NCBI GenBank assembly: GCA_964487045.1
Contig: CAZAOT010000001.1
Span: 215,863-279,862, forward strand
Reading direction: 5' to 3'
From: an uncultured Candidatus Saccharibacteria bacterium
GTDB taxonomy: Bacteria; Patescibacteriota; UBA1384; DTJR01
Length of the DNA stretch: 64,000 bases
Part shown: piece after piece, positions 1 through 64,000 of the stretch
Layout of the letters: each line of letters begins with the position of its first letter
How positions within the stretch are numbered: position 1 is the first letter of the stretch
Notes under the pieces: generated by a model
Seen by the model: only the letters and a program-made list of their open reading frames with translations
What the model was told of the DNA's origin: nothing
The model's database searches: none
Program-made: the position numbers and the translations under genes

Positions 1-1109
1 TGTTTGTCGGAGTTGGAGCTTCGCGTGTGAGAGATATGTTCACCAAGGCCAAGAGAAACGCTCCATGCGTAATATTCATCGATGAACTTGATGCTATTGG
101 CCGCCAAAGAGGCTCTGGACTGGGTGGTAGCCATGACGAGCGTGAGCAGACCCTCAACCAGATTCTGGTTGAAATGGATGGCTTTGAGACCGACACAAGA
201 GTGATCGTCCTAGCAGCCACCAACAGACCTGACGTACTTGATCCGGCACTACTTAGGCCAGGAAGATTTGATCGCCGAGTTGCGCTTAGTTTGCCTGACA
301 AAAATGACCGAGAAGAAATTATCAAAATCCACTCACTTAATAAGCCAATCGAGAAAAACGCTGACTATGGCCGAATTGCCTCAAACACCGTTGGTATGAG
401 CGGAGCTGACCTGAAAAATGTGATGAACGAAGCAGCGATTCTTGCAGCCAGAAAAGATCAAAAGACCGTTACTGAAAAAAATGTTTTCGAAGCAATCGAA
501 AAAGTTACACTCGGACCTGAACGAAAAAGTAAAATCATGAACGCCCACGAGAAAAAAATTGCCGCCTATCATGAGGCTGGTCATGCTGTGATCGGTCATG
601 CTATTAAAGACGATCAAGCCTTGCAGAAAGTATCCATCATCTCCCGTGGACAAGCCCTCGGATATACCTGGAGTATGCCGAAAGAAGATACTTATATGCG
701 ATCAAAAGATGAATTCTTAAATGATATCGCTGAGCTTCTTGCTGGACGGGTAGCGGAGAACATGATCTTTAGTCAGCAAACTACTGGAGCCTCAAACGAC
801 CTTGAGCGCGCCACGAAGATTGCCCGAGATATGGTTCAAGTTTATGGTATGAGCGAGATCATCGGACCGGTAGTTGTCGGCCAGAGAGACGAACTCGTTT
901 TCTTGGGACGAGAGTTGACTGAGCACAAAAACAGAAGCGAAAAGACCTCTGCTCTTATTGATAGCGAAATTGAGAAATTCGTCAGAGCTGGTGAAGATAG
1001 AGCTAAAAAAATCCTTACTAAAGATAAATCAAAACTTACCAAACTTGCAGAAGCATTACTCAAAAACGAAACATTAGATCGCGAAGAACTCGAGAAGATT
1101 TTAGCCTAG
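1..1109 (+). CDS. ftsH: ATP-dependent zinc metalloprotease FtsH, C-terminal portion (5' end outside the window)
   Basis: AAA second-region and M41 peptidase motifs are present ([29 protein letters not shown]; HEAGHA zinc site). The reading frame is open from position 3. Confidence 0.9.
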
Positions 1110-1119
1110 AACTAGTTGT

Positions 1120-2766
1120 TTATAGATATTCTGACGTGAATGCTGGTGGGAGTGCATTGAGGCTTGCTACAGGCACCAATCCAGAAAGACTAGTTCTACT
1201 ATCAGGGATCCACTTGTCTTGTCCTGAGTAAGCGGCATAATATTTGTATTTGCCATTTACTACTGCACGCAAACTCCAAAAGGCTTGAGAGTCACCTGTC
1301 CCGCCATATTTAACCAGTGTGGCAACGTATCCACGAGATTTATTGTATGTCCTCCATGTATAGTGAGAGCTAATAGTTCCAAATCTGGCCAAATCTCGAG
1401 TTGGTGAGCTCCAAAAATTTGTAGATTCAACTTGTCTTTTTCTAACATATACTTGCCTCTCCTTTTCGGTTGCAGCAGCTTCTCTTTCGGCCCATCGTAT
1501 TTTCTCGTAATAAAGGGGATCTTGTCCAGCAGCTTCTGCGGCCACAATTCGTTTATATTCCAAAATTGCGTCTTTAATGTTATTGCAATTATCTAACTTA
1601 TTCTGTGCCTTGCCAAAAAGCTGATTTTTCAATGCAGACAATCTTCCCTTTATCTCTGTAAGTCTGTTGTCAGTAAGTTTATTTTTTTTGAGATATTTTT
1701 CTCTTTCTGCGATAAATTGACTTATGTCTTTCTTGCACTCCTTCAGTTCTGGACTTTCAGCGGTTACCTTGTCTATCATTTTTATCCATTCCTGACATTT
1801 CGCGATAGCTTTTTTGGGGTCTTTTGTGAATATTTCTTTATCTTTATATTCCTTATATTGACCCTCGATCGTACTATAAGGAAGTCTTATAGGGTCGTTA
1901 ATAGTTGCATAGTCGATCTCTCTGTAATCGTATAAAAATTTATTTACCCTTGCTCTACAGTTTGAAATAGTAGATGTAGATTTATCTTCATTATCAGTCT
2001 TTAATCCCGTTGGCAAAGTCACTTGATTAGGATTTTCAGCCAAAGATGCTCCGGCGGTCTGCCCAGTTCCATCATTCCCGGTCGTCGCGACTGTTCCCGT
2101 TGCTGCATCTGTTTTGCCCTGTTCGACAGCCTGTTGTACCGTATCGTTTGGTTTAGTGACTGGGATAGCATCACCTTTTGAGCTGACAATCTCGCCATAA
2201 TCCTCACTATTTGGTCCCTGACAATCCGGTTTAGACTGGGATTGAATCACCGTTCTTTGTAAGTCTTGCGCTAGGAAATCTTTTCTACCTGCGTTTGTTT
2301 CTTTGTTCCATTCAACCCATTTTTGCATAAAGGCTTCGCCATTTGCTACAAATACGATCGGCTTTCCGTTGATACTTCCGCCATTTAAATAGTCGACAAC
2401 TTTTGCTCTATTTTCAGTTTCCTTACCAGCAGCCGTGCTTATTTCAGGAACGCAAATTTGAGAACATCTAAAATTTTTACCACCAAGAGGTTTTAGGACT
2501 TCTCCGGTTTTGTACGCCGAATTTCCGGTAACGTACTTGTTGATGTTGTCTGGTCCAGGATAATTATTGATTGCGATAGCAGCTGAACCTTCCACGCATT
2601 TTCCCTGAACTGGGCGAGTGGTGACAGTCGAGGCATCTACCGGATAGTAATATTTAAAAATAAATAAAGAAGAGATTGAGATAGCAAAAAAGAGTGCCAA
2701 GGTACCAGCAATCGACCACAAAACCGCAATTAACTCACGAGGTGCCTCGTGGTGTGAGTGACTCAT
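1120..2766 (-). CDS. hypothetical membrane-anchored protein with an N-terminal TM helix and a coiled-coil-rich C-terminal half
   Basis: 548-aa ORF in AT-rich backbone composition. A hydrophobic segment lies near the N-terminus. No family was recognised. Confidence 0.5.
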   Translation of the reverse strand: MSHSHHEAPRELIAVLWSIAGTLALFFAISISSLFIFKYYYPVDASTVTTRPVQGKCVEGSAAIAINNYPGPDNINKYVTGNSAYKTGEVLKPLGGKNFRCSQICVPEISTAAGKETENRAKVVDYLNGGSINGKPIVFVANGEAFMQKWVEWNKETNAGRKDFLAQDLQRTVIQSQSKPDCQGPNSEDYGEIVSSKGDAIPVTKPNDTVQQAVEQGKTDAATGTVATTGNDGTGQTAGASLAENPNQVTLPTGLKTDNEDKSTSTISNCRARVNKFLYDYREIDYATINDPIRLPYSTIEGQYKEYKDKEIFTKDPKKAIAKCQEWIKMIDKVTAESPELKECKKDISQFIAEREKYLKKNKLTDNRLTEIKGRLSALKNQLFGKAQNKLDNCNNIKDAILEYKRIVAAEAAGQDPLYYEKIRWAEREAAATEKERQVYVRKRQVESTNFWSSPTRDLARFGTISSHYTWRTYNKSRGYVATLVKYGGTGDSQAFWSLRAVVNGKYKYYAAYSGQDKWIPDSRTSLSGLVPVASLNALPPAFTSEYL

Positions 2767-3018
2767 ATCCCTCCTTATTAATTATATTTTAGGGAAGTGG
2801 TAGCTAAATTGCAACCCGCTCCCGTTTTTAAAATATATTAGAAAAACGGGAAGTCCCGCATCAATTCCTGAAGGCGAACGAGGATGCTTTGCGAAGGTGG
2901 AATTCGCAAATATCAAAATTGTAGATATTACCAATCCTATGTGTTGCATTCAAGAATTTGGTGCTGGGATGTATCATGCTCGTTGCAAGCATTCTCGCTC
3001 GCTGATAAGCTAATAGTC

Positions 3019-4872
3019 ATGGATATTTTAGAAGGCTTAAATCCGGCACAGAAAGAAGCCGTTACGGTGACAGAGGGCCCCGTTTTGATATTGGCTGGAG
3101 CTGGTTCAGGAAAAACTAGAGCGCTTACTCATAGGATCGCCTACTTAATAGGGGAGAAGAGTGTTAGCGTTCAAAATATTTTGGCCGTGACTTTCACCAA
3201 TAAAGCTGCCGGTGTGATGGGCGAAAGAGTATCTAAATTGCTTAAGACAGAAGCTAAATTGCCCTGGCTCGGTACTTTTCACTCTATTTGTGTCAAAATC
3301 CTACGCCGCGAGGTTCACCAGCTCGGCTATTCCAGTAAATTCTCAATATACGATCAGGACGATTCTCTGAGGCTTATCAAACAAACGATGAAATCGCAGG
3401 GTATAGACGAGAAGAAATTTAATCCTCGCGCAATTCAATCTTATATTTCAGGAGCAAAAGGGGAGTTGATCGATGCCAAGGCATATCAAAGTTTTGCTTT
3501 TGACGTATTTCAGGAAAATGTAGCTAAAGTTTATAAAATTTATGAAAGAAAACTTAAAGAGCAGGATGCGCTTGATTTTGATGATTTGATAGGGAAGGCA
3601 GTCGAGCTGTTTCAAAAATTTCCGGAAGTATTAAATAATTATCAAAGTCGTTTTAGATATATCTTGGTCGATGAGTACCAGGACACAAATCATTCTCAAT
3701 ATATTCTGCTTAAATTAATCGCCGAAAAACATCAAAACATCTTCGCGATAGGGGACGACTGGCAGTCGATCTATTCTTTCAGAGGAGCAAAATTTCAGAA
3801 TATTCTTGACTTTAAGAAAGACTATCCAAAGGCAAAAGTGATTTATTTGGAGGAGAATTACAGATCTAAAGCGCCGATTTTGGATGCGGCGCAAGCAATT
3901 ATCAAAAACAATGAACTCAGGTCTGACAAGAGCATCTTTACCAAGAGGGTAGGGGGGTCACCGGTGATGGTCATCGGCTCGCCGACTAAAAACGAAGAAG
4001 TAGAATTTATTCTTGACGAGATCCTATCGCTCAAGATAGGGGAGGGGCGAGAGCTAAATGACTTTGTAATTTTATATCGAATTAACGCCCAATCGCGAGC
4101 TTTTGAGGAATCGATGATGCGCCGCGGACTTCCCTACCGGATCATCGGGGGAGTCAGGTTCTATGAAAGACGCGAAATTAAAGATATTTTGGCGTATTTG
4201 CGTTTCGCCCGCAATCGCCTTGACACCATTTCCCTCTCCAGAATCATAAATGTACCCGCCCGAGGGATCGGCGAGAAAACCGAAAATCAAATTTTGGCTG
4301 ATCTAGATCAAGCTTTAAATTTTCCAAAATTCGCTAAGTTCATGGAGATTATCGAAAAAATTTCTGCTCAAATTGACAAAAACCTCAAGCCAGATGTTTT
4401 GATTGATCATGCACTTACCTTCTCTGGCTACAAGGACTTTCTAAATGACGGAACTATCGAATCTCAAGGCCGACTGGAAAACCTAGAGGAACTCAAAAAT
4501 GCCGCCGCCAGTTTCGAGACACTTGAGGAATTTTTAGAATCAGTCGCTTTAGTATCTGACACGGATAAATTTCAAGAAGATCGTGATTACCTAACTTTGA
4601 TGACCGTACACGCAGCCAAGGGTTTAGAATTTCCAGTTGTTTTTATTTCAGGTTTGGAAGAGGGTGTCTTCCCACATTCACAGAGCCAATTCGATCCTAA
4701 CGAACTTGAAGAAGAACGCAGACTATTATATGTTGGTATGACAAGGGCGATGGAGAGGTTGTATTTAACCTACGCTAGAAGCAAGTATCTCTATGGCCAA
4801 CTGCAATTAGCAACAGAGTCTAGATTTATAAAGGAGTTGCCTGATGACCAAGTCGAAATTATTGATGTGTAG
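3019..4872 (+). CDS. pcrA: ATP-dependent DNA helicase, UvrD/PcrA family
   Basis: Walker A GAGSGKT is followed by UvrD-type motifs. The start was taken at the ATG for MDILEGLNPAQKEAVT; the longer ORF begins at 2884. Confidence 0.85.
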   Translation: MDILEGLNPAQKEAVTVTEGPVLILAGAGSGKTRALTHRIAYLIGEKSVSVQNILAVTFTNKAAGVMGERVSKLLKTEAKLPWLGTFHSICVKILRREVHQLGYSSKFSIYDQDDSLRLIKQTMKSQGIDEKKFNPRAIQSYISGAKGELIDAKAYQSFAFDVFQENVAKVYKIYERKLKEQDALDFDDLIGKAVELFQKFPEVLNNYQSRFRYILVDEYQDTNHSQYILLKLIAEKHQNIFAIGDDWQSIYSFRGAKFQNILDFKKDYPKAKVIYLEENYRSKAPILDAAQAIIKNNELRSDKSIFTKRVGGSPVMVIGSPTKNEEVEFILDEILSLKIGEGRELNDFVILYRINAQSRAFEESMMRRGLPYRIIGGVRFYERREIKDILAYLRFARNRLDTISLSRIINVPARGIGEKTENQILADLDQALNFPKFAKFMEIIEKISAQIDKNLKPDVLIDHALTFSGYKDFLNDGTIESQGRLENLEELKNAAASFETLEEFLESVALVSDTDKFQEDRDYLTLMTVHAAKGLEFPVVFISGLEEGVFPHSQSQFDPNELEEERRLLYVGMTRAMERLYLTYARSKYLYGQLQLATESRFIKELPDDQVEIIDV

Positions 4873-5788
4873 CGCTATTCTATCGCTTGTTTTTATAGCT
4901 ACCCCAGCGCTTGCTTACGACGAATCTTATTTCAAAGGCAAAGCTATTGAAAAAGCTGGTTTTCAGGAAGATGAGCTAGTGGTTGAACCCGAGTTGGTTT
5001 ATTCTTTGCCGGGTAGCCGAGAGCTAGCCGGGGGGAGTGAAGCGGATAGGGTCATTACAATTATTGATCCTAAATTCTCCATCACCGGGATCACCGCTGT
5101 CTTCAAGGCGCCAATTTATACTATTGTTGACCAAACTAAGACCTATCAGCTCCCTTCTTTTAAGCGAAGAGTAGGGGACATTTTAGCCGCTGGGGGAGTC
5201 GATATTGCAAAAGAAGATATGGTAAATCCGAATCTTTCCTCTTCCGCCCCCCTGCCAGAAAATAATAATTTAATTAAAATCACCCGTGTTTCGGTCGCTG
5301 AAATTGAAAAATTTGAATCACTCCCCTATCAGACAAAAAGAATTGACGATCCAACCTTGGAACGCGGTAAGGAAAAAGTCGAACAAGAAGGGAAAATTGG
5401 AAAAAAGCGACTCCTCTACTCTGTTAGGCGTGAGAATGGTGTCGAAGTTTCAAGGGTTCTCTCTAAAGATGAAATTGTTGAAAAACCAAAGGATAAAATC
5501 ATCAAAGTGGGAACTAAGATAGTAGTGCTTAGTTCCAAAAGAGGCATCGCAACCGCTACCAACCGAAATAACGCAGTTGTCTCGGCTAATTATAAAAAGG
5601 GCACTCTGATCAGAATCACCAACCTCCAGAACAACACTACTATTATAAAAACGGTCAATTACACTTGGGGTACTGCTACTGCGCCCGATGGGATTGTGCT
5701 AGACCTGTCCTGGAGTATTTTGGACGAGCTTAAATATGACGGCAAGGGCAAAGGACCTAGCGTCTTAGTTGAGGAGATTAAGCCATGA
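4844..5788 (+). CDS. secreted YabE/RpfB-like protein with a G5 domain and a C-terminal 3D (RlpA-like DPBB) domain
   Basis: Signal peptide MTKSKLLMCSAILSLVFIATPALA. A G5-like block is followed by a 3D-like C-terminus (GTLIRITNLQNN...DGIVLDLSW). AAGGAG sits 6 nt upstream of the ATG. Confidence 0.6.
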   Translation: MTKSKLLMCSAILSLVFIATPALAYDESYFKGKAIEKAGFQEDELVVEPELVYSLPGSRELAGGSEADRVITIIDPKFSITGITAVFKAPIYTIVDQTKTYQLPSFKRRVGDILAAGGVDIAKEDMVNPNLSSSAPLPENNNLIKITRVSVAEIEKFESLPYQTKRIDDPTLERGKEKVEQEGKIGKKRLLYSVRRENGVEVSRVLSKDEIVEKPKDKIIKVGTKIVVLSSKRGIATATNRNNAVVSANYKKGTLIRITNLQNNTTIIKTVNYTWGTATAPDGIVLDLSWSILDELKYDGKGKGPSVLVEEIKP

Positions 5789-6609
5789 GTGATAAATCCA
5801 TCTATCTAGAGAAATACAAGCAGTTTCATTTTGATAAATCTCTTGGTCAGCATTTTTTGACTAATGACGCGGTTGTCGAAAATATGGTTAAACACGCCAA
5901 GATCGAACGCGAAGATGCGATATTAGAAATTGGCCCCGGTCTTGGAATTCTTTCGCATGCCTTAGTCGCCTCGCCTGCTCGCGAAGTTATTCTTTGCGAA
6001 AAAGATGATTTGTTTGCCGCGATTTTAAAAAAGGAAATCACTAATAACAGGGTAAAAGTTATCACCGAAGACGCCCTCGTGCTAGTCCCCACCCTCCAAG
6101 TAAAACCGCCTTTTAAAGTAGTCTCAAATCTTCCATATAATATCTCATCACCGATTATTACTTCACTTTTGACGATGTCTCCTACTCTTCCGACAAAAAT
6201 TATCGTTATGCTTCAGAAGGAAGTCGCCGAGAGGCTGGTCACTCCGGCGGGAAATTCTGACCGAGGGATCATCACGGTTTTGATCGAATCTTTTGGTAAG
6301 GCTTCTATCATAGATCAGGTTCCTAAAGAAGATTTCTACCCCAGCCCGAAAGTGGATTCAGCGGTTTTGATGATTGAAGACATTAAGCCTTCTCAAATCG
6401 ATCCTAAGAAATTACTCAAGATTTTAAAAATGTCTTTTGCTGGTAAGCGCAAAAAGATCAAAAACTCATTGTTTTCAACTCTAAAGATTCCAGCTGATCA
6501 AGCGCTTGAGATTGCCAAGAATTCAGGTTTTTCGCTTGATGATCGTCCCGAGGATCTCACAATCGACGCGTGGACTAAATTGTTTAAAGCTCTCGAAGCA
6601 TTTAAATAA
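5785..6609 (+). CDS. rsmA: 16S rRNA (adenine1518/1519-N6)-dimethyltransferase
   Basis: N-terminal motif LGQHFLTN...ILEIGPGLG. ATGA overlap with the upstream gene. Confidence 0.85.
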   Translation: MSDKSIYLEKYKQFHFDKSLGQHFLTNDAVVENMVKHAKIEREDAILEIGPGLGILSHALVASPAREVILCEKDDLFAAILKKEITNNRVKVITEDALVLVPTLQVKPPFKVVSNLPYNISSPIITSLLTMSPTLPTKIIVMLQKEVAERLVTPAGNSDRGIITVLIESFGKASIIDQVPKEDFYPSPKVDSAVLMIEDIKPSQIDPKKLLKILKMSFAGKRKKIKNSLFSTLKIPADQALEIAKNSGFSLDDRPEDLTIDAWTKLFKALEAFK

Positions 6610-6659
6610 AAAAGTCGCTTATCTAGCGACACCATAATTAGAAATTAAAAATTACCGGC

Positions 6660-7187
6660 TTATGAAGTAAGGCGGTCTAGCAGCCATCCCATTCCCACTC
6701 CGATAAGGGCTGTTTTCCAAAAATCTCCAGATTTATCAGTTTCAACCGAGAGGTTGTAATTATCTCCACCGAAAGCGATATAGTTTCGTCCTAGCGCGGG
6801 GTATTGAAGGTAGTTATTATTGCTACCATAATTATTATAATTTCCGAGCATCGGGTTATAACCCTGACATTTCGATTGAGGAAGCAGGGAATTTATAAGC
6901 AAACACATAATTAGCCACTCTCCAGTGCCCATATTGGCCAGTTGCGAGTTATATGAATATTGATTGCCATAACCTGATATTAAGCCATTCGTTGCGTTCC
7001 AAATATTTCCATTCTCAGAGCACGTATTTAAATTATCCCCCGGCGACGCCCAGGTACCATCAGGCATCTGCTGCCAATATTCGCCTTGAATTTGTTTACA
7101 AGTTCCTACTGGATAAGAAGTAATGGAAGCGGCAAATGATACGCTTGGTAGCAAAACTATAAAAAGTCCGATCAAAAACTTCTTCAT
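6660..7187 (-). CDS. small secreted Asn/Tyr/Gly-rich hypothetical protein
   Basis: Signal peptide MKKFLIGLFIVLLPSVSFAAS. Backbone composition. Confidence 0.5.
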   Translation of the reverse strand: MKKFLIGLFIVLLPSVSFAASITSYPVGTCKQIQGEYWQQMPDGTWASPGDNLNTCSENGNIWNATNGLISGYGNQYSYNSQLANMGTGEWLIMCLLINSLLPQSKCQGYNPMLGNYNNYGSNNNYLQYPALGRNYIAFGGDNYNLSVETDKSGDFWKTALIGVGMGWLLDRLTS

Positions 7188-7326
7188 TAGCTAAATTTTA
7201 CATCTTTACGCAGGGGTCCGCAACTATTTACATATAAATTGAGAATATTATAATGGCACTTAACCGCAAGGATCAGCGGCATATAAGATTGGTCCAATGT
7301 CTGGCCGCAAGGCCAAAAGCAGGTGA

Positions 7327-8118
7327 ATGATGGAAAAGCTGTTTTACGGTCAGCCGGAGGTGGTTGCTGCAACTAGCCCCGTCGACGTTTTTGAAGTAGG
7401 TAATGGGTGGGGTCTCGCCAGGCAACAGCTGTATAACGACCCTTGTGCATTGGCGGTTGCCAGAGTCGAAAACTGCGCTTTTCTGGTCCGTTTCGAAAAT
7501 GGCCCAGAAATTGACTGGCAGGCAGGAGAGGGCTGGGGATGGTGTTTTCACGACGGCGGCTTCGTGCATACCGATATGCCAGAAGGCGGTAGATATATCT
7601 ACCCGGCCGTCGATCCTCTAGTGTTGTTCGCAGTCAGAGACGGCTGGGACTGGGAACAATTCCAGTATGCTCGCATGCTGCAGATCATCTGCGGCATCAG
7701 CGGTATGTACGAGCATGGGCAGAGCGTGTTCGAAGAACTCTACCCGAAGCTAAAGTTCCGCAAGAGTCTCGGTAACTACCAGGATCTCAGTAACGCGCTG
7801 GTTGCTGCCACTGCAGGACGTATGGCTCATCGGAGGGTCACAGTCCTAGGAGATTTCTGTAAGACGCAGCTCCAATGCGCAGGCAAGGGTGACAAGCGTC
7901 CCCTTGAGGCTCTGGTTACTACCCAGGGGCCAGTCGGTTATGTTGCTAATAGGCTCAAGGATGCCATCTATGCCATGATGGATGTCTGTAACAGCCTTGT
8001 CGGTGATTCAGTGGATCTTCAAGGCAGAAAGCTACTGCCTCGCAGTGAAGAACCGACGAGCGCCCTGGATTTCACGAAAGTCGACGAGGAATTACAGCGT
8101 ACGATCAACCTATTGTAG
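7327..8118 (+). CDS. GC-rich cassette A: hypothetical protein of 263 aa
   Basis: The open frame is visibly GC-rich against the AT-rich flanks. A TATAAT lies upstream and a hairpin (ggttgcc...ggcaacc) downstream at 8138-8160. Confidence 0.5.
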   Translation: MMEKLFYGQPEVVAATSPVDVFEVGNGWGLARQQLYNDPCALAVARVENCAFLVRFENGPEIDWQAGEGWGWCFHDGGFVHTDMPEGGRYIYPAVDPLVLFAVRDGWDWEQFQYARMLQIICGISGMYEHGQSVFEELYPKLKFRKSLGNYQDLSNALVAATAGRMAHRRVTVLGDFCKTQLQCAGKGDKRPLEALVTTQGPVGYVANRLKDAIYAMMDVCNSLVGDSVDLQGRKLLPRSEEPTSALDFTKVDEELQRTINLL

Positions 8119-8172
8119 TTCTGTTTGTAGAGTTGCCCACGGGTTGCCTGATTCTTAGGCAACCCTTCTTCT

Positions 8173-9129
8173 CTATAGCCAAGTAGTGATACGTTTGATC
8201 GCATCAGAGGAACTTTTTATCAAAATCAAATCTTGTTGTTTGCGAAGCCAAGTCAGCTGTCGGCGAGCATAGCCGTGAGTTTTCCATTTAAGCTCCTGAG
8301 CCATTTCTTTGAATTCTTTGGAATTTAAGACTTGAGATTTATGATTTGATTGGAACTTGGAAATTGGAACTTGGAAATTTTGCGTTAAATAATCGCTAAT
8401 TATTCTATATTCGAGACCTAGGGATTCGAGCCACTGGTGTGATACTCCACTGCTGAGCAATCCTACTACTTCCTCTAGCATCCTCTGCTTAGCGAATCGA
8501 ACATCAACTCTCTTATCAATTCTGCTATAAAGTTCTTCTCTGGGTAGGTCGATCGCTAATATTAAGCTTTCAAAATTAGGCTTTTGCTTGGTTGTACTAA
8601 TTCCCTCTTGAGTTTTTTCGATCGCTCGAATCAGCCTGCGAGGGTTTTGTATATCCAATTTTTCTGAATCTATTTTTAATTTTTTTATTAACTTTTGGAG
8701 CTTCTCTAGGGTCATCTTGTTAAGTATGTCTCTAGAATAATGTTGCGAAGCGACTCCTGAGCTCTTAGTTCTTAGTTTTGAGCTATCAGATATGCGAAAT
8801 CCTTCAGCCAGCGCTTTTGCATATAATCCTGTCCCCCCGACTACTATTGGCAATTTGCCGGCGCTAAATATTTCTTCAATTTTTGTTTTAGCTTGTTCTA
8901 GCCAATCAAAAAGTGTGAATTTTTCTTCTGGAATGCAAATATCGATCAGGTGATATTTAACGCCATCATATTCACTAAGGTCCTTGCCAGAACCGATATC
9001 AAGGCCCTTATATACTTGGCGCGAATCAGCTGAAATAATCTCGCCATCAAATTTTTTGGCGAGTTTTACGGCTAAGGATGTTTTGCCTGATCCAGTTGGT
9101 CCTAAAATAAAAACCACTTTTCTTTTCAT
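8173..9129 (-). CDS. miaA: tRNA dimethylallyltransferase
   Basis: MKRKVVFILGPTGSGKTSLAVKLA P-loop. The alternative upstream start at 9165 would leave only 21 bp to the divergent comM. A tandem 15-bp repeat lies in the 3' coding region. Confidence 0.8.
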   Translation of the reverse strand: MKRKVVFILGPTGSGKTSLAVKLAKKFDGEIISADSRQVYKGLDIGSGKDLSEYDGVKYHLIDICIPEEKFTLFDWLEQAKTKIEEIFSAGKLPIVVGGTGLYAKALAEGFRISDSSKLRTKSSGVASQHYSRDILNKMTLEKLQKLIKKLKIDSEKLDIQNPRRLIRAIEKTQEGISTTKQKPNFESLILAIDLPREELYSRIDKRVDVRFAKQRMLEEVVGLLSSGVSHQWLESLGLEYRIISDYLTQNFQVPISKFQSNHKSQVLNSKEFKEMAQELKWKTHGYARRQLTWLRKQQDLILIKSSSDAIKRITTWL

Positions 9130-9186
9130 CTCGAGAAGTTTATCAAAAATATTGTTTTCTATCAACCGGGCGATATAATCAAATCA

Positions 9187-10728
9187 ATGAGCAAGCTCTC
9201 AAAAGTCTATTCAATTTTTACTCATTCACTTGATGCTAATTTGGTTGAGGTTGAAGTTGATGTTGGTGCCGGTATTCCTTCTCTTATAATTGTCGGTCTG
9301 CCCGACAAGTCAGTAGAGGAGGCCAAAGAGCGGGTTAAGTTAGCTATAAGAAATTCAGGATTAGATTTTCCAGATAAAAAAATAATTGTAAATTTAGCTC
9401 CGGCTGACCAGAAAAAGGAAGGACCTCTTTATGACCTGCCAATTGCGATCGGAATTCTAGCTGCCACTGGTATGATTGATGGCGAGAAGTTAAAGAAGAC
9501 AATTTTACTTGGCGAACTTTCTCTCTCTGGTGAAATCAAACCTGTTAGAGCAGTTATCCAAGCGGCAGAACTTGCAAAAAATAAAAATTATAATTTAATA
9601 ATCCCTTCACAAAATTTGATGGAGGCGGGCTTGATCGAAGGGGTCAATGTTTATGCCCCGGAAAATCTGCAAGAACTATTTAAATCCTTAGAAACGAAAA
9701 AGGAAATTTTTTCGAAAACCAAAAAGCCGAAGATTCCATATCTAGACGATTTTGGTGAATATGATTTTTCAAATATAGTTGGGCAGTTTATGGCTAAGCG
9801 TGCATTAGAAATTGCTGCCGCCGGAGCTCATAACATTTTATTTTTCGGCTCTCCCGGCGGCGGAAAAACCTTATTGTCTAAAAGTATCGTTTCGATCCTG
9901 CCGGAGTTGAACGAACAGGAGATGCTGGAAGTTACGAAAATTTATTCGGTTGCTGGGATGCTTTCGAGCGATAAGCCAATTATTAATTGCCGACCATTTT
10001 TATCTCCTCATCACACAACCTCACCGGTCGCGATTATCGGCGGAGGGACCAATCCAAAGCCCGGATCCGTTTCGCTTGCACATAAAGGAGTTCTTTTTCT
10101 TGATGAGTTTCCAGAGTTTCCTCGTTCTGTTCTCGAAGCTCTGCGCCAGCCGCTTGAAGACAGGGTTGTGACGATATCAAGAGCCCAAGGCTCGATCACT
10201 TATCCGGCTGATTTTATGCTCGTTGCCTCCGAGAATCCTTGCCCTTGTGGTTATTATGGTGATCCCAAGCGAGAATGCACTTGCTCGACAACACAGATTA
10301 TTGCCTATCACAAGAAAATTTCTGGTCCGATGCTCGATAGAATTGACCTTCACCTAGAAGTCGAAAAAATTCCGCTTAAAACTATCAAATCAAAATCCAA
10401 AGAAGAGCCTTCGTCGGAGGTTCGCCGGAGGGTCAGCAGTGCCAGAAATATCGCTCTTTCGCGAGCGCAGAAATTACTAAATAAACCCAAATTAAATAGC
10501 GCTCTTAGTCGCCAGGATTTGCTCAAAGTTGCTCCGCTTGATAGTGCTTGTGAAAAATTACTTGAGGACGCATGTGATAAACTAGACCTATCGATGAGGC
10601 AATTTTTGAAACTGCAAAAAATCGCGAGAACAATTGCTGATCTGGAAGGCGCGACCAATATTAGCATTTCACATTTATCGGAAGCCCTTCAATATAGATC
10701 AAAGAAAGGAGAGCGCGGTGGAATTTAA
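9187..10728 (+). CDS. comM: Mg-chelatase-like AAA ATPase, ComM/YifB family
   Basis: N-terminal Lon-like domain, an AAA core (FGSPGGGKT), and a C-terminal ChlI-like domain. Confidence 0.85.
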   Translation: MSKLSKVYSIFTHSLDANLVEVEVDVGAGIPSLIIVGLPDKSVEEAKERVKLAIRNSGLDFPDKKIIVNLAPADQKKEGPLYDLPIAIGILAATGMIDGEKLKKTILLGELSLSGEIKPVRAVIQAAELAKNKNYNLIIPSQNLMEAGLIEGVNVYAPENLQELFKSLETKKEIFSKTKKPKIPYLDDFGEYDFSNIVGQFMAKRALEIAAAGAHNILFFGSPGGGKTLLSKSIVSILPELNEQEMLEVTKIYSVAGMLSSDKPIINCRPFLSPHHTTSPVAIIGGGTNPKPGSVSLAHKGVLFLDEFPEFPRSVLEALRQPLEDRVVTISRAQGSITYPADFMLVASENPCPCGYYGDPKRECTCSTTQIIAYHKKISGPMLDRIDLHLEVEKIPLKTIKSKSKEEPSSEVRRRVSSARNIALSRAQKLLNKPKLNSALSRQDLLKVAPLDSACEKLLEDACDKLDLSMRQFLKLQKIARTIADLEGATNISISHLSEALQYRSKKGERGGI

Positions 10729-11377
10729 TTTTTCTGGAGCTCGAATAATTACAAGCGAGGTAGAAGATGGCTCGATGGATAAGGAGAACATCTCGCAAAA
10801 TTTACCTAAATTTATTGAAAAATATTACCTAGGGGATGTCGCCTACTGCGAGCAGGTCCATGGTATGCAGATCGAAATAATTTCGAAAAGTGGATTTTAT
10901 AAATCAGCTGACGGCCTGGTGACGGGGGAGCGGATGGGGCTAATTATCAAATCAGCCGACTGCATTCCCCTGCTCTTTCGCTCCAAGGAGGGGATACTCG
11001 GCGCGGTTCATGTTGGCCGCCGCTCGCTTCTTGGCGGAATCATCACTAAATCGTTAAAAGAAGTTTTTGAAAAATTATCACTCTCCCCTACTAATATAAA
11101 TTTTTTCCTGGCGCCGCACATTCGAACTAACAATTATGAAGTCGGCGAAGACCTAATCCAGGAGATTTCAGCATGTGGCTACTCCCCTTTTATCAAAGAA
11201 AGTCACTTTGATCTAACCGGAGCGCTTATAAATGATCTTGTGAAAATCGGGGTAAAGGAGGAGAATATAGTGGATAGCGGGATCGACACATTCTCTGACA
11301 AGAGGTTTTTTAGTTATCGTCGAGGCGACAAAAATAAATTATTTGCAAGCGTAATTTCATGGCCAAAAGACAAGTAG
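10718..11377 (+). CDS. pgeF: peptidoglycan editing factor PgeF/YfiH (DUF152 laccase-domain protein)
   Basis: Motifs ADCIPLLF...GAVHVGRR. A GTG start with AAGGAG 7 nt upstream was chosen, which overlaps the comM stop. Confidence 0.7.
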   Translation: MEFNFSGARIITSEVEDGSMDKENISQNLPKFIEKYYLGDVAYCEQVHGMQIEIISKSGFYKSADGLVTGERMGLIIKSADCIPLLFRSKEGILGAVHVGRRSLLGGIITKSLKEVFEKLSLSPTNINFFLAPHIRTNNYEVGEDLIQEISACGYSPFIKESHFDLTGALINDLVKIGVKEENIVDSGIDTFSDKRFFSYRRGDKNKLFASVISWPKDK

Positions 11378-12405
11378 CGCAGATCTATAAAATATTGCTC
11401 CTGATTGTTTCAGTGATTTTTATATATGTGATTTTTAGGCAGCTTGGAGACCTGACCAGAGCTGTTGAGACCCTGTCCAAGGGTTCATGGTATTTTATCC
11501 TGCCGGTTCTCGGTATTCAGGTGCTGGCGATAGTCAATAAAGGCGCTCTTTATCAAACGCTCTATGATTATTTCAAGGTGAAAGACACGCTTTGGCGACA
11601 TATCAAGATGCAGCTCGCGGCAAACTTTTTGAATCTCGCTGCGCCCTCGGGTGGATTATCCGGAATGGCCGTTTATGTCGCTCAGGCCAAATCACATGGA
11701 GTCTCCAAGAGTCGCTCGACGTTTATAAATTTCTTTGCCTACTTCTTATACTATGCGGTCTTTACTATTATTCTTCTCTTCGGATTGTTTTATCTAATGC
11801 TCAATCATCAACTCTATCAGTACCAGATCGTAACCGCCTCAATCCTGTTTGGCATGATTATTTTAATTTTAATCGCAGTAATTGCAGTTATCGAAGAGGC
11901 AGCCAGACTCAACAAGCTGTTTTCGCTGGTAGCGAGAATGATTAATTTTATTAGCCGATTTTTCAAGAAGAAAAAGTTAGTCGAAGATCAAGACATTTCT
12001 GCGCTTTCAAAAGAAATTCATAGTTGTTTGAGATATGTCCAAGTCAAATGGAAGGCCTTGTGGCTACCAATTTTTCATGTTCTTTTGGCTGAAGCAATTG
12101 ATATTATGACGTTGTATTATTTGTTTTTGGCCTTCAAATATCCGATTTATCCTGGAATTTTAATAACCGCATACGCTATCTGTGTTTTATTTACCCTAGT
12201 ATCAATCACTCCTGGAGGGATCGGGGTAGTTGAAGCAGCGATGCTGTTCGTATTGTCAAACCTTGGAGTACCGGTAGAATTAGCGGCGGTTGCAGTTTTG
12301 GGGTTTAGAATTATTGGTTACTGGATTCCTTTCGGCTTAGGGTTCTTATCATTTAGGTCGCTTCATAGCGAGAAATTGGAAAAAATCGAGAATGGTACTG
12401 CTTGA
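11359..12405 (+). CDS. UPF0104 / LPG-synthase-TM 'flippase-like' integral membrane protein
   Basis: Multi-TM protein with the GIGVVEA motif typical of the family. It is translationally coupled to the neighbouring genes. Confidence 0.65.
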   Translation: MAKRQVAQIYKILLLIVSVIFIYVIFRQLGDLTRAVETLSKGSWYFILPVLGIQVLAIVNKGALYQTLYDYFKVKDTLWRHIKMQLAANFLNLAAPSGGLSGMAVYVAQAKSHGVSKSRSTFINFFAYFLYYAVFTIILLFGLFYLMLNHQLYQYQIVTASILFGMIILILIAVIAVIEEAARLNKLFSLVARMINFISRFFKKKKLVEDQDISALSKEIHSCLRYVQVKWKALWLPIFHVLLAEAIDIMTLYYLFLAFKYPIYPGILITAYAICVLFTLVSITPGGIGVVEAAMLFVLSNLGVPVELAAVAVLGFRIIGYWIPFGLGFLSFRSLHSEKLEKIENGTA

Positions 12406-13084
12406 TCAATTAGGCCCGAATATCGATCATATTCCGACGCCTAAAAAGAAAAAACAAAATTATATTTGGGCTTTATTTAAAGATATTGTTCTAGTAACTT
12501 TTTTTTCATTTTGTGTTTTCATATTCATCAATTTCCCGGCAATTACATTGATTGGTACTTACAAATTGACTCCACATCGACTCGCTTATGATTTTCCAGC
12601 CCAGGCTGAGACTCAGAGTCCGACTGCTATTGAGTCAAAAACTCCGGAGGCGCCAAAGATTGAACAATATCCTGATAATATGATTTTTATTCCTAAGATC
12701 GGGGTGAAAGCTCCCATCGACTGGGACGTCACAAGTGATAATGTGATGGACGAGCTCGAAAAGAATGTCGTTCATCTCAAGGATACTGATAAGCCGGGTG
12801 GGCCTGGCAATATCTTTGTGACTGGTCACAGCTCAAACTACTGGTGGAAATCAGGAGAGTATAATACGGTCTTCGCTCTAGTTCCTCAGCTTGTCGAGGG
12901 AGATGAAATCATCATCACCTACAAAGGAGAATTTCATTATTATAAGGTCACTGACAAGCAGGAAATGCGAAAAGACGAAGTTTCAAATCATCTCGAATCG
13001 GGTCGGCCAAGACTCACGCTTATGACCTGCGTACCAGTTGGAACGAATTTGAGAAGGATGTTGGTGTTTGCTTCACCCCGTTAG
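12392..13084 (+). CDS. sortase family transpeptidase
   Basis: N-terminal TM helix, catalytic His (VTGHSS), TLxTC motif (LTLMTC) and a conserved Arg. Confidence 0.8.
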   Translation: MVLLDQLGPNIDHIPTPKKKKQNYIWALFKDIVLVTFFSFCVFIFINFPAITLIGTYKLTPHRLAYDFPAQAETQSPTAIESKTPEAPKIEQYPDNMIFIPKIGVKAPIDWDVTSDNVMDELEKNVVHLKDTDKPGGPGNIFVTGHSSNYWWKSGEYNTVFALVPQLVEGDEIIITYKGEFHYYKVTDKQEMRKDEVSNHLESGRPRLTLMTCVPVGTNLRRMLVFASPR

Positions 13085-13232
13085 AGATTAGCGCAAGCCT
13101 TATTATGTTTAATTAGATTAGAAGATAAGAATCGATATTCAAAAATAAACTAAAGGAAGTTTTATCTCTAACGGGGCAAGCCAGTTAAGAAGTAATTTAT
13201 TGAAAATGCACAAGTTTGGTATAATCAATTTG

Positions 13233-13577
13233 ATGAAAAAATCCTATTTATTCCTAGCACTCTTAGGCTTAATTTTTCTGTTTGCAGTAAAAGTCCAAGC
13301 TCAGGGAACCGAGCCTGGCTTGGGTTTGCCGCTTCTAGATGATGTTACCTCGACAGCAACGACAACATCTGGTACTTATACTACTACCCCAATCACAACT
13401 TACTCGACAATTACGCCAACCACCTATACAACTACGACGAGTTCTCTCAGCCAGCAGGCAGTTGATGATGCTGATACAGGGAGTGAAGTGGTTGTGTTAG
13501 TTATTCTCTCAATCACTGGCGGAGTGGGAATTTTCTTAATCAAAAAATACTTCGATTTTAAGCGCTATAGTTTGTAG
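13233..13577 (+). CDS. small Thr-rich surface protein: signal peptide, low-complexity Thr-rich region, C-terminal TM helix and basic tail (candidate sortase substrate)
   Basis: Signal peptide MKKSYLFLALLGLIFLFAVKVQA. C-terminus ...VDDADTGSE-VVVLVILSITGGVGIFLI-KKYFDFKRYSL. The ORF lies directly downstream of the sortase. Confidence 0.6.
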   Translation: MKKSYLFLALLGLIFLFAVKVQAQGTEPGLGLPLLDDVTSTATTTSGTYTTTPITTYSTITPTTYTTTTSSLSQQAVDDADTGSEVVVLVILSITGGVGIFLIKKYFDFKRYSL

Positions 13578-13646
13578 CTCGATCTATAAATATTCTCTCA
13601 TTTGCGGCTGGTTCATTTTGCTTTTATCTTCTGATAAAATGAGGTT

Positions 13647-15089
13647 GTGATGGAAGATCCCTTTGGTCTTCTTGAGATAAGTAAAAAGTCACCATCTCAA
13701 GAGACCAAGCAAAAAAAAGACAACCGGAAGGTATATTTGACCGTGATGTCAGTCTTGGTAGTTTTTAGTTTACTTGCAGTCAGCTTGGCAATATTCAGCG
13801 ATCGGGGCAAAATTTCAGCCGATTCTCAGAACCCGGCTGCAACTATCAAAATTACTAACCTTCCGTCAGATATCAAAACAGGCCAGACAATCTCATTTAA
13901 TTTAGTTTTTACAAATACTTCTGATAATTTCGATACTTCATACGCTCTCATCCAAGCAAAGGGTCTGAGCTTAAATCAAACGACCGAGCAGGCGAAGAAC
14001 CTACTTGTGACGCAAGATGGTTACTTACGAAAAATGATCGATTCTGAATATACGCGTTTCGATCAGCAGGGTGATTCAGGAATTTATTATAGGACTGGCG
14101 CTCTTAAGAATAACGAGTCAAAAAGCTTAGTAATCAAGGCTGTCGTCAACTCTGGTGCGGAAGGTGATACCGGCGTTGAGGCGAAGATGTTTACGACCAA
14201 ATATAAGGCTGAGAAATGTGGATTTTTGCGTTTATCAACTTGCCAGAGTGAATCGGGAACGAACCAAATCGCTTCAGCCACTTTCCAGCTTGAGCCACTT
14301 GAATCAGGCAAGATCAAGCTTCGCTCCGGCTTTAATTTCGTTTCTCTCCCATATATATTTTCTTCAAACTCATTGCAGGAATTTTTCGCCTCGCTCAAGA
14401 GCAAATGGGCTTATATTTATGCTCCGTCAACAGGGGAATATTTAAATTTGTTAACCGGCACCAATACTGCAAATGTTAAACCAGGGAGTGCTTTCTGGGT
14501 TTATGATGCAAACGGGGGTGAATATGATTTACCAACCACCAAAGTCGAGACAAATATCAACGAAACGTATTCGATTCCCCTCTCAATCGGCTGGAATCAG
14601 GTGGGCAATCCCTATTCAAAACGTATGATTTTATCTAGCAAGAAAATTATAGTAAAAGAGCTTTCTGACTCTGGAAGCGAGCTTGGCACTGGCTATGACC
14701 TTAAAACCGCGATCGCAAATGGCGTTTTGTCTGATCCATATATGATCGTTTATCCAACAGCCAATGATTCTTCGACTAATCTCAAAACAGTCAAGGGATT
14801 TTTGGACAATATGATCGAGCCGTTTTCCGGATTCTTGATTAGCTCAACCAAGAAAGTAAATCTAATAATTCCTGGCAAAGAGGTTATTGCTCCAGGCGAC
14901 GTATTGTCCGGCAAGGAAAGAACCAAGATCGAAAATTGGATTAGTGAAAATGGGTTTAATCAATACGGCGATCCAAACGGGACTGTCTATGCGGGCGGTA
15001 CCCCACTTTACGATGAAAATACCGGTCAAACTCTTGACCGAATGGACTATATTTTAGAGCGTCACCCCGACAGACCGTGGAATAGATAG
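13647..15089 (+). CDS. large extracytoplasmic hypothetical protein with an N-terminal signal-anchor
   Basis: 480-aa ORF. A TM helix lies at about residues 30-50. Backbone composition. No known domain was recognised. Confidence 0.55.
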   Translation: MMEDPFGLLEISKKSPSQETKQKKDNRKVYLTVMSVLVVFSLLAVSLAIFSDRGKISADSQNPAATIKITNLPSDIKTGQTISFNLVFTNTSDNFDTSYALIQAKGLSLNQTTEQAKNLLVTQDGYLRKMIDSEYTRFDQQGDSGIYYRTGALKNNESKSLVIKAVVNSGAEGDTGVEAKMFTTKYKAEKCGFLRLSTCQSESGTNQIASATFQLEPLESGKIKLRSGFNFVSLPYIFSSNSLQEFFASLKSKWAYIYAPSTGEYLNLLTGTNTANVKPGSAFWVYDANGGEYDLPTTKVETNINETYSIPLSIGWNQVGNPYSKRMILSSKKIIVKELSDSGSELGTGYDLKTAIANGVLSDPYMIVYPTANDSSTNLKTVKGFLDNMIEPFSGFLISSTKKVNLIIPGKEVIAPGDVLSGKERTKIENWISENGFNQYGDPNGTVYAGGTPLYDENTGQTLDRMDYILERHPDRPWNR

Positions 15090-15125
15090 CGTAGCTAAAT
15101 ATTAAGTACTAAGTTCTAAATTAGA

Positions 15126-15497
15126 ATGTCAAACAAAGATCAAAACTCAAAATCCAAGAAATACGGATTAGGCGAAAGGTGTTCAAAATTTGGGGAAGAA
15201 ATTATTTTATTTTGTAAGACAATTAAAGAATCTAACATCAATAAAAGCATTATTAATCAATTAATAAGATCCGGAACCTCAATTGGTGCAAATTATATGG
15301 AAGCTGATTGTGCCGAAAGTAAGAAGGACTTTTATCACAAGATAGGTATTTGTAAAAAAGAGTCAAAAGAATCTACGCATTGGCTCAGGATGCTAGCAAC
15401 TTCGGAACAGCATTTAAAAGCTAATTGCAGGAGACTATGGCAAGAAGCTCATGAATTAACATTAATCTTCTCAACAATTATTAAAAATAGAACTTAG
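15126..15497 (+). CDS. four-helix-bundle protein (the family also called 23S rRNA intervening-sequence protein)
   Basis: Characteristic of the family: ...IRSGTSIGANYMEADCAESKKDFYHKIGICKKESKESTHWLRM... Confidence 0.65.
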   Translation: MSNKDQNSKSKKYGLGERCSKFGEEIILFCKTIKESNINKSIINQLIRSGTSIGANYMEADCAESKKDFYHKIGICKKESKESTHWLRMLATSEQHLKANCRRLWQEAHELTLIFSTIIKNRT

Positions 15498-15595
15498 ACC
15501 TTATTATTTTGTTAGAACTTGGAACTTTTAATTTAGAATCTTTTAAGTCCATGCTTGAGATTTGATTGGATGTTGGTTTTTGGTAATTGATATTT

Positions 15596-15919
15596 CTAAA
15601 TCGACAGATTTAGTCTATCCACCATCCACACTCCAGCTTTGAGGATGATGTCTGATTTGGTGTTAATTAGATACACAGCAACAACGGCTAAAATTAGAAT
15701 TGAATATGTTATTAGAATTTTTCTAATTTCTTTCTTAACCTCATGGGTTTCGGCAGCATCAGAGTCATTTCTCATCTGTGTTTGAGGTTTGATTTCAGCT
15801 TTCGCATCCGAAGCAATTACTTCCTCTTGCCCTTCAGGCATAGATGTTGAAGTGCTTACTTGATGCTCCGCTTGCGCGTGCATTATTTTTCTCAATTTTT
15901 TCTTATTTCTTTTTCCCAT
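15596..15919 (-). CDS. small hypothetical membrane protein
   Basis: 107 aa with a charged N-terminus and one TM helix. It sits downstream of tRNA-Cys on the same strand. Confidence 0.4.
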   Translation of the reverse strand: MGKRNKKKLRKIMHAQAEHQVSTSTSMPEGQEEVIASDAKAEIKPQTQMRNDSDAAETHEVKKEIRKILITYSILILAVVAVYLINTKSDIILKAGVWMVDRLNLSI

Positions 15920-15998
15920 AAATGCCTTTTTTTAATAATTGTCCAACTTCGCCAAGGCTTCGCTGGACATCCCGCATAGCCCTTTGGGCGACGTGGGA

Positions 15999-16072
15999 TG
16001 GAGGTCTGGCCGGGATTTGCACCCGGGTATGCGGTTTTGCAGACCGCTGCCTAACTACTCGGCCACCAGACC
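15999..16072 (-). tRNA. tRNA-Cys (GCA)
   Basis: Hand-folded. Acceptor GGTCTGG/CCAGACC, anticodon loop CTGCAAA, T stem CCGGG/CCCGG, discriminator U, encoded CCA. The T-loop is atypical (TGCAAAT). Confidence 0.75.
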
Positions 16073-16306
16073 ATGTCAAACTTCAAGCCTACTTAGTCAC
16101 CCTTGTCCTTCCGTAGGTCGCACTGCTCATAGAGGATATAATCCCTTGATCAGTAAGACCGAAGGAGGAAGACCTAATTTACAGGGTTAATATTATCAGC
16201 TTTTTATTAAATATAAAGAGTTTACGAAAGAAAACAGCCCCGGACGCGTCATCCTGGTAGAACCAGTCTGACGGCCGGGGCCGTTGGTGGCTAGTTGCCT
16301 AGCCAA

Positions 16307-16732
16307 CTACTCCCAGGAGAGCCAGGGGGCGGCAGAGGTGTCGGCAACCTTCATCAGGATTGCCAACGCGGTAGATGCGACGGGCCCCGGGAAGGCAACC
16401 GTTCCGCCTTCCTTGCGAATACCGACCTTGAGGCCAACAGCCTCAGCGGCGGCGCAGATGAAGCCGTGGCCGCGCGAGAAGATGTTGGCGGCGCCATCGA
16501 GCGCCAGTTCATGGCCATGGATGAGCACGTTGTCGCCATCCTGAAACATGTACACGAAGGTCGCGTTGGACTTGTCCTTGGCGACCTCCATCACGAACAT
16601 CTCGGCCTCGATCTCTCGGCTCTCCTCGTCAACTTCGCCTTGCTCATTCAGCGATACGACAGTCAGAGGCAGTGACCTTCTCATCTGAAACTCCAACCGC
16701 TTTAGGGGCGCGGCAACCCCATGGCTTGTCAA
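16307..16732 (-). CDS. GC-rich island B, gene 2: hypothetical protein of 125-141 aa
   Basis: GC-rich ORF. An internal Met at 16684 has the better SD (GGAG). Upstream at about 16800-16830 is a TTGACT-17-TATAGT promoter. Downstream (minus strand) is the gccccgg/ccggggc hairpin followed by a T-run. Confidence 0.5.
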   Translation of the reverse strand: MTSHGVAAPLKRLEFQMRRSLPLTVVSLNEQGEVDEESREIEAEMFVMEVAKDKSNATFVYMFQDGDNVLIHGHELALDGAANIFSRGHGFICAAAEAVGLKVGIRKEGGTVAFPGPVASTALAILMKVADTSAAPWLSWE

Positions 16733-16985
16733 ACTTCATGCAAGGGAGTACTAAGCTTCCTCCTCAAGCAAACATAAGACTATACCACAAAACAGCCTAA
16801 AAGTCAAGCCAAGTGAGTATTCTCACCTGGGTAACCCCTCACTCTAGACACGAAGTGAACGTGAACGAATTGTTCGAGTGAACTTTCGAGTTAGAGGGAG
16901 TGGTCAAGATTAGGGCTGTTTATAAAGAGGAAGGCCCCCTGTCGAATGACGGGGGGCCTGGTGGTTGCGAACAGAATCAGCGGGG

Positions 16986-17777
16986 CTATACCTTGGGAAA
17001 GATGGAGGCGCAGTCGCGCCCGGTGAACATGTTTTCGGGCGTGATCTGGACAGAGCGCCCGATGGCGTCGAGGTTGGGAGAGCATGCCAGAAGAACTTCG
17101 CGTAGATTCCACATGTTCATCCAGATATCCTTGAGCGCCTCAATGGCGCCGTCGGTTCCCTTCAGGAATAGTCCGTTCGGTGGGCCCTTGATGGGCCATT
17201 CCTTCAAGTGCTCCGATCCGGTCAGCCAACGCTCAAGCGCCAGAACCTCCTGAGGGAAGACGACTTTTTGCCCGGTGTTGTTCTGGCACTGGAGCCTGAC
17301 CTCATCAATGATGCTAGGGTCACTGGCCGAGGCCCGACCCTTGAAAGTAACGCGCACATTCTTGGCGGTGGTGTCGCGGACTCGTTGCCACTCGCAGTAC
17401 CAGTCGGCGAAGTCTTCCTTGATTGAGAGCTTGCAGACATAGGCTGATTGGAGCGTACTCCTTCGATCTCGGGAGTGATTGGACATGATCGGGTCGGGTG
17501 TGTGCTCGATGGACAAGCGTGGACCGAAGAGATGGCATCTCGTCAGGCCTCTGGCGAGGTTGACACAACGAGTGTTGCCAATGTAGTGAAGGAACCTAGT
17601 TCCTTGAGCTTCCGGACTCTGTAGTCGGATATCCATCTCGTCGCCGGAGGCGTTGGCCTGAATGTAGGCTGCGGCGCCTCCCTTGAAGCCTGGCACGATC
17701 TCGATGTCTCCTTGTAACGGTTTGAGCGCTTCGATGTCCGGAAGGCTGAACAGCTCGGGGGTCGGCGGCTGCACCAT
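16986..17777 (-). CDS. GC-rich island B, gene 1: hypothetical protein of 263 aa
   Basis: GC-rich ORF. AAGGAG lies 5 nt upstream of the ATG. No family was recognised. Confidence 0.5.
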   Translation of the reverse strand: MVQPPTPELFSLPDIEALKPLQGDIEIVPGFKGGAAAYIQANASGDEMDIRLQSPEAQGTRFLHYIGNTRCVNLARGLTRCHLFGPRLSIEHTPDPIMSNHSRDRRSTLQSAYVCKLSIKEDFADWYCEWQRVRDTTAKNVRVTFKGRASASDPSIIDEVRLQCQNNTGQKVVFPQEVLALERWLTGSEHLKEWPIKGPPNGLFLKGTDGAIEALKDIWMNMWNLREVLLACSPNLDAIGRSVQITPENMFTGRDCASIFPKV

Positions 17778-17880
17778 CTTGACTCCTTCTTGGCGGCTTA
17801 CCAGTAGGCCATGCCCGAACGGGTTGGGGAAGCGTCAACTATTGGTCCTGAGAAAACGGACATATGTTTATTCGCTGATC

Positions 17881-17926
17881 CTATCCGCCAAAGATCAAGT
17901 ATTCTCCTGATCACTGGCGGATAAGT
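17881..17926. promoter_or_regulatory. imperfect 17-bp inverted repeat (cTATCCGCCAaaGATCA...TGATCActGGCGGATAag), a candidate operator upstream of island B gene 1
   Basis: The palindrome was read directly. It lies about 100-150 bp upstream of the 17777 start and is adjacent to and overlaps a TTGACA. Confidence 0.45.
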
Positions 17927-18034
17927 ATGTCAAAGAACATTCAAAAGCACTCCTTGTAAAATCTTCACCAATACAATAACCTTATTTGTTAATATTTACA
18001 AAATTTCTCTCTTGATATATAATTGCTCCAGTTA

Positions 18035-18109
18035 GCGGGTGTAGTTCAGCGGTAGAACGCTTCCTTGCCAAGGAAGAGGCCGTGGGTTCAAGTCCCATCA
18101 CCCGCTCCA
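18035..18109 (+). tRNA. tRNA-Gly (GCC)
   Basis: Acceptor GCGGGTG/CACCCGC, anticodon loop TTGCCAA, T-loop TTCAAGT, encoded CCA. A terminator hairpin (aaccgcc-acca-ggcggt + T-run) follows. Confidence 0.9.
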
Positions 18110-18231
18110 AACAAAATAACCGCCACCAGGCGGTAATTTTGTTTGAAAAATGGCTGTGGGACTTGAAGGCCGGAGGTGCGACGGCACCGAGGCCCGCCCT
18201 GAAGAAATTTCAGCAGAAATTTACTGAAGGG

Positions 18232-18251
18232 AAGTCCCATCACCCGCTCCA
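18232..18251 (+). repeat. 20-bp perfect direct repeat of the tRNA-Gly 3' end (aagtcccatcacccgctcca)
   Basis: Identical to 18090-18109. Additional 19-bp direct repeats (gggacttgaaggccggagg) lie at 18158-18176 and 18300-18318. Confidence 0.8.
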
Positions 18252-18435
18252 ATTGAAACAGATGGCCCAGTAGGGCCATATTTTGGTGGAGTAAAAATTG
18301 GGACTTGAAGGCCGGAGGGCAACTGGTGCTTGATTTTGTAATTTCTCGATGTTCTCCGTTTGTTCGGGGTTGATTTTTACTCCTAACAGGTGTAGACCCT
18401 TGACAAGCTTGCTCAGTAGTGTACACTATTTCCCG

Positions 18436-18669
18436 ATGTTAAAAATCCTTGTTTGGATAGAATATATTGTTTCTGTCTTGATCATTGCTTCGGTGCTACT
18501 TCAGCACCGCGGTACTGGTTTGGGCGGAGCATTTGCAAGTTCTGCAAACGCTTATCGCTCCAAGAGGGGCATAGAGAAGTTTTTGTTTAACGCTACCATC
18601 GCTTCTGCGGTCGTACTGGTAGCAGTAACCCTAACTCATTTGTATCTTCGCCTAAAAGGCATAAGTTAA
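18436..18669 (+). CDS. secG: preprotein translocase subunit SecG
   Basis: Sequence MLKILVWIEYIVSVLIIASVLLQHRGTGLGGAF. The promoter is TTGACA-16-TACACT at 18401-18428. Confidence 0.8.
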   Translation: MLKILVWIEYIVSVLIIASVLLQHRGTGLGGAFASSANAYRSKRGIEKFLFNATIASAVVLVAVTLTHLYLRLKGIS

Positions 18670-18674
18670 GAACT

Positions 18675-20018
18675 ATGGAAATTCCCTTACGCGGCTCAAG
18701 CCGTGTCAAAATAAATACATTTAGATTTATCACAAAACACTGGAAAACTATTTTCCCAACTTGGGAAAAGATTTCCCTGCTACTTATTGCCCTTCTAGTT
18801 GCTTTAACTAGTGTGTCATGGGTATGGGCCGCCTCCGCGAGTAAAGGCACTAGTCCTAAAGAAGGCGGTACTTTTATAGAAGGAATAGTTTGTGGCAATA
18901 TCGAATCAGTTGACCTGGGTCGTTTAACCAAGTCAGGACTCACAAAAATCAACGAAAAAGGTGAAGTTTCTCCTGATATAGCCCAAAATTGGGTGATATC
19001 AAATGATAAATTAACCTATACTTTTAACCTGTCGGATAAGGTTACAGCTTATGAGATTGCCGATAATGTCAAAAATGCGCCTACTTATCTGCCGAAAGCT
19101 ACATTATCGCCGGTTGACCCTAAAACCCTCTCTATCGCCTTGCAAGAGCCTGATTCGAACCTTTTGACCGAAGTCTCGCAGCCTATATTCCCACACGGAC
19201 CTTATACGGTTGATAAAAAGACCCAAACAGAAATTCGTCTTAAGAGAAACAACGGCTATCATTTAGATAGACCATTTTTCGATAAATTTATAATTCGCAC
19301 CTATCCTGATGCTTCAGCTCTCCAGAAGGCAGCTGATCGAGGTAAGGTTAATGGTGCTTTAAATCTCGTCAAAACCCCAGGAAACTGGCAGGAAAAAGAG
19401 ATCTCACTTGGTAAAAAGCACTATTTATTTATCAATTCTTCTAAAACTTATCTGAAGAAAACCAAGACCAGAGAAGCACTTCTAAATGCCGTCAAACCTG
19501 ATGGTGTAACTACTCTCGACGTTCTCGAGGTCAATGGCCAGCAAGAAGATGCTGATTTTGAGGCCTGGAAAGAAAAATTAAAGGCTGCTGGTGTAGAGGT
19601 CAAGAGTAGAAAAGTTGCCCTAAAAGATGCTCTAAAGGAAGATTTACCCAAGAGAAATTATGATGTTTTGTATATCTTGATCGCTGAGGGACAGGCTCAG
19701 GATCCATATCTTTTGTGGAATTCCACCCAGCGTTCATCCGTTGGCCAGAACTTTGCTGAGCTTGCTAATGCTGATATTGATGAATTGACCGAGAACTATC
19801 ATGCAGAAACTGATCTAACTAAGAAAGCGGAAATTGCTGCTAATATCAAAAAAGCGGTTGAAGCAGAAAAGGTTTCTGTCGAGTATCGCAATTTAACTGC
19901 TAAGTATGTTGTCTCTCCAAAGGTCAAGGGATTTGTCGTCTCACCTACTATCTCAAGCGAAGTTGATCGCTTCGCCCAGGCGGGTTTGTGGTATATGTAT
20001 GAGAAAAAGATTAGATAA
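18675..20018 (+). CDS. extracellular solute-binding protein, family 5 (OppA-like)
   Basis: N-terminal TM/signal anchor and an SBP_bac_5-like N-terminal core (GGTFIEG...LTYTFNLSDKV). Confidence 0.55.
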   Translation: MEIPLRGSSRVKINTFRFITKHWKTIFPTWEKISLLLIALLVALTSVSWVWAASASKGTSPKEGGTFIEGIVCGNIESVDLGRLTKSGLTKINEKGEVSPDIAQNWVISNDKLTYTFNLSDKVTAYEIADNVKNAPTYLPKATLSPVDPKTLSIALQEPDSNLLTEVSQPIFPHGPYTVDKKTQTEIRLKRNNGYHLDRPFFDKFIIRTYPDASALQKAADRGKVNGALNLVKTPGNWQEKEISLGKKHYLFINSSKTYLKKTKTREALLNAVKPDGVTTLDVLEVNGQQEDADFEAWKEKLKAAGVEVKSRKVALKDALKEDLPKRNYDVLYILIAEGQAQDPYLLWNSTQRSSVGQNFAELANADIDELTENYHAETDLTKKAEIAANIKKAVEAEKVSVEYRNLTAKYVVSPKVKGFVVSPTISSEVDRFAQAGLWYMYEKKIR

Positions 20019-20132
20019 TCTTTTTTAAATTTCTAAATTAAAAATTACAAGTTCAAAGTATGGAATCGCCCGAGGGCGATTTCTTGGTAAAAAGAAAGGG
20101 CTCGTAAGAGCCATTATAAGTTGTGTAATATC

Positions 20133-20219
20133 TGGTGCCGAGAACAGGACTTGAACCTGCATGACCTTGCGGTCACAGCGCTCTGAACGCTGCGTGTATA
20201 CCAATTTCACCATCTCGGC
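20133..20219 (-). tRNA. tRNA-Leu (CAG), type II
   Basis: Acceptor GCCGAGA/TCTCGGC, anticodon loop TTCAGAG, long variable arm, CCA. A terminator hairpin (ggctcttacgagcc + T-run) lies on the minus strand. Confidence 0.85.
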
Positions 20220-20319
20220 TTATATCAAAAATAAATACTACTCAATTTTATTAAACCTGTAAAGAAAAGGGGCCGCGGTCGATGAAAATCGCGGCCCCTA
20301 GGCACAGGCTGGACTGAGA

Positions 20320-20610
20320 TCATCCGCCTTGCATCTTTGCGAATGCCCCGCGGATAAGTGTTTCCAGATGAGTGTAGTAACCGTAGCCTCTCGTGTCGAG
20401 TGGCTGGCCGTCCAGGTACTGTGCACGCGAGGGCGAACCCTCGCATACTGTCTTGCCATCAATGACAACTGGCAGCAGATGTCGGTGGTCGTCGTCATGA
20501 CCACCCCAGTTCAGGATGCCTTCGCTCAATGACCCGGTGATCTTTTCGAGCTTGGCGACGTCGTTGTCGGGAGGTACGTCTAGTCCACACTTATCGCATT
20601 TTGCAGACAT
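20320..20610 (-). CDS. GC-rich cassette C: 96-aa hypothetical protein with an N-terminal CxxC
   Basis: TTGACT-17-TATAAA promoter and AAGGAG SD upstream. A strong terminator lies downstream (ggggccgcg...cgcggcccc + T-run, 20255-20298). Confidence 0.5.
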   Translation of the reverse strand: MSAKCDKCGLDVPPDNDVAKLEKITGSLSEGILNWGGHDDDHRHLLPVVIDGKTVCEGSPSRAQYLDGQPLDTRGYGYYTHLETLIRGAFAKMQGG

Positions 20611-20731
20611 AAATGCATCTCCTTATTCTTAGAAGCAAGACTTTTATACTTCTAGATTTGCTTAAAGTCAAGATTATCCCTTGATATTTATCAATTTTCT
20701 GACTAGGATTAATTACACTAATTTATAAAAA

Positions 20732-22300
20732 ATGAACTCGATAGAGCTTCAAAAACAATTTCCCGAAATTTACCAAGAGTTTTTCTTCAAGTGTCAGCGA
20801 GTTGCTTCCGCTCCCCATTCTTTCCTGTGGACAGGGGATTTTTCCGGTTTTTATGGAGGGCTGACAATCTTATCCAAACTACCTTTGCGGTTTTATGTAG
20901 GACTTGAACAAATTGGCTCAGACAAATTTGAAATAAATGATAAATTCCAGGCATATTTTCCGGCGCAAAAGAAATTTAAAGATATAAAAATCGAAAGTCA
21001 TATCACTAGAGAATTAGCCGATATTCTCAAAAATAAGTTCAAGGGTTACAGGATGCATTTTCTATCAGAGTTAACCCTCGGACTTTCTCTTGGTGGACTT
21101 GGCGCAATTGCTGCATCGATTGCAGAGCTTGCAGATAAAGAAGCGAATTTTGACGATAAATTTAAAATTGCCAAAACAATTGTTGCCCAGATTCAAACTG
21201 GGCGAACTTCGGCCGCTACTGCTTATTGCGCCCTCTCGCAGTCTAGATATCCTGCGGTTTTCTACCAGAGCGGCGCCAAGAGCTGGGGAAAGTCGCTTGA
21301 CGAATTAGCCGAGTTGCCAAAAAATCCTGTTTGGCCATTTGATTTCGGGCTAATTTTCTCTGGAAATTTAGTCCAGGGAGCCGCGGTTATCACATCAGCC
21401 GAGCAGATCAAACGAATCTCGACCAAGCGCCAAAAAGAAATTTCAGATCTAATTGGCGAAGAGTCGGGTAACTTCTGGGGCGACTACCTTAAGATGCTTG
21501 ACCAAGTTTCGAAACAAACTCTGCTTGAAATGGTAGAAGTTTTCAAAACTGGAGGAGTGGATGAGAATCTACGCAAATTTTTCGAAAGTCTAAATCAATA
21601 TCAGAATCTATTGCATTATCTTGAAATTTCGACTTCCAATATTGATAAAATTTATTCCTCAATTCATCGCCTCTCGGATAAGAGCGAGAATAGAGTCGGT
21701 TCTGGGTGCAAAATCACCGGAGTGGGGAAGGGCGGAGAGGTTCTGTTTGCAGTGCCATTTGGCAAGTATCGAGAAACTATTGAGAACTCGATTCAGAAAA
21801 TAGGCAATGATCTTTCACTTGATTATGCTTCTTGGTCCGGAGGTCAAGACGTCGAGAAAGCTAAGATCGAACAGAATTTAGATATTAATTTATTCCATGA
21901 TCTTGCCAAAAAAGCCAAATATACTGCTTCAATTTATACCAAAAACGGGGTATCTAAATTGCTCCTAAGCGATCACGATGTCAAGGCAGACCTTGTCCTT
22001 GATCTGATAAATTCCAAAATAATTTACAAGGGAAAGAGTGTTACTAGCCAGCAAATTCCTTCGCAAAAGGCAGCAGCGCAGATACTTAGCAATCTTTTGA
22101 AAACTGAAAAAAGAGTTTTGAAAAGTAGTGCCTGCGGCAAGTATGGCAAAAGCAGATATGACCTGCAGGGTAAAATTGCCCTGCCCATTTCTAAGATAAC
22201 AGGTTTAAAATTCGAGATTTCCGGTGATATTTATGACAACTTTTCGATAACGCTAAAACCATTTGATCTAAAAATCGCTGTCATTGAGTATCTAAAATAA
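20732..22300 (+). CDS. GHMP-kinase-family-like protein (long form)
   Basis: The C-terminal block GSGCKITGVGKGGEVLFAVP resembles GHMP motif III. A glycine-rich block LGLSLGGLGAIAASIA sits near motif II. Confidence 0.45.
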   Translation: MNSIELQKQFPEIYQEFFFKCQRVASAPHSFLWTGDFSGFYGGLTILSKLPLRFYVGLEQIGSDKFEINDKFQAYFPAQKKFKDIKIESHITRELADILKNKFKGYRMHFLSELTLGLSLGGLGAIAASIAELADKEANFDDKFKIAKTIVAQIQTGRTSAATAYCALSQSRYPAVFYQSGAKSWGKSLDELAELPKNPVWPFDFGLIFSGNLVQGAAVITSAEQIKRISTKRQKEISDLIGEESGNFWGDYLKMLDQVSKQTLLEMVEVFKTGGVDENLRKFFESLNQYQNLLHYLEISTSNIDKIYSSIHRLSDKSENRVGSGCKITGVGKGGEVLFAVPFGKYRETIENSIQKIGNDLSLDYASWSGGQDVEKAKIEQNLDINLFHDLAKKAKYTASIYTKNGVSKLLLSDHDVKADLVLDLINSKIIYKGKSVTSQQIPSQKAAAQILSNLLKTEKRVLKSSACGKYGKSRYDLQGKIALPISKITGLKFEISGDIYDNFSITLKPFDLKIAVIEYLK

Positions 22301-22334
22301 TTTTTCTTTTCTGATGCAGGGGGTAAGAGAACCT

Positions 22335-22680
22335 ACTTGCGAAGCGGTTCTCCTACCCCCTGCACCCCCCTCTTTGCTCGCCCAAAAGACGATTTTGCTT
22401 TCTGAGACACTCCGAAAATCGCTTCGCTAGAATCGGCCTCTCGAAGCGCAAAATCGACTTTTGATAAAGGAGGGTTGGTCTTTTTGTTCGGGCAATATGC
22501 GATTGCCCGAACAGCAGGTAAAGCGAAAATTTTCTTGTTTCAATGAGTAGGCCCGCAAACTTGTCGGGTAGAGGCTCATTAGAAAAAGAAAATTTGAGCA
22601 GTCCTTGAAGCGTGTAAGGGTGAGGAAAGTTTTGAAAACCTAGGGAATTTGCCCGCAACAAATTCCTGGGTTTTCAAAAT
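22335..22680 (-). repeat. copy 5 (inverted orientation, diverged) of the recurrent structured element
   Basis: The reverse complement matches the shared blocks ccctaggttttcaa..tttcctcaccct and carries the terminal hairpin ttttgaaaacctaggg..cccgcaa..ccctgggttttcaaaa. Confidence 0.5.
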
Positions 22681-22780
22681 TATATAAAAATTATTATAAG
22701 ATTTTTCCATTTTTTTCTAATTTATAAAATTTATAGTGAGTCTATGAGGCTTAGGTCCTTTGCTGTAGGAGGAAGCTACC

Positions 22781-22858
22781 ATGCAAGAAGGGTTCAACCC
22801 TTTCAACCTAGACGGCTCGATCAACTACGATCACCCGCATTTTCCATCACACTGGTAA
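22781..22858 (+). CDS. GC-rich cassette D, small ORF 1 (25 aa, MQEGFNPFNLDGSINYDHPHFPSHW)
   Basis: AGGAGG lies 7 nt upstream. It is immediately followed by small ORF 2. Both are short, so coding status is uncertain. Confidence 0.3.
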   Translation: MQEGFNPFNLDGSINYDHPHFPSHW

Positions 22859-22872
22859 GGAGAGCTACTGAC

Positions 22873-22986
22873 ATGAGCAAGCCGATCAACCACTGCACTG
22901 GTCATATCGTCCGTCCGAACGGCACTGTCACTCGTCCCACCCCACCTCCGCCCGCTTCCGCCAAGAAGCACATCGCTGTCATCTAG
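22873..22986 (+). CDS. GC-rich cassette D, small ORF 2 (37 aa, Pro-rich, MSKPINHCTGHIVRPNGTVTRPTPPPPASAKKHIAVI)
   Basis: AAGGAGAG SD. A strong terminator follows (ggcgaccgc...gcggtcgcc + TTTTT, 23015-23048). Confidence 0.35.
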   Translation: MSKPINHCTGHIVRPNGTVTRPTPPPPASAKKHIAVI

Positions 22987-23205
22987 GCAGCCACGCCCTA
23001 ACCGGGTTCTCAGGCGACCGCGCTACGCGCTGCGGTCGCCTTTTTCTATATGTAATATAAATGACCCACTCACCGAAATCTTACTGCAAAACAGACTACG
23101 TCCTGTTATTGCAGTGCGGTTGGTGAGGGGTCTGCGGCTAGAGTACTAGCCTTGACTTTTATGATGATGTATGATAACATCATAGATCGTAAATTAAGAA
23201 AGCTT

Positions 23206-24192
23206 ATGACAAATTTTGAACAGGAAGTAAAAACAGGAATCGAATTTTTCAAACTTTTTGACGCAGAGAAAATTCATGAATTTGTGACGCAAATTAAGCC
23301 GCCGGTCTTAGTTGCGGCTATGGGTTCTAGCTATTATTTGCCAAGCGGACGAGCTCAGTCGATTGCTGACCAACTTAGCGTGATGCAGCATATCAGGTTT
23401 ATTTTTGCCTCAGAAGGTTACAATATCAATCCTAAACACTGGAATTCATTAATCCTAATTTCAAATTCTGGAAAAACCAGAGAGATTATTTCGCTAGCTA
23501 AGAAATTTAAAAAAGAGAATATTTACGCTATCACCTCAAGTGGTTCTTCAGAACTCGCTTCACTTGCTCGAAAGACTTATGTTCTTCAGTCAGGAAAAGA
23601 AAAGGCTGTCGCTGCCACTAAGTCAATTGTGGAGCAATCCTTAGTGCTTGAAGATTTAGTCAAATACCTTTCCCAAAAAGGAGAGATTTCTAAAGTTGAG
23701 ATGAAGCAGGTTGACCAAGCGATGAAGAAAAATTTAAATTTATCGATCGACTCAAGATTGGTTTTAGCAATCGCTGGAGCTCAAACCGTTTATTTTGTAG
23801 GTGGATCAACTGGTATCGGCGAAGAGGTTGCCCTTAAATTTAATGAACTTGCTAAGAAAAAGTCTAAATTTATTCCTGGTACTCAAATACTACACGGCTC
23901 AGAAGAAGTTATTGAAAAGGGTGATGTCGTATTCTTGCTTTTTGCGGAAAAATATCGAGATTACGCTGACAGGTTTAAGCAAATGAAAGAAAAAACTGGT
24001 TGCTTCTTCGTAACCGTTGGTCAAAATTGGCCAATTTCCGATGTGGATGCCAGGCTTGAATTAGTTAGCGGTTACAAACCATATTGCTACTTAGCATACT
24101 TCTGGAATATTCTTACCAAATACGCTTTGCTTCGAGGATATTCGCTTGACAAAGCCGATAAAATTGCCAAAGTAGGCGTAGGAGCTAAATAA
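23206..24192 (+). CDS. SIS-domain sugar phosphate isomerase/aminotransferase-like protein
   Basis: SIS-like motifs (AAMGSSYY...ISNSGKT). The start was chosen at MTNFEQ, because the longer frame's TTG coincides with the -35 box. Confidence 0.55.
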   Translation: MTNFEQEVKTGIEFFKLFDAEKIHEFVTQIKPPVLVAAMGSSYYLPSGRAQSIADQLSVMQHIRFIFASEGYNINPKHWNSLILISNSGKTREIISLAKKFKKENIYAITSSGSSELASLARKTYVLQSGKEKAVAATKSIVEQSLVLEDLVKYLSQKGEISKVEMKQVDQAMKKNLNLSIDSRLVLAIAGAQTVYFVGGSTGIGEEVALKFNELAKKKSKFIPGTQILHGSEEVIEKGDVVFLLFAEKYRDYADRFKQMKEKTGCFFVTVGQNWPISDVDARLELVSGYKPYCYLAYFWNILTKYALLRGYSLDKADKIAKVGVGAK

Positions 24193-25031
24193 TGGAAAGA
24201 CTTCCTTTTACAATTACAATGCGCAAAGACCTTGTTAAGAAGGTCGATTCTTTGGTTGATGGTACAAAAATTAGAAATCGATCGCATGCTTTAGAGTTTG
24301 TGGTCAATACATATTTCTCCCCAAAGATTTCAAAAGCACTTATCTTGGCTGGCGGAAAGGGTATAAAAATGCGCCCGCTAACTTACGAAATGCCCAAGGC
24401 AATGCTTCCAGTTAAGGGCAAGCCAATTTTAGAATATACAATCGAGCAACTTAAGAAGAACGAAATCCGCGAAATTATAATTGCTTGTGGGCCTCTTAGC
24501 GAAAAAATAAAAGACTATTTTGGCGACGGCTCAAGATTCTCAGTCAAAATTAGCTATATTGATGAGAAGGCAGACCTTGGAACTGGTGGCGCGCTTAAAA
24601 AGGCCCTACCAATCATGGGAAGCGAGCCTTTTGTGATGGTTTGGGGAGATGTTTTGGCTGAGCTTGATCTTGCTGACATGGTTGATTTTCATATGGACGA
24701 AAATCCAGTTATGACAGTCGCCCTGACCTCTGTTTCTGACCCTAGAGAATATGGTTCGGTTAGAATGCATCGCAATATTATGGTTGATTTCCATGAGAAG
24801 CCAAAGAAAGGTGCTGATGTATCTCACTTGGTCACAGCGGGAATTCATATCGTTGATCCAAAAATTTCTAAATATTTATCAAAAAAATCTTCTTTTATGC
24901 TTGAAGAAGAAGTTCTACCAATGCTGACTAAAGATAGGGAAGTAAGAGGTTATATTTTCGATGGTCAGTGGTTTGATGTAGGGTCTCTTGAGATCTATCA
25001 GCGCGCTATCAGATCTTGGGGCAAGAACTAA
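24192..25031 (+). CDS. sugar-phosphate nucleotidyltransferase with an N-terminal ribbon-helix-helix extension
   Basis: Canonical NTP-transferase N-terminus ALILAGGKGIKMRPLTYEMPKAMLPV is preceded by 46 aa with an RHH-like pattern (ITMRKDLVKKVDSL...RSHALEFVV). It couples to the upstream gene by a TAATG overlap. Confidence 0.7.
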   Translation: MERLPFTITMRKDLVKKVDSLVDGTKIRNRSHALEFVVNTYFSPKISKALILAGGKGIKMRPLTYEMPKAMLPVKGKPILEYTIEQLKKNEIREIIIACGPLSEKIKDYFGDGSRFSVKISYIDEKADLGTGGALKKALPIMGSEPFVMVWGDVLAELDLADMVDFHMDENPVMTVALTSVSDPREYGSVRMHRNIMVDFHEKPKKGADVSHLVTAGIHIVDPKISKYLSKKSSFMLEEEVLPMLTKDREVRGYIFDGQWFDVGSLEIYQRAIRSWGKN

Positions 25032-25100
25032 ATTTAAATTCTCTTGTTTGGTTTGCAATTTTTTCATGTATAATTATGGTAGACGCTAATCATGTGATAT

Positions 25101-25730
25101 ATGAAAAAAATTGGTTGGTCTAATAAAATGGCATATGCGGTCGGTCTTTTAGCTACCGACGGTCATCTTTCAATTGATAAACGACATATAGATCTAACTT
25201 CAAAGGATGTCGAACAGCTGAAAAATTTTATGCAGGCGATTGGGAGACAATATATCATAGCTAAAAAATCTTCTGGTTATACGGGTGAGCTTTGTAGCCG
25301 AATTCAATTTAGTGACGTATCGCTGTATCGGTGGTTGCTGAGTATCGGCTTCAAGCAGAAAAAGACTGATGAGATGAGCGATTTAAAGATCCCTCAAAAG
25401 TATTTCTTTGATTTTCTTAGAGGACATTTCGATGGTGACGGGTCTATATACTCATACTTTGATCCTCGCTGGAAAAGTAGTTTTATGTATTACATAACAT
25501 TTATAGCTAAGAACAGAGATCATATTGTTTGGTTACAAAAAATGATTGAAAAATTAAGTGGCGTAAAAGGAAGGATTGGATTGGGAAAGCGTGTATATCA
25601 AGTAAGATTCGCCAAGAAAGAGAGCAAGGTTCTTATCAATAAGATGTACAAAAGAACTGACGCCCTTTATTTAACTAGAAAATATGATAAAATCTTAAAG
25701 ATCCTTGAAATTGATGCGGATGTGCTGTAA
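25101..25730 (+). CDS. LAGLIDADG homing endonuclease (two-motif)
   Basis: Motifs LLATDGHL and FDGDGSIY. The last 15 nt and stop codon overlap the 5' end of tRNA-Leu(GAG). Confidence 0.8.
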   Translation: MKKIGWSNKMAYAVGLLATDGHLSIDKRHIDLTSKDVEQLKNFMQAIGRQYIIAKKSSGYTGELCSRIQFSDVSLYRWLLSIGFKQKKTDEMSDLKIPQKYFFDFLRGHFDGDGSIYSYFDPRWKSSFMYYITFIAKNRDHIVWLQKMIEKLSGVKGRIGLGKRVYQVRFAKKESKVLINKMYKRTDALYLTRKYDKILKILEIDADVL

Positions 25731-25802
25731 TTGGTAGCCAGGCGGCCTTGAGGAGGCCGTGTCCGTAAGGGCGTGGAGGTTCGAGTCCTCTCATCCGCAC
25801 CA
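25716..25802 (+). tRNA. tRNA-Leu (GAG), type II
   Basis: Acceptor GCGGATG/CATCCGC, anticodon loop TTGAGGA, long variable arm, T-loop TTCGAGT, CCA. Confidence 0.8.
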
Positions 25803-26070
25803 AAAATTAAATATCCCGAAAGGGTTATTTTTTTTAACCCACTTGACCCCATACCAGATAATATTATTGTTAAGGATTATTTGGCGGTTCCGCCCCGCCA
25901 AAGCCTTTCTGCAAAACGAAATTCTTTCGGTTACCTGCCTGCCGGCAGGCAGGTTGCAGAAGCGTCGGCTACGGGGTCTGCGAGCTGATTACAGCTCTTG
26001 ACAACAATATGATGATGTATGATAACATCATATTACATCACGAGCATTTCTTGACAGGAGGGTCGCAATC

Positions 26071-26286
26071 ATGACTGGTGGTACCGTTTCTCTCGATCTG
26101 GAAAATGTTCACGAAGGTGTCCGTCTCTGCAAGAGCGGATGCAACGTGAATGTCTTCGGGGCTAACGGAGTCTTACTCCAAATCCTCGAAGGCACCGACA
26201 TCGCTGAATGTGTGGAGCGCCTTCAGAAAGAGGGTGTTCCGCACACCATCTGCACCCCTGACCTGGTCATTCAAATCACCCGCTAG
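26071..26286 (+). CDS. GC-rich cassette E: 71-aa hypothetical protein
   Basis: A TTGACA promoter overlaps the 24-bp motif atgatgatgtatgataacatcata, which also occurs at the native SIS gene promoter. A terminator hairpin agggcccc...ggggccct follows. Confidence 0.45.
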   Translation: MTGGTVSLDLENVHEGVRLCKSGCNVNVFGANGVLLQILEGTDIAECVERLQKEGVPHTICTPDLVIQITR

Positions 26287-26450
26287 TGTCGTCTGCTAGC
26301 CAGCTATCTCGTGACATCAGGGCCCCCGTCAATCGACAGGGGCCCTACGACTAATTTGACAACTTGGTTTAATATGGTGTTATTATGGCAATATGTATTG
26401 AAAATTAATTCGTTTAAAATTTAATTTTTAAAATAAGAATTGAGGTAGAT

Positions 26451-28289
26451 ATGTGCGGAATTGTTGGTTATATTGGCACGAATAATGGTGTCGAAGCGAT
26501 TGTTGATGGACTCAAGAGGCTCGAGTATCGCGGCTATGACTCGTGGGGAATTGCGGCCAAAAAAGATGGAAAGATTTTAATACACAAACAAGTTGGCAAA
26601 ATTGGAGGATTTGATTTAAAAAAAGATTTACCTAAATTCGATGGACAGCTCTGTATTGGTCACACCCGCTGGGCGACTCATGGCGGCGTAACTCGTGAGA
26701 ACTCTCACCCTCATGTATCTTGCGACGGTAGGATTGTTGTAGTTCACAATGGCATTGTCGAAAACTATCAGGAGCTCAAGGCTGAGCTTACGAAAAAGGG
26801 TCATGTTTTCAAATCCCAGACTGACACTGAAGTCATTGCTCACTTAATTGAGCAAGAGCTATCCGCCTTCGCCAAGGCTTCGGCAGGATCGTCCGGGTCG
26901 TCTAAAGCCGACTCGGCGAAAAGATTAGTCGATGCTGTCAGAAGAGCTTTAAAAAAGATCGAAGGAAGTTATGCTCTTGGCGTTTTAGATCGTGAAACAG
27001 ATACTTTAATCGGAACTCGTCTGGCTAGTCCGCTTATTTTAGGAATCGGAAAAAATGAATTTTTTCTTGGCTCCGATGTACCAGCGTTTCTCAAATATAC
27101 TAATCAAGTGGTATTTCTTGACGAAGGCGAGATGGCTGTAATGAAGAAAGATGCTCTTGGCGCATCGACCTATGAGCTTCTAGAAGTTGCCTCTGGCAAA
27201 AAACTTAAGCCAAAAGTGGTCAAAATTGCCTGGTCTAGTGAAGAAGCAGAAAAGGGCGGGCACCCTCATTTTATGATCAAAGAAATGCTTGAGCAGCCAC
27301 AAGTTATCAGAAAAACTGCCGGCACCGAAAAAGAAGAACTCGAAAAAGCAGCAGCGCTAATTAACAAAGCAAAAAGGGTTTTTGTCGTTGCTTGTGGAAC
27401 GGCCCTACATGCTGGTCTATACGGATCGTATTTGCTCGCTAAGAGAAATAATATTATGGTTGAGCCAATCTCAGCAGGAGAGCTTTCATATTTTTCTCAT
27501 TTATTCAAAAAAGGCGATTTGGTCATAACCGTATCGCAGTCCGGAGAAACAGCCGATGTTTTGGAAGCGGTTCGCTCTGCTCACAAAGCTGGTGCAAAAG
27601 TTTTGGCTTTGGTAAATGTACTTGGCTCCTCGCTCATGCGCTTAGCCAATCGCTCCATTCTTACTAAAGCTGGCTCTGAAATTTGCGTGCTTTCAACCAA
27701 AGCTTATATCTCGCAACAAGCGATGTTTGCGATGCTATCAGGAACGCTTTCGGGCAAAACTGCTTCAGCAAAAAAAGAACTTGAACTAGTCGCTAAAGAC
27801 ATGGAGAAGATTCTTAGCAAAAAAAGCTTAGAAAAAATCAAACTTTCCAGCAAGAAACTTGCTAAAGTCCCTAATCTCTATGCTCTTGGCCGCTCGATCA
27901 ACTATGCAAACTCTCTTGAGAGCTGTCTAAAAATCAAAGAAGTTTCATATATCCATGCCGAGGGTTTTGCCGGCGGTGACCTCAAGCATGGACCAATTTC
28001 ACTTATCGAAAAAGGAGTGCCAGTTTTGATCTTTGTCTCTCCGGACTCGACCGAGAAAGAAATTATTTCAAACGCGATGGAGGTAAAGGCCAGAGGCGCT
28101 CACGTAATCGGCATCTCGCCAACAAATAACTCTGTGTTTGATGAGTATTTTCCAGTCGCAGATCTTGGTGATCTGACTCCAATTTCAGCAATCGTTTACG
28201 CTCAGCTCATGGCTTATTATATTGCCTTAGAGAAGAAACTCGATCCTGACAAGCCAAGAAATTTGGCTAAGTCGGTTACGGTCAAATAA
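26451..28289 (+). CDS. glmS: glutamine--fructose-6-phosphate aminotransferase
   Basis: MCGIVGYIG N-terminal Cys and two SIS domains. Ends with ...VTVK. Confidence 0.9.
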   Translation: MCGIVGYIGTNNGVEAIVDGLKRLEYRGYDSWGIAAKKDGKILIHKQVGKIGGFDLKKDLPKFDGQLCIGHTRWATHGGVTRENSHPHVSCDGRIVVVHNGIVENYQELKAELTKKGHVFKSQTDTEVIAHLIEQELSAFAKASAGSSGSSKADSAKRLVDAVRRALKKIEGSYALGVLDRETDTLIGTRLASPLILGIGKNEFFLGSDVPAFLKYTNQVVFLDEGEMAVMKKDALGASTYELLEVASGKKLKPKVVKIAWSSEEAEKGGHPHFMIKEMLEQPQVIRKTAGTEKEELEKAAALINKAKRVFVVACGTALHAGLYGSYLLAKRNNIMVEPISAGELSYFSHLFKKGDLVITVSQSGETADVLEAVRSAHKAGAKVLALVNVLGSSLMRLANRSILTKAGSEICVLSTKAYISQQAMFAMLSGTLSGKTASAKKELELVAKDMEKILSKKSLEKIKLSSKKLAKVPNLYALGRSINYANSLESCLKIKEVSYIHAEGFAGGDLKHGPISLIEKGVPVLIFVSPDSTEKEIISNAMEVKARGAHVIGISPTNNSVFDEYFPVADLGDLTPISAIVYAQLMAYYIALEKKLDPDKPRNLAKSVTVK

Positions 28290-28299
28290 TTAATTTTTT

Positions 28300-28632
28300 T
28301 GCGAGCAGTAGCTCGCGCTTATGTGAAAACCGGGGGGACACTCTTGATTGTGAAACATCCACTTTTTGAGTACCACCTCAAAAAGCCCTAGGTTTTCAAC
28401 GCTTTCCTCACCCTCGCAATGCCCTTGGTGAAGCTATCTTTGTTGAAACTTCCGGAATTTATTCAGTTTACGTTCAGACTTACGTCTTCATATTCAACTG
28501 ATATGCAGTTCCAACTTTCAACTTCAGAGAGCATCTATTAATTCATAGGCTCGAAGCTCGCTTTTTCGCCTATGAATTGGAGGGATTTATTAATGCCACA
28601 GAATTGACAAAACAGCACTTTTGTGCTATATT
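28300..28632 (+). repeat. copy 1 of the recurrent structured element, with a TTGACA-17-TATATT promoter at its 3' end
   Basis: Shares conserved blocks with the copies at 52555, 37131(-), 42381(-) and 22335(-). It carries two expanded hairpin inserts. Confidence 0.7.
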
Positions 28633-28736
28633 GTCAGGTTCGTAAATTGAAATTTACTTAGAGGTAGGTTCCTGGAGCTTTATCCAGAAATCCTGCTTCT
28701 AAGCAGGTATTCTCCAGCCGCTTAGTCGGCTGGGAG

Positions 28737-29261
28737 GTGATTGATTTGTCGAAGCAAGAACGGACAACCGGACTCGTTGTTGTAGCAGCGGTCGTAGGGA
28801 TCTGGATCCTTAGCCGCATCGTCGGCGATGGCTTCGGCGAGACGTTCTGCGAGATCTTGGCCGTGAGCGCCGGCGCCCTGGTCTGTACCATACTGGCATC
28901 TGCGCTGCTGACGAAGCCGGATGGGAAGATGCCGGAGGAGAGTGCTATCATCGGGCTCTTCATGATCTTCTTTGTCCTGCTGGCTATCCCGCACTTCAGT
29001 GTCTCGGCCAAGCTTGCGTCGAGCAAGTGGCAGATGAAGATCGCGGTGGCCCACGACTATGACAAAGCAGGGATCAAAGAGGCGCTCACCCAGCGTGACG
29101 AGACGCTCCGGCGCTCGAGTGCTTACATGATCGGTGACGGCTGGAAGTATGACCGTCACACCCACTACTTCAACCGGGGCTGGAACCTGTATCTCTGGGT
29201 TCCGTTCTCCGGATACCGGCGCAAGCCGGTCACGACCAACGGCCTGGGGACTAGTCCCTAG
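28737..29261 (+). CDS. GC-rich cassette F: hypothetical integral membrane protein (3-4 TM)
   Basis: GC-rich ORF with a structured ~100-nt leader and a GGGAGG SD. The start could be the GTG at 28737 or the TTG at 28746. Confidence 0.5.
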   Translation: MIDLSKQERTTGLVVVAAVVGIWILSRIVGDGFGETFCEILAVSAGALVCTILASALLTKPDGKMPEESAIIGLFMIFFVLLAIPHFSVSAKLASSKWQMKIAVAHDYDKAGIKEALTQRDETLRRSSAYMIGDGWKYDRHTHYFNRGWNLYLWVPFSGYRRKPVTTNGLGTSP

Positions 29262-29317
29262 GCCGTTTTTGATTGAAAAAAATCAAATTATAAGGTATAA
29301 TTTCGATGTTTGATGAT

Positions 29318-29394
29318 GGGCGACTAGCTCAGTTGGTTAGAGCGACTCGTTTACACCGAGTAGGTCAGGGGTTCGAATCCCTTGTCGCCCACCA
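29318..29394 (+). tRNA. tRNA-Val (TAC)
   Basis: Acceptor GGGCGAC/GTCGCCC, anticodon loop TTTACAC, T-loop TTCGAAT, CCA. Confidence 0.85.
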
Positions 29395-29426
29395 CAATAT
29401 TTTTAAACTAGTGATATAATTAAAAT

Positions 29427-30101
29427 ATGACATACCCCATTAGTTTAAAAAATAAAGCGTTTGAGTTTAGATTGAGAGGATTAAGTTACAACACGATTTC
29501 TACTCGTCTAAAGGTGCCCAAAAGTACCTTGTGCTCATGGCTCAAAGAAAATCTAGATTCAGCAAAAATAAAAGAACAGAACATTGAAAAAACGAGAAAA
29601 ATTTGGTCTACAAATATCTCATCATTTAATTCTGCTAGAGCGAAGCGTTACAAAACTGAAGTTGCATCTGAAATCAGAGCAAATTCAAAGACTTTGCCTA
29701 AACTCAATTCTGATAATCTTTTCTGGATCGGGATAGGACTTTTTATGGCAGAAGGTAGTAAAAAAGAGAAATGGTCGATTAAATTTACAAACTCTGATCC
29801 TTTGATAATTAGATTAATAATGAGATTTTTTAGAGAAATTTGCAACGTTCCCGAGGATAAATTTAGGCCGTTGGTTTTTATACATAATAATTGTGATGAA
29901 GCCGAATCATTGAAATATTGGTCAGGAATTGCTAAAGTTCCAGAAGAGCAGTTCTGGAAGTCACAGATCATACGATCAAAGAGTAGCTTGGGCCGGAGAC
30001 CGGTCGATAGGTTGCCTTATGGAACTTTGCGGATCGCTATTCCTGACACAAGATTGAATAGAAAAATTTATGGTTGGATGCTTGGCTTGAGCAAATATTA
30101 A
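29427..30101 (+). CDS. homing-endonuclease-like protein (single LAGLIDADG-like motif IGIGLFMAEGS)
   Basis: It lies 33 bp after tRNA-Val and 0 bp before tRNA-Phe. Confidence 0.55.
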   Translation: MTYPISLKNKAFEFRLRGLSYNTISTRLKVPKSTLCSWLKENLDSAKIKEQNIEKTRKIWSTNISSFNSARAKRYKTEVASEIRANSKTLPKLNSDNLFWIGIGLFMAEGSKKEKWSIKFTNSDPLIIRLIMRFFREICNVPEDKFRPLVFIHNNCDEAESLKYWSGIAKVPEEQFWKSQIIRSKSSLGRRPVDRLPYGTLRIAIPDTRLNRKIYGWMLGLSKY

Positions 30102-30176
30102 GCCGAGGTAGCTCAGTGGTAGAGCACCGGTCTGAAAAACCGGGTGTCGGCAGTCCGATCCTGCCCCTCGGCACCA
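30102..30176 (+). tRNA. tRNA-Phe (GAA)
   Basis: Acceptor GCCGAGG/CCTCGGC, anticodon loop CTGAAAA, CCA. The T-loop is atypical (TCCGATC). Confidence 0.75.
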
Positions 30177-30299
30177 AACTTCCCTCCAGTAGGAGTTACG
30201 CTTGGCAAGCCACCTATATCAACTAAGATCACCCTTTTCAGGAAGCAATTAAAAATGCGGTTTTCGGGCGGAACGAAAACCTAATCCATAATACAAAGT

Positions 30300-30707
30300 A
30301 TGATCAACTTCAAAGAATTTTTTACCTATAACCATCTCTTTACGCCGACTAACGAGCCGATGCACTACGTGCTTTATTTTTTTAGCCTTTTAGGGATTTG
30401 CCTTCTTATTTCGATTTATCTATATTTTATAGCCAAGAAAAAGCCAATTAAGTTCCAGAAAAATTTTTATCGAAGAGTCGCGGACTCACTATTTTATCTG
30501 CCAGTTCTGATGATTTTGTATCTTTTTATCAGGCGCGGAGGTCTGCAAATTGCCTCCCAGCGGATCATTTTCCTTAGTATGCTGGTTTTATGGTTGATTT
30601 GGCTCGGATTTTTGTTATACTATCGCTTAGCTGTTATTTCGAGATTATATCTTGAGTACAGCAAAAAAAAGAGAGAAGAAAGGTATCTAAAAAATGGTAA
30701 AAACTAA
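30300..30707 (+). CDS. small hypothetical integral membrane protein
   Basis: 135 aa with 3 hydrophobic helices. Confidence 0.45.
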   Translation: MINFKEFFTYNHLFTPTNEPMHYVLYFFSLLGICLLISIYLYFIAKKKPIKFQKNFYRRVADSLFYLPVLMILYLFIRRGGLQIASQRIIFLSMLVLWLIWLGFLLYYRLAVISRLYLEYSKKKREERYLKNGKN

Positions 30708-31773
30708 TACGGCGATTGAAGTTCAGTCATCTATGGACGAACTGGTTGCAGAGGTTGGGGACAAGCTAGTCCCGTTTGGTATTGGAGACTCGGTAGAATG
30801 TAAGGTTTTGCAGACAGCATCACACAGAATTTTGTGTGATGTTATGGGTTTAACTTGCGGTTTTGTGCCGGAGAAAGAATTTTCTTTTGACACTAAAGAC
30901 CTAAAGCCTGGAGATAAAGTTGTTGGTTCGGTTATGTCGATGGAAGGCAAGGACGGAATGATCGTTCTTTCACTTAGACGTGCCGACAGGGACAAGCTTT
31001 GGGACACTTTGCGAGAAAAAATGGAGAATCACTCCACTCTATCAGTAAGAGTTGCTTCTGCTAACAGAGGCGGTTTGATGGTAGATGCTGGAGGGTTAAC
31101 TGGATTCTTACCAGTTTCACAGCTGTCAGTAGATCACTATCCACGAGTTGATGGTGGAGATTCAGGTCAGATTCTCTACAAATTAAAAAAATTAGTCGGC
31201 GAGCCATTATCAGTTAAGATAATTGCCGTTGATAAAAATGAAGAGAAGCTAATCTTCTCCGAAAAAGAAGCAGTTTCAGATGCTCTCGGTGGAGTTGAAA
31301 GCTTGTTCGAAGTTGGCGAAGTTGTTGAGGGTATTATTTCAGGAATTGCTCCTTTTGGACTTTTCGTCAATCTTAAGTCGATCGAAGGTTTGATCCACAT
31401 TTCAGAAGTTTCATGGGATCATGTCTCAGACTTAAACAAAGAATTCAAAGTTAGCCAAAAAGTCAAAGCTAAGGTTGTGAAAATCGAAAACGGAAAGGTA
31501 TCACTTTCGATCAAGCGCTTAAGTGAAGATCCATGGCTAGGGCAGATGAAGAAGCTAAAAGTTGGCCAAAAACTCGAAGGTGAAGTTGGTAAGGTAACCG
31601 CTTATGGTGCATTTATCAAGCTACCTGATGGTTTAGAAGGTCTTGTTCACGCTGGCACACAAGGTGGCGATCCAGCTAAGGTGAAAGAGCTAAAAGCAGG
31701 CGAAAAAAAGGAATTCGAAGTCATCGAACTAAAGCCAGAATCAAGAAGGATTGGACTAAGGCTACTCGATTGA
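30694..31773 (+). CDS. rpsA: S1 RNA-binding-domain protein with four S1 repeats (ribosomal protein S1-like)
   Basis: Repeated S1-like blocks (GxV..I...G.FV.L..G..GL.H.S). Confidence 0.65.
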   Translation: MVKTNTAIEVQSSMDELVAEVGDKLVPFGIGDSVECKVLQTASHRILCDVMGLTCGFVPEKEFSFDTKDLKPGDKVVGSVMSMEGKDGMIVLSLRRADRDKLWDTLREKMENHSTLSVRVASANRGGLMVDAGGLTGFLPVSQLSVDHYPRVDGGDSGQILYKLKKLVGEPLSVKIIAVDKNEEKLIFSEKEAVSDALGGVESLFEVGEVVEGIISGIAPFGLFVNLKSIEGLIHISEVSWDHVSDLNKEFKVSQKVKAKVVKIENGKVSLSIKRLSEDPWLGQMKKLKVGQKLEGEVGKVTAYGAFIKLPDGLEGLVHAGTQGGDPAKVKELKAGEKKEFEVIELKPESRRIGLRLLD

Positions 31774-31908
31774 TCACAGCCCCGACCGGTATTGTACCGA
31801 TGGGGCTGGATCAACCCAGCTTCGATAAGTTCGTCTTAAAGATTACCAGCACTAGTATTCGGACATAACAAGCGGTAAAATTTTTGTAATTCAGCTAAGG
31901 AGGCTGGG

Positions 31909-31937
31909 TTGACAAAACGGCTTAGATAAGCTATAAT
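31909..31937 (+). promoter_or_regulatory. consensus sigma70 promoter (TTGACA-17-TATAAT) for cassette G, followed by a 15-bp perfect leader hairpin (31950-31987)
   Basis: Read directly from the sequence. Confidence 0.6.
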
Positions 31938-32034
31938 CTAGTATTTCATAAACGCACGGCTCTGGAGTAATTCAGAGCCGTGCGTTTATAAGAAACCACC
32001 TGCTCTTTGAGAGTTAGGTTAAGGAGGAACGGCC

Positions 32035-33717
32035 GTGGGCAAGCTGTGGCTGGCTCTTGTATTGCTTGTTGTTGTCTCGATGTCGTTTGCTGCTCAAGAC
32101 TTCGCAGTCGAGTGGCATGTCCACTCGAGCACCTTCTCGGACGGTACTCGCACCCCGCTACAACTCGTGCTCGATTCGCTTTGCCAAGTGGTGGTCTTCT
32201 CAGATCACCTCGACGGCATAGCAGCAAAGGGGGCGAAGCTCTACCTCGACACCATCAGAAGGTTGTCGGGTACAGCTGGGACGCTGGCTATTCCTGCGGT
32301 CGAAGTGACTTGTGGTAAACTTGAGAGCTCATATGATGTGATTGCTCTTGGCCTGAACGAAGAATCGCTTGACGAGCTGATTTCGCTTTATCAGAGAGGG
32401 GCTTTCAACTACTCCGAGCAAGGGCTACCTGCCCTTAAGGCGGTTGCAAACCGCTACAACTTGATCCTCATCGCTGCCCATCCGGACAGTAAGGACACCC
32501 TGCTTGGCAAGGGCATCCCTTTCCATCTCAACGAGAACGCCAAGTATGTCGACGGGTTTGAGATGTTCGATTCGAACCACATCGGTTTTGACGCGGACAA
32601 ATTTCCCGAAAACTGCCTGCCGTTCTACAGGCACTTTGACCGGCTAACGCTCACAGCTGGCAGCGACTTTCATTTCCTGATTCACGGCTCATTGCCAACC
32701 GAGTCTTGGCGTGAAGCGCCAATGACCCGGGTCATCCTCGACGACGACGCCTCGCTCACCGAAGAGTCGATCACTGACTCAATCCGGCGTGGCCGAACTT
32801 ACGTCTCGAGTCTGCGCAGCGCTCGGCTAGTCGAAGCGAGTGCGATGCCCGGCGGAGTGTGGAAGCTCGCCGAGCCGCTCTATATGGCTTGCCGAGGAGT
32901 AGAGGAAGGCGATTTTCTCTACGACAAGGTCAATGTGATTGCGGTCACCGGGAAGACGTGGCACAAGCGGAGCTTTCAACCTCGCTTTGATGGTGACAAG
33001 TTGGTGCTGAAGATCTCGGCTGATCAGTTTCCCCCTGGCATCAAGAGTCTGAACGTAGACTTCTGCGGGCGGATCCTCACCTCGACGATTCTCACCGCGC
33101 CGGCGCCAACTGCTCCGGTGCAGTCATCGCCTGTCGCTTCCGCACCCTCGCCGGTCCAGCCGACCCCTCAACCCGCACCTCAGCCTGCCGCCACATCCTC
33201 ACCAAACGCTAATGTCGATCCGAAGTACGGCATCAATCTTGCGGCGTATAAGTACCGCTTCCGCGGTACACAGGGGAATGTCTTTGGCAACACGAACGAG
33301 TATCTGGTCGTCTTTAATGACGACCTCAAGGGTAAAGTCTGGCATCAATTCGTGGCAGAATTTCCGCCGATTGTTCTCGACGTACAGCTCGAGATGAAAA
33401 GCGACGGCCACGCCCAATGTGTAGAGCTGTTCGACTTTGAACAGACCGCGAACGCCTGGCTTCCCAACCGTGCCCGGGATCCTCGCAAGACCGACCCATA
33501 CCTTGATGAACTGAGGTGTTGGAGTGAAGGTGACTGGGATCTGATCCCCAAAGGGAAGGCGCGTTTGAGAGTCAGCATTGATCCCAAGAGCCTCATGGCG
33601 TCGCACTGCGACACGTCGGGGCTTGCCTATACGATCAAGTCGATCCCTGCCTGGGCCTACGCGTTCAATCGGGGGTTTAACTACTACTATGACCAGGTTT
33701 TCCTAAAGCGTTTCTAG
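32035..33717 (+). CDS. GC-rich cassette G: secreted PHP-domain phosphoesterase with a Pro/Ala-rich linker and a C-terminal domain
   Basis: GTG start with AAGGAGG 7 nt upstream, then a signal peptide. PHP motifs HVHSSTFSDG, AAHP and SDFH are present. A strong terminator lies at 33745-33781. Confidence 0.6.
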   Translation: MGKLWLALVLLVVVSMSFAAQDFAVEWHVHSSTFSDGTRTPLQLVLDSLCQVVVFSDHLDGIAAKGAKLYLDTIRRLSGTAGTLAIPAVEVTCGKLESSYDVIALGLNEESLDELISLYQRGAFNYSEQGLPALKAVANRYNLILIAAHPDSKDTLLGKGIPFHLNENAKYVDGFEMFDSNHIGFDADKFPENCLPFYRHFDRLTLTAGSDFHFLIHGSLPTESWREAPMTRVILDDDASLTEESITDSIRRGRTYVSSLRSARLVEASAMPGGVWKLAEPLYMACRGVEEGDFLYDKVNVIAVTGKTWHKRSFQPRFDGDKLVLKISADQFPPGIKSLNVDFCGRILTSTILTAPAPTAPVQSSPVASAPSPVQPTPQPAPQPAATSSPNANVDPKYGINLAAYKYRFRGTQGNVFGNTNEYLVVFNDDLKGKVWHQFVAEFPPIVLDVQLEMKSDGHAQCVELFDFEQTANAWLPNRARDPRKTDPYLDELRCWSEGDWDLIPKGKARLRVSIDPKSLMASHCDTSGLAYTIKSIPAWAYAFNRGFNYYYDQVFLKRF

Positions 33718-33744
33718 CGCGTAGGGAGATCGAGGTTTGTTTTC

Positions 33745-33781
33745 ACGCCCAGCCGGGTTGTTTCCTGGCTGGGCGTTTTTC
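33745..33781 (+). terminator. intrinsic terminator (acgcccagccgg...ctggctgggcgt + TTTTT)
   Basis: Read directly from the sequence. Confidence 0.7.
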
Positions 33782-33972
33782 TTGAACAAATGTCTTTGTT
33801 CTGTTAAGATCGTGTAATAAATAAAGTAATATCCCGTCACTTTTCAACCTCTCGCAATATTCTCAATCTGAGAAATTTGCGGTCCCCTGTCAAACGGGTC
33901 AAGTAGGTTTCCAAAGTGAGGGACTTCCGGTCCAGCCCTTCGTGAAGAGCTGGACACGGAGCGGGAGTAAAC

Positions 33973-34449
33973 ATGCAGATTTCTAAAGCAAAAGATGGAC
34001 TCATTGAGATAAAAACCAAGTCAGCGATAATTCTGATCGATCATAAAATTATTATAAACGACGTCTCCTTGGAGGGCGCTGGGGAGTACGAAATTGGTGG
34101 GATTTCGATCGAAGGAATTGACGATAATATTTATATTTGCCAAGGCGAAGATATCAATTTTGCAATGGTTAATTTCATCGAAAAAATTTCCAAAGAATCG
34201 ATCGAAAAATTATCAAGCGTATCGCTACTTTTTGCAAGAGTTGATCAAAATGTTGATGCGGCAATTGAGCAGATCAGTCAAATTGAACCAAATCTTTGCG
34301 TTTATATTGGAGACGAACCTTCATATCAAAAAATAAAATCGGCCAGTATTGATGTCGATAAAACAGAAACTCTCAAAGTAAGTAAAAAAGATCTAGATGA
34401 GGCGGAGGGCTCATACTTTCTTGAAATAAACGATGCATCAAGCAAGTAA
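33973..34449 (+). CDS. hypothetical protein of 158 aa
   Basis: Backbone composition. It is preceded by a ~180-nt GC-richer structured leader. Confidence 0.45.
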   Translation: MQISKAKDGLIEIKTKSAIILIDHKIIINDVSLEGAGEYEIGGISIEGIDDNIYICQGEDINFAMVNFIEKISKESIEKLSSVSLLFARVDQNVDAAIEQISQIEPNLCVYIGDEPSYQKIKSASIDVDKTETLKVSKKDLDEAEGSYFLEINDASSK

Positions 34450-35377
34450 AGTCAAAGCATTTCTCGACAATAGTCAAAATATTTTAATTCTTCTGCATCA
34501 GTCACCTGACGGAGATACTATCTCTTCGTCGCTTGCGCTCGCTGCTTATTTCAGGCGAATTGGTAAGAAGGTTGATCTCGCTGTTAATGATGAAATTCCG
34601 AAGATTTTTGAGTTTCTCTTGAGCGAAGATGAGATCAAAAAAGACTTTCTTCTAGGTGACTATGATCTAGTCTTCGCCATAGACTGCGGCGATGCTCTAA
34701 GGACTGGTTTCCCGGCAAGGCTCGAGTCAATGTCTAAGGCAAAGCCACTTATAAATATCGACCATCACTTTAGAAATAATCTTCATAAAATAGCAACTCT
34801 AAATATTGTAGACGAAACGGCCTCCGCTACTGCTGAAATAATTTTTGAAATTCTGCTTGAGCTAGGAGCCAAGATAGACTCCAAAGTAGCAACTTATATT
34901 TTGGCCGGAATTTATTATGATACCGGGGGTTTTCAACATTCAAATGTAACTGGTCGTACACTCGGGATAGTTTCGGAATGTATCCGCTATGGTGGAAGAA
35001 TCAGCCTGGTGAGTCAAAATATTTCTTTAAATAAAAAAACTGCCGGTCTTAGACTTTGGGGCTTGGCTCTTAGAAGGATGATTGCCAAGAAAAACGGAAT
35101 TGTCTTTACCTACCTATCGAGCGAAGATCTTTTGGCAGTCGGCGCCGAAGTTGATGATGCCTCTGGCATTGTGAACCTCATAAATTCAGTACCTCAAAGT
35201 AGGGTCGCACTCTTGTTAATCGAGACTCCAGATGGTAAAATCAAAGCTAGCTTGCGAACCGAGGAAGACAGAGTGGATGTGTCTAAGATCGCTCGAATTT
35301 TTGGCGGAGGTGGTCATCGAAAAGCAGCCGGTTTCACCTTCGATGGCAAGCTGAAGAATTTGATCGCAAAAATATAA
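34433..35377 (+). CDS. nrnA: DHH-family phosphoesterase (NrnA-like oligoribonuclease/pAp phosphatase)
   Basis: DHH motifs: HQSPDGDT...NIDHH...GGGH. Confidence 0.75.
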   Translation: MHQASKVKAFLDNSQNILILLHQSPDGDTISSSLALAAYFRRIGKKVDLAVNDEIPKIFEFLLSEDEIKKDFLLGDYDLVFAIDCGDALRTGFPARLESMSKAKPLINIDHHFRNNLHKIATLNIVDETASATAEIIFEILLELGAKIDSKVATYILAGIYYDTGGFQHSNVTGRTLGIVSECIRYGGRISLVSQNISLNKKTAGLRLWGLALRRMIAKKNGIVFTYLSSEDLLAVGAEVDDASGIVNLINSVPQSRVALLLIETPDGKIKASLRTEEDRVDVSKIARIFGGGGHRKAAGFTFDGKLKNLIAKI

Positions 35378-35382
35378 CAAAT

Positions 35383-35470
35383 GGCGCGGTGTCGTAATCG
35401 GTAGCCGAGGCAGACTTAAAATCTGTTGGTCCTAAAGACCGTGTGGGTTCGAGTCCCACCCGCGCCACCA
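35383..35470 (+). tRNA. tRNA-Leu (TAA), type II
   Basis: Acceptor GGCGCGG/CCGCGCC, anticodon loop CTTAAAA, long variable arm, T-loop TTCGAGT, CCA. Confidence 0.8.
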
Positions 35471-35482
35471 TAGGGAGGATTT

Positions 35483-36175
35483 TTGCAAAAGTTGATCGAT
35501 ACAGAATTCTTCAAGAAATGGACGCATGATAGTGCTTATCTAATCGGCTATATATGTGCTGATGGTTGTGTACATAAGCGATCCAACAGGAATAATAGCT
35601 ATATTCTAACGATCACATCAAAAGATAAAGATCATTTGCACAAAATCAACACCATATTGTCATCTAATTATGCTATTTCAAAAAAAATCGGCGGTAGTGG
35701 ATCGATTTCCTACAATCTAAGTATTTCAAACACTGAGCTTTGCCTTGATCTAATAAATCTAGGGATAACTCCTCGTAAGACTTTCACCATAAGTAAAGTA
35801 GACGTTCCGGACTCTTTATTCTGCGATTTTTTGCGAGGTTATTTTGACGCAGATGGATCGATCTACATCTATAAGGTTAATAATACTTGGCAACTCAAGC
35901 TAGCTTTGGTTTCAGCTAGCAAGAACTTTTTGGAATTATTAGAGAGGGAAATATCTTTCAGACTTCAACTAGAGAGAAAAAATATTTATACGTTTCAGGG
36001 CAAGGGCAAGAACAATCCATTGCACTCGCTAGTTTTTTATATAAATGATGGGCAAAAATTCTTAAAATTTATTTACAAAAATAGTCCCCATATTTTTTTA
36101 GAAAGAAAGTACGAAGTCTTTAATAAATGGAAGACCATCAAAAGACGTAGCTATATATTAACAACTCAAAGTTGA
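35483..36175 (+). CDS. LAGLIDADG homing endonuclease (two-motif)
   Basis: Motifs YICADGCV and FDADGSIY. TTG start with AGGGAGG 7 nt upstream. It lies 12 bp downstream of tRNA-Leu(TAA). Confidence 0.75.
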   Translation: MQKLIDTEFFKKWTHDSAYLIGYICADGCVHKRSNRNNSYILTITSKDKDHLHKINTILSSNYAISKKIGGSGSISYNLSISNTELCLDLINLGITPRKTFTISKVDVPDSLFCDFLRGYFDADGSIYIYKVNNTWQLKLALVSASKNFLELLEREISFRLQLERKNIYTFQGKGKNNPLHSLVFYINDGQKFLKFIYKNSPHIFLERKYEVFNKWKTIKRRSYILTTQS

Positions 36176-36277
36176 TACTTTTCTTACTCCCTTGATCAAT
36201 TTTTATAAAAATGTTATAATTTCTCTCTGTTGGCGCAAATGAAATTGGCCATTTTGTGGTCAGCTAAATCTGCGACA

Positions 36278-36508
36278 ATGGAGGGTGTTTCTGTGGAACA
36301 GGACATCGTATTCGTGTTCGAGGATAAGAAGTACAAGGTCAGCCATGATGCTTACATCCTGGGTCTGGCCATCAGGCTTCCGGATGGTCGCATGATCCGC
36401 CCGAACTACTGGGAAACAGGTGATCCCCCTGTTCCCAAAGGACTGGCGGTTTGTGGGATAGACGAGCATGTTCTTGCTGAGCTCGTCGAAGACGGGAGCC
36501 AGTCATAG
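36278..36508 (+). CDS. GC-rich cassette H: ~76-aa hypothetical protein
   Basis: TTGATC-17-TATAAT promoter at 36191-36219. The start is ambiguous (ATG at 36278 or the GTG 15 nt later after GGAGGG). A terminator follows (ggccgga...tccggcc + T-run). Confidence 0.45.
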   Translation: MEGVSVEQDIVFVFEDKKYKVSHDAYILGLAIRLPDGRMIRPNYWETGDPPVPKGLAVCGIDEHVLAELVEDGSQS

Positions 36509-36578
36509 ATCGCATCTGCAGCATTGTCTCCTGGCCGGACCCAAGCATCACGCTTGGCTCCGGCCTCTTCTTTTTTAG

Positions 36579-37115
36579 CTAGGTCTTATTTCTAGTTAGT
36601 TCTAAAACCTCATACAAAATAACACCTGCAGAGGTAGCCACATTTATTGAATTTGCTCGCCCTAACATCGGTAGTTCTACTGACAAATCGCACTCTTCAA
36701 GTACTTCTTTTGACACTCCCTTGCCTTCATGTCCGAGTACGATCGCAATCGGTCTTTTGTATTTAGCTTTTTTGTAGTCGATTGACTGGTCGGTTTGCTC
36801 TAAGGCTACAACTCGCACTCCTTCATCTTTCAACTTTTTAACAATCATTTTTGCACTTTCAGCGTACTCCCAATCTACCCATTCAACCGCTCCCATTGAG
36901 ACCTTGAAAATTTTGTTTCGCGGAGGTGTAGCGGTGATGCCGCAAAGGTAAATCTTTTTTACTCGTACCGCATCGCAAGTTCTAAAAATTGCCCCGACAT
37001 TTTCCATCGATTTAATATTGTCGAGAATTACATAAATCTCGTTTTTAGGGGATTTAGAAACTTGTCTAAGTCCACCTTTAAGTTTTTTGTTTTCTGCTTG
37101 TGTTCTTTGCCGCAT
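36579..37115 (-). CDS. SpoU/TrmH-family RNA 2'-O-methyltransferase
   Basis: SpoU motifs ...NVGAIFRTCDAV...LVLGHEGKG... Confidence 0.75.
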   Translation of the reverse strand: MRQRTQAENKKLKGGLRQVSKSPKNEIYVILDNIKSMENVGAIFRTCDAVRVKKIYLCGITATPPRNKIFKVSMGAVEWVDWEYAESAKMIVKKLKDEGVRVVALEQTDQSIDYKKAKYKRPIAIVLGHEGKGVSKEVLEECDLSVELPMLGRANSINVATSAGVILYEVLELTRNKT

Positions 37116-37130
37116 AGTTAGTAATTAAAT

Positions 37131-37400
37131 CAATTTTATTTATAAAAGTCAAAGATATTATATTCAAATAGTCGAAGAAGCGAGCTTGGAAGCGATAATA
37201 AATAAATGCTCTCCGAAGTTGAAAGCTGGAACTGATTATCTTGGCAAACTTGTCCAAGAATGAATTCCAGAAGGTTCAACAAGGAGAGCTTCATCAAGGG
37301 CGTTGCGAGGGTCAGGAATTCGTTAAAAACCTAGGGAACACACCGAAAGTGTGCCCTGGGTTGTTAACATTAACTGCGAGCCGAAGGCTCGCAAAGTAAT
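37131..37400 (-). repeat. copy 3 of the recurrent structured element, upstream of the native trmH-like gene
   Basis: Its reverse complement is about 85% identical to copy 2 (52555-52770) and shows compensatory stem changes. Confidence 0.7.
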
Positions 37401-37442
37401 AATCTATTGTTAAATGAATTTTTTTTAGTTAAAATCTAACTA

Positions 37443-38141
37443 ATGAGGAAAAAACTTCAATCATATCTAGCAGTAGTGCTTGCTATAGGCATTTTTGGGT
37501 TCGGAGTATATAAATATTTTCCGACCATTTTTGCTGATGACATTTATCCTCTTGAATACACTGAAGAAATCAATAAATGTGCTGATCTTTTCGGTCTAGA
37601 TAAGCCTCTGCTTGCTGCCTTAATTCTTAAAGAGTCTGGTTTTAATGCTCAAGCTGTATCTCGTGCGGGCGCGATGGGACTGACTCAGCTGATGCCTGCT
37701 ACAGCAAGAGGGCTTAACAATCGAGTTTTTGAAGGAAGATATACAGATTATTTTGATCCAGAATCTAATATTTGTATGGGCGCAGCGCACTTAGCTGGAC
37801 TTCTTGGCACCTATGATGGGGACGTAACTGCGGCGCTTATTGCATATAATGGTGGCGACGGCGCGGCTAGACGTTACTTGGCCGCTCGAGACACTTCAGT
37901 TTTAGTGACTGAAACCAGGCTTTATTCTCCTAAAATCTTGGCTGCTAGGGAAGTCTACGCTTCGATGTATGCCGATAGATTCACTCCGTCTAAGAGTGAA
38001 TTCAAGCTACCAGATCCGACGACCGGTAAAATTTATGCCCCGCAACTAGTCAACCTAAACGTACCAAGGCCCGAAGATAAAACCAAGGAATTCTGGAAAG
38101 GATTTTTGAAGGATGCCTTTGCAAGATTTGTCAAGAAATAG
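37443..38141 (+). CDS. lytic transglycosylase (SLT domain), membrane-anchored
   Basis: SLT motifs ES.FN..A.S.AGA.GLMQ and AYNGG. Confidence 0.75.
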   Translation: MRKKLQSYLAVVLAIGIFGFGVYKYFPTIFADDIYPLEYTEEINKCADLFGLDKPLLAALILKESGFNAQAVSRAGAMGLTQLMPATARGLNNRVFEGRYTDYFDPESNICMGAAHLAGLLGTYDGDVTAALIAYNGGDGAARRYLAARDTSVLVTETRLYSPKILAAREVYASMYADRFTPSKSEFKLPDPTTGKIYAPQLVNLNVPRPEDKTKEFWKGFLKDAFARFVKK

Positions 38142-39894
38142 TATCAGAGAAGCTTATTTAAAGTTTTTTGAAGGGAAGGGGCATAAACGATTGCCTTCTT
38201 CTTCGTTATTGCCAGAAAATGATCCGAGTGTTTTGTTTACAACCGCGGGCATGCAGCAGTTCAAGAGATACTATTTATTTCCCGATGAAGCACCAGCTAG
38301 TCGCATCACAACTTGCCAAAAATGTGTGCGAACTGGAGACATTGATGAAGTTGGAGATCAGACCCATCTGACATTTTTTGAAATGCTTGGCAATTTTTCG
38401 TTTGGATATCCCGAGCTAGAGGGGTCTTATTTCAAGGAGGAGTCGATTGGTTGGGCTTGGGAGTTTTTGACGGAAGTGCTCGGAATTGATAAATCACGAA
38501 TTTACGCAACCTATTTTAACGGAGAAAATGGAGTTCCAGCAGATGAGGAATCGCTCGAAATTTTAAAAAAAATTGATGGACTTTCGAAAATTGAGCCCCA
38601 GGGATTTGAGGATAATTTTTGGTCGCTTGGAACCGAAGGATCACCAGGTGGTCCGACAGTTGAATTCTATGTCGACGGGGTTGAGGTTTGGAATCTGGTC
38701 TTTAATGAGTTTGTGATGAAAAATAGTGTTTATGAACCATCGGAGCTAAAAGGTGTCGATACCGGCATGGGTTTGGAGCGACTTGTGGCGATGATGCAGG
38801 GTAAAAGTGATGTTTATCAAACTGATTTGTTCGAATCGATAATCAAAAGAATCGAAGAATTGACGAATTTAGAATATGGCGACATGGCAGATAGTGAATA
38901 TGAAGATTGTTGGGTAAACGTGCGAAAACAAATGCGAATTGTCGCTGATCATTTGCGATCAGCCGAGGCTATGATTGCAGATGGAGTAATTCCGTCAAAC
39001 AAAGATCAGGGTTACATTTTAAGGCGATTAATTAGGCGAGCGATTGTTCAGGGCAAGAAACTTGGGTTTGAAGATAATTTCACCGCCGAATTTTTCATTA
39101 ATGAGGAGATAAAGGCTGAATTAGAGAAGGAAGAGGCGAAATTTAGAGAGACGCTAGAAAACGGACTAAGAAAATTCGAGAAAAGAATAAAAGGTAGTTT
39201 CGGCCAGGTCGGTTTTGGTGAAAGCCAGATTGTAAAAGATGCTAGGCCAAGTATTTCTGGAGATGAAATTTTTGATCTTTATCAAACTTATGGCTTTCCG
39301 GTTGAGCTAAGTCTTGAGCTAGCGGAAGAGAAAAATATTATTTTAGCAGAAGGTGCATTGGAGATGACGAAAAAATTGATGCTAGAGCATCAAGAGAAAT
39401 CACGCACAGCTTCCGCCGGAATGTTCAAGGGCGGTTTGGCAGATAACAAAATCGAAACGACCAGACTGCACACGGCCGCGCATTTACTTCTCGCTAGCCT
39501 TCGTCATGAATTGGGTGATGAAGTTGAGCAAAAAGGTTCAAATATTACCGAAGAGCGACTTCGATTTGACTTTAATTATCCAGAAAAGCTAACGGATGAA
39601 CAAATTAAGAAAATTGAAGATTTAGTTAATTTGAAGATTGAGGAAGCGCTTCCGGTTACGATGCAGGAGATGGAGATCGAGCAGGCAAAATCATCTGGGG
39701 CAACAGGCTCATTTCATGATCGTTATGGCGATAAAGTGAAAATTTTTACAATTGGTGCGATGGAAGAACCATTCTCAAGGGAGATCTGCGGCGGCCCTCA
39801 TGTTGCAAACACATCTGAACTTGGTGTTTTCAAAATTACTAAAGAAGAATCATCATCAGCTGGCGTGAGAAGGATTAAAGCGATTTTGAACTAA
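38113..39894 (+). CDS. alaS: alanine--tRNA ligase, short form (catalytic and editing domains, no C-Ala domain)
   Basis: N-terminal AlaRS motifs (FTTAGMQQFK; TCQKCVRTGDIDEVGDQTHLTFFEMLGNFSFGY) and the editing HxxxH motif (HTAAHLL). Only 593 aa. Confidence 0.8.
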   Translation: MPLQDLSRNSIREAYLKFFEGKGHKRLPSSSLLPENDPSVLFTTAGMQQFKRYYLFPDEAPASRITTCQKCVRTGDIDEVGDQTHLTFFEMLGNFSFGYPELEGSYFKEESIGWAWEFLTEVLGIDKSRIYATYFNGENGVPADEESLEILKKIDGLSKIEPQGFEDNFWSLGTEGSPGGPTVEFYVDGVEVWNLVFNEFVMKNSVYEPSELKGVDTGMGLERLVAMMQGKSDVYQTDLFESIIKRIEELTNLEYGDMADSEYEDCWVNVRKQMRIVADHLRSAEAMIADGVIPSNKDQGYILRRLIRRAIVQGKKLGFEDNFTAEFFINEEIKAELEKEEAKFRETLENGLRKFEKRIKGSFGQVGFGESQIVKDARPSISGDEIFDLYQTYGFPVELSLELAEEKNIILAEGALEMTKKLMLEHQEKSRTASAGMFKGGLADNKIETTRLHTAAHLLLASLRHELGDEVEQKGSNITEERLRFDFNYPEKLTDEQIKKIEDLVNLKIEEALPVTMQEMEIEQAKSSGATGSFHDRYGDKVKIFTIGAMEEPFSREICGGPHVANTSELGVFKITKEESSSAGVRRIKAILN

Positions 39895-39926
39895 AAAAGA
39901 TACTGCCCGCCGATAGGCGGGCAGGG

Positions 39927-40544
39927 TCAATAGAGCAAAGTACTCGTACTGGTACGAAAACCAATACTCCACTCAAGGTCGGAATAGATCTTTGCTTCGA
40001 TTGAGCCGAAGCGCTGACATATACCAACCTGGAAGTCAAAGTCGTCTAGGTTCGAAACGTCCAGGAAGCCCCGAGCGATAAAGTCGGTGCTTGATGTGAG
40101 TTTGGCGATGCGCCATTTCGGCAGAGAAAGGAAACCGGTCGGGTGCGAGTTGGGTAGCGCGATCGGATAGAGGAGCCGCAAATCGATATTTCTATCGAGG
40201 TACTGCAGCCCTGCGTAGAACTCCTCTTTCTGGATTGGGTCGTATCCCATTTCCTTGTCTCGATCGGATTCCCAGATTCCCGGTACGATATCGAGCATAA
40301 AGCGGTACGACGAGCGCCAGTCTTTAGGGATTGGCCAGGAAAACCTGACGTTCTTGGTCAGTGAGGTTGACGATTCGTAGTCGATTTCGAAGAGGAATAT
40401 CTGATCGTAGAAGTATCCTTTGACCAGACCGTCGCTCCACTCGGCCCCGACTTCGAAGGGTCGGTTGTCAATATCCTGCGCCCAAAGCGGCGTCAGGCAG
40501 AGCACGGCTACCGCAAGAGCGGCTAAACGTGTCACGCATGACAC
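39927..40544 (-). CDS. GC-rich cassette I: secreted hypothetical protein with a signal peptide and a C-terminal aromatic residue
   Basis: AAGGAGG SD. A terminator ctgcccgcc-gata-ggcgggcag + T-run lies on the minus strand. Confidence 0.5.
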   Translation of the reverse strand: MSCVTRLAALAVAVLCLTPLWAQDIDNRPFEVGAEWSDGLVKGYFYDQIFLFEIDYESSTSLTKNVRFSWPIPKDWRSSYRFMLDIVPGIWESDRDKEMGYDPIQKEEFYAGLQYLDRNIDLRLLYPIALPNSHPTGFLSLPKWRIAKLTSSTDFIARGFLDVSNLDDFDFQVGICQRFGSIEAKIYSDLEWSIGFRTSTSTLLY

Positions 40545-40655
40545 CTCCTTAGGTTGGCTTACTAGCTACACTATAGCACTATTTAGCCCGTTAGAAATTG
40601 CCGACGCCTTGTATGCGCCGATATTGTGTATTTATATCTTAGTCGGCATCGATTT

Positions 40656-41483
40656 CTAACGGGCCGAGAAATATGTCTCTACAAACTTTTTTGCCGCTTT
40701 GAGATTTTTTATCACCGCTTCTTCGGTGATATTTCCCTTCTTATCAGCATACTGTTCGCACCAAAGTTCGATTGAAATTGGACCGAAATATTTATCGGCC
40801 CTTAATTGACGCAAAAATTTTTTAAGTGGTAATTTGCCCTTGCCGGGAAGGAGATGGCAGTCTTCAATATTACCCGGCTTTTTCGGACTTGGTCTCATAT
40901 CAGAGTCAGAAAAATGAACATGGCCGACTTTTTCTTTAATTTTTTCATAATACTGCATAATATCCATTTCGGCAGTTGCGATGTGGGATGTATCTAAATT
41001 TATAGACTCAAAAGCCTGCATCACGTCGAAGTGATAGCTCGGATTGAGAGTATTGCCAGAGGTGAAATCATCGCGTTTGGTCGCATTTTCAATCACCACT
41101 TTAACTGGTTTGGCAAGCTTGAAGACACTCTTTTGATTTTCAATCAACCAAGTGACGTATTGCGGATCAGAGTAATCCCAAGAATGCAAAATTAAATATT
41201 TTGCCTTCAGCTCCTTGGCGAGTTTAATCGATTTCTCGAGTCTATTTTTCCAGTCGCCCCAAGAATAAACAAATTCCATCGCTGAGTGAATTGATGTGAC
41301 CTTGAGGGAAAATTTTCGCTCTAAGCGTTTAATGTATTTGGAGTCTTGAGAGTCGAGTCGGTCATCGATAATTAATTCGATATTCTTAAATCCAGCTTTT
41401 TTCGCAACCTCAAAGAACCGGTATAGCCCATATCGGTGACAAGATCCGGTCGATAAAGTCAATTGATTTTTAAGTGTAGCCAT
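40656..41483 (-). CDS. sugar phosphate isomerase/epimerase (xylose-isomerase-like TIM barrel)
   Basis: AP-endonuclease-2/XylA-like TIM-barrel pattern in backbone composition. Confidence 0.6.
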   Translation of the reverse strand: MATLKNQLTLSTGSCHRYGLYRFFEVAKKAGFKNIELIIDDRLDSQDSKYIKRLERKFSLKVTSIHSAMEFVYSWGDWKNRLEKSIKLAKELKAKYLILHSWDYSDPQYVTWLIENQKSVFKLAKPVKVVIENATKRDDFTSGNTLNPSYHFDVMQAFESINLDTSHIATAEMDIMQYYEKIKEKVGHVHFSDSDMRPSPKKPGNIEDCHLLPGKGKLPLKKFLRQLRADKYFGPISIELWCEQYADKKGNITEEAVIKNLKAAKKFVETYFSAR

Positions 41484-41583
41484 TTGAGCAAAATATTACT
41501 AAAAATAAGGTTCAATGTAAACAAAACGGGCCACCCAAGCTATGCAAGGGTGGCCCGTAGAGGGTCCTGGTAGGTGGCTCTAC

Positions 41584-42246
41584 CTAGACCGGGTTGCCAT
41601 TGGCGTCAGCACCGGCGCCATCTGTGTTGACCGAGTAGTCGTTCTTCGTCTCGGTCGTGGTCGTGCGGGTGCCGGCGTTCGAGGCGTTGTCGGCCACGTT
41701 GGCCGTGCCACCCATGCTGCCTTCGGCGGCGGACGAGGTGGTGCCTCCCTCGGCCGAAACCGTCGGGGAAGCAGTGGCGCTCACGCCACTCACGAGCGGC
41801 CCGCTCCACAGCCCATTGGGCAGGGAGAGGGTCAGGTTGATCGTGGGCACAGTCGGCGGCTGACTGCGGAGAGCGTTCAGCTCTCGCCGCATCAGCACCA
41901 GCGCGATCAGGCCCGCGATAAGGCCAAGGGCCAGTCCGATGAGGACTGCCATGACCCAGGAGTTGTCCCGCCAAATCTGCTCCGCCGCCGCGACGGCCAT
42001 CGCCCAAGCCTCCGCGCGAGTCGCGTTGGCGTTGGGGCGGAGCGTACCGTCGGGGTACCCGTTCAGGTTCCCCTGACCGGTGCCCTTGTTCCATGTGGGC
42101 TGGGCCCAGGCGGGCGCGGTCTCACCGGTGTTGAGGTTCGTGAAGTTGATCGGTCCAGAGGAAGGGATCCACGGCCGATCAGTCTGAGCGAACGCGACGG
42201 ACGACAGGAGAACGACAGTGATCACGGCAATGATGGTGCGGGACAT
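41584..42246 (-). CDS. GC-rich cassette J: secreted protein with an S-layer-homology (SLH) domain, then a TM helix and a Ser/Thr/Gly-rich tail
   Basis: SLH signature GYPDGTLRPNANATRAE. The promoter TTGACA-17-TATACT (42381-42409, minus strand) is near-identical to the cassette F promoter. Terminator gggccaccc...gggtggccc at 41529-41557. Confidence 0.55.
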   Translation of the reverse strand: MSRTIIAVITVVLLSSVAFAQTDRPWIPSSGPINFTNLNTGETAPAWAQPTWNKGTGQGNLNGYPDGTLRPNANATRAEAWAMAVAAAEQIWRDNSWVMAVLIGLALGLIAGLIALVLMRRELNALRSQPPTVPTINLTLSLPNGLWSGPLVSGVSATASPTVSAEGGTTSSAAEGSMGGTANVADNASNAGTRTTTTETKNDYSVNTDGAGADANGNPV

Positions 42247-42380
42247 GAGTTGCCTCCCGGCAAGTGTAGTTGCCGCCTCTATACCGAGGTCGGCGTGTAT
42301 CTTTACCCCAGAGCCACCTGGGGATTAAGAACTAATTGTCAAATGCCACATTGATGAGCTTCTCACCAACGTAACGAAGC

Positions 42381-42650
42381 AGTATAGCACAAAATAGCTG
42401 TTTTGTCAATCCTGGAGCTAATTAATCGCCGAAGGCACCGCTTCCAAAAGATGATTTTTCGCTTCTTGCGCGAGTAGTGCCGCAAATCTGTCGGCTCGAG
42501 TGCTCCCGGGAAAGAAAAATCATACTTTTGAGCGTGTTGCGCTTTTTGAGTGGAGCAAAAAGCTAATCCATCAAACCTAGGAACTTGCCCGCAACAAGTT
42601 CTTGGGGTTTCGACATTAACTGCGAGCTTTTAGCTCGCAAAATTTCTTTC
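42381..42650 (-). repeat. copy 4 (partial) of the recurrent structured element, carrying the cassette J promoter
   Basis: Shares the terminal hairpins tgcgagc-N5-gctcgca and aaacctagg..cccgcaa..ccttggggttt, plus the promoter block. Confidence 0.55.
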
Positions 42651-42686
42651 TTTTTACTCTTTCATAAAAGTGCTAAAATAAAACAA

Positions 42687-43943
42687 ATGGGCATATTCGA
42701 TATTTTTAAGGGTTCAGAGGACTACTCTAATTACGCTATCTCGCTAGATATCGGAACTGAGTTTGTAAAAACGCTTATTTTTAAGGTTGAAGGTGATCAG
42801 GCTCATGTGCTTGGCATAGGCAAGCAGCGCCAAAGGTTAGCTGATATTCAGGGCGGAGTTGTCACCGATATTTATGGAGTAATTCGAAACTGCGAAACTG
42901 CGCTTGATCAGGCTGCTACTCAGGCTAAAATTCTGCCCCAACAGGTTATTATCGGTATTGCCGGAGAATTGGTCAAAGGTATTACGACCGATGTGAAATA
43001 CACCAGACCAGATCAAAACAAAAAAATCTCGATGGACGAGCTGACCGAGATCGTCAATCGCATCCAAAAACAAACCTATGACCGCGCTAGAAAAATTCTT
43101 GCTTATGAAACAGGTCATCGAGAAGTTAATGTAAAACTGGTTAATTCGGCGGTCGTGGATGTAAAAATCGACGGATATCACATTACCAATCCGCTTGGTT
43201 TTCAGGGAAAAGAGATCGAGGTTAGCGTCTTTAACGCCTTTGCGCCAAATGTTCACTTGGGAGCGCTTCAAACGGTCGCCGAGAGTTTGGATCTAGACTT
43301 GCTTTCGATCGCTGCCGAGCCATTTGCGGTTGCAAGATGTATGGGCTCAGATCAGGAAAGCGAATTTTCAGCTATTTTCATTGATATTGGAGGCGGTACG
43401 ACTGACATCGCTGTCGTTTCCAAGGGTGGATTGGTTGGAACAAAAATGTTTGCCTTGGGAGGTCGCGCCTTTACCAAGAGAATTGCCCAAGTTTTAAATG
43501 AACCATTTTTAGAAGCAGAACAGGATAAATTAGACTATACTGCCGGCAAATTGGCCAAGGAAAAGCTGGATATTGTCGAAAAAGCAGTCAAGCAGGATTC
43601 GGATGTATGGCTAGCTGGCGTGCAACTCACACTCGAAGAGTTTTCGGATTTAGAGTTACTTCCAAGTAAGATTTTGCTTTGTGGAGGAGGCTCTAATTTG
43701 CCAGATATAGAGAGGGTTTTGCTTGACGCAAAATGGGGGCGAAATGTCGCATTTGCCAAGAAGCCAAGTGTAGGATTTTTAAAACCAAAGAATGTCTCAG
43801 CGGTTGTCGATGATACGGGTGAGCTTAAGACCATCTCTGATGTTACACCGATGGCACTCGCAAATTTAGCCATTGATATGGTTGGCAAAGAAAAAGTAGT
43901 GGACGGATTATTCTCGAAGATTATAATGACTTTGAGGAGTTAA
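42687..43943 (+). CDS. ftsA: cell division protein FtsA-like (actin fold)
   Basis: Motifs DIGTEFVK..., IFIDIGGGTTDIAV and LCGGGS. The start is at MGIFDIF. Confidence 0.7.
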   Translation: MGIFDIFKGSEDYSNYAISLDIGTEFVKTLIFKVEGDQAHVLGIGKQRQRLADIQGGVVTDIYGVIRNCETALDQAATQAKILPQQVIIGIAGELVKGITTDVKYTRPDQNKKISMDELTEIVNRIQKQTYDRARKILAYETGHREVNVKLVNSAVVDVKIDGYHITNPLGFQGKEIEVSVFNAFAPNVHLGALQTVAESLDLDLLSIAAEPFAVARCMGSDQESEFSAIFIDIGGGTTDIAVVSKGGLVGTKMFALGGRAFTKRIAQVLNEPFLEAEQDKLDYTAGKLAKEKLDIVEKAVKQDSDVWLAGVQLTLEEFSDLELLPSKILLCGGGSNLPDIERVLLDAKWGRNVAFAKKPSVGFLKPKNVSAVVDDTGELKTISDVTPMALANLAIDMVGKEKVVDGLFSKIIMTLRS

Positions 43944-45782
43944 ATGGACGAGATTTTATATTTAGAACCAGATGAGGAAATAACTTCCGTAGTCGATAAG
44001 CTTAAGGGGCTCGAGGGGGACTCGGTTGGCTTAGTGGCGCCGAAGGGTTCTTCGATCGTCCAATCTTTAGTTAGTTTGAAATTACTTCAAAAACAAGCCG
44101 AGTCGCTCGGTAAGGAAATTGCCATTGTTACTTCTGATGAAGTAGGCCAGAATTTGGCCGGACGAATTAACCTGCCGGTATATGCCGACGTAAGAAGTCG
44201 TAAGCCGATTGAGCCAAAAGAGCAGAAAGAACCAGAAGAAACGGGTCCAATCGAAATTACAGACGAACCAGCTACGGCAACCGCAGCCGAGATAGCTCGC
44301 GAAAAAGTTGAAACTCCAAAAGAAAGACCAGAAAAAGAACTTCCAGAGGAATATAAAGATTTACCGAAAAATTTTGAAATTAGTCGTTATGATCAAGCTA
44401 AAGATACTGAAGCACCCGAAGAGGTTGCGCCTGTGGCCGCCGAGGATGATGATCCTAAGGAGAGCGAGCAAGAAGTAGAAACTAGCGAGGAAGACAATAT
44501 GCCAAGTGAGCGCTCGGAAGAAAAATCAAATACTAATTTTGTAAACAGACCTCTTCGTGAGAGAGCCGAAGACAATAGGGCTGATCTTGAGAGTGCTAGA
44601 CCAATGATCCATGAGAAAAGGCAGGTCCCAAGTGTTAGTAAGAAAAAATCTCCAAAGAAAGCAATTATCGCAACTGTCATAACTATCTTGGTTTTGGGCG
44701 GACTTTTGTTCGCTGATCTAGCCTTGGCCAAGCTTGATATTAACTTGACGATTCCGGCTGAAGAAATTTCCAAAGATGTAATGATTTCAGTGGAGAAGGA
44801 TCATCCAGCACTCGACTTAGAAAATGGGATTATTGGGGGAACTCAAGTAGATAAAGACGTTTTGAGCGAAGGAAATTATAATTCAACAGGTGAAAAAGAA
44901 ACTGGAGATAAAGCCAAGGGTACTCTTGTCGCAAAGAACGATGCGGGAGTAGATGAGGCAATTGCCGGTGGCACTACTGTAAGGAGTTCTGGCGGAGTTG
45001 AGTTTACTACTGATAAGGACGTTGTCGTGCCAAAAGCGAGCCTAAACTCTAATGGCGATAAAGTTCTAGGACAAGCGAGTTTGGCTGTAACTGCTAAAGA
45101 GGCGGGGGCAAAAGGAAACCTGCCTTCATCAACTTCCTATGTGATTTCTTCTAAGACAAAAATTTCGATTTCGGGAGAAACTACTGGCGGAACGACCAAG
45201 AAAATTAAAATTGTAGCAAAGGCGGATGTTGATGCAGCTAAGAAAGATCTTCAGGAAAAGGCAATTACAAAATTCAAGGAAGAGTTGAAGACTGATAAAA
45301 AAACCTTGTTCTTAGATGATGCAGTCAAGGCTGACCTTAGTGAATTTACGACAAGCAAAAATATTAGTGATGAAGCCGAAAGTTTCAAAGCAAATGCAAA
45401 AGTGAAGATTTCGACTATTACATTTTTGACTGATGACTTTAATCAGGCTGTACAGAAAACCGCCGAAAAGGGGTTGCCGGAAGGTAAGAGTTTGCTTGTT
45501 ACCGAATCTGACTCTGTCACCCCGGCTTTAGAAGAAAATCAGATAAATGTCGGCAAGCTTAAGGTAAAGGGTGAGCTTAGAAGTCATATCGGCCCTAAGA
45601 TCGATCTTGACCAAATTGTCGCTTCCTTCAGACTTAAACCAATCAAAAATATCAAAGCCGAACTTCAGAAGATAGAGGGGGCGACTGTTAATGACGTCAA
45701 GATTTCACCAAGCTTTGCCCTTCCAATTGGACCATTATTCAAGAGCAGCACTCGCCTAAAAATTGAATATACCAAGAAGTAA
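43944..45782 (+). CDS. bitopic hypothetical membrane protein: ~225-aa cytoplasmic Glu/Lys-rich N-domain, one TM helix, ~360-aa extracellular domain
   Basis: Translationally coupled to ftsA (TAAATG). No family was recognised. Confidence 0.5.
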   Translation: MDEILYLEPDEEITSVVDKLKGLEGDSVGLVAPKGSSIVQSLVSLKLLQKQAESLGKEIAIVTSDEVGQNLAGRINLPVYADVRSRKPIEPKEQKEPEETGPIEITDEPATATAAEIAREKVETPKERPEKELPEEYKDLPKNFEISRYDQAKDTEAPEEVAPVAAEDDDPKESEQEVETSEEDNMPSERSEEKSNTNFVNRPLRERAEDNRADLESARPMIHEKRQVPSVSKKKSPKKAIIATVITILVLGGLLFADLALAKLDINLTIPAEEISKDVMISVEKDHPALDLENGIIGGTQVDKDVLSEGNYNSTGEKETGDKAKGTLVAKNDAGVDEAIAGGTTVRSSGGVEFTTDKDVVVPKASLNSNGDKVLGQASLAVTAKEAGAKGNLPSSTSYVISSKTKISISGETTGGTTKKIKIVAKADVDAAKKDLQEKAITKFKEELKTDKKTLFLDDAVKADLSEFTTSKNISDEAESFKANAKVKISTITFLTDDFNQAVQKTAEKGLPEGKSLLVTESDSVTPALEENQINVGKLKVKGELRSHIGPKIDLDQIVASFRLKPIKNIKAELQKIEGATVNDVKISPSFALPIGPLFKSSTRLKIEYTKK

Positions 45783-45831
45783 AAAAGATCTCTCAATTTA
45801 CTATTTACAATAACGAGTTATAATCTTAGCT

Positions 45832-46203
45832 ATGAAGAATGAAATCTTACTTGGAATAGATTTTGGAACTAAGAGAGTGGGGGTGGCTATTTCTCATGGA
45901 TTTATGGCCGAAGGGATAGCGACTCTTGGTTTTTCGAATAAGGAAAGTTTTTATAGTGATTTAAAAAAAATAATTGTAGAGCAAAAAATCGAAAAAATAA
46001 TTGTTGGTTTGCCGATGGGTGTTGATGGTGATACGCATCAAACTTTGTGGACTAGGGAAAGAGGCGAGGAGCTCGGTGAAGAAACTGGCCTACCGGTTAT
46101 TTTTGTTGACGAATCATACTCTTCTGTAGAGGCCGACAAGTATAATTCTGATCGTGATAGCGAATCAGCCAGAATAATATTGGAGCAATACTTGGCCCGT
46201 TAG
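45832..46203 (+). CDS. ruvX: putative Holliday junction resolvase / pre-16S rRNA nuclease RuvX (YqgF)
   Basis: Sequence LGIDFGTKRVGVAIS. The stop codon lies inside the inverted-repeat arm gcccgttagagaca. Confidence 0.75.
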   Translation: MKNEILLGIDFGTKRVGVAISHGFMAEGIATLGFSNKESFYSDLKKIIVEQKIEKIIVGLPMGVDGDTHQTLWTRERGEELGEETGLPVIFVDESYSSVEADKYNSDRDSESARIILEQYLAR

Positions 46204-46211
46204 AGACAACC

Positions 46212-46472
46212 ATGTATTATACTTATGTATTGCGAAGTAGCAAAGATAAGCATCTCTATACAGGTTGCACAAAAGATTTACGGAAGCGCTTAGATCAGCA
46301 TGTTAGAGGGCGGGTTTATCCAACTCAAGCTAGGGGACCATTTGAAGTGATATACTATGAAGCGTGTTTGGATAAGCAAGACGCTTTTGCAAGAGAAAAA
46401 TATTTAAAAACAGGGTACGGGAAACGTTATCTGAAAAACAGGCTTAAGCGCTTCCTGTCTCTAACGGGTTAA
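46212..46472 (+). CDS. GIY-YIG nuclease-domain protein (UPF0213/YhbQ-like), flanked by 14-bp inverted repeats
   Basis: GIY-YIG pattern YYTYVLRS...LYTGCT...R...H. The inverted repeats lie at 46195-46208 and 46456-46469. Confidence 0.75.
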   Translation: MYYTYVLRSSKDKHLYTGCTKDLRKRLDQHVRGRVYPTQARGPFEVIYYEACLDKQDAFAREKYLKTGYGKRYLKNRLKRFLSLTG

Positions 46473-46478
46473 ACAATC

Positions 46479-47531
46479 ATGAAAGCTGAAGTAACAAGGT
46501 ATGACGAAAAGCGTCAATCAGATAAAGATTTAGTCGTCAAAACAAAGAAAGAAAAAAAGAAATCAATTTTTGATAACAGGCTACTTATCACAAGTGGAGT
46601 AGTGATTTTGCTAATATTTTTCGCCTCGGTCAGTTATGTTAGTTTTCTCGGCAGACCGGTATCTAATAACCGCGAAGATTTTACCTATTTTGAAATTAAA
46701 AAAGGCGAGGGAAAGAGACAGGTCGCAGATAGCCTTAAAAAGCAGGGGCTTATTCGATCGTCATTATCATTTTCAATAAACGCGTATTTATCCAAGGAAG
46801 GCCTGCAAGCCGGACATTATAAAATCTCGTCTTCGATGAAACAGGAAGATATTTTGAAAAAATTTGCTACTGGTGATGTCGACGCATACACAATTACTAT
46901 TCCCGAAGGTTATCGCGTTTTGCAAATTGCCAAGAAGCTTTCGGAAGTTGGCGAGGTTGATGCAAATAAATTTTTAAATTCAGCTGGTGGTACTGAAGGG
47001 ACATTATTTCCCGATACATATGTCATCCCTTACGGACTTGAGGAGTCAAAAATTATTAAGATGTTTAAAGACAACTATGAGAAAAGAACTCAAGGGCTGA
47101 GGGTGACCGAGGAGCAGTTAGTTCTAGCTTCGATTGTTGAGCGAGAAGCGATCAAGGATGATGAAAGGGCAAAAATTGCTGCAGTTTATAAAAATAGAAC
47201 TGATCGAAATATGCTGCTTCAGGCAGATCCGACTATTCGCTACGGGATTGATACACAAACTTACTTAAAGCAGAAAAACCTTAATTTTGAATTTTGGCAG
47301 CCACTGACTAAGGCCGATATTAATAATTTAAATAGCCCATTTAATACTTACAAGCAAAAGGGTCTTCCGCCGGCGCCAATCTGCAATCCGGGGATGAAGA
47401 GTATTCAAGCGGCGCAAAGCCCAGAGCCAAGTTTTGATTATCTATTTTTCTTCCACGACAAAAATCAGGTTATACATTTTACTAAAACGTACGAAGAGCA
47501 CTTGAAGGCGATACAGCAGTTTGGGGTGTAG
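46479..47531 (+). CDS. mltG: endolytic murein transglycosylase MltG (YceG-like)
   Basis: N-terminal TM helix plus a YceG domain. Confidence 0.75.
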   Translation: MKAEVTRYDEKRQSDKDLVVKTKKEKKKSIFDNRLLITSGVVILLIFFASVSYVSFLGRPVSNNREDFTYFEIKKGEGKRQVADSLKKQGLIRSSLSFSINAYLSKEGLQAGHYKISSSMKQEDILKKFATGDVDAYTITIPEGYRVLQIAKKLSEVGEVDANKFLNSAGGTEGTLFPDTYVIPYGLEESKIIKMFKDNYEKRTQGLRVTEEQLVLASIVEREAIKDDERAKIAAVYKNRTDRNMLLQADPTIRYGIDTQTYLKQKNLNFEFWQPLTKADINNLNSPFNTYKQKGLPPAPICNPGMKSIQAAQSPEPSFDYLFFFHDKNQVIHFTKTYEEHLKAIQQFGV

Positions 47532-47796
47532 GGCTAAGACGATGATATGAATTTCTCAAGGACGTAGTTCATACAATTCATTTGCGAGCTCCACTCTCGC
47601 AAACCTCCAGCGAGCGATACTACTCATTCTCGGCTTTTTGTCGCTTCGCGAACCGAGCCAAAAAGCCTGCGAAACGCCTTTCGAAATTATATTCATCGTC
47701 ATTCAAGGAGGAGGAAGGAAAGTTTGACTTATCGCTTGTGATTGATAAAATCAGCTCTGTAGCTCGGAGGGCTGATTTTTAAATTAAAGGACGGGT

Positions 47797-48837
47797 ATGT
47801 TCGATAGATTGTTTGGTTTATTTTCAGATGATATTGGTATAGACCTAGGTACGGCCAATAGTTTGGTTTATGTTAAAAACCGGGGAATTGTAATCAACGA
47901 GCCGTCGGTTGTAGCGATTAACCAACGAACCAAACAGGTTCTGGCGATTGGTGAGGATGCCAAGCGAATGGTTGGCAGAACTCCTTCCTATATAGTGGCT
48001 AGTAGACCGCTTCAAGATGGAGTGATTTCCGATTTTGAAATTACTGAGCAGATGCTCAAATATTTTATTGCCAAAAGTATCGAGCGAAAATTTAGCATTA
48101 GTCCGAAGCCTCGAGTTGTAGTCGGTGTGCCTTATGGGGTAACTGAAGTTGAGCGACGAGCTGTTGAGGAAGCAGCGATATCGGCGGGAGCCAGAGAGGT
48201 TTACCTTATAGAAGAGCCACTTGCTGCTGCGATTGGTGCGAGGCTTCCAGTACAGGAATCAACAGGATCGATGATTGTCGATATTGGCGGTGGCACGACT
48301 GAGGTCGCAGTTATCTCGCTTGGCGGAATTGTCACTAGCCGTTCGCTTAGAGTTGCCGGAGATGAGATGAATGATGATATTGTTGATTTCGCTAGAGATA
48401 ATTTTAATCTTTCGCTTGGGCTAAGAACTGCTGAAGAATTAAAGGTGGCGATTGGTTCGGCGGTTGAGCTTGGCGAAGATTTAACTGCACCGATGCGCGG
48501 TCGTGATTTGGTCACAGGACTTCCTAAGGAAATTATTATAAATGATGAAGTTATCAGAAAGGCTATCTCAAAATCAGTCAGAGCAATTGTTCAAAGTGTA
48601 AAAGCAACTATTGAAGAAGCTCCCCCTGAGTTGGTCGGAGATATTTTCGAGCGAGGAATAGTTCTCTCTGGCGGCGGCGCACTTCTTCGCGGATTAGATC
48701 GACTGATTGCCCAGGAAACGCAAACTACAGTTCATATTGCCGACGACCCATTAACTGCGGTCGTTAGAGGTACTGGCGTTGTAATTGAGGATTTGGAAAA
48801 CCTTCGTCCGGTTCTTCTTTCGAGCGCTTTGGATTAA
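47797..48837 (+). CDS. mreB: rod-shape-determining protein MreB
   Basis: Sequence IGIDLGTANSLVYV...DIGGGTTEVAV. Confidence 0.9.
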   Translation: MFDRLFGLFSDDIGIDLGTANSLVYVKNRGIVINEPSVVAINQRTKQVLAIGEDAKRMVGRTPSYIVASRPLQDGVISDFEITEQMLKYFIAKSIERKFSISPKPRVVVGVPYGVTEVERRAVEEAAISAGAREVYLIEEPLAAAIGARLPVQESTGSMIVDIGGGTTEVAVISLGGIVTSRSLRVAGDEMNDDIVDFARDNFNLSLGLRTAEELKVAIGSAVELGEDLTAPMRGRDLVTGLPKEIIINDEVIRKAISKSVRAIVQSVKATIEEAPPELVGDIFERGIVLSGGGALLRGLDRLIAQETQTTVHIADDPLTAVVRGTGVVIEDLENLRPVLLSSALD

Positions 48838-49617
48838 ATGAAGAAAATAGTATATTTCTATCTTATTAGTGCGATTGTTTTATTAATTGTGCTATATCGC
48901 ATTTGGCCTCTCCCATTTCAAACATTTTCGAAAGCAGTTCTTTTGCCTTCGGCAAATGCTTTCGCCCAAGCTGGAAAGAAGGTTTACTCGCCAGTGAATT
49001 TAATTTTAAATCTTAATTCTCTAAATGAAACAAATAAAAGACTCGAGGAAGAGAATTTAAAATTAAGCGCTGAGCTTTCAAAGCTAAAAAGTGATTCTTA
49101 TGATGCAAAGCAACTTCTTGGGGAGATAACAAAGAGTAAGGCAGCCGGTAATATATTGATCGCTAAAGTAATCTCTAGAACTCCGGGGGGATTCAATCAA
49201 AAAATTATTATTAATAAGGGTGAGAGAGATGGTGTGGTTAAAGGTCAAACCGTTTTATCAAGTGGCTATTTTATTGGATTAGTAAGCCAAGTAGACAAGT
49301 CTCAGTCGGAGGTTGAGTTGATTTTTTCACATTCCCTTAGGGTACCGGTTAAGATGGAGAAGAATAGCGATGGCGGACTTTTGCAGGGCGGACTTGAAGG
49401 ACTGGTAGTGACGGATATTCCCATAAATTCCAAGATAGAATCATCTGATAATATTATCACTAGCGGGCTTGGTGGACAGATTCCTACTGGCCTTCTAGTC
49501 GGTCAGATTGGTCTTCACCTTGGTGTAGAGGGCGAGCTTTTTCAAAAAGTTAGAGTGACTTCACCGATCAATCCTTCGGCTATTGAATTTGTGAGCGTTT
49601 TGCAAAATGAATTATAA
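48838..49617 (+). CDS. mreC: rod-shape-determining protein MreC
   Basis: N-terminal TM helix, a coiled coil, and the position after mreB. Confidence 0.7.
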   Translation: MKKIVYFYLISAIVLLIVLYRIWPLPFQTFSKAVLLPSANAFAQAGKKVYSPVNLILNLNSLNETNKRLEEENLKLSAELSKLKSDSYDAKQLLGEITKSKAAGNILIAKVISRTPGGFNQKIIINKGERDGVVKGQTVLSSGYFIGLVSQVDKSQSEVELIFSHSLRVPVKMEKNSDGGLLQGGLEGLVVTDIPINSKIESSDNIITSGLGGQIPTGLLVGQIGLHLGVEGELFQKVRVTSPINPSAIEFVSVLQNEL

Positions 49618-50068
49618 AATATTATTACTCTCAGCCGGAGCTCTTCTAGCTGATTTAGTTTTGGGGATTTACATAAGAGGCGTTGCTCCCGCGATACTGG
49701 TCATCCTAGTTTTTTATCTAGCTTTAAAATTAGAGTATTGGGAAGTAATTCCGATTGCTCTTTTATGCGGATTTTTGTTTGATATCTCGCTTCTCGACGC
49801 GAGTATTTTCAACAGCATTTTTTTACTTGTAATCGCTTTGGCAGTAAAGTTTACTAGCTATAAGTTTATTGATTTCTCACTTCCTTCAATTCAAGTGATT
49901 TCGGTAATATTCTTGCTTTGCGCGAAAATGATAATATTTTATCTTTTATACGATCGTTCACTAAATTCAATTTTTGTTTTTCAAAGTTTGATATCGATTA
50001 CAATTATAGCTTTAGCGATCATTCTATATTTAACGTGGGTTAGGTTTTATGTCAGAGAAAAGAAATAA
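49607..50068 (+). CDS. mreD: rod-shape-determining protein MreD
   Basis: Small polytopic membrane protein positioned after mreC. Confidence 0.6.
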   Translation: MNYKILLLSAGALLADLVLGIYIRGVAPAILVILVFYLALKLEYWEVIPIALLCGFLFDISLLDASIFNSIFLLVIALAVKFTSYKFIDFSLPSIQVISVIFLLCAKMIIFYLLYDRSLNSIFVFQSLISITIIALAIILYLTWVRFYVREKK

Positions 50069-51920
50069 ATTTTATCCTCAAAAGCCAGTTGGCCAGGTGA
50101 GCGATCAGTTGGGTGAGCGAGAATTTTTTGATGAAGAGGCAGATATTTCCAAGAAAACGCCACGGCATCTAATTTGGCCATATTTGGTCGTAACGTTCAT
50201 TTTCTTTTTCCTTGCAACAAGATTATTCCAACTTCAAGTGAAAGAAGGTTTTGCTAATCTTGCCTTAGCAGAGGGTAACCGAATCAAAGAAATTCCTATT
50301 GCTGGAGCAAGAGGGCAAGTAATTGATAGTAAGGGACAAGTGTTAGCCACGAACTCTGCAAGTTACGATCTCATAACTAGAATTACGAAGGTGAAAGATC
50401 TTGAAAAAGTTGATCCTACTATTTTTGAAATAACTGGTCTTAGCAAGGATGCTATCAGTGAGCTGGTTAAAAAACATTCTACAATAAGTGGCTATACGAT
50501 CTTAAAAGAAAATCTGCCTCGTGATGAAGCACTTCTGATGAAATCACGCTTACCAGTATATGGCGAATTTGATATTACGCCGACATTTATTCGTGAATAT
50601 ACTGATCCAAGCTTGTCTCATATTTTGGGATATGTGGGAAAGGTAAATGATGATGAGCAGAAAAATAAACCAATCGCGGCAATAAATGGATCATCGGGAA
50701 AAGCCGGAATCGAAAAAGTTTATGATGATTATCTTCAGGGTGTGCCAGGAACGCATAAGGCAGAAGTAAATGTATCAAACCAACTTGTAAGATTTTTATC
50801 TAGCGATGATCCTCAGATTGGGCGAAGCGTGAAACTGACAATCAATGATGACTTGCAGAAGTTTGCCTTTGAAAAATTAAAAGCTAAGACCGATGAGCTT
50901 AAGACTCAGGGAGCTCTTGTCGCGATGAATCCGCAAAATGGCTCAATTTTAGCGCTAGTCAGTCTTCCGCTATACGATAATAAAAAGCTTTCGACAGGTA
51001 TATCGCAAAAGGAGCTTGATGATATTTTTAATAATCCTTCAAAACCATTTCTAAATAGAGTTATTTCGGGAGTATATCCATCTGGATCGTCAATTAAGCC
51101 TTTTATCGCAACGGCAGCACTCGAGGAAGGCGTGGTTAATGAAGATACTTCGTTTGAGACCCCTCCGTTTATCGAGGTGGGACAATGGAAGTTTCCGGAC
51201 TGGAAAGATCATGGTGTCACTGATATTAAGCGAGCAATTGCTGAGTCAAATAATATCTTCTTTTACTCAATTGGTGGCGGATGGGGACCAGTTAAAAAAG
51301 GTCTTGGACCAGACAGAATCAAAAAAGGACTCGAAAAATTTGGTTTTGGGGCGCTAAGTGGAATTGATTTACCTAGTGAGCAAAAAGGATTTTTGCCAAC
51401 ACCTGAGTGGAAAAAGAGAACTACCGGAGAATCCTGGTATATAGGCAACACTTACAATATGTCTATCGGTCAGGGTGACCTACTTGTCACCCCTCTTCAG
51501 ATTGCCGGCGCAACCAGTGTGGTTGCAAATGGTGGAAAACAATTTAGGCCATATCTAGTATCTGAAATCTTAGATGCAGATAAAAAAGTAGATGCAGCAA
51601 ATGTTGGTGAAAAACTAATCGCTAAAGATACAATGTCTGGTAACAACCTAAGAATAGTTCGCGACGGAATGCGTCAAACTGTTACGAGTGGTTCGGCAAG
51701 GTCTGTTTTTGGTGAAAATTTTCCAACACAGGTGTCTGCTAAAACTGGTACAGCGCAATTTGGTACAGAGGACAAGACCCATGGGTGGTTCACTTCTTTC
51801 GCCCCATCTGACAACCCCCAGATAGTTGTGACCGTCATTATCGAGGCGGGGGGAGAGGGCTATGAATCGGCTGCTCCAGTAGCCAAAGATGTGCTAGAGT
51901 GGTGGGCGAATAATAAATAG
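50049..51920 (+). CDS. mrdA: penicillin-binding protein 2 (peptidoglycan D,D-transpeptidase)
   Basis: Transpeptidase motifs SGSSIKP, SNN and KTGTA. Confidence 0.85.
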   Translation: MSEKRNKFYPQKPVGQVSDQLGEREFFDEEADISKKTPRHLIWPYLVVTFIFFFLATRLFQLQVKEGFANLALAEGNRIKEIPIAGARGQVIDSKGQVLATNSASYDLITRITKVKDLEKVDPTIFEITGLSKDAISELVKKHSTISGYTILKENLPRDEALLMKSRLPVYGEFDITPTFIREYTDPSLSHILGYVGKVNDDEQKNKPIAAINGSSGKAGIEKVYDDYLQGVPGTHKAEVNVSNQLVRFLSSDDPQIGRSVKLTINDDLQKFAFEKLKAKTDELKTQGALVAMNPQNGSILALVSLPLYDNKKLSTGISQKELDDIFNNPSKPFLNRVISGVYPSGSSIKPFIATAALEEGVVNEDTSFETPPFIEVGQWKFPDWKDHGVTDIKRAIAESNNIFFYSIGGGWGPVKKGLGPDRIKKGLEKFGFGALSGIDLPSEQKGFLPTPEWKKRTTGESWYIGNTYNMSIGQGDLLVTPLQIAGATSVVANGGKQFRPYLVSEILDADKKVDAANVGEKLIAKDTMSGNNLRIVRDGMRQTVTSGSARSVFGENFPTQVSAKTGTAQFGTEDKTHGWFTSFAPSDNPQIVVTVIIEAGGEGYESAAPVAKDVLEWWANNK

Positions 51921-52026
51921 AATAATTTTACGAAAAAGTATTGATTTATATGTCAAAAGAGTGCTATAATTAGCCAAGTTGCCACTCGCCTCGTGCGAGT
52001 GGCCATTAATCTTAACGGGAGTAAAT

Positions 52027-52488
52027 ATGGCTGAAAAAGTAATAAAATTGACCAAATCAGGAGTAGAAAAACTGAAGGCCGAGCTTGATGATTTAAAAAA
52101 GGTTAAAAGACCGGCTGTTATCGATCGTATCAAGAGATCTAAGGACTATGGCGATCTATCAGAAAATGCTGAATACGAAGATGCTAGAAACGAGCAGTCC
52201 TTTATTGAGGGTAGAATTCAGGAGATCGAACACATGCTCAAGTATTCTGAAGTGATTGAAAGCAAAAAGGGTGGTGAAATTGGTATGGGTTCGGTCGTAA
52301 AGGTAGAGATGGATGGCGACAAAATGGAATATGAGATTGTCGGATCAACCGAAGCCGATCCTATTGCTGGAAAAATCTCGTCCGATTCCCCAATCGGTTC
52401 TGCCTTGAGTGGCTCAAAGGCCGGCGAAAAAGTTACTGCTAAGACACCAGGTGGAGAGATCGAAATCAAGATCATTTCCGTAGCGTAA
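52027..52488 (+). CDS. greA: transcription elongation factor GreA
   Basis: MAEKVIKLTKSGVEKLKAELDDLKK coiled coil plus the C-terminal FKBP-like domain. The terminator aaaaaagacccgcgagggtctttttt lies at 52511-52536. Confidence 0.85.
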   Translation: MAEKVIKLTKSGVEKLKAELDDLKKVKRPAVIDRIKRSKDYGDLSENAEYEDARNEQSFIEGRIQEIEHMLKYSEVIESKKGGEIGMGSVVKVEMDGDKMEYEIVGSTEADPIAGKISSDSPIGSALSGSKAGEKVTAKTPGGEIEIKIISVA

Positions 52489-52554
52489 TTTAGATTAAAA
52501 AGATTCTAAGAAAAAAGACCCGCGAGGGTCTTTTTTCGTTTTGGGAGCTAAAGA

Positions 52555-52819
52555 TCGTATGTAATGTTAACAACCCAGGGGACACTTTCGGTGCGTCCCC
52601 TAGGTTTTTAACGATTTCCTCACCCTCCTAACGCCCTTTGTGTAGCTCTTTTTGTTGAACCTTCTGGAATTCATCCTCGAACAAGTTTGTCGAGGTAATC
52701 AGTTCCAGCTTTCAACATCAAAGAGCATCTATTTTTTAAAGTCTCGAAGCCCGCTTCTTCGACTATAAATCGACTTTTGATACGGGAGTATTGACATTTA
52801 CCGGGGAATGTGGTAATAT
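52555..52819 (+). repeat. copy 2 of the recurrent structured element, with a TTGACA-17-TAATAT promoter at its 3' end
   Basis: About 85% identical to the reverse complement of 37131-37400. It sits directly upstream of cassette K. Confidence 0.7.
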
Positions 52820-52829
52820 ACGCAAGCTC

Positions 52830-53210
52830 ATGTATTTGAGCACATCCGACGTATACGGAGGCAAGCCCATGGGATGGGAACACGGAACGTTCGGTCGTGG
52901 GGCGTACGACGCGTTTCTCGCTGACTTGAGAAACGATAAGTACAACGACTTCACCATCGTGAAGCTCGACAATCCCAACCAGCCTGAGTACAAGCGACTC
53001 TGCCGCGGACGCGACCTCGACTGCAAGAGGTCTCTCCCGCTGCGCATGGCTCGCTTCAATTACGCAGGCCGCCGCGACAACTGGTACGTCGTGGAGGAAG
53101 TTCTCGCGGTTGATGACAGGGATTGCGATGGCGCGTCCATCGTATCTCTGATTGTCTACCCCGAAGGCTGCCGCCCTGCAGTCAGCCCACCACTGATGCT
53201 GGAGGCCTGA
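52830..53210 (+). CDS. GC-rich cassette K: ~126-aa hypothetical protein, probably translated from a near-leaderless mRNA
   Basis: The ATG lies about 10 nt after the -10 box. A terminator (ggacc...ggtcc + TTTTT) lies at about 53365-53400. Confidence 0.45.
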   Translation: MYLSTSDVYGGKPMGWEHGTFGRGAYDAFLADLRNDKYNDFTIVKLDNPNQPEYKRLCRGRDLDCKRSLPLRMARFNYAGRRDNWYVVEEVLAVDDRDCDGASIVSLIVYPEGCRPAVSPPLMLEA

Positions 53211-53466
53211 CCACACGAGTCCTGAGCGGACTGTAAAATGCTCCGTCTCCGGCAGACGTTAAATGCTGGACTTCCCCGGAAACGGGGGTTCTAGGCATGG
53301 CTTGCCATGTCTACCACACCTGATCGTTTTGCTGTTTATTTGGGCGGCTAGTTCCGTCCACTATATGCGGGACCTGCGGCGATATTGCTGACGGGTCCTT
53401 TTTGTTATTACTTGATTGTAAAATACCCATTTTGAGATATAATCAAACCAGTAAAAAAGGAATTTT

Positions 53467-54768
53467 ATGCTTGATATAAATTTTATTAAAAAGAACCAGG
53501 ACAAAGTGGCCGGAGCGATTAAGGCCAAGGGTATTTCTCTTGATCTTGAAAAACTTTTACAAATTAGCGAAGAGCGTAATCAATTGATCCTAAAAATTGA
53601 CGAACTCAGGAGCAAGCAAAACGAATTTAATAAAACAATCGTCTCTCTCAAAGATGATGAAAAATCTGGCGCTATCGCACAGATGAAATCAGTCTCCGAC
53701 GAAATAAAAGATCTCGAAGAAAAAAGAGCTAAAGTAGAGCTCGAATACGAACTTTTGATGTATCTTGTTCCAAATATTCCTTCTAGTGATTCGCCTATTG
53801 GAGGTGAAGAAGCAAACGAGGTTGTCGACACTTGGGGCGAGGAAACAAAGTTTGATTTTGAACCCAAGAGTCATGTCGAGTTGGCAAGAGATCTCGACCT
53901 GGTCGATTTTGATAAAGGAGTCAAAACATCCGGATTCAGAGGATATTATCTTAAAAATGAAGCTGCGATTTTGCACGTAGCGGTTTTGTTTTATGCTTTG
54001 CAAAAAATGACAAAAGAAGGTTTTGTGCCGATGATTACTCCGACAATATTAAAATCTTTTGCGCTATTTGGCTCGGGACATTTTCCATTTGGTAAAGAAG
54101 ATATTTACGAACTGGCCAATACAGGCAAGGATGAAAATGGAGTGCAGATCGGTGAAAATTTATTTTTAGCTGGAACTAGCGAACCTTCACTTTTAGCTTA
54201 TCGCGCTGGTGATATTCTGGAAGAGTCTGAATTACCCCTAAGATATTGCGGCTTTTCGCAATGCTATCGCAACGAAGTAGGATCTTATGGCAAAGACACT
54301 AAGGGCTTATACCGCATTCATGAATTTATGAAAGTGGAGCAAGTCGTGATCTGCGAAGCTGATGAAAAGATTTCTGAAGAGTGGCTACAAAAAATGCGCG
54401 GTTATGCCCAGGACCTCTTAAGAGATCTTGGACTGCCTCACAGGGTTCTTGCGATCGCAACTGGAGACATGGGAGCGGGCAAGCGCAAGATGTATGATAT
54501 CGAAACCTATATGCCATCACGCAAGGGCTATGGCGAAACCCATTCCGACTCCGACCTAACTGATTGGCAGACGAGAAGGTTAAATATTAAATACAAGACA
54601 AAAGATGGTGAGAAGAAGTACGCTTATGCCTTAAATAACACAGTACTTGCCAGTCCGAGGATTTTGATTGCAATACTCGAAAATTTCCAAAATGCCGACG
54701 GATCGGTTACAATTCCTGAAGTATTAAGACCACTATGTGGTTTTGATACAATCTCACCAAAGAAGTAA
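53467..54768 (+). CDS. serS: serine--tRNA ligase
   Basis: N-terminal coiled coil plus a class II core (…GFRGYYL…FMKVEQ…). Confidence 0.9.
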   Translation: MLDINFIKKNQDKVAGAIKAKGISLDLEKLLQISEERNQLILKIDELRSKQNEFNKTIVSLKDDEKSGAIAQMKSVSDEIKDLEEKRAKVELEYELLMYLVPNIPSSDSPIGGEEANEVVDTWGEETKFDFEPKSHVELARDLDLVDFDKGVKTSGFRGYYLKNEAAILHVAVLFYALQKMTKEGFVPMITPTILKSFALFGSGHFPFGKEDIYELANTGKDENGVQIGENLFLAGTSEPSLLAYRAGDILEESELPLRYCGFSQCYRNEVGSYGKDTKGLYRIHEFMKVEQVVICEADEKISEEWLQKMRGYAQDLLRDLGLPHRVLAIATGDMGAGKRKMYDIETYMPSRKGYGETHSDSDLTDWQTRRLNIKYKTKDGEKKYAYALNNTVLASPRILIAILENFQNADGSVTIPEVLRPLCGFDTISPKK

Positions 54769-54781
54769 GCGGAGGTATTTT

Positions 54782-55144
54782 ATGGATCTAGTAATAAAAT
54801 CATTATCCGGGGTATTAGAAGACGAAGAAAAAAAAGTAATTAGAAAAAAATTACTTTGGTTTGATGAGCACTTGCCTAATAACTCAATAATGACTGTTGG
54901 AGTAAGACAAAAGATTACCAAAAAAAGCAATCAAGCTTATGAGGTTATTGTCCATTTGAATACGCCAAAAACAAGACGTGCAGTTTATGTCAAAATGGCT
55001 AAGGACAATTTGCCTGATGCTCTTGATCAAATAAGAGAGAAGATTGAAAGAATTGTATTAAAGAAAAAAGATAAGAAGCAAATGAAATTTAAAATTCCGC
55101 AACTGCGGTTCGGGAAGAAGAAGCTTGATGAAAAAAATTCTTGA
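54782..55144 (+). CDS. hpf: ribosome hibernation promoting factor / RaiA family
   Basis: Sequence MDLVIKS...EVIVHL. GGAGG lies 7 nt upstream. Confidence 0.7.
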
Positions 55145-57830
55145 TAGACTTTTTGGCGGTAGCAATTCACGAGAAGTTAGAAAGCTCGATTCTATTGTTG
55201 CAAAAATTAACTCCTTTGAAGAAGAATATAAAAGTTTAAAAGACGAAGAGCTTCCTAAGAAGACTGAGGATTTTAAGCAAAGAATAGCCTCAGGCGAAAC
55301 CCTTGATAGCATTTTGCCTGAAGCTTTTGCTCTTGTGCGTGAAGCATCTGGAAGAGAGATCGGCCAGAGGCATTTTAATGTTCAGATGATGGGAGGAATC
55401 GTTCTGCATCAAGGCAAGATCGCTGAAATGCGAACTGGAGAAGGTAAGACTTTGGTCGCTACTTTGCCTTTATATCTAAATGCACTCTCGGGCAAGGGAG
55501 CTCATCTAGTCACCGTAAACGATTATCTCTCTAAGTATCAGGGAGAATGGATGGGTCGGGTTTATGATCGATTGGGCCTTAAAACAGGGATTATCCAAAA
55601 CCAAGGTGTGAGCTTTATTTTTGATCGTGCCTGGAATAAGGAAAAGACAGAAGATGAAAAAAAGGCAGCCGAAGTATGGGAAGAAAACTTAAAGCCATGC
55701 ACTAGGGCTGAGGCTTACTTAGCTGACATTACTTATGGAACTAACAATGAATATGGTTTTGATTACTTGCGTGATAATATGGCACAAAGCAAAGAGCAAC
55801 TTGTTCAAAGGGATCTTAACTTTTCTATTGTCGATGAAGTTGACTCGATCCTAATTGATGAAGCAAGGACCCCACTTATTATTTCTTCTGCTGCCGAAGA
55901 GTCAGCTTCGCTTTATGCTCAGTTTGCCATGATCGTGCCACAGCTTAAAAAGGATCTGGATTTTGAAGTTGACGAAAAGTTAAAGGCGATCTCACTGACT
56001 GATGATGGAATCTCAAAACTCGAAAAAATTCTGAAGGTAGATAATATTTATAGGCCAGAGACGATCGCATTGGTGCACCATCTTGAGGAGGCGCTAAAGG
56101 CTCATGCACTATTTCAAAAAGATAAAGATTATATTGTCAAAGATGGCGAAGTTATTATTGTGGATGAATTTACTGGCAGACTAATGCCAGGCAGAAGGTA
56201 TTCAGAAGGCTTACATCAGGCTATAGAAGCCAAAGAGGGCGTGATGGTAAATCGCGAATCTGATACCTTAGCGACGATTTCTTTCCAAAATTTCTTTAGA
56301 TTGTATGGCAAGCTTTCCGGTATGACAGGAACGGCTGCGACAGAGGCGGAAGAATTTCATAAGATTTATAAACTTGACGTTGTCGAGATTCCCACCAATA
56401 GTCCGATGGTCAGAATCGATATGCAGGATCAGATTTATAAAAATGAAGCAGCAAAGTTCAACGCCATTAGTGAAAAGATCAAGGAGCTTAGCGAAAAAGG
56501 TCAGCCAGTTTTGGTCGGAACTATTTCGATCGAAAAATCAGAAGTACTATCAAAATTACTTAAACGTTCTGGCGTAAAGCATGAAGTCTTAAATGCAAAA
56601 GCCCATGAGAAAGAGGCAAAAATTATTGCTCAGGCTGGAAGGCTTGGAGCGGTAACAGTTGCAACCAACATGGCCGGAAGAGGAGTAGACATCTTGCTTG
56701 GAGGAAGTCCCCAGATCAAGGAAGAAGCCGATAAAGTCAGAAAACTTGGCGGCTTAGTTGTCCTTGGTACTGAGCGACACGAGTCAAGACGTATAGACAA
56801 CCAGCTTCGTGGACGATCTGGTCGTCAGGGTGACCCTGGGATGAGTCAATTTTACATTTCAATGGATGATGATTTGATGAGAATTTTTGGCGGAGATCGT
56901 CTAAAGGGCATGATGGAGCGTATGGGTTTGCCAGAAGACCAGCCAATTGAACATTCATTTATATCTAAGTCGATCGAATCAGCGCAAAGGAGAGTTGAAG
57001 GGCATAACTTTGATATTAGAAAACATTTAGTTGAATACGATGATGTTATGAATCGACAGAGAGAAGTTTTTTATCGAAAACGAAAAAGTATACTTTCGCT
57101 CGACGTCGAAAAGGACGAGTTCCTGCATGATGAAATTTTGGAAAAACTTTCAGAAGAAGAAAAAGCTAGCTATCTGTCAAATTCTAAAAATGTTGACCCG
57201 AGAGCGATCAGAGATCTGGAGAGAAGAATATATCTCTCTATCATGGACCAGCTGTGGGTTGAGCATCTAAACACGATGGATCAATTAAGGGACTCTATAG
57301 GACTAAGGGGCTATGGCCAAGTCGATCCGCTTATTGCCTACAAAGAAGAGTCGCTAAGGCTTTTTGAAGGATTGATGCATCAAATAGACGACGAAGCGAT
57401 TGATGTCCTCGTAAAAATTAAAATAGATCAATCAGCTTCAAATTCAGCTGCTAAGCCTACCGTGCAAAAAAATAATCCGCTTGAATATCATGGAGCAGAC
57501 GAAACCGAAGGATCTGAAGTCATTGAAGAGACGAAAAATAGTTTAGAAACTTCCGCTCGCCCCGTTAGAGATTTACGAGAAGAAGCTGGTGAGCAGGCTA
57601 ATGATTATACACAAAATCCTGAGATCTCTAACGGGGTAAAAAAATCCCCAGAAAAACTTCCTACTAAGAAAGCTAGCGGCGGGGTGGTTGTCACAGTTAG
57701 AGATGCATCTAAGAAAATGGAGCAAGCGGTTAATCAGTCAGGCTCACCAAAACAAAACTCAAATATTGGACGCAACGATCCTTGTCCGTGCGGCAGCGGG
57801 AAAAAGTACAAAAAATGCCACGGTAAGTAA
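55125..57830 (+). CDS. secA: preprotein translocase ATPase SecA
   Basis: Motifs [14 protein letters not shown], a DEAD-like region, and the C-terminal zinc finger [14 protein letters not shown]. An in-frame inverted-repeat insertion lies in the C-terminal tail at 57560-57635. Confidence 0.9.
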
Positions 57831-58550
57831 ATGAACTTAATATTTCTAGCAGCAGGGTTTGCCACTAGACTTGAGCCATTAACTCTAGATCGGCCAAAAC
57901 ATCTTCTGCCTCTTAAAAATGGAGTATTCATTGATCTTTTGATTGATCAACTCAAAAGTGTCGAAAACCAATTCGACAGGAAGATTCTAGTTACTAATGA
58001 AAGATATAAGCAAAGCTTTTCCTCTTGGCAGGAAAGCGCTAAATTTAAAGTCGAGGTCTTTTCGGATGGAGTAAGTAAAAAGGAGAGTCGTTTGGGCGCT
58101 ATTGGCGATTTGCTCAATGTTTTGGATCAAGCTTCGGCTGATGATGATCTTTTGATCTTGGCGAGTGACTATATTCTAAAAGATTTTAATTTTGAACAAT
58201 TTTTGAAGTTTGCAAAAAGTAAAAAATCTTCTGCAACTGTAGCAAAAAAGGAGAAAGACAAAGAAGCAATAAAAGCCGGCTCATGCTTAATGCTTGGAGT
58301 TGATGACAGGATTGTTTCTTTTGCTGAAAAGCCAGAAGAACCTTTTTCCGATCTTTATGGCGCTCCTTATTATTATGTTACGAAGAATGATCTTAAGAAA
58401 ATTCGCGAGATTCCACGAGAGCTGTGGGACAATTGCGGACAAATTGTAGCCCAGCTTTTAAATGATTCTGTAATATATGGATTTAAGTTTGACGGAGATG
58501 ATTTGCATATGACGACTCTTAGCGACTACGAAAAAATTAAATCAATCTAA
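57831..58550 (+). CDS. nucleotidyltransferase-fold protein (sugar nucleotidyltransferase-like)
   Basis: Sequence LAAGFATRLEPLT...KHLLP. Couples to secA by a TAAATG overlap. Confidence 0.5.
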   Translation: MNLIFLAAGFATRLEPLTLDRPKHLLPLKNGVFIDLLIDQLKSVENQFDRKILVTNERYKQSFSSWQESAKFKVEVFSDGVSKKESRLGAIGDLLNVLDQASADDDLLILASDYILKDFNFEQFLKFAKSKKSSATVAKKEKDKEAIKAGSCLMLGVDDRIVSFAEKPEEPFSDLYGAPYYYVTKNDLKKIREIPRELWDNCGQIVAQLLNDSVIYGFKFDGDDLHMTTLSDYEKIKSI

Positions 58551-58660
58551 AATATCCTATTAATAAGTTCTATAGAGAAAAAGGATATAATAAGTACATC
58601 AGCAAAACAAAATCTCAAAAAATAGCTGGTGCGAGGGGCGTTTTAATAGCGACTGTAAGT

Positions 58661-60307
58661 TTGCTTGTCTTGTTTTTTGTGTTGTTTTTTCCTTCGATTG
58701 CAAAAGAAGGAATATTTAATCTAAGCAGTAGTCAGAAGGATTCATTAATTATTCTGCCGCATCTTGATAGTGCTAAAAACTCTAGGCAAGTTTTTATAAA
58801 TGGAATCGATATAAATCCAAGTGATATCGTCATTCTCTCGACAAACCACTTTAATGTTTCGCCTAAAAATATTATCTATTCTAACTCAAGTTGGGTGCTT
58901 GAGGATATTTCTTTAAACCAAAATCAAAATAATCAAATTCAAGACGATGGCGGGTTTGATGATCTGCTAAAAACAGATCATGGCATAAGAAATGTAATTG
59001 TCGATCTTGCAAGTAAATTCAAGCAAGCGACCTACCATAATTATTTAGTTAAATCAGGAGCAACCGAAGAGGAGCTTAAAGATTTACAAGATAATATTAA
59101 GCGATATTGCGAAAAGAAAGACTGCTTGATTGTAGGCTCAGTTGATTTTTCTCATTATAATCCAAATTCACTTAGTCAAATTCACGATCGATATTCGATA
59201 GGGGCGCTTGAGAGTTTTGACGAGAATAAAATAAAAAATTCTGAAACAGATTCTCCGGAGGTTTTGGAGATTGTTAGCAATCTAGCGAAAGAGTTTGGTC
59301 AAAATAATTTCGAAGTTTTTGAAAATTCCAATACTGGGGAGCAATCGGGAAATTTCGATACGGAAACAACAAGCTGGGTCATCGGGAGATATAGCGATAA
59401 AGTTCTCGACAAGCAAAATTCGACCGAATTGATGTTTGCCGGAGATATAATGATGGATAGGCTTGTAGATGCTCGATATAAAAATAACTTCAAGTCATTA
59501 TTTTCTGAATTTAAGGATAGGGTTTTTGCAGGGGTTGATGCATCAATCGCAAATTTTGAGGGACCTCTAAATGATGGTCCTGTAAAAGAAGATGTGTCTG
59601 TCGATAATTTGTTATTTAATTTTCCTTTAAGCAGTCTTGAGGGTCTTAAATATATTAATTTAAGTGGATTCACTTTGGCCAACAACCACACTTTAAATGA
59701 TGGAACAAAAGGACTAAGTAGAACCAGGACACTTCTTGATGAGAATAATTTTTTTGAATTCGGTTCTCCTAAGGGCGTTGACCAGTATTCTGTTAAGGAG
59801 TTAAGCACTAATCCAAAAGTGAGCCTCATAGGGATAAATGTGCTTGAAGGTGTAGACCAAACTAAACTAGTTGATTTAATAAGAGATCAAAAATCAAAAG
59901 GTAACTTCGTTGTAATTTATCCGCATTGGGGCGCGGAATACCAATTGTCTCACGGCGCATCGCAGCAAAAACTTGCCTATGAAATGATTGATGCTGGAGC
60001 CGATATGATTGTTGGGAGTCACCCGCATGTAGTGCAAGATAGTGAAATATATAAAGGCAAGGCAATATTTTATTCTTTAGGAAATTTTGTTTTTGATCAG
60101 CTTTTTTCAAAAGAAACGCAGCAGGGTTTGATTTTGGCTGTGAATATTACAGAAAGCAGACAAAAAATAGTATTAGTTCCAGTTGAGTCAAAAAATCTTA
60201 AACCCCAGCTTGCAACTGGCTCCGTGCGTCTTGAAATTCTCCGCCGGGTGATGCCGAAAGATTTTTTAAACCAGTTAGAAAGTGGTATAATAGAACTAAA
60301 TCGTTAA
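58661..60307 (+). CDS. CapA/PgsA-family metallophosphatase-like protein with an extra N-terminal domain
   Basis: C-terminal motifs FAGDIMM...LANNH...HWGAEY...GSHPHV...GNFVFDQ. Confidence 0.6.
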   Translation: MLVLFFVLFFPSIAKEGIFNLSSSQKDSLIILPHLDSAKNSRQVFINGIDINPSDIVILSTNHFNVSPKNIIYSNSSWVLEDISLNQNQNNQIQDDGGFDDLLKTDHGIRNVIVDLASKFKQATYHNYLVKSGATEEELKDLQDNIKRYCEKKDCLIVGSVDFSHYNPNSLSQIHDRYSIGALESFDENKIKNSETDSPEVLEIVSNLAKEFGQNNFEVFENSNTGEQSGNFDTETTSWVIGRYSDKVLDKQNSTELMFAGDIMMDRLVDARYKNNFKSLFSEFKDRVFAGVDASIANFEGPLNDGPVKEDVSVDNLLFNFPLSSLEGLKYINLSGFTLANNHTLNDGTKGLSRTRTLLDENNFFEFGSPKGVDQYSVKELSTNPKVSLIGINVLEGVDQTKLVDLIRDQKSKGNFVVIYPHWGAEYQLSHGASQQKLAYEMIDAGADMIVGSHPHVVQDSEIYKGKAIFYSLGNFVFDQLFSKETQQGLILAVNITESRQKIVLVPVESKNLKPQLATGSVRLEILRRVMPKDFLNQLESGIIELNR

Positions 60308-60319
60308 AAAAGGAGGGGT

Positions 60320-62026
60320 ATGGATGAGCCAATTCAGACCCAAGAAACTACAAAAGAAGTTAGCCCTCATCGTATATCGAATAAAGTTTTAATTGGAGCG
60401 ATATCGGTAGCTAGTGTCTTAGTGTTAGCTGTTGGAGCATATGCTTATAAAAATTATTCTTCTGGAAATAAAGAGGTTGCCGTATCATCTCCAGTAGCTT
60501 CACCCGTTGCGTCTCTTGAGATAAAATCGCCTGTAGCAGATAGAATTGTCGATGAAGGTGTGACATGGCAAGAACCTCAAAAAATAGATGACCAGGGTTT
60601 ATTTGAAAAATCGGGATCAAATAGCGACTATATGTCCACAGATTATTATAAGGTTGGTACAACTGCATCTGGCGGAGAGATTGTTCTTGCTAAGGTAAAT
60701 ATCGCTGGGATGGGTGATACTTATAGCATCCAAAGAATTATTAAAAATGGTGAAACATATAAAAGGATTTCTCAAAATAGTGAAGCTATCGATGGCAATA
60801 GTTTTGCTCCAACCAGTAAGTTAGAGCAAGATAGTAGTTACTCATTTAAATCGTTGTTCGCCGATAAAGTGATAACTAAAGACGATACTGAATTAATATC
60901 GAGTCAATCGTCGAAATTTGCAATTGAACTGAGCCCAGACTCCGAAACTAAAAAAATCGCCTCAACAAAATGGGGAGATATGTTTCTTGAGAAGACAAAC
61001 TCTTATTCTATTAACGATCTCAATCAGGCAAATTCGGATAAAACTCCAATCGTGAGGATCTCGAGGTATTATGTTAAGCTTAACGACTCTACTCAAGTTA
61101 CCTATGAACCTCGTCCTACTTTTCTAAGGGATGATAATACTTTTGATTTGGATTTTAAGGTAAAGGGAGCATCATCAATAAAGTATGAAAAGTTTGAGAC
61201 CGGGGGCTGTGGCCTTGGATTTGGATTCTTCCCTTTGATGGTAGATAGCAATTCGCTTAGTGATAAATTTGTTATCGCTAGTAAAAATGGATCGGAGCTC
61301 TCGGGAATAAACGCAACATCCAACAAGACCCTTGAATATGCATATGAACTTTATAAGTCAGACCAAGCTGAGAATAAAAAGGATGTTAGTACATTCGCAA
61401 ATGAATATGCGTTTGTCTATTGGGTAGATGCTTATGGCTCCACAATAGGCTTTCTTAACTCAGAATTTAAGCCGGCAGTCGAATGCGGAAAGCCGGTTGT
61501 TTATCTTTATCCGACCAAAGAAACTAACTTTAAGGTCAAGGTAGGAGCACAGGTAACCAAATCTGATCCTGAATATCTAGGCGGCTGGGAAGGTGTAGCA
61601 AAACCAAATGGGCAGTTGACCGTAGGTGGCAAAGACTACCCAAATCTGTTCTGGGAGGGAAAAGGTGTTGGTATGTATCCTAATATAGATTTCGGCCGAT
61701 TAGTCGAAAGAGAAAATATTAAATCTGAAATTTCTAGAGACTTGTCTCATATGGGTTTAAACAGCCAAGAGATATCAGATTTCAATGCCTATTGGCTTGA
61801 TAAAATGCCGCAGAGCAAATACATTCGCTTGAGTTGGCTTGCTAATAATGAGCTTGATAAACTTGCTCCACTATATATTAGTCCTAAGCCAGAGAGTGTA
61901 ATTCGAGTGTTTCTTGATTTTGCCGGATATAATGAAGCAATCAATTTAACCCATCAAACATTGCCTAAATTTGAGCGCAAAGGATATACGGCGGTGGAAT
62001 GGGGAGGATTGCTTAGAGGAAAATGA
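60320..62026 (+). CDS. large hypothetical membrane-anchored extracellular protein
   Basis: N-terminal TM helix in backbone composition. Confidence 0.5.
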   Translation: MDEPIQTQETTKEVSPHRISNKVLIGAISVASVLVLAVGAYAYKNYSSGNKEVAVSSPVASPVASLEIKSPVADRIVDEGVTWQEPQKIDDQGLFEKSGSNSDYMSTDYYKVGTTASGGEIVLAKVNIAGMGDTYSIQRIIKNGETYKRISQNSEAIDGNSFAPTSKLEQDSSYSFKSLFADKVITKDDTELISSQSSKFAIELSPDSETKKIASTKWGDMFLEKTNSYSINDLNQANSDKTPIVRISRYYVKLNDSTQVTYEPRPTFLRDDNTFDLDFKVKGASSIKYEKFETGGCGLGFGFFPLMVDSNSLSDKFVIASKNGSELSGINATSNKTLEYAYELYKSDQAENKKDVSTFANEYAFVYWVDAYGSTIGFLNSEFKPAVECGKPVVYLYPTKETNFKVKVGAQVTKSDPEYLGGWEGVAKPNGQLTVGGKDYPNLFWEGKGVGMYPNIDFGRLVERENIKSEISRDLSHMGLNSQEISDFNAYWLDKMPQSKYIRLSWLANNELDKLAPLYISPKPESVIRVFLDFAGYNEAINLTHQTLPKFERKGYTAVEWGGLLRGK

Positions 62027-62192
62027 AGAGTTGAAGATTACCAATAACCTTTTCAGAACCGGCATAAAAATTTTCCAGCGAAATTTTTTGCCTAAATCTC
62101 GGCCGGTTTTCCCGCAGGCGGGACCAAGCAAAACCGACCTGCGAATTTTCTTCAAAGGTCATTGGTACACTTCATTTTAAGAAAGAGGAGAG

Positions 62193-62891
62193 TTGGAAGA
62201 AAAGAAGGAAGCAATAATAGAGATCAAAGGGCTTACCAAGAAATACGGTAATACCTATGCTTTGGATCATGTTGATTTAAAAATATATCCAAAGGAATTC
62301 ATAATTTTAGTCGGTCCTTCGGGCGCGGGCAAGTCTACCCTCATCAAAATGCTTATAAGGGAAGAAAAGCCTGATAAGGGAAGTATTATGGTGGCCGGAA
62401 GAAATCTTGTAAAGCTTTCGTCTTCAGACTTACCTTATTATCGAAGGAATATTGGAACTGTTTTTCAAGACTACAAGCTTCTACCAACAAAAAACGTTTT
62501 TGAAAATGTCGCCTATGCGCTTGAAGTTGCAGGTGTTTCAGATGAAGAAATTATAAGAAAAGTTCCCAAGGTGCTAAAGGCGGTTAATATCGAAGCCAAA
62601 GCTAACTCCTATCCTGATCAGCTTTCCGGAGGAGAGGCCCAAAGAGTTAGTATCGCAAGAGCGTTGATTCACAATCCTAAGATTTTAATTGCTGACGAGC
62701 CGACTGGAAATTTGGATCCAGAGGCTAGTAGAGAAGTTGCGGTTATTCTGGAGAAGATTAATTGTTTGGGAACTTGTGTTATACTAGCTACTCACGATAG
62801 AGAGCTTGTTGATAGAATGCGTAAGAGGGTGGTAACTATGAAGGAGGGCCGGATCGTTTCGGATCAACAAAATGGCCGGTATAGTTGTTAG
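62193..62891 (+). CDS. ftsE: cell division ATP-binding protein FtsE
   Basis: Motifs GPSGAGKST, LSGGEAQR and DEPTGNLD. Confidence 0.85.
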   Translation: MEEKKEAIIEIKGLTKKYGNTYALDHVDLKIYPKEFIILVGPSGAGKSTLIKMLIREEKPDKGSIMVAGRNLVKLSSSDLPYYRRNIGTVFQDYKLLPTKNVFENVAYALEVAGVSDEEIIRKVPKVLKAVNIEAKANSYPDQLSGGEAQRVSIARALIHNPKILIADEPTGNLDPEASREVAVILEKINCLGTCVILATHDRELVDRMRKRVVTMKEGRIVSDQQNGRYSC

Positions 62892-63803
62892 ATGATAAGA
62901 TTCAAAAGAATTCTAAAAGAAGCTTTAACTGACTTTTTTAGAAATGGACTACTTTCTGCTACCACTACTTTGATTATGACCATGGCTCTTTTGTGTGTTG
63001 GAATATTTATGGTAGTTTTTCTATCCACCAACCAAGCGATTGCTGACCTAAAAGGCAAAATCGATATTGTAATAAATTTCAAGGATGAGGCAAGTGAGTC
63101 ACTAATCCAACAGCTTAAGGCAGAATTACTTGCCAGGCCAAGCATCAAGTCAGTTAGATATATTTCTAAAGAAGACGCCTTGAATGAATTTAAATCAAGA
63201 GAATCGGTCAAGGTTGAAGTCAGGCAAATTATAACTCCAGAAGACAATCCTTTGCCGAGAGGGTTACAAGTTCAGTCGGTTGATCTAGCTGAGTACGATT
63301 ATATTTCTGCTCTTACTAAGAGTCCCATCTATCAGCCATTTATTGACTCCTCTAGCCACGATGATAATAAGCTTTTAATAGAAAATATTAATGATTCCAT
63401 CAAAGTTACTGAGCGAGTTGGTTTCGCCTTGTCTGGTTTATTCTTACTTATTGCGGCACTTGTCGTTTCGAATACTATTCGCTTAACCGTTCACTTTAGA
63501 AATAAAGAAATTGAAATAATGCGTTTAGTCGGAGCTTCAGAGTCGTATGTGAAAATGCCATTTTTGATCGAAGGGATCATCTACGGTACTTTAGCAACGA
63601 TAATTTCTACACTGCTTATTTATGGGTCAACTCTTATCCTCAAAAAAGTTGCAACCACCAGTATATTATCGCGATTTGTTGATAAGGTCGCGCCAGTTTA
63701 TTTTCACGAATTTTGGTTCATTACACTTACAATGTTGGTTATAGGAATAGTGATTGGATTTGGTGCAAGTTGGTTTTCCACAAGGAGGAATGTAAAGCTA
63801 TGA
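62892..63803 (+). CDS. ftsX: cell division permease FtsX
   Basis: Four-TM topology with a large first extracellular loop, positioned after ftsE. Confidence 0.8.
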   Translation: MIRFKRILKEALTDFFRNGLLSATTTLIMTMALLCVGIFMVVFLSTNQAIADLKGKIDIVINFKDEASESLIQQLKAELLARPSIKSVRYISKEDALNEFKSRESVKVEVRQIITPEDNPLPRGLQVQSVDLAEYDYISALTKSPIYQPFIDSSSHDDNKLLIENINDSIKVTERVGFALSGLFLLIAALVVSNTIRLTVHFRNKEIEIMRLVGASESYVKMPFLIEGIIYGTLATIISTLLIYGSTLILKKVATTSILSRFVDKVAPVYFHEFWFITLTMLVIGIVIGFGASWFSTRRNVKL

Positions 63804-64000
63804 ACAAACAAATTATAGTTAAGTTTCTTTTAGCAATTATCATTATTGGACTACCTGCTCAATTTGCGAGCGCGGCGTCACTTAGTGATCTTCTGAGGCA
63901 ACGCGATCAGTTGAATCAAGATCTTAACAATGCTCAGTCGGCTGCCGATAATAAAGCCAAGGAAGCTAAGACACTTTCGACACAGATTAAGAGTTTGGAC
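63800..64000 (+). CDS. EnvC-like murein hydrolase activator / M23 peptidase, N-terminal part (3' end outside the window)
   Basis: Signal peptide plus a coiled coil, an ATGA overlap with ftsX, and AAGGAGG upstream. Confidence 0.55.
   Translation, partial: MNKQIIVKFLLAIIIIGLPAQFASAASLSDLLRQRDQLNQDLNNAQSAADNKAKEAKTLSTQIKSLD

Follow-up and report, generated by a model that had tools for sequence, protein, structure and literature searches.

GC-rich gene cassettes in the intergenic gaps of a Berkelbacteria-like CPR genome: candidate sites of single-gene replacement

Introduction

Why should eleven intergenic gaps in an AT-rich run of housekeeping genes each hold a GC-rich gene unit, and by what route did these units come to be there? 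The question is raised by a 64,000-nt stretch of DNA from an uncultured bacterium of small, symbiotic type (hereafter the window), whose overall GC content is 42.4%. A sequence-only reading had described the units (cassettes A to K) as recent islets from foreign, diderm donors, while also considering a common vehicle or an assembly artefact. The backbone, whose genes include FtsH, UvrD, MiaA, GlmS, S1, AlaRS, FtsA, MreB/C, PBP2, SerRS and SecA, is a Berkelbacteria-like CPR genome, and it is syntenic with Berkelbacteria MAGs. A ComM-like gene is found at 9187-10728.

Results

Composition of the cassettes

The units and a repeated element that accompanies some of them are as follows.

Cassette A, 7227..8165 (+): ORF 7327-8118 (263 aa, GC3 0.58); promoter 7227-7254 (TTTACA-16-TATAAT), 72-nt leader; terminator 8141-8165
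Cassette B1, 16236..16807 (-): ORF 16307-16684 (125 aa, GC3 0.77); promoter 16807-16779 (TTGACT-17-TATAGT); SD; terminator ~16282-16236
Cassette B2, 16932..17860 (-): ORF 16986-17777 (263 aa, GC3 0.72); SD GAAGGAG; terminator hairpin 16959-16932
Cassette C, 20269..20671 (-): ORF 20320-20610 (96 aa, GC3 0.60); promoter TTGACT-17-TATAAA; SD TAAGGAG; terminator 20298-20269; adjoined by tRNA-Leu(cag) at 20133-20219
Cassette D, 22781..23041 (+): putative coding micro-ORFs 22781-22858 (25 aa) and 22873-22986 (37 aa), both SD-preceded; terminator 23012-23041, the strongest terminator match of the scanned region
Cassette E, 26008..26346 (+): ORF 26071-26286 (71 aa, GC3 0.60); promoter overlapping a 25-bp operator-like motif (26008-26032); hairpin 26319-26346 with weak T-run
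Cassette F, 28604..29267 (+): ORF 28737-29261 (174 aa, predicted membrane protein, GC3 0.78); promoter 28604-28632 (TTGACA-17-TATATT), structured 104-nt leader; terminator 29238-29267
Cassette G, 31909..33776 (+): ORF 32035-33717 (560 aa); 12/12 promoter 31909-31937; conserved stem-loop 31941-31996; terminator 33745-33776
Cassette H, 36192..36565 (+): ORF 36278-36508 (76 aa, GC3 0.61); promoter 36192-36220 (TTGATC-17-TATAAT); terminator 36533-36565
Cassette I, 39903..40664 (-): ORF 39927-40535 (202 aa, signal peptide, GC3 0.64); SD TAAGGAGG; terminator 39924-39903; upstream inverted repeat 40586-40664
Cassette J, 41528..42409 (-): ORF 41584-42246 (220 aa, GC3 0.83); promoter 42409-42381 (TTGACA-17-TATACT), structured 134-nt leader; terminator 41556-41528
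Cassette K, 52793..53330 (+): ORF most likely 52869-53210 (113 aa, GC3 0.72); promoter 52793-52821 (TTGACA-17-TAATAT); 3' hairpins without clear T-run
Repeated element, full copy, 37168..37379 (-): ~210 nt, in the SpoU/SLT gap
Repeated element, further copies: 28386-28577 (+, upstream of F) and 52555-52766 (+, upstream of K)
Repeated element, partial copies: 22612-22682 (beside D) and 42580-42641 (beside J)

Computation of windowed GC, GC3 and codon usage confirmed the contrast between cassettes and backbone that had been noticed by eye. All eleven loci are GC islands (0.49-0.63 GC in 100-nt windows), and their 12-13 ORFs have GC3 values of 0.58-0.83 (z = 5.5-12 against the backbone), with no overlap with the 38 backbone genes (mean 0.374, sd 0.038, range 0.30 to a maximum of 0.464). 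First and second codon positions are also raised, by 12 and 7 points respectively (dGC1/dGC3 = 0.38, dGC2/dGC3 = 0.24), and codon choice is inverted relative to the backbone (ATC 0.75 vs 0.29, AAG 0.80 vs 0.36, CTG 0.34 vs 0.08), C-ending codons being favoured in two-fold pyrimidine boxes. The enrichment is not confined to coding DNA, since the non-coding parts of the units reach 0.54 GC compared with 0.33 in backbone intergenic DNA. The shift amounts to ~30 GC3 points, and its edges are sharp (~50 bp). The cassettes are a compositionally discrete GC-rich gene pool, made of alien-looking accessory genes that sit, as had been proposed, in the intergenic gaps of a housekeeping CPR backbone.

Such a bias could in principle reflect translational selection on very highly expressed native genes for which G/C-ending codons are optimal, and the strong predicted promoters, SDs and terminators of the units, together with the C-ending preference in two-fold pyrimidine boxes, would suit this explanation. 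However, native genes that are presumably highly expressed look ordinary (GC3 of 0.36 for S1, 0.35 for MreB, 0.41 for FtsA and 0.36 for SecA), and translational selection in an AT-rich genome would not be expected to favour G-ending codons (AAG, CAG, CTG, CCG). Because the enrichment extends to UTRs, GC1 and GC2, with a concomitant shift in amino-acid composition, it is not codon selection, which we consider very unlikely as the origin of the bias.

A chimeric assembly or a contaminated bin would also generate compositional contrast, but nothing further than the contrast itself was found in favour of an artefact. Per-run assemblies made separately for two projects (SRR11845623-6, SRR11845635 and SRR29243437/40) reproduce the junctions of B, C, G, I, J and K, and the same architecture is found in at least 10 independent, unrelated metagenome contigs. 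At the level of single units, the same 125-aa B1 gene is called in the independent assemblies L101 and L103, the B2 junction is reproduced in L101-L104, cassette C in L102, and a 113-aa K gene is called in L100. Since the junctions are reproduced in independent assemblies, the cassettes are not chimeras, and this explanation is effectively refuted. The coordinates first proposed were corrected for B1 (16307-16684), I (39927-40535) and, on the basis of gene calls in independent assemblies, K (most likely 52869-53210).

Anatomy and regulatory signals of the units

The idea that every cassette carries its own promoter, SD and terminator holds for most of them. A consensus scan returned promoter-like sites of at least 10/12 for A, B1, C, E, F, G (12/12), H, J and K, but a promoter scan combined with direct reading yielded no convincing -35/-10 pair for B2, D and I. 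Besides B1, a clear SD was found for A, B2, C, D1, D2, E, F, G, I and J, and none was seen upstream of the H ORF. The SDs of D are in line with its description as two tandem small ORFs, both putatively coding. A GC-rich hairpin is present in every unit and is followed by a T-run everywhere but in E and K. The best promoter and terminator matches of the scanned 40 kb lie mostly at cassettes or tRNA genes, and the leaders of F, G and J are strongly structured (folding z = -5.2 for F and -4.0 for J). Most units thus have predicted signals (promoter, operator and/or terminator) for transcriptional control of their own, as in phage morons.

Location next to tRNA genes was verified for B, C, E and F; H, for which it had also been claimed, is ~800 bp away, with a LAGLIDADG gene in between. 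A tRNA-targeted island was rejected: there is no integrase, and the sole tRNA-end duplication (18090-18110 = 18232-18252) brackets 121 bp and not cassette B. An integron cassette array was likewise rejected in view of the own promoters of the units and the lack of an IntI integrase, attI/attC sites and a shared 3' repeat family.

Several modules are shared between units. The near-identity reported for the F and J promoters was borne out (27/30 bases in common), and the pair was seen in this strain only. The 25-mer upstream of E (26008-26032) recurs without a change at 23160-23184, ahead of the SIS gene, which substantiates the common promoter/operator motif previously noticed. The hairpins of the B2 terminator and of E are almost alike in sequence. 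Copies of the repeated element do adjoin D, F, J and K; they are 73-86% identical, with a central hairpin showing compensatory changes, a reading frame that is not conserved and no Rfam match. A further copy is present in the J slot of the relative L089, and the SpoU/SLT gap, which contains the full copy and no cassette in this genome, harbours a GC-rich ankyrin gene in L088.

Shared promoters (F/J) and terminators (B2/E), the repeat next to four cassettes, the moron-like anatomy and the presence of non-homologous GC-rich genes in the same slot of different relatives would all be compatible with an unsampled GC-rich mobile element or virus of the CPR clade, acting as a reservoir that re-supplies cassettes in a moron-like manner. 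However, viral-contig scans gave no match for A, B2 or G searched singly or for the G- and I-family alignments, no integrase, transposase or PHROG match was found among all ORFs scanned, and there is neither homology between slots nor a near-identical cassette across slots or genomes; in addition, the shared F/J promoter is limited to this strain. The E/SIS motif is a native operator kept in relatives, upstream of SIS in L095 and upstream of a 71-aa ORF plus GlmS in L086, and so does not testify to a common vehicle as had been suggested. We therefore regard such a reservoir as unlikely. In the same set of searches, no defence-system match was found.

Contents of the cassettes

Protein G combines a signal peptide, a PHP-like hydrolase domain, a beta-sandwich, a P/Q linker and a variable C-terminal domain. 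Seven divergent G-slot proteins share the PHP-type ligand residues (HxH, H, E, H, DxH) without exception, and the top two Foldseek hits of the model (pLDDT 47) are RNase AM PHP domains (E ~1e-3). At the profile level, NF038032 (CehA/McbA) matches four of the seven members, the best at E = 1.9e-11 and 44 bits, which is below the 80-bit cutoff, and Pfam PHP matches a single one (E = 0.067). The ligands and the Foldseek hits are suggestive of the PHP assignment, the CehA/McbA match staying below cutoff, and G is best described as a predicted, divergent PHP-type hydrolase.

Protein J displays a signal peptide, a partial SLH motif, a TM helix and a low-complexity tail. Its annotation as an SLH-domain protein was only partly sustained: a single partial match was obtained (profile positions 24-43 of 44, E = 1.1e-5) and not the full domain of ~44 residues, usually in triplicate. 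Many monoderm bacteria also possess SLH domains, which are not diderm-specific, so their use as evidence against a monoderm cell, and hence for a foreign origin, was unsound.

No outside donor emerged for G, I, A or B2. A search of 5.8 billion proteins retrieved only same-slot CPR homologs for G and I, with a sole homolog at 54% identity for I. The earlier OMP-like description of I stays putative, as its structure model has a pLDDT of 30. B2 is a strict ORFan in the same set, and A is one among 1.84 billion cluster representatives, with no Pfam, PHROG, NCBIfam or PADLOC match. The claim of identifiable foreign or diderm donors is not supported by these results.

The same positions in relatives

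The comparison with relatives covered the D-J part of the window. In the distant relatives L005, L006, L008, L011 and L012, the S1/p158 and AlaRS/FtsA-like pairs are directly adjacent without any cassette. The latter pair is also adjacent in L090 and L091, which lack the I slot. In close relatives (L075, L077, L086-L095) the corresponding positions are again occupied by GC-rich genes, which are very divergent from those of the window or not homologous to them. The I-slot homologs of L086, L088 and L089 are 34-36% identical, those of G 22-46% (with a GC-rich occupant in every relative), and the positional ortholog of H in L075 (5975-6175) reaches 65% with a GC3 of 0.75. The F slot contains unrelated GC-rich genes, for instance L095 7907-8959 (GC3 0.89), and other GC-rich genes of the relatives encode an archaeal-type SAM synthetase, PyrF, a cupin and an ankyrin protein. 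As a clade statistic, 31% of 32 GC-rich ORFs have a homolog in another relative (mean identity 36%) versus 84% of 88 AT-type ORFs (68% identity; Fisher p = 8e-8). Gene types in the slots do not track the backbone tree, and slot genes retain a GC3 of 0.57-0.89 across genomes with saturated dS.

The G slot illustrates how the frame and the gene can be uncoupled. Its promoter and 5' hairpin are conserved (4/9 hairpin pairs compensatory) and are kept even with the non-homologous C39-like peptidase gene of L090 and L091; the downstream p158 promoter junction is likewise conserved. All G-slot proteins have a signal peptide, followed by PHP-like or C39-like domains, and C-termini are swapped: the L086 and L087 proteins share 92% over their N-terminal 435 aa and have unrelated C-termini. 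Identities of S1 versus G are 95/43 (L075), 83/45 (L089), 57/36 (L077) and 87/24 (L086), and the dN of G has the same value, 0.56, relative to L075 and to L089, whereas flank dN doubles between them.

As the same slots in relatives hold equally GC-rich yet very different genes, they are best read as long-lived swap-in slots and not as fresh foreign insertions. This bears on the reading of the cassettes as recent, independent islets from GC-rich, possibly diderm donors whose composition has not ameliorated. The dGC ratios are those expected at equilibrium of a 55-65% GC genome, distant Berkelbacteria are devoid of these genes, relatives' GC-rich genes include clear outside families (the four named above), and HGT is common in Patescibacteria (PMC12455944). 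Against it stand the same-slot homologs of G, H and I, all GC-rich across genomes with saturated synonymous sites, the lack of donor homologs for G, I, A and B2 in the searches described, and the native regulatory frames. The notion of alien accessory genes missing from distant relatives is therefore retained, recency and donors are not, and we consider recent islets improbable.

Short-term evolution

Over short times, as seen in close genome pairs, slot dS equals flank dS and slot dN/dS is 0.11-0.32: slot genes are under purifying selection. Between the window and the near-identical strain L081, differences occur only in sharp recombination patches. AlaRS and I are free of them, 133 fall within the 270 bp at the 5' end of J, and a 200-bp patch in the AP endonuclease gene adjoining J has ~40. 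Indels and a 12-codon difference in length separate the J alleles, and dS varies in a mosaic fashion from one neighbouring gene to the next. A diversity-generating retroelement target was rejected: neither a reverse transcriptase nor a TR/VR repeat occurs in the window, the J alleles show indels, and dS is the same in slots and flanks.

Recombination at these positions invites the alternative that GC enrichment arises in place, in old residents lying at recombination hot spots, through GC-biased gene conversion or a local repair bias. This would account for GC3 persisting despite saturated dS, for the enrichment of UTRs, GC1 and GC2, and for patches at or next to cassettes with a dS mosaic among neighbours; moreover, in most bacteria the genes that recombine have a higher GC content (PMC4450053). 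However, the AP endonuclease gene between I and J has recombined and yet is not GC-rich (GC3 0.42). Reported GC differences between recombinant and non-recombinant bacterial genes are of a few points, far below a ~30-point GC3 shift with ~50-bp edges. Enrichment in place is thus unlikely in our view.

Discussion

With moderate confidence, we favour the interpretation that the cassettes occupy single-gene replacement slots (two-gene for B and D) turned over by homologous recombination. Each slot would be an insulated expression site between housekeeping operons, which begins with a sigma-70-type promoter, in many cases followed by a structured leader, and continues with an SD and a single gene up to an intrinsic terminator. 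The regulatory frame would be chromosomal in at least some slots, as suggested by G (promoter, stem-loop and downstream junction) and E (native operator), and the gene body would be the variable part. In the short term, it would be inherited vertically under purifying selection, while in the long term either all of it or single domains would give way to a very divergent allele or to a gene unrelated to it. We infer that the conserved flanks serve homologous recombination during replacement, with DNA uptake as the probable preceding step. No donor-recipient pair was found, nor a donor allele near-identical to a replaced segment, so replacement is deduced from incongruence and patchiness; backbone incongruence and the J/AP endonuclease patches fit exchange through the flanks. 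One feature is left unexplained by replacement slots: a closed pool circulating among AT-rich genomes should drift towards AT, whereas slot genes have kept a high GC3 at saturated dS.

Known systems share part of these properties. Phage morons (the concept of Hendrix and Juhala, summarised in PMC2920897) are extra genes inserted between genes that are adjacent in relatives, with their own promoter and/or terminator, a deviant GC content and hot-spot positions occupied by different morons in different genomes. Here, in contrast, the cassettes are found on a cellular chromosome of housekeeping genes without PHROG matches, and not in a phage or prophage; they are GC-richer, while most accounts describe morons as AT-richer or just as deviant; their positional homologs are clade-wide, and at least one slot has its promoter and leader conserved apart from the gene. 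The minimal mobile elements of Neisseria (Saunders & Snyder 2002; Snyder et al. 2007; defined in PMC3787668) show variable content and composition between specific conserved flanking genes among close relatives, and they move without mobility genes of their own, homologous recombination in the flanks being the means of exchange. The present case differs by its host, a CPR bacterium with putative competence, by its far higher density (~11 slots in 46 kb), by its one-directional, uniform compositional shift and by contents that are mostly ORFans. In the same vein, replacement flexible genomic islands (PMC4898812) present different or unrelated versions at the same locus across strains, specify exposed structures, are exchanged by homology and have neighbouring core genes rich in recombination tracts. 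They are nevertheless multi-gene glycosylation or polysaccharide clusters, compared with single genes of 0.2-1.9 kb here, of whose products only G, I, J and F have a predicted secreted or membrane location. Finally, integron gene cassettes are also small single-gene modules of accessory function, but the units described here are scattered rather than arrayed, have their own promoters and come with no integrase, attI or attC.

As for their function, the slots would supply proteins restricted to the lineage, with G, I, J and F predicted as secreted or membrane-bound. Plausibly, these proteins take part in host-cell contact or phage evasion, and diversifying or frequency-dependent selection may act on them.

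Composition of the cassettes and integrity of the contig

The eleven GC-rich loci proposed by the sequence-only reading (cassettes A to K, B holding genes B1 and B2 and D two micro-ORFs, D1 and D2) were each recovered by a 300-nt GC profile and a 100-nt island scan of the window, whose GC content is 42.4%. Third-position GC (GC3) ranges from 0.58 to 0.83 in the cassette ORFs versus a mean of 0.374 in 38 backbone genes (sd 0.038, maximum 0.464), with no overlap and with the cassettes 5.5-12 sd higher. The first and second codon positions are also shifted (GC1 +12 points, GC2 +7 points), and cassette proteins contain fewer Lys and Ile and more Ala, Gly, Arg, Pro, Trp and Cys than backbone proteins. 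Codon choice is reversed between the two classes (ATC 0.75 versus 0.29, AAG 0.80 versus 0.36, CTG 0.34 versus 0.08). Since the leaders, spacers and 3' ends of the cassettes are GC-enriched as well (0.54 versus 0.33 for backbone intergenic DNA), the entire transcription unit is shifted and not its codons alone. A 270-aa ORF runs antisense over cassette J (41542-42354, + strand), with comparable long antisense ORFs over B1 and K. GC-rich DNA has few stop codons, of which these ORFs are most likely a side effect, and the codon-position GC pattern supports the annotated strand.

The backbone carries FtsH, UvrD, KsgA-like, MiaA, ComM-like, sortase, GlmS, S1, DHH, SpoU, SLT, AlaRS, FtsA, RuvX, YceG, MreB/C, PBP2, SerRS and SecA genes. 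For AlaRS, the best identity (64%) is to representatives of species that carry the label Candidatus Berkelbacteria. Genes for an integrase, a transposase or a reverse transcriptase were not found in the window. Three backbone genes deserve mention:
9187-10728, ComM-like Mg-chelatase-family ATPase near cassettes A and B
15126-15497, 23S_rRNA_IVP-family four-helix protein near cassettes A and B
43944-45782, 612-aa protein directly after the FtsA-like gene
The ComM family is tied to the integration of transforming DNA in other bacteria. The 612-aa protein keeps its position clade-wide with just 24-49% identity, and its weak Baseplate_J-like match (E = 1.1e-5) makes it an odd partner for a cell-division gene.

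It had been suggested that the cassettes could be an assembly artefact. Exact-protein look-ups speak against this idea, as junctions between backbone and cassettes recur in separate per-run assemblies:
SLT-AlaRS-I-AP endonuclease-J
S1-G
SecG-B2-B1 and p522-C-SBP5...B2
K-SerRS
I and its neighbours, reproduced in six runs from two projects
The same look-ups returned zero records for MiaA and GlmS, whose start codons were probably called differently.

Predicted regulatory signals and neighbouring elements

All regulatory signals described here are predictions. Within the 40 kb scanned, cassettes or tRNA genes account for most of the best promoter-like and terminator-like matches. On direct reading, promoters matching at least 10/12 are predicted for A, B1, C, E, F, G (12/12), H, J and K, and no convincing one was found for B2, D or I. 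Good Shine-Dalgarno (SD) sequences are predicted for A, B2, C, D1, D2, E, F, G, I and J, which bears out the description of D as two small ORFs, each with its own SD; none was found for H by direct reading. A GC-rich 3' hairpin is present in all units, and a clear T-run is missing in E and K only. Leader folding against shuffled controls gave z = -5.2 for F, -6.2 for G and -4.0 for J. The hairpins of B2 and E are almost one sequence, and the promoters of F and J, proposed to be shared, have 27/30 bases in common.

Cassette E and the SIS-domain gene do share a motif, an identical and partly palindromic 25-mer, TATGATGATGTATGATAACATCATA. Both in front of the SIS-domain gene and in front of the cassette E/GlmS region, it overlaps the -10 region:
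window 23160-23184 and 26008-26032
L095 (a closer relative) 4073-4097, upstream of SIS
L086 (a closer relative) 667-691, upstream of a 71-aa ORF and GlmS
This motif had been read as the sign of a common vehicle. Because the relatives keep it upstream of SIS and GlmS, it is better seen as a native operator, probably that of a regulator of amino-sugar genes.

As initially noted, tRNA genes adjoin B, C, E and F, and copies of a ~210-nt repeat adjoin D, F, J and K. The copies lie at:
37168-37379 (-), full copy
28386-28577 (+), full copy
52555-52766 (+), full copy
22612-22682, partial copy
42580-42641, partial copy
L089 (a closer relative) 20298-20382, copy
The copies are 73-86% identical, share conserved blocks and carry a central hairpin with compensatory changes in its stem (CTTGG/CCAAG, CTCGA/TCGAG, CCGT/ACGG). 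All lie in variable slots. The three full ones precede F, K and the SpoU-like gene at short distance, each oriented alike relative to its neighbour. The repeat does not behave as a small-peptide gene, its hairpin being conserved and its reading frame not. Rfam detected tRNAs alone in the window and no credible match in the repeat, which may act as a small RNA or a regulatory leader, or may serve as an anchor for recombination.

Two free-standing, AT-rich LAGLIDADG homing-endonuclease genes also neighbour tRNA genes:
25101-25730, overlapping the start of tRNA-Leu(gag) (25716-25802), near cassette E
35483-36175, starting 12 nt past tRNA-Leu(taa) (35383-35470), near cassette H
L075, another closer relative, carries a GC-rich 190-aa ORF at the second position instead. 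Finally, the last 21 nt of tRNA-Gly (18090-18110) are repeated exactly at 18232-18252, and the 19-mer GGGACTTGAAGGCCGGAGG recurs at an equal 142-bp spacing (~18158 and ~18300). The arrangement (18090-18373) suggests either a tandem duplication that has degenerated or the remnant of an att-like site downstream of the tRNA; cassette B is not bracketed by it.

Contents of the cassettes

Among Pfam, PHROGs, NCBIfam and PADLOC matches to all cassette proteins, only a partial SLH motif (J) and a sub-cutoff CehA/McbA hit (G) were obtained, with no defence-system or phage family. The product of cassette G (32035-33717) is predicted to begin with a signal peptide and to end in a swappable C-terminal domain; between them lie a PHP-type metallohydrolase, a beta-sandwich and a linker rich in P and Q. 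Its HxH/H/E/H/DxH residues are invariant in seven members, four of which match the CehA/McbA model below cutoff. A profile search of PDB sequences gave no match; the structure model is weak (pLDDT 47), and its top Foldseek matches are RNase AM PHP domains. Together, motif and model point to a putative divergent PHP-type metallohydrolase. I (39927-40535) is a predicted secreted protein with an unusable structure model (pLDDT 30), J (41584-42246) combines a signal peptide, the SLH motif, a TM helix and a low-complexity tail, and F is a predicted membrane protein. Both A and B2 are strict ORFans of 263 aa, but they share no similarity and are not duplicates.

Slots in related genomes

The comparative data span the D to J region of the window. 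Five distant Berkelbacteria (L005, L006, L008, L011 and L012; ~60% AlaRS identity) have the same gene order, but S1 abuts p158 and AlaRS abuts the FtsA-like gene, and no homolog of any cassette was found in them. This arrangement indicates that the cassettes are insertions relative to these genomes. Among 5.8 billion proteins, G has two homologs only, both in the slot between S1 and p158 of other CPR contigs and both GC-rich compared with their own flanks. A metagenome scan with S1 yielded ten relatives (S1 identity 80-88%). In 10/10, this slot holds a gene of 500-630 aa with a GC3 of 0.57-0.75 (flanks 0.32-0.46). An I-like GC-rich gene follows AlaRS in 3/10, and unrelated GC-rich genes occupy other slots, many of them ORFans, with an ankyrin protein and a cupin also among them. 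A homolog in another relative exists for 31% of 32 GC-rich ORFs (mean identity 36%) versus 84% of 88 AT-type ORFs (identity 68%; Fisher p = 8e-8).

At the G slot, the regulatory frame is conserved around a variable gene body. The promoter and 5' stem-loop are kept in all relatives, with compensatory changes in 4/9 stem pairs, and the 3' T-run and p158 promoter are likewise conserved. L090 and L091 keep this frame even though their occupant is a non-homologous secreted C39-like peptidase. GC-rich blocks of metabolic genes also occur in more distant relatives:
L009 3289-5946, OMP decarboxylase and phosphoribosyltransferase directly after AlaRS
L090 153-3246, archaeal-type SAM synthetase and S51 peptidase
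In contrast to the ORFan cassettes, they look like ordinary horizontal gene transfer (HGT) from GC-richer donors.

Mode of evolution

Similarity of slot genes is decoupled from that of the backbone. Identities of S1 and G to the window are 95/43% in L075, 83/45% in L089, 57/36% in L077 and 87/24% in L086, which holds a different allelic class. The dN of G is 0.56 against L075 and L089 alike, whereas that of the flanks doubles from one to the other. L086 and L087 are 92% identical over the first 435 residues, and their C-terminal domains are unrelated thereafter. In very close genome pairs, slot-gene dS equals flank dS and slot dN/dS is 0.11-0.32, so the occupants are real genes under purifying selection without hypermutation. 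Activity of a diversity-generating retroelement (DGR) is further contradicted by alleles that differ by indels and by the lack of a reverse transcriptase. Structured RNAs are no better a candidate, as long ORFs are kept in all relatives with a dN/dS of 0.1-0.3.

At the strain level, the window and the near-identical L081 show zero differences in AlaRS or cassette I and 133 differences within the 5' 270 bp of J. Between these two cassettes, the AP-endonuclease gene is identical except for ~40 substitutions in a 200-bp patch (41090-41300), which reads as a clean recombination import into a backbone gene. Decoupled identities, swapped C-termini, normal dS and strain-level patches together carry the signature of block replacement, which would proceed by homologous recombination via the conserved flanks and act on old, divergent allele classes.

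Discussion

The units studied here resemble phage morons (PMC2920897) in their own control signals, deviant GC, location between otherwise adjacent genes and hot-spot positions, but no phage houses them. As variable regions between conserved flanking genes, they match the minimal mobile elements (MMEs) of Neisseria, which are exchanged by homologous recombination (PMC3787668), as would probably be the case here. They may also be akin, in miniature, to replacement flexible genomic islands (PMC4898812). Integron cassettes or tRNA-integrase islands do not suit them, given no integrase and no att-type repeats. HGT and genomic islands are documented generally in Patescibacteria (PMC12455944), and in the literature we found no description of dense, clade-conserved, uniformly GC-rich single-gene slots. 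The view of the cassettes as foreign islets holds insofar as these are alien-looking accessory genes; they are neither fresh arrivals from diderm donors nor artefacts. They are best read as replacement slots of a moron or MME type in the chromosome of a CPR bacterium, and their puzzling property is lasting GC-richness.

A gene gained once by the common ancestor should ameliorate to the host GC3 (~0.4). Synonymous sites are saturated between these genomes; nevertheless, the slot genes of each lineage are GC-rich. Simple causes fail on native controls, all with a GC3 within 0.31-0.43: p612, p135 and p158 for fast evolution, the two LAGLIDADG endonucleases for selfish mobility, S1, MreB, FtsA and SecA for (presumably) high expression, and native ORFs without Pfam match for ORFan status. 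Excluding these leaves two explanations. An external GC-rich reservoir possibly supplies the slot genes, but gave no sign in large protein searches, and scans of viral contigs yielded no match to A, B2 or G taken singly or to alignments of the G and I families. Alternatively, a local GC-favouring process could possibly keep the slots GC-rich; biased gene conversion, for one, is known in bacteria (PMC4450053). However, the bacterial effects known to us are much smaller, which weighs against it.

A bolder reading, which we regard as rather unlikely, is that this clade keeps a gene-scale GC dimorphism by an active process, for instance unusually strong GC-biased gene conversion restricted to genes at recombination hot spots, or a dedicated GC-rich element that shuttles genes. 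Slot occupants would then, just as tentatively, stay 15-25 GC points (~30 GC3 points) above the genome through saturated synonymous divergence. Recent HGT with later amelioration could not give such a dimorphism across divergence that has saturated synonymous sites many times, and an active process would be needed. If true, the pattern would resemble isochores, but in a bacterium and at the scale of single genes.

As a natural case, the clade offers the amelioration model a clean test: its accessory genes exceed the core in GC, opposite to what is usual, and do so through saturated divergence. Local determinants of GC (mutation, selection, biased conversion, reservoir) become testable by population metagenomics of one clade. 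Composition-based calls of recent HGT by annotation pipelines would be systematically misdated in such genomes. CPR bacteria are abundant and mostly uncultured episymbionts and, to our knowledge, little is known of how they recognise and exploit their hosts. Besides being ready strain markers, these dense, insulated, strongly signalled and rapidly replaced genes, several of them secreted, provide a shortlist of factors for host interaction or phage evasion.

Follow-up and report, generated by a model that had tools for sequence, protein, structure and literature searches.

The question raised by this locus is what the two inverted repeats between a sortase gene and the gene of its candidate substrate are, and what they have done to the genes that they adjoin. 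In the window (the whole stretch of 64,000 nucleotides that was analyzed, from an uncultured Candidatus Saccharibacteria bacterium), the sortase gene occupies positions 12392–13084 of the forward strand. A small secreted protein, the candidate sortase substrate, is encoded on the same strand at 13233–13577, with a probable ATG at 13233 that aligns with the start of the orthologue in the syntenic locus L081. A preliminary description had placed a pair of arms at 13076–13176 and proposed that they belong to an inserted element, which donated stop codons to the sortase gene and to ruvX and reset the C-termini of both proteins. A role as an intergenic terminator or attenuator was also suggested.

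Inverted repeats at the ends of host genes

The placement of the arms was correct. The left arm, CCCCGTTAGAGAT (13076–13088, forward strand), and the right arm, ATCTCTAACGGGG (13164–13176, forward strand), each span 13 nt, show 100% complementarity and lie 75 nt from one another. The sortase gene ends TCA CCC CGT TAG (...SPR*), its last codons and its stop (TAG, 13082–13084) being taken from the left arm. The stop donation described for ruvX (45832–46203, forward strand) was also borne out: this gene ends GCC CGT TAG (...LAR*), with the TAG at 46201–46203 inside an arm (46196–46208). A total of four inverted-repeat pairs with the common 13-bp arms YCCCGTTAGARAN, called here elements A to D, are present in the 64-kb window. 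The core CCCGTTAGARAY was found in 8 exact copies, counting both strands, versus 0.03 expected from 100 shuffles of the window, and all 8 fall into the four convergent pairs. One frame of the arm reads ..C CGT TAG and stops, so that host ORFs entering it in this frame now end (S/A/T/P)R*, and the other two frames are open (P-V-R-D or P-L-E). TAG is an ordinary stop in this genome (13 of 46 long ORFs). An attC-like reading of GTTAGAG/CTCTAAC was discarded by inspection, the core-site orientation being opposite to that of integron attC.

The C-termini of the sortase and of RuvX were compared with those of orthologues, and the armless orthologous loci were found to end otherwise. The syntenic sortase loci L081/L082 (73% identical sortase) have no arms; there the sortase ends ...FAEPVNK* and the substrate gene follows after 37 nt. 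Directly after the second arm of element A, the now non-coding sequence C AAG CCA GTT AAG AAG TAA (13177–13195, forward strand), which reads (A)KPVKK*, aligns with the PVNK* end of the L081 sortase and appears as a relic of the ancestral sortase 3' end. When the inferred inserted segment (13072–13176, forward strand; 105 nt, ORF-less) was removed in silico, the sortase again ended ...LVFAKPVKK*, and sortase orthologues end in ...FA(E/K/S/D)P followed by 0–4 residues. In the case of RuvX, the removal of 46196–46468 (273 nt) gave ...EQYLVKQS*, with a TGA overlapping the ATG of yceG, and the orthologues end in ...ILEQYL followed by two to eight residues. Empty ruvX/yceG junctions were found in L085 (RuvX ...YLAS*, one base, then the yceG ATG), L088 (...YLEQTK*, overlapping the yceG GTG) and L087 (...YLNGK*). 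The ends ...FASPR and ...YLAR were found only in the relative that carries the element, where the nuclease gene directly follows ruvX on the contig. An ORF-less element is present at the ruvX/yceG junction of a more distant, 48%-identical relative (L139; RuvX ...YLPR*). Since intermediate relatives are empty there, this junction must have been hit, or cleared, more than once.

Element B (40587–40663; arms CCCGTTAGAAAT) has no ORF and can form a longer imperfect stem (40586–40609 with 40641–40664). The reverse-strand gene for a xylose-isomerase-like TIM-barrel protein (40656–41483) ends TCG GCC CGT TAG in one of its arms (40652–40663; stop at 40656–40658), a third case of stop donation that had been missed before. 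Without element B the protein would end ...YFSAK* instead of ...YFSAR*, and its homologues terminate at the same place. Element D (57561–57635, forward strand; arms at 57560–57572 and 57624–57636) is an ORF-less copy of 75 nt, or 25 codons, located inside secA. It is read in the frame of the host gene and contributes PVRD...ISNG to the variable C-terminal linker of SecA, the arm being open in the frame P-V-R-D. The closest secA relatives (L089/L090) have it too, with decaying arms and a diverged interior, and more distant SecA proteins have no such insert. A further arm-like sequence in secA, ACAGTTAGAGAT (57693–57704), is probably not an arm, as the TVRD peptide is kept with other codons in relatives.

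From these alignments, copies were shown to have landed within the last one to five codons of the sortase gene, ruvX and the TIM-barrel gene. The claim that insertion reset the host C-termini was therefore upheld for the sortase and RuvX, with an effect of only one to five residues. For the host proteins this effect is trivial: the Pfam sortase domain is complete (positions 1–124 of 125, up to residue 229 of 230), and so is that of RuvX (positions 2–133 of 134). Of the long ORFs entering an arm, 20 do so in the TAG frame, 16 in the PVR frame and 10 in the PLE frame. This spread is not significant, and several of the cases have a common ancestry; stop donation is thus not demonstrably selected. 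It looks like a passive by-product of the arm sequence. The simplest reading is survivorship, in which compact genomes would keep insertions at gene boundaries, where an arm that stops or reads through cleanly is tolerated.

The complete element and its nuclease gene

Element C (46196–46468, forward strand; 273 nt; nhmmer E = 1.6e-68), with the arms CCCGTTAGAGACA and TGTCTCTAACGGG, is a full-length copy. It consists only of a gene for an 86-aa GIY-YIG protein, closest to UPF0213/SLX1, between the 13-bp repeats. The ORF (46212–46472, forward strand) encodes a single-domain nuclease, starts 4 nt after the end of arm 1 and takes its last codons, S-L-T-G, from arm 2. It is the sole ORF, and no recognized transposase (DDE, HUH, serine or tyrosine) is present in the element. 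The Pfam GIY-YIG domain was matched by residues 1–71 of the 86 (E = 1e-16), and an AlphaFold2 model (pLDDT 90) predicted one compact domain with a C-terminal helix. The best structural matches of this model were the UPF0213 protein BH0048 and Slx1 (TM 0.64–0.67), I-TevI being more distant, and the nearest solved sequences were also UPF0213 proteins (BH0048, E = 7e-10). This closeness hints at a clade neighboring the Ssn family of nucleases, which is discussed below. Matches to NCBIfam grpIintron_endo (E = 6e-4) were limited to the catalytic part, and those to a PHROG homing endonuclease family (E = 2e-5) to 65 residues of a 574-position profile.

The stop codon of the host gene lies 8–16 nt upstream of the nuclease ATG, and no obvious ribosome-binding site precedes the nuclease gene itself. 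The nearby stop may aid translation of the nuclease by coupling, a putative benefit to the element. An exact protein look-up located this nuclease gene on five contigs from five samples, always at the same ruvX-yceG locus; the species is carried by the samples SRR11845624-6, SRR29243437 and SRR27710321.

Homologues of the nuclease are numerous (2948), the best 120 of them being 69–100% identical, and the C-terminus KRFLSLTG is invariant in the family. A scan of GTDB, with one genome per species, confirmed 481 loci in Patescibacteria, Omnitrophota, Planctomycetota, Thermodesulfobacteriota, Nitrospirota, Elusimicrobiota, Clostridia, Bdellovibrionales and others. The linkage between gene and arms was analyzed in 66 non-redundant nuclease genes picked by protein motif only. 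The motif CCGTTAG was present within 40 nt upstream of codon 1 in 60 of the 66, and TCTCTAACGG at codons 83–86 in 56. Moreover, the six-fold degenerate codon for Ser83 was TCT in all cases (63/63) and the neighboring Arg and Leu codons vary freely, which indicates a constraint on the DNA and not on the protein alone. The nuclease gene and the arms were thus shown to travel together across phyla. ORF-less derivatives are common: the same loci contain 33 short arm pairs without an ORF, with 9–171 nt between the arms, and in some of them remnants of the nuclease gene, its first or its last codons, can be seen.

Element A was compared with a profile of 73 full elements. Its interior matches both ends of the profile (positions 1–68 at the 5' side and 233–279 at the 3' side), with a score of 16.1 against 6.0 ± 1.7 when only the interior was shuffled, a score reached by none of 200 shuffles. 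The same comparison detected no leftover nuclease-gene similarity inside elements B or D. The interval 13076–13176 is thus probably a non-autonomous derivative, by internal deletion, of a miniature inverted-repeat element, of which element C would be the complete form.

The limits of the unit were examined across genomes. When 104 non-redundant arm pairs were compared, the inverted repeat proved to span exactly 13 bp, and matching between the arms falls to chance level one base beyond it, either inward or outward. The four variable positions of the arm agree between both arms in 91–99% of these pairs, versus 43–81% expected; this covariation supports a pairing or co-recognition of the two ends. 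Copies from the same genome are 94–99% identical over about 275 nt and have unrelated flanks, the identity breaking off at C-CCCG...CGGG-G. In these alignments the element was shown to behave as a discrete unit whose identity is bounded by the arms. Perfect 6-bp direct repeats (for example GTTTAC, ATGAGT, ATGGAT, GCTGGC, GCTTGC and GTAAAC) flank CCCG...CGGG in 13 of 103 copies versus 1.3 expected (maximum of 7 in 5000 permutations), and flanking 6-mers matching at five or more of six positions were found in 27 versus 8.2 expected. This represents an approximately ten-fold enrichment, with duplications in only about a quarter of the copies, and suggests a staggered cleavage of the target. None of the four copies of the window is flanked by direct repeats. 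No movement was seen in this genome itself, given the lack of these repeats, the one nuclease gene in the window and its single locus in five samples. The insertions shared with relatives would be old.

Related systems and alternative explanations

A search of the literature on GIY-YIG proteins with repeats or transposition gave one relevant match, the work on Ssn, and no description of the element was found; the arm sequence itself matched only unrelated primers. The Ssn nucleases, which consist of a single GIY-YIG domain, cleave single-stranded DNA beside the hairpin repeats (SRM) that flank their own genes (Chenal et al., 2025, Nat Commun, PMC11893778). Their IS-like architecture was remarked on by the same authors (PMC11893778). 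Ssn/SRM is the closest described precedent of the element: in both, a protein of about 90 aa (Ssn, about 94 aa) with a single GIY-YIG domain is physically tied to its own inverted-repeat motif, and gene-less copies of the repeat are dispersed in the genome. It also offers a plausible model for the recognition of a hairpin in single-stranded DNA. Nevertheless, by its sequence the element does not appear to be the published Ssn system, from which it is set apart by repeat architecture and by the absence of the SRM pattern. The pattern HGTCWYN(0-2)YYVSBRHN(0-5)WNVSBRGN(0-2)RNCYNB was not found in the 64-kb window (0.2 in shuffles) and gave 1 match in the 437,636 bases of loci L001–L079. The repeat sequences are unrelated; here two 13-bp arms bracket the gene or a spacer of 10–170 nt, whereas in Ssn compact hairpins of 20–50 nt lie on each side. 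Besides, arm 2 of the element belongs to the coding sequence, its nuclease has UPF0213/SLX1 proteins as closest solved relatives, and neither 6-bp duplications nor in-frame or stop-donating insertions are described for Ssn.

Other known repeats share part of these features. As in MITEs and insertion sequences, terminal inverted repeats mark the limits of the repeated unit, autonomous copies coexist with internally deleted non-autonomous ones, near-identical copies have unrelated flanks, some copies are flanked by short direct repeats, and empty orthologous sites exist (L081/L082 for the sortase; L085, L088 and L087 for ruvX/yceG). The differences lie in the protein, an 86-aa GIY-YIG nuclease in place of a DDE, HUH, serine or tyrosine transposase, and in the duplications, limited to about a quarter of the copies. 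Also, to our knowledge, the full element of about 273 bp is far below the size of any autonomous IS in the ISfinder families. Rickettsia palindromic elements (RPEs) are also short, palindromic and translated in frame inside genes, as is the secA copy; however, their sequences are unrelated, the arms described here also bear a stop codon in one frame, and we know of no nuclease gene associated with RPEs. REP/BIME-RAYT systems combine a small nuclease gene with flanking hairpin-forming repeats, its presumed substrate, and with gene-less repeats scattered at gene ends, but RAYT proteins are Y1 HUH enzymes and not of the GIY-YIG fold and chemistry, and REPs are compact hairpins instead of two separated arms. 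Free-standing GIY-YIG homing endonucleases (I-TevI, Seg) have in common with the element the catalytic domain, a selfish horizontal spread and recurrent host sites; they differ in having a DNA-binding domain, and their genes are not characterized by conserved inverted repeats or ORF-less derivatives.

The mechanism proposed for the element begins with the nuclease, which would recognize the hairpin, or the paired ends, formed by the arms, most plausibly in single-stranded DNA. This recognition is proposed by analogy with Ssn nucleases, which are specific for ssDNA hairpins, and with the structure-selective SLX1. The cuts would promote the copying or movement of the segment between the arms, and insertion would often leave a 6-bp target duplication flanking the element. 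Stop donation would play a passive part, the insertions that survive in a gene-dense genome being those at gene boundaries. We know of no strand transfer by GIY-YIG nucleases.

Three other explanations were weighed against an element of this kind. The suggestion of a regulatory RNA hairpin, acting as terminator or attenuator between the sortase and substrate genes, can scarcely be maintained. The transcript can form the 13-bp stem between these two co-oriented genes, and folding of the RNA of 13070–13182 gave a stable structure (−32.7 kcal/mol, z = −4.8); this stability comes from the two arms alone. An intrinsic (Rho-independent) terminator has a short GC-rich stem and a small loop, followed by a U-tract. 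Here the loop measures 75 nt, the sequence CAAGCCAG that comes after arm 2 contains no U-tract, a terminator and promoter scan of 12800–13400 was empty at the element (none at 13076–13190), and a search of the whole window at Rfam gathering thresholds matched only tRNAs. Moreover, identical arms lie within the secA ORF and around the nuclease gene, and the orthologous sortase-substrate operon of L081 lacks the element.

Homing is also unlikely. A free-standing GIY-YIG endonuclease would cut a few preferred targets and be copied in by repair, the arms being part of the cassette or remnants of palindromic targets, and the ORF-less pairs decayed cassettes. Certain sites are indeed occupied repeatedly in different taxa, namely the 3' end of ORF6N genes (L002, L014, L015, L022, L024, L037 and L066), the pgk-tpiA junction (L012, L061 and L063) and the prepilin G|F site; the filled and empty ruvX/yceG junctions point in the same direction, as does the weak similarity of the nuclease to the catalytic domain of phage homing endonucleases. 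However, the 86-aa protein has no DNA-binding domain of the I-TevI/Seg type, the insertion sites are very diverse overall, 6-bp direct repeats are enriched, and the compact ORF-less copies retain perfect arms. A domesticated host system resembling Ssn, with the arms as ssDNA-nuclease sites that modulate recombination or DNA uptake, as NTS/SsnA does in Neisseria (PMC11893778), would have its repeats spread by recombination and not moved by the nuclease. It is favored by the precedent of a single-domain GIY-YIG nuclease with its own dispersed hairpin-forming repeats (PMC11893778), by the one fixed copy of the nuclease in this species and by the apparent age of the insertions, common to relatives. 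Nevertheless, we regard it as very improbable, since the published SRM motif is absent from the window, a single long hairpin formed by the repeats encloses the gene, in place of compact hairpins per side, same-genome copies are near-identical within unrelated flanks and flanking duplications are enriched. Furthermore, the amino-acid identity of 70–86% across phyla suggests a selfish horizontal spread.

Returning to the inverted-repeat-bounded element, we tentatively propose, at somewhat less than even chances, that the CCCGTTAGAG-bounded unit represents a class of bacterial mobile element not described before, minimal and autonomous. Such an element would measure about 273 bp, have inverted ends of 13 bp, duplicate 6 bp of its target and be moved by its 86-aa UPF0213/SLX1-like GIY-YIG nuclease acting on the hairpin of its own ends. 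Evolution would have made these ends compatible with coding, with a stop in one frame and two frames open, and the element could therefore reside within the first or last codons of a gene where genomes are densely packed. There it would borrow from its hosts the codons for stop and start, and even the sites at which prepilin leaders are cleaved; it has spread over more than ten bacterial phyla. Signals of mobility come from its discrete ends and covarying arms, from near-identical copies in the same genome, from enriched 6-bp duplications and from empty sites. If this mobility is real, the unit would be the smallest self-contained bacterial mobile element and the first driven by a GIY-YIG nuclease; it would also be a second, differently built nuclease-repeat pair beside Ssn/SRM. 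The specificity of the nuclease is directly testable, as its recognition site is a short, well-defined sequence with natural covariation at the variable positions. A protein search of plasmid and phage collections yielded only generic GIY-YIG proteins, weakly matched at about 40% identity. The element is presumably abundant in uncultured lineages, such as Patescibacteria and Omnitrophota, that are under-sampled by RefSeq-based surveys.

Footprints in annotated proteins

A GIY-YIG element so small and so widely spread, with inverted ends that are compatible with coding, is of more interest than the stop donation from which the analysis of the locus started, which nonetheless matters for annotation. 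Protein ends of the type ...PR*, ...AR* and ...TR* in these genomes, and odd 25-residue inserts of the type PVRD...SNG, are to be read as footprints of the element and not as native sequence. Stop donation was also found elsewhere: PGK ends ...PR* before tpiA in three Omnitrophota, YidC ends ...SPR* and SHMT ends ...LTR*.

Translation signals and nuclease fusions

One element subgroup had ATGA(A/G)T as its flanking direct repeat, the hexamer with which the downstream host gene begins. This subgroup was found at L016, L017, L020, L025, L033, L034, L036, L051, L053, L055, L068 and L075, loci from other genomes with their own coordinates (around 2980-3265 in most). The nuclease started from the left repeat copy and had an N-terminal extension (MNPVRE... 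or MSPVRE...), and its stop codon TGA overlapped the ATG in the right copy (GGGATGA). These elements appear to borrow host translation signals and to let the host gene restart through coupling.

A different junction was observed in five full elements, one in L054 (2984-3750), three in L058 (374-646, 1132-1404 and 2985-3257) and one in L069 (2981-3257), in which no stop codon followed the nuclease ending ...SLTG. The same frame continued into F(T/S)xxE and then a hydrophobic stretch, for example LSLTG followed by FTILEILIVILAL, an arrangement that resembles a prepilin cleavage/methylation site. The G-F-T codons at the junction corresponded to the flanking GTTTAC duplication. In these fusions the nuclease may be an oversized leader that prepilin peptidase takes off. 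Pfam gave no call for the short pilin motif downstream of SLTG in these read-through elements.

Shared positions and adjoining elements

Full elements were also located in ORF6N-domain genes, around 2980, in the PVR frame in L002, L014, L015, L022, L024, L037 and L066, and in the PLE frame in L050 and L067. The full element lay at one shared position near the 3' end of the gene, between ...FDAIR(E/Q)L and ...PPEPK..., in hosts belonging to Planctomycetota, Syntrophales, Thermodesulfobacteriota and Nitrospiraceae. Recurrent targeting could account for this shared position, as could co-transfer with the ORF6N gene.

Adjoining elements were found in L065 (2763-3161), L069 (1782-2013) and L056 (2295-2506), separated by only 5-8 nt, as in ...CTAACGGGATGATCCCGTTAG..., and in some cases a full copy was followed by an internally deleted one. 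Such full and internally deleted copies placed back to back suggest insertion beside or into copies already present.

The sortase gap, secA and other window features

The orthologous sortase locus in L083 is 67% identical. Its sortase-substrate gap, which in the window is occupied by the CCCCGTTAGAGAT element, contained a 13-bp inverted repeat of different sequence, with arms CCCCCACACTTAT and ATAAGTGTGGGGG separated by about 70 nt (about 3712-3806); this motif was not found in the window. Near the window's sortase locus, inverted repeats also bracketed a second small ORF (15126-15497, 123 aa, within 15092-15514; imperfect 27-nt repeat, 81% complementary). Judged from its sequence, the product resembles a four-helix-bundle protein of the "23S rRNA intervening sequence" type.

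A third arm-like sequence in secA, ACAGTTAGAGAT (57693-57704), encoded TVRD 57 nt past the secA element. The peptide was kept in the closest secA relatives, L089 and L090, but with different codons, ACG GTT CGG GAT, and the sequence probably reflects conservation of the protein or is a very old arm.

At 41542-42354, adjoining the element copy at 40587-40663, long ORFs overlapped on both strands. Since their Gly/Arg/Ala-rich translations differed from the remainder of the window (42% GC), a compositionally foreign or GC-rich segment is suggested.

Follow-up and report, generated by a model that had tools for sequence, protein, structure and literature searches.

What are two orphan genes on GC-rich DNA doing between two tRNA genes, and is the palindrome ahead of them a repressor operator? 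These questions are raised by a small islet in a 64,000-nt stretch of DNA from an uncultured Candidatus Saccharibacteria bacterium (hereafter, the window). The original prediction placed a GC-rich island at 16230-17930, between tRNA-Cys and tRNA-Gly, and both the tRNA calls and the base composition agree with it; its remaining features were likewise all found at or near the positions it gave them. tRNA-Cys(GCA) (15999-16072, minus strand) and tRNA-Gly(GCC) (18035-18109, plus strand) were called by ARAGORN and Rfam, and these two genes alone reached threshold among the Rfam 15 covariance models. The slot that they border runs from SBP5, SecG and tRNA-Gly through the islet to tRNA-Cys, a 107-aa gene and a 23S-IVP gene. 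tRNA-Gly forms one border in all four lineages compared, and its promoter, TTTACA-17-TATAAT in a promoter scan (17995-18023, plus strand), is divergent from gene 1 of the islet. tRNA-Cys, the other border, is flipped in orientation in the related genome L001.

The GC content of 500-nt segments over 16001-18000 is 0.51-0.58, compared with a mean of 0.424 for the whole window and about 42% for the genome of the host, whose gene content points to Patescibacteria/CPR. This surplus lies mainly at third codon positions, with a GC3 of 0.72 in gene 1 and 0.77 in gene 2 against 0.33-0.45 in nine neighbouring genes. The islet holds two open reading frames (ORFs), both on the minus strand and each with a terminator of its own. 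It had been described as the only multi-gene GC-rich island, which agrees with our finding that the remaining GC-rich islands appear to carry one long ORF each. No integrase or recombinase gene was found in the islet, neither ORF having a family match in Pfam or NCBIfam. A pair of direct repeats (18090-18110 and 18232-18252) on the 3′ side of tRNA-Gly spans just 142 bp; direct repeats of a tRNA 3′ end do not bracket the islet, which sits 5′ of both tRNAs. A phage derivation was dropped after PHROG and phage tblastn searches returned no match. An integron cassette array was also set aside: no integrase family is represented in the two genes, attC-like sites were not recognised, and most of the cassettes have their own promoters.

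Gene 1 (16986-17777, minus strand) encodes a soluble orphan protein of 263 aa and is the anchor gene of the islet. On its 3′ side lies a terminator-like GC hairpin (16933-16958, minus strand; GGCCCCCCGUCAUUCGACAGGGGGCC then UUCCUCUUUAU), with a counterpart after gene 1 in the lineages L001 and L007. Gene 2 (16307-16684, minus strand) encodes a soluble orphan of 125 aa, starting from an ATG at 16684 with a GGAG ribosome-binding site. Its length had been given as 125-141 aa. The shorter form is backed by the GGAG and by database calls, whereas the 141-aa form (16307-16732) would start from a TTG that is not kept in L001. Both are real coding genes, with dN/dS values of 0.1-0.25: 0.21-0.25 for gene 1, where pS is 0.78 and synonymous sites are saturated, and 0.12-0.16 for gene 2, where pS is 0.40 and they are not.

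As had been proposed, the two genes are under separate control, with the terminator-like hairpin at 16933-16958 and a promoter at 16779-16807 between them. The latter is the predicted consensus promoter of gene 2, TTGACT-17-TATAGT (16807-16779, minus strand); it has 10/12 matches and an upstream TG, forming an extended -10. It fits the motif TTGACNNNNNNGCNNTTTTGTGNTATA, which is common to two other GC-rich islands and has three matches in the window, where 0.06 were expected, and two in L001. The transcription start deduced from this promoter gives a putative 5′ UTR of about 88 nt (16685-16772, minus strand), which is kept in L001 and L007 and whose fold is ordinary (z +0.6). A 94-nt insert unique to this window (16809-16902) lies between the terminator of gene 1 and the promoter of gene 2. 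It has a CTTGAC duplication on its flanks, is missing in L001 and L007, and occurs as a single copy in the window. Downstream of gene 2, folding confirmed the expected stem-loop terminator and T-run at 16225-16285 (minus strand), consisting of the long GC hairpin GGCCCCGGCCGUCA...UGACGCGUCCGGGGC and, after it, UGUUUUCUUUCG. Folded over 86 nt, including a second, smaller hairpin, this region reaches -50.3 kcal/mol (z -6.8), and a counterpart hairpin lies 3′ of gene 2 in L001 and L007.

Neither protein had been assigned to a recognisable family, and this held true in our searches of Pfam, NCBIfam, PADLOC, PHROGs and the PDB, none of which gave a significant match. Gene 1 had no match in any of the five; gene 2 had none in Pfam, NCBIfam, PHROGs or the PDB, and its best E-value in PADLOC was 0.04. 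Profile searches of the PDB with the islet proteins returned nothing below E 0.5. AlphaFold2 reached a pLDDT of 39.8 for gene 1 (3-sequence alignment) and 41.1 for gene 2 (2 sequences); the models of both proteins are unusable, and structure thus lends no support to a function. The gene 1 family is a very rare orphan family, present in four lineages. A HMMER scan of 1.84 billion representatives, from a library that stands for about 15 billion proteins, returned nothing beyond the known family, a single distant member (P0006) and a fish protein (P0007). The fish protein, an Ig-repeat protein (E 3.5e-6, summed over 4 repeats), was discarded as spurious because hhalign gave a probability of 55% for an alignment spanning a domain boundary. 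For gene 2, a scan of GTDB genomes returned nothing.

Across lineages, the identity of the gene 1 protein falls to 37% and 28%. The protein is conserved at its N- and C-termini, between which lies a hypervariable, mosaic core (about aa 61-160). Between L001 and L007, 110 of the 161 differences in gene 1 lie within nt 181-471, and the upstream region is 99.6% identical; the maximum chi-square of this mosaic test was 81, a value attained by 0 of 300 permutations. Recombination between strains exchanges the central third of gene 1. A swapped core between fixed flanks is a signature usual in recognition or conflict proteins.

The cargo of the slot is different in all four lineages. In L001, the slot consists of tRNA-Gly, gene 1, gene 2, a 268-aa zinc-ribbon NUDIX-like gene, NUDIX208 and tRNA-Cys, and in L007 of gene 1, gene 2 and NUDIX208. 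In L008, tRNA-Gly and gene 1 are followed by NUDIX203, with the stop codon and the ATG 1 nt apart and without gene 2. The gene map of the HYHW-GF5 contig, which together with L008 represents the most distant lineage, shows the same flanking genes and other cargo, gene 2 again being absent. NUDIX203 is related to NUDIX208 (E 6e-19). Among the proteins of the GC-rich islands, no paralogy was found except that of two NUDIX genes. Look-ups with the flanking SecG and 107-aa proteins returned the same strain only. The cargo in HYHW-GF5 is PNPOx-like, and a PurC-PurE fusion is present in another islet of L001. Far from being syntenic nowhere else, the pair of gene 1 and gene 2 is also found at this slot in L001 and L007, where gene 2 is 90% identical to the copy described here.

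The islet is thus compositionally foreign, horizontally acquired and strain-variable, and it occupies a fixed chromosomal slot. Taken by itself it is of a familiar type, foreign DNA at a tRNA hot spot. We propose that it was assembled from autonomous units, each bearing a terminator, with gene 1 as the constant anchor. Gene 2, driven by a strong extended -10 promoter, would be a cassette in its own right that entered at a later stage and separated gene 1 from a NUDIX hydrolase gene. The NUDIX hydrolase would be the older partner of gene 1, although this window lacks it.

Upstream of gene 1 lies a conserved non-coding 5′ leader of about 148 nt (17779-17926, minus strand), with a predicted structure of a hairpin, a three-way junction and then the ribosome-binding site. 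The hairpin, P1, is the palindrome (17880-17925, minus strand), with its 5′ arm at 17907-17925 and its 3′ arm at 17880-17899. An inverted-repeat search delimited the arms as 17882-17897 and 17908-17923 (16 nt, 88% complementary, spacing 10 nt). The window contains 26 local inverted repeats of this size, and it is cross-genome conservation that sets the palindrome apart. A TTGACA (17933-17928, minus strand) abuts it, and every lineage has TTGACA or TTAACA immediately 5′ of the hairpin. The leader is 86% and 81.5% identical across lineages, with indels in loops only; this conservation of 81-86% is well above the neutral expectation when set against 37% and 28% for the gene 1 protein and a pS of 0.40 for gene 2.

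P1 comprises 19 pairs, which are 98% paired across lineages. All six variable pairs remain paired: two have changed on both sides, and four on one side only, by gain or loss of a G·U. These pairing-preserving changes, including G·U, hold on the sense strand only. For the whole leader structure, 94.9% of cells are paired, as opposed to 25-46% when the partners are slid. Four double and five single pair-preserving changes were counted, and the observed score was reached by 15 of 500 shuffles in a control that is lenient for related sequences; the covariation is thin, because it comes from three distinct leader sequences only. When the 5′ arm was deleted in silico, the leaders of all three lineages folded into one and the same junction, closed by pairing of the 3′ arm with CCRCCAA (and the Shine-Dalgarno sequence). 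The Shine-Dalgarno AAGGAG (17783-17788, minus strand) and the adjoining GCCGCCAAG (17789-17797) form a segment complementary to the P1 3′ arm. The closing helix changes from CCGCC/GGCGG to CCACC/GGUGG in L008, and the compensatory changes are C-G to U-A in this helix and A-U to U-A in an inner helix. P1 exceeds the alternative fold in stability by about 16 kcal/mol. The P1 pairing and the pairing that masks the Shine-Dalgarno sequence are both computable, and both are conserved in three lineages.

Compared with Rfam, the leader matched no family at E<=1, and its covariance model detected no second copy in the window or in related loci. The pattern GGGCATGGCCTACTNGTAANCC had no match in genomes or metagenomes. 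A looser pattern, GTTGACGCNNCCCCAACCC, gave 84 matches, all of which were set aside as chance because none shares the flanking motifs. A leader peptide was also considered and rejected: no reading frame is conserved, and L001 carries a frameshift and a stop.

We read the gene 1 leader as a candidate for an uncatalogued cis-regulatory RNA. The palindrome would act in the RNA, as its first hairpin, P1. The 3′ arm of P1 may instead pair with CCGCCAAG and the Shine-Dalgarno sequence just before the AUG, an alternative that would close the three-way junction and hide the ribosome-binding site. Formation of P1 would leave the ribosome-binding site free; if the 5′ arm is missing or cannot take part, the site would be masked. 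These competing pairings suggest that, instead of serving as a repressor operator, the palindrome is the anti-sequestor/sequestor element in a switch acting on translation. The difference in stability between the two folds implies that switching at equilibrium would require some factor. Transcription of the leader would begin on the 5′ side of P1; this start, the switching itself, its trigger and any function of the proteins are inferred. Taken as a whole, the account of a foreign islet of autonomous units, with a leader acting as RNA through the P1 switch and a gene 2 that is not the cognate partner of gene 1, has in our estimate an even chance of being right.

The main competing explanation of the palindrome is the one first suggested for it: a dimeric repressor encoded elsewhere would bind TATCCGCCA-N-TGGCGGATA, overlapping a promoter with TTGACA as its -35, and thereby control the transcription of gene 1. 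In its favour, the inverted repeat exists and has been kept in every lineage, as would be expected of an operator, and TTGACA or TTAACA is retained directly 5′ of it. The promoter scan found no good sigma-70 promoter upstream of P1, and if TTGACA is the -35, transcription would start inside the palindrome and the 5′ arm would act as DNA only, which favours an operator. A weak third half-site-like sequence is also seen in L008 (236-245). However, four of the six changes in the repeat leave the half-sites unequal while the RNA still pairs via G·U, and does so on the sense strand only. The conservation extends about 100 nt past the palindrome, as far as the ribosome-binding site, and indels are found in loops only; the 3′ arm of P1 also co-varies with the segment beside the Shine-Dalgarno sequence. 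The hexamer 17 nt past TTGACA (TCAGGA, GATCAG or AAATTA) makes a poor -10, the islet contains no gene for a regulator or other DNA-binding protein, and the window holds no extra copy of the site, the additional one in L008 being within chance. An operator regulon was tried and given up, as the count of half-sites was at chance level. Overall, we consider a DNA operator unlikely, and the RNA switch remains our preferred reading of the palindrome.

The arrangement of the two genes had been likened to toxin/immunity or defence modules, and gene 1 could accordingly be a larger, diversifying toxin with gene 2 as its small protector, be it immunity protein or antitoxin. The two are orphans on foreign DNA, adjacent and co-oriented in three of the four lineages; gene 1 resembles polymorphic toxins in its hypervariability and mosaic structure, and the gene 2 promoter is strong and apparently constitutive. 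Yet gene 1 occurs without gene 2 in L008 and HYHW-GF5, and gene 2 stays 90% identical while gene 1 drops to 37%, which means that they do not co-vary. A terminator separates them, so that they form no single operon. No toxin, immunity, antitoxin or defence family is matched in PADLOC, Pfam or PHROGs, and gene 1 lacks a signal peptide, any secretion-associated domain and any transmembrane segment. Judging from their sequences, genes 1 and 2 do not behave as a protein and its cognate immunity or antitoxin partner, and we regard such a pair as highly improbable. A different grouping would make gene 1 the variable sensor or specificity part of a two-part conflict (e.g. anti-phage) or nucleotide-signalling module with a NUDIX effector, of which this window would carry a decayed copy stripped of that effector, gene 2 being unrelated cargo. 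Gene 1 is linked to a NUDIX gene in three of the four lineages and translationally coupled to it in the most distant one, its mosaic, hypervariable core is typical of frequency-dependent selection, and NUDIX208 has a weak match, limited to the Nudix box, to the PADLOC candidate PDC-S07 (6e-5). On the other hand, gene 1 matches no defence family in PADLOC-DB v2 and is under purifying selection here without a NUDIX gene; the NUDIX fold is common in ordinary metabolism, and the other cargo (PNPOx-like; PurC-PurE fusion) looks metabolic. This module seems to us decidedly unlikely. Finally, GC-rich islands can mark RNA genes in AT-richer genomes, and a structured non-coding RNA island, in place of protein genes, would agree with the want of a protein family match. 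The two ORFs nevertheless give full-length, frame-preserving protein alignments at 28-40% identity, their dN/dS is well under 1, their GC excess falls at third codon positions and the segment has no Rfam match. The protein alignments, dN/dS and GC3 refute this explanation for the two ORFs, and we give it next to no credence.

The islet shows a reduced genome acquiring genes at a fixed slot in steps of one promoter-to-terminator unit, and the promoter motif of these units recurs at other GC-rich orphan islets of the same genome. Its leader, the candidate uncatalogued cis-regulatory RNA, offers a three-strand mechanism that is open to testing. Should the leader sense a metabolite, it would offer a clue to what gene 1 and its NUDIX partner do. 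A far bolder interpretation, which we think very unlikely, is that the leader is a new class of ligand- or protein-responsive RNA switch controlling a recombining hypervariable orphan, which would act together with a NUDIX hydrolase as a hitherto undescribed sensor-hydrolase module for conflict or nucleotide signalling at a tRNA-Gly hot spot of ultra-small bacteria.

Several known systems invite comparison. Type II toxin-antitoxin and polymorphic toxin-immunity pairs resemble the islet in consisting of two genes on foreign DNA, one of them diversifying; the islet genes, in contrast, are not co-transcribed, not co-varying and not always paired, and they lack domain homology. With the islands that integrases target to tRNA genes, the islet has in common its foreign composition, tRNA adjacency, strain-variable cargo and many orphans. 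It differs from them in having no integrase, in lying 5′ of both tRNAs and in its repeats, which do not bracket it, and its cargo appears to have arrived unit by unit, each running from promoter to terminator, and not in one block. Such units recall the phage moron, a gene with its own promoter and terminator that sits between other genes and stands out in base composition. The islet units, too, have their own terminator, odd GC content and mostly a recognisable promoter of their own, and their visible insertion junctions fall at the promoter -35 (CTTGAC duplication); unlike morons, they reside in a chromosomal housekeeping neighbourhood rather than a prophage and have no PHROG or tblastn match. 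The leader, for its part, differs from riboswitches that sequester the Shine-Dalgarno sequence and from protein-binding mRNA leaders in that its competitor lies 5′ of the junction, in a far more stable hairpin, and in that it belongs to no Rfam family and is represented by three sequences. What it shares with them is a conserved multi-helix junction in a 5′ UTR, and here, too, the closing helix includes the ribosome-binding site and faces a competing upstream strand.

Re-examination bore out the original coordinates and features of the islet, the GC-rich stretch bordered by tRNA-Cys(GCA) (15999-16072, minus strand) and tRNA-Gly(GCC) (18035-18109, plus strand). In 500-nt windows, GC content across 16001-18000 is 0.51-0.58, against a window mean of 0.424. 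Gene 1 (16986-17777, minus strand; 263 aa) is followed by a GC hairpin at 16933-16958. The longest form of the gene 2 ORF spans 16307-16732 on the minus strand, with a TTG start at 16732; in databases the protein has 125 aa from ATG 16684. We agree with this ATG start, because GGAG lies 7 nt upstream of it and TTG 16732 is no start codon in L001, a related locus (GCA_041890195.1). The putative gene 2 promoter, TTGACT-17-TATAGT with a TG upstream (16807-16779, minus strand), matches the one originally predicted, and its terminator is a long GC hairpin with a T-run (16225-16285). Folding an 86-nt stretch with this terminator and a second hairpin gave -50.3 kcal/mol (z -6.8).

The GC excess of both genes is concentrated at third codon positions, with GC3 values of 0.72 for gene 1 and 0.77 for gene 2 compared with 0.33-0.45 for nine genes nearby. 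Alignments of homologues run full length with the frame intact throughout. Gene 1 has a dN/dS of 0.21-0.25 and gene 2 one of 0.12-0.16, values that exclude a non-coding GC-rich RNA island. Genes 1 and 2 are genuine coding genes carried on foreign DNA. As first supposed, neither protein falls into a recognisable family: no match was found in Pfam, NCBIfam, PADLOC, PHROGs, PDB sequences or phage genomes. The AlphaFold models were unusable (pLDDT 40 and 41), and a simple hydropathy scan detected no signal peptide or transmembrane segment in either protein.

The window holds at least six further GC-rich islets (7251-8150, 28651-29350, 31951-33800, 39901-40650, 41501-42400 and 52801-53400; GC 0.52-0.62, GC3 0.54-0.83), so single-gene GC-rich orphan inserts are a genome-wide feature and not peculiar to this islet. 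Each is apparently one long ORF without a Pfam family, and several of these ORFs have either a hydrophobic N-terminus resembling a signal peptide or a strongly hydrophobic segment. Copies of a dispersed repeat, up to 212 nt long and 84-88% identical, occur in both orientations at 37168-37379, 52555-52766, 28386-28543 and 22617-22650; most of them adjoin GC-rich islets.

In a word-indexed search of 5.8 billion clusters, gene 1 matched nothing beyond itself and gene 2 had a single relative, 90% identical. Tracing this relative, followed by profile searches, brought the total to four lineages. Wherever flanks are available they are the same, with SBP5 and SecG on one side and a 100-107-aa gene, 23S-IVP, a 479/480-aa gene, sortase and LPG-synthase on the other, which places the islet in a fixed chromosomal slot. 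In the window the order is tRNA-Gly, leader, gene 1, gene 2, tRNA-Cys. The pair is syntenic in two further loci, contrary to the condition originally named for refutation. Both again show tRNA-Gly, leader, gene 1 and gene 2 in this order: in L007, gene 2 is followed by NUDIX208, a NUDIX hydrolase gene, and in L001 by a 268-aa zinc-ribbon NUDIX-like gene, NUDIX208 and tRNA-Cys. In the remaining lineage (L008, L009 and the 116-kb contig HYHW-GF5), tRNA-Gly, the leader and a gene 1 homologue (28% identity, E 2e-28) precede NUDIX203, then 118-aa, 191-aa and PNPOx-like genes; gene 2 is absent. NUDIX203 is related to NUDIX208 (32% identity, E 6e-19), and in L008 its ATG follows the gene 1 stop after 1 nt. 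Across these arrangements, gene 1 with its leader is the constant element and the remainder variable. Gene 2 can be dispensed with, and the longer-standing partner of gene 1 is probably a NUDIX hydrolase, absent from the window.

The slot borders carry several repeats. The last 21 nt of tRNA-Gly (18090-18110) recur exactly 142 nt downstream (18232-18252), as does a 20-nt block (GGGACTTGAAGGCCGGAGG..; 18157-18176 and 18299-18318); these repeats look like att-type scars of integration at a tRNA 3' end. In L001, tRNA-Cys (3792-3865) is inverted relative to the window; an exact 22-nt repeat of its 3' end (3666-3687) lies 105 nt before it, and a block related to the tRNA-Gly-side repeats adjoins it (3726-3761). 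Elsewhere in L001, a PurC-PurE fusion gene (5978-7531; 63% GC, GC3 0.85, own terminator) sits between 447-aa and 113-aa genes, with no counterpart at the matching position of the window, and is a further example of variable GC-rich cargo.

Genes 1 and 2 have evolved unequally. Between the window and L001, gene 2 retains 90% protein identity (pS 0.40); gene 1 retains 37%, with synonymous sites saturated (pS 0.78), even though the non-coding DNA upstream of it is 78-86% identical. L001 and L007 are closely related (99.6% identity upstream, 94% in gene 2), and 110 of their 161 differences in gene 1 fall within nt 181-471 (maximum chi-square 81, reached in 0 of 300 permutations). This clustering beside a near-identical upstream region marks gene 1 as a mosaic, whose central third (about aa 61-160) is swapped among divergent alleles. 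The retained parts are the N-terminus (1-60), the LERWLTG segment and the C-terminus (VQIT.EN.FT.RDCASIFP). Recognition or conflict proteins typically show such a pattern. In a cognate toxin/immunity pair, gene 2 would be expected to vary along with gene 1, which it does not, and the toxin/immunity layout proposed earlier is not supported.

Promoter, leader of ~90-110 nt and terminator make up a cassette around gene 2 and around each of the two additional genes of L001. Three copies of the motif TTGACNNNNNNGCNNTTTTGTGNTATA lie in the window (0.06 expected), every one adjoining a GC-rich orphan ORF (16781, 28604 and 42383), and two in L001. The extended -10 promoter of gene 2, conserved spacer included (TTGACAAAACAGC..TTTTGTGCTATA), recurs at 28604-28630 (plus strand) and 42383-42409 (minus strand), in each case 5' of a GC-rich orphan gene. 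Cassette junctions, where resolvable, lie at the -35 element. A 94-nt insert private to the window genome (16809-16902; single copy in the window, own hairpin at 16809-16830) separates the gene 1 terminator from the gene 2 promoter, with a CTTGAC duplication at its flanks, and the 268-aa cassette of L001 is bracketed by two CTTGA(C/T)TTTT copies. Both NUDIX-type cassettes of L001 end in near-identical ~65-nt modules of 3' end and terminator (GCACTAGCCGGACCTAACCAAGGCCCCAGAGTGAG.GATCACGACTGGGGC; 2735-2800 and 3550-3610), which suggests that cassettes are gained by recombining at these common ends. A promoter (CTTGACTTTTTTGTAAATTT..) is kept at one cassette junction in three lineages (L008 1927-1955, L007 1744-1775, L001 2824-2855), and the gene downstream of it differs: NUDIX208 in L001 and L007, and in the L008 lineage the 118-aa gene that comes next to NUDIX203.

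The gene 1 leader (17779-17926, minus strand; ~148 nt) runs from the palindrome down to the ribosome-binding site. It is 86% identical to L001/L007 and 81.5% to L008, far more than gene 1 downstream; its indels are confined to hairpin loops, and no reading frame is conserved (1-nt indel and stop in L001). The palindrome, with 16-nt arms at 17882-17897 and 17908-17923 (88% complementary), is one of 26 local inverted repeats of its size in the window and hence unremarkable by itself. In RNAalifold it forms a 19-bp hairpin, P1, followed by several short helices. All six variable P1 pairs (6/6) remain paired across lineages: one G-C became A-U, one loop-adjacent pair is altered on both sides, and four are single changes to or from G·U. 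The G·U changes are compatible with a sense-strand RNA, yet leave DNA half-sites unequal. Over the whole leader, 94.9% of cells are paired compared with 25-46% when partners are slid, with four double changes; the observed values were reached in 15 of 500 shuffles. Drawn from just three distinct sequences, this evidence is suggestive but falls short of proof. The inverted repeat of the original prediction is real and conserved, and its reading as a repressor operator should probably give way to an RNA element. The leader had no Rfam match at E<=1 and no second copy in the window or related loci, and pattern searches did not find it in GTDB representatives, JGI metagenomes or IMG/VR.

The P1 3' arm (CUUGAUCUUUGGCGG) has a second complementary stretch: GCCGCCAAG together with the Shine-Dalgarno AAGGAG, and in the window UCAAG just before AUG as well (17778-17797). 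Folded without the 5' arm, the leader forms a three-way junction closed by the helix of 3' arm and ribosome-binding site, common to all three lineages. In L008, a 3' arm GGUGG and downstream strand CCACC constitute a compensatory change; the 5' arm is still CCGCC and hence pairs G·U with GGUGG. The inner junction helix changes from GGA/UCC to GGU/ACC in L001. A single strand with two conserved partners follows a sequestor/anti-sequestor logic, and we propose a switch in which the 3' arm would pair either with the 5' arm or with the ribosome-binding-site region, the latter helix masking the gene 1 ribosome-binding site. By folding, P1 is ~16 kcal/mol more stable than the alternative. A promoter scan found no good promoter upstream of P1, and TTGACA/TTAACA directly 5' of P1 is conserved across lineages. 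Were this a -35 element, transcripts would be without the 5' arm; the helix would then mask the ribosome-binding site constitutively, leaving the palindrome a role as DNA only.

The islet is most likely modular and horizontally acquired, with gene 1 as its anchor, which the structured leader would control post-transcriptionally, and gene 2 most likely as an independent, later insertion. Judged from linkage and mosaicism alone, our best guess is that the gene 1 product provides recognition or specificity and works together with a NUDIX hydrolase, their target being a nucleotide-derived substrate or signal. Membership tests placed the islet outside toxin-antitoxin pairs, PADLOC defence systems, integrase-type islands and integrons. 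Its cassettes resemble phage morons, but their surroundings are chromosomal housekeeping genes without phage signal. Islands are common in Patescibacteria (PMC12455944), and this is a genomic islet of known kind; the orphan family that it carries is new, and its leader RNA lies outside Rfam. It is an object of an ordinary kind, whose leader and mosaic orphan gene are concrete, testable parts.

Follow-up and report, generated by a model that had tools for sequence, protein, structure and literature searches.

A 142-bp insert in a tRNA-Gly gene as a probable member of a family of structured, non-autonomous cassettes in candidate-phyla-radiation bacteria

The tRNA-Gly(GCC) gene of the 64-kb stretch of DNA analysed here (the window) probably harbours in its T loop a 142-bp unit without cargo that belongs to a widespread family of non-autonomous mobile cassettes, hereafter called X elements. 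The insert, located at 18090-18231 on the plus strand, is a full-length and intact unit of an apparently undescribed family. The comparisons presented below directly support the existence of this family, its architecture, a structural constraint on the tRNA-sense strand, its patchy presence, the occurrence of empty and occupied sites and, for some members, the presence of cargo or a tandem arrangement.

The tRNA-Gly(GCC) gene is intact and occupies positions 18035-18109 of the plus strand (ARAGORN; Rfam tRNA, 73.5 bits). Its last 20 nt (A1, 18090-18109), which probably derive from the insert, fall within a 21-nt sequence, the A box (AAGTCCCATCACCCGCTCCAA), that begins at A57, in the T loop, and is found in two 100% identical copies, at 18090-18110 and at 18232-18252. 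A second sequence of 20 nt, the B box (TGGGACTTGAAGGCCGGAGG), is also present in two 100% identical copies, at 18157-18176 (B1) and 18299-18318 (B2), and the start-to-start spacing is 142 nt for the A-box pair and the B-box pair alike. Both repeats had been noticed in a first-pass annotation of this DNA, as 20 and 19 nt respectively; they are exact and each is one nucleotide longer. Allowing up to three mismatches, each box occurs twice in the 64-kb window, and no match was obtained in 100 shuffles used as controls. The B box opens with TGGGACTTGAA, the exact reverse complement of tRNA-Gly positions 53-63 (TTCAAGTCCCA), which bears out the inverted T-arm copy that the same annotation had placed in the second repeat. 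In B1, specifically, TGGGACTT(GAA) complements the A box and provides the 5′ strand of a helix, P1, and GGCCGGAGG is the start of the X core. The two 46-nt stretches that lead from an A box to the following B box are unrelated in sequence, yet each forms a terminator-like hairpin. The first of these, T1 (18108-18145, plus strand; terminator scan), is borne by the insert and has its core stem at 18119-18134, followed by a T run; its inverted repeat, I1, has 17-nt arms that are 94% complementary and is unrelated in sequence to the second hairpin, T2. The 55-nt X part of the unit occurs once and is not repeated, and the insert as a whole has no open reading frame.

Comparison with related loci, designated here by L numbers, allows the insert to be told from the original gene end. 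In L006, a tRNA-Gly gene identical to that of the window is followed directly by AACAAAACAGATAGCCCGATAGGGCTATG, a terminator of the T2 type found in the window and in L001. T2 of the window (18246-18292, plus strand, core stem 18262-18279; terminator scan and fold) aligns both with T2 of L001 and with the terminator located behind the uninterrupted gene of L006, and is therefore a native-type tRNA-Gly terminator. Given the uninterrupted arrangement in L006, A2 (18232-18252), an exact 21-nt copy contiguous with this terminator, together with T2 is the original gene end, A2 being the displaced native 3′ end, and 18090-18231 the insert, made up of A1, T1, antiA1/B1 and the X core; the assignment draws on the spacing, the empty site in L006 and the fold, and the edges of the unit are ambiguous within the 21-nt repeat. 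In other words, the window locus appears to be an occupied insertion site in the tRNA-Gly T loop and L006 the corresponding empty site, the two states being drawn from different species-level relatives rather than from one population. The tRNA-Gly sequence of L011, which like L006 lacks the insert, is also identical to that of the window. Altogether, an X unit is missing from the tRNA-Gly gene in L003, L005, L006, L007, L011, L012 and L013, and in the 64-kb window, which holds seven tRNA genes, the covariance model of the core described below (R1) finds one X copy only. Of the integration scar proposed in the first-pass annotation, the insertion into the tRNA-Gly T loop stands, on the strength of the empty site, and no connection of the family with a tyrosine integrase was found.

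In the closest relative, L001 (84% identity of the SBP protein), the same order is observed, namely tRNA-Gly, T1′, a B-like box, a stretch of about 55 nt, A2 and T2′. T1 is wholly different in the window and in L001 despite the orthologous X cores, so that an extra exchange event has to be assumed, which counts against the reading as a mobile cassette. A further point against it is that neither an excised form nor polymorphism inside one population was seen. The B box follows the gene in which it resides: in L008, where tRNA-Gly has a different T arm, the downstream copy (CGATTCCCGCTACCCGCTCCA) agrees with the resident tRNA, and so does the B-like box (GGAATCGAA), as one example of the co-variation of B with the T loop of the resident tRNA that is seen in relatives. 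Moreover, at loci where A1 and A2 differ, antiA/B pairs with A1 as well as or better than with A2, and at two tmRNA loci this pairing amounts to 9/9 positions with A1 vs 5/9 with A2. These sequence relationships indicate that A2 is the decaying copy and that B stays matched to A1.

The second B box calls for a separate explanation. The segment antiA2 plus B2 (18287-18318, plus strand) consists of TGGAG, 7 nt, TGGGACTTGAA and GGCCGGAGG, and ends 12 nt into the core, against the native flank. The same antiA design is found in L001, L008, L010 and L015, and partial second copies analogous to B2 are present in L011 and L097. Since it has the canonical antiA design and stops 12 nt into the core at the native flank, this segment is a truncated second unit. 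B2 is the stump of that unit, and the reading of the shorter repeat as a second attL/attR-like pair has to be abandoned: the repeat combines the 5′ strand of the closing helix with the opening 12 nt of the core, its second copy belonging to the truncated unit. Further downstream, a motif of the native flank (ctccgtttgttcgggg, 18353-18369) is kept in relatives, and the native context outside the element (18400-18669, plus strand) comprises secG (18436-18669; Pfam SecG), preceded by a promoter-like site found by promoter scan at 18400-18427; synteny is preserved here in L001, L003, L006, L007 and L008. After secG comes an SBP_bac_5 gene (Pfam), the homologues of which belong to candidate-phyla-radiation (CPR) bacteria, one of them named Candidatus Berkelbacteria.

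The architecture of the window unit recurs at many other genes. In seven loci from Berkelbacteria-type MAGs, 12 of 32 tRNA genes are followed downstream by a copy of their own 3′ end, mostly of 21 nt; the tRNAs concerned are Gly, Phe, Val, Leu-GAG, Leu-CAG and Cys. Ten of these 12 tail copies lie 106-155 nt past the end of the tRNA, each preceded by an X core. The two exceptions, tRNA-Leu(GAG) and tRNA-Cys of L012, have gaps of 1203 and 294 nt, each holding a gene, and the tail copy of this tRNA-Cys is without an X core. The layout shared by the ten units starts with a hairpin, followed by antiA/B, which is complementary to the NCCA end of the tRNA and, past an internal loop, to the T stem and loop; next come GAAGGCCGGA, a GACG-loop hairpin, GAGGCGGGGTCGCG, a long hairpin with a C-AGCA-G cap, and TTGTGAC, after which the copy begins. 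As a side observation, the gene end and antiA are often separated by the mini-hairpin GCGAAGC (C-GAA-G), as in L054, L065, L097, L078 and L012. This motif is unusually stable in DNA, and its presence might hint, if weakly, at single-stranded DNA as the form that folds.

A scan of metagenome contigs with the core pattern returned at least 120 stretches. The X-bearing contigs number more than 100 and come from CPR bacteria, with X lying beside tRNA, tmRNA and other gene ends; one of the contigs is from Candidatus Paceibacterota and others are from Berkelbacteria-type MAGs, so that at least two CPR lineages carry X. Among the matches listed, 75 of the 116 cores with enough upstream sequence have a tRNA on the same strand ending no more than 200 nt upstream, with 15 amino-acid types represented, and for 30 cores a near-exact copy of the 16-mer following the core is found in the 3′ end of that tRNA. 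X usually lies 35-200 nt past a tRNA, whatever the type of the latter, and is invariably on the tRNA-sense strand. Across the family, the spacing between A1 and A2 ranges from 116 to 178 nt with a median of 146, a distribution in which the 142 nt of the window are typical; the window locus belongs to the family both by its match to the R1 core model and by its layout of A1, hairpin, antiA, core and A2.

Targets and arrangements vary within this frame. In L131 and L127, X comes after tmRNA, whose 3′ end is present a second time, and tandem units are found in L086 and L094 (tmRNA) and in L010. X also follows the stop codon of rplL; here A1 and A2 both encode KIELK and the stop, and they differ at synonymous sites only, which implies that one of the two copies is foreign. 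A mirror arrangement, in which a 5′ gene fragment and X precede the intact gene, is seen in L025, L024, L051, L032 and L041. Some units bear cargo: a DedA-like gene lies between A1 and antiA in L012, and in L047 the cargo amounts to about 1 kb plus two tRNAs and is G+C-rich.

The X core of the window (18157-18239, plus strand) is predicted, from the covariance model R1 and from covariation, to form a three-way junction. In particular, P1 is 18157-18164 paired with either A box; P2 (18168-18194) is composed of GGCC/GGCC closing a GGTGC-GACG-GCACC hairpin; and P3 (18197-18231) comprises CCCT/AGGG, a tandem G.A, a bulged A at 18223 and AAATTTC-AGCA-GAAATTT. The P3 of the window is a rarer 'type 2' variant with the base CCCUGAAG/CUGAAGGG and the tandem G.A, common to L001 and to the Leu-CAG unit of L014. 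Between the window and L001, compensatory changes are found in P2 (GGTGC-GACG-GCACC vs CCGC-GACG-GCGG) and in P3 (AAATTTC-AGCA-GAAATTT vs CAAATTA-AGCA-TAATTTG). When RNAalifold was applied to 13 units that had been found via their tRNA tail copies and not via the search pattern, the three-way junction was recovered with compensatory changes in 20 of 26 pairs. In a 63-sequence alignment (A4), 90% of cells are paired vs 72% in shuffles, double changes occur in 23 of 28 pairs, and the covariation score is 0.488, compared with 0.16 in shuffles and 0.09-0.13 in slid controls; none of 500 shuffles reached the observed value. As the metagenome set was gathered by sequence pattern, conservation of the pattern columns, among them two G.U pairs of P3, holds by construction; P2 and the variable parts of P3 lie outside the search pattern, and conservation and covariation there are therefore independent of it. 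One P3 position is G.U in 10 of the 13 independently found units, and on this ground the fold is specific to the tRNA-sense strand. The R1 model matches the window once, at 18157-18239, over model positions 1-83 with 67.5 bits and E = 7e-16, a score to be read knowing that the window sequence is one of the 63 used to build the model and that its P3 is a minority variant; in other loci R1 matches several copies per contig. Finally, the entire 142-nt unit folds, as a circle or as a line, into three arms, A1-T1-B, P2 and P3 (-62 kcal/mol, z = -7.3). The 83-nt core is thus under selection for structure and is not a product of decay.

Selection for structure could also mean that X is a structured RNA of tRNA operons, serving the host or acting in cis, for example as a trailer for 3′ processing, stability or termination. 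AntiA would then sequester the tRNA 3′ end or act as its mimic, with the duplicated tail serving as the 3′ strand of P1 instead of marking a scar. The strong covariation, the recurrent G.U in P3 (10/13), the tandem G.A of the window variant and the compensatory changes that kept the structure after the window and L001 diverged all speak for such a role, as do the constant placement of X on the sense strand just downstream of tRNAs and the loci in which X follows the tRNA without an intervening terminator. We nevertheless regard it as rather unlikely, since X is patchy across orthologous tRNAs, with one copy for the seven tRNAs of the window, and since the terminator-like T1 usually sits between tRNA and X. 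Moreover, A2 decays whereas B tracks A1, and X is also found at protein-gene ends and with cargo genes, in addition to the foreign gene-end copy at rplL.

From the above, and by analogy with known recombination systems, we infer that the units move as cassettes, by a mechanism that could take the following form. The unit would carry a replacement gene end (A1), its own terminator-like hairpin (T1), the antiA/B segment complementary to A1, and the X core; insertion would push the native 3′ end A2 and the native terminator T2 downstream, and the tRNA would stay intact because the unit supplies A1 as a replacement copy. In an excised circle or a concatemer, the joined unit ends, devoid of the 5′ part of the tRNA, would read CTGAAGGG followed directly by AAGTCCCATCACC and then by T1. 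Joining would place A directly 3′ of X, and antiA/A would become the closing helix of the junction. The resulting folded att-like site, whether RNA or single-stranded DNA, would hold the target sequence as a duplex, with the crossover at its junction-proximal edge, and an enzyme encoded elsewhere would recombine this site with the matching sequence of the target gene, in analogy with integron attC x attI and CTX/Xer recombination. The folded unit is formally like an integron attC site or the folded CTX attP. As to the acting form, the G.U pairs and the tandem G.A would favour RNA; the terminator-like T1 between tRNA and X would favour DNA and argue against co-transcription. A bolder reading, to be put forward only tentatively, is that of an undescribed CPR mobile cassette in which the three-way junction with its antiA guide directs insertion into gene ends and brings a repair copy, the catalyst being either a trans-acting enzyme or the nucleic acid itself.

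The strand-specific, RNA-like fold, together with the identity between the target sequence and the 3′ end of the putative RNA, might alternatively point to a SINE-like non-autonomous retroelement. An RNA of the form (T1-)antiA-X-A would anneal through its 3′ A to a nicked target, and target-primed reverse transcription by an enzyme supplied in trans would yield the order A1, X, A2. The partial copies of more than unit length (B2 of the window, L011, L097) resemble read-around products, and no recombinase is linked to X. Such an origin is improbable: reverse transcriptase is neither enriched near X nor found in the window, T1 would block transcription from the tRNA promoter, and the synonymous-only differences between A1 and A2 at rplL are not expected of a target-site duplication made at insertion. 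Snap-back synthesis, with antiA made from the target at insertion, would explain the layout and was considered as well, and the rplL differences contradict it. Other candidate identities of the core were also discarded. A minus-strand tRNA or pseudo-tRNA over B cannot form its T stem, and ARAGORN finds none; hammerhead, HDV-like and twister folds are incompatible with the order of the helices and the sequences of the junction, and Rfam returned none of them. P3 does resemble domain V of group II introns in its 9-bp lower stem, 3′ bulge and CGC with G.U, but the spacing from triad to bulge differs, there is no domain VI, and type 2 has the tandem G.A instead.

The mobile-cassette reading has to be compared with the integrative systems known to use tRNA genes, first of all with tyrosine-integrase islands and prophages. 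tDNA-targeting integrases include a class whose sublocation is the T loop (Islander), and X elements share with it the insertion in tRNA and tmRNA T loops, the supply of a replacement 3′ end, the displaced native fragment left at the far end, the identity block of about 21 nt and the tandem arrays at one tDNA. The displaced 3′ fragment starting in the T loop is present in the window (21 nt from position 57); an integrase inside the element or beside the tDNA is not. Unlike these islands, X elements measure 116-178 bp and have no integrase inside or linked in cis, a covarying 83-nt core abuts the crossover, a target-complementary segment is present, and the ends of protein genes are targeted too. 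The first-pass annotation had taken the roughly 120 bp between the A boxes for the remnant of an excised or degraded element, that is, for what is left of a classical tyrosine-integrase island or prophage. The block of 20-21 nt from T loop to 3′ end is indeed the classic footprint of a tDNA integrase, and the neighbouring tRNA loci are hypervariable among relatives. We give this origin little credence, because remnants decaying independently at dozens of tRNAs would not share one core, one antiA design and a length of 116-178 nt, because no integrase is enriched near 130 copies, and because the insert is standard for the family in length and layout, bears the marks of structural selection and fits R1 end-to-end at 67.5 bits, albeit as a member of the training alignment. 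As for a local tandem duplication or an assembly artefact, the 142-nt period shared by both repeats lends it a negligible probability at most, given the unrelated 46-nt A-to-B stretches, the unrepeated 55-nt X part and the presence of the same architecture in independent assemblies from NCBI, JGI, ENA and Logan.

Integron cassettes with their attC sites offer a second term of comparison. They too are promoter-less and enzyme-less, hold zero or one gene and form tandem arrays at a fixed site; attC, likewise, is an imperfect inverted repeat that folds on one strand and is recombined by a trans-acting enzyme, and the crossover falls at the 3′ repeat arm, on its inner edge. Unlike attC, X has no RYYYAAC...GTTRRRY core sites, its arms being TGGGACTT/AAGTCCCA here and varying with the target gene elsewhere. 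The central part of X is conserved in sequence, whereas attC conserves structure only, and X inserts inside tRNA, tmRNA and other genes, bringing a repair copy, which integron cassettes do not. Within the 64-kb window, no IntI integrase with an attI and Pc platform was found. Group II introns (EBS/IBS), IS200/IS605 elements with their PATEs and IS110 with its bridge RNA resemble X in their internal target-complementary segment, in their strand-specific fold and in that the element ends at hairpin feet; unlike X, they bring no replacement copy of the target. Intron domains, Y1/TnpB and an IS110 recombinase were searched for and not found; in particular, Y1 transposase and TnpB are absent from the 25 most frequent Pfam families in X-neighbouring ORFs, which together with the duplicated gene end sets X apart from PATEs. 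Finally, CIMEs and tycheposon satellites (Hackl et al.) are similarly devoid of an integrase, carry att-type repeats at tRNA genes, are presumably mobilised in trans, and occupy tRNA loci that are hypervariable hot spots of cargo; they are, however, kilobase-scale derivatives of identifiable integrase-bearing parents, whereas X has a structured core and no identified parent.

Searches for known families and for an enzyme were negative within their scope. Rfam 15, at gathering and permissive thresholds, returned only tRNA and tmRNA for the window region and 23 related loci, and no match overlapped X even at E <= 10. In IMG/VR, scans with the B box and with the core of either type, 1 or 2, were without matches, X was not found in phage and plasmid collections, and our literature search retrieved no description of it. 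Among the window ORFs scanned against Pfam, no integrase, reverse transcriptase or transposase domain was detected, including no match to Phage_integrase, in agreement with the first-pass annotation, which had reported no integrase gene there. Families of these three enzyme types are not enriched near the 130 X copies either, which likewise weighs against the mobile-cassette reading: the Pfam matches of the neighbouring ORFs, 141 of at least 220 aa and 150 of 75-219 aa, are to housekeeping families, plus two GIY-YIG.

The surroundings of the locus are variable in themselves. In the syntenic loci L001, L003 and L005-L008, the stretch between a gene of about 105 aa with tRNA-Cys and secG is hypervariable, with different genes in every relative and with tRNA-Cys, tRNA-Gly and tRNA-Leu(CAG) flipping orientation. 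In the window, a 2-kb island at 16080-17800, between tRNA-Cys (minus strand) and tRNA-Gly (plus strand), has a G+C content of 54% against about 41% for the genome and contains two ORFs of 141 and 263 aa with no Pfam match. Other G+C-rich patches are found at 20225-20610, with a 96-aa ORF beside tRNA-Leu(CAG) in a place that varies among relatives, and at 32000-34000 and 40000-43000 (a 560-aa ORF without Pfam match at 32035-33717, and 39927-42354). A 16-nt inverted repeat at 17882-17923 (TATCCGCCAAAGATCA / TGATCACTGGCGGATA), about 110 nt upstream of the promoter-like site of tRNA-Gly (17995-18023), may represent an operator or else mark the edge of the G+C-rich island. A 23S_rRNA_IVP gene (four-helix bundle) at 15126-15497 lies beside the variable tRNA-Cys region, and holds the same place in the P0002 contig.

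Elements of other types are also seen at tRNA genes. Two free-standing LAGLIDADG_3 homing-endonuclease-like ORFs abut tRNA-Leu genes of the window: the one at 25101-25730 ends inside tRNA-Leu(GAG) (25716-25802), and the one at 35483-36175 starts 13 nt past tRNA-Leu(TAA) (35383-35470). It would seem that the tRNA genes of this genome attract several kinds of selfish elements. In L012 (2972-3360, minus strand), the 21-nt copy of the tRNA-Cys 3′ end located 294 nt downstream is separated from the gene by a small GIY-YIG-like ORF, with a perfect palindrome (TCACGCGAAGCGTGA/TCACGCTTCGCGTGA) in place of X, and in L006 (2327-2575) a GIY-YIG gene abuts tRNA-Cys; this arrangement looks like a second kind of T-loop-targeting cassette. 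Lastly, 5′ fragments of tRNA-Leu or tRNA-Cys occur just upstream of intact genes in L001 (4578-4597), L005 (2446-2466) and L006 (2731-2749 and about 2830-2860), those of L006 corresponding to another tRNA-Cys allele (GGTCTGG...) than the resident gene (GGCGTCG...).

On a practical level, the tRNA fragments and pseudo-terminators of X units will confuse the annotation of tRNAs, islands and terminators in CPR genomes. To our knowledge, CPR bacteria have tiny genomes with few recognised mobile elements, and no general route of gene exchange is known for them. Their tRNA loci vary in gene content among close relatives, and an enzyme-less structured cassette could be one such route of exchange. X elements would insert in tRNA, tmRNA and other conserved gene ends and repair the gene that they split, and the conserved core lying beside a target-matching segment makes them a candidate for a new chemistry of guided recombination or insertion. 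If true, this would represent a programmable insertion system of an integron-like or ribozyme-like kind.
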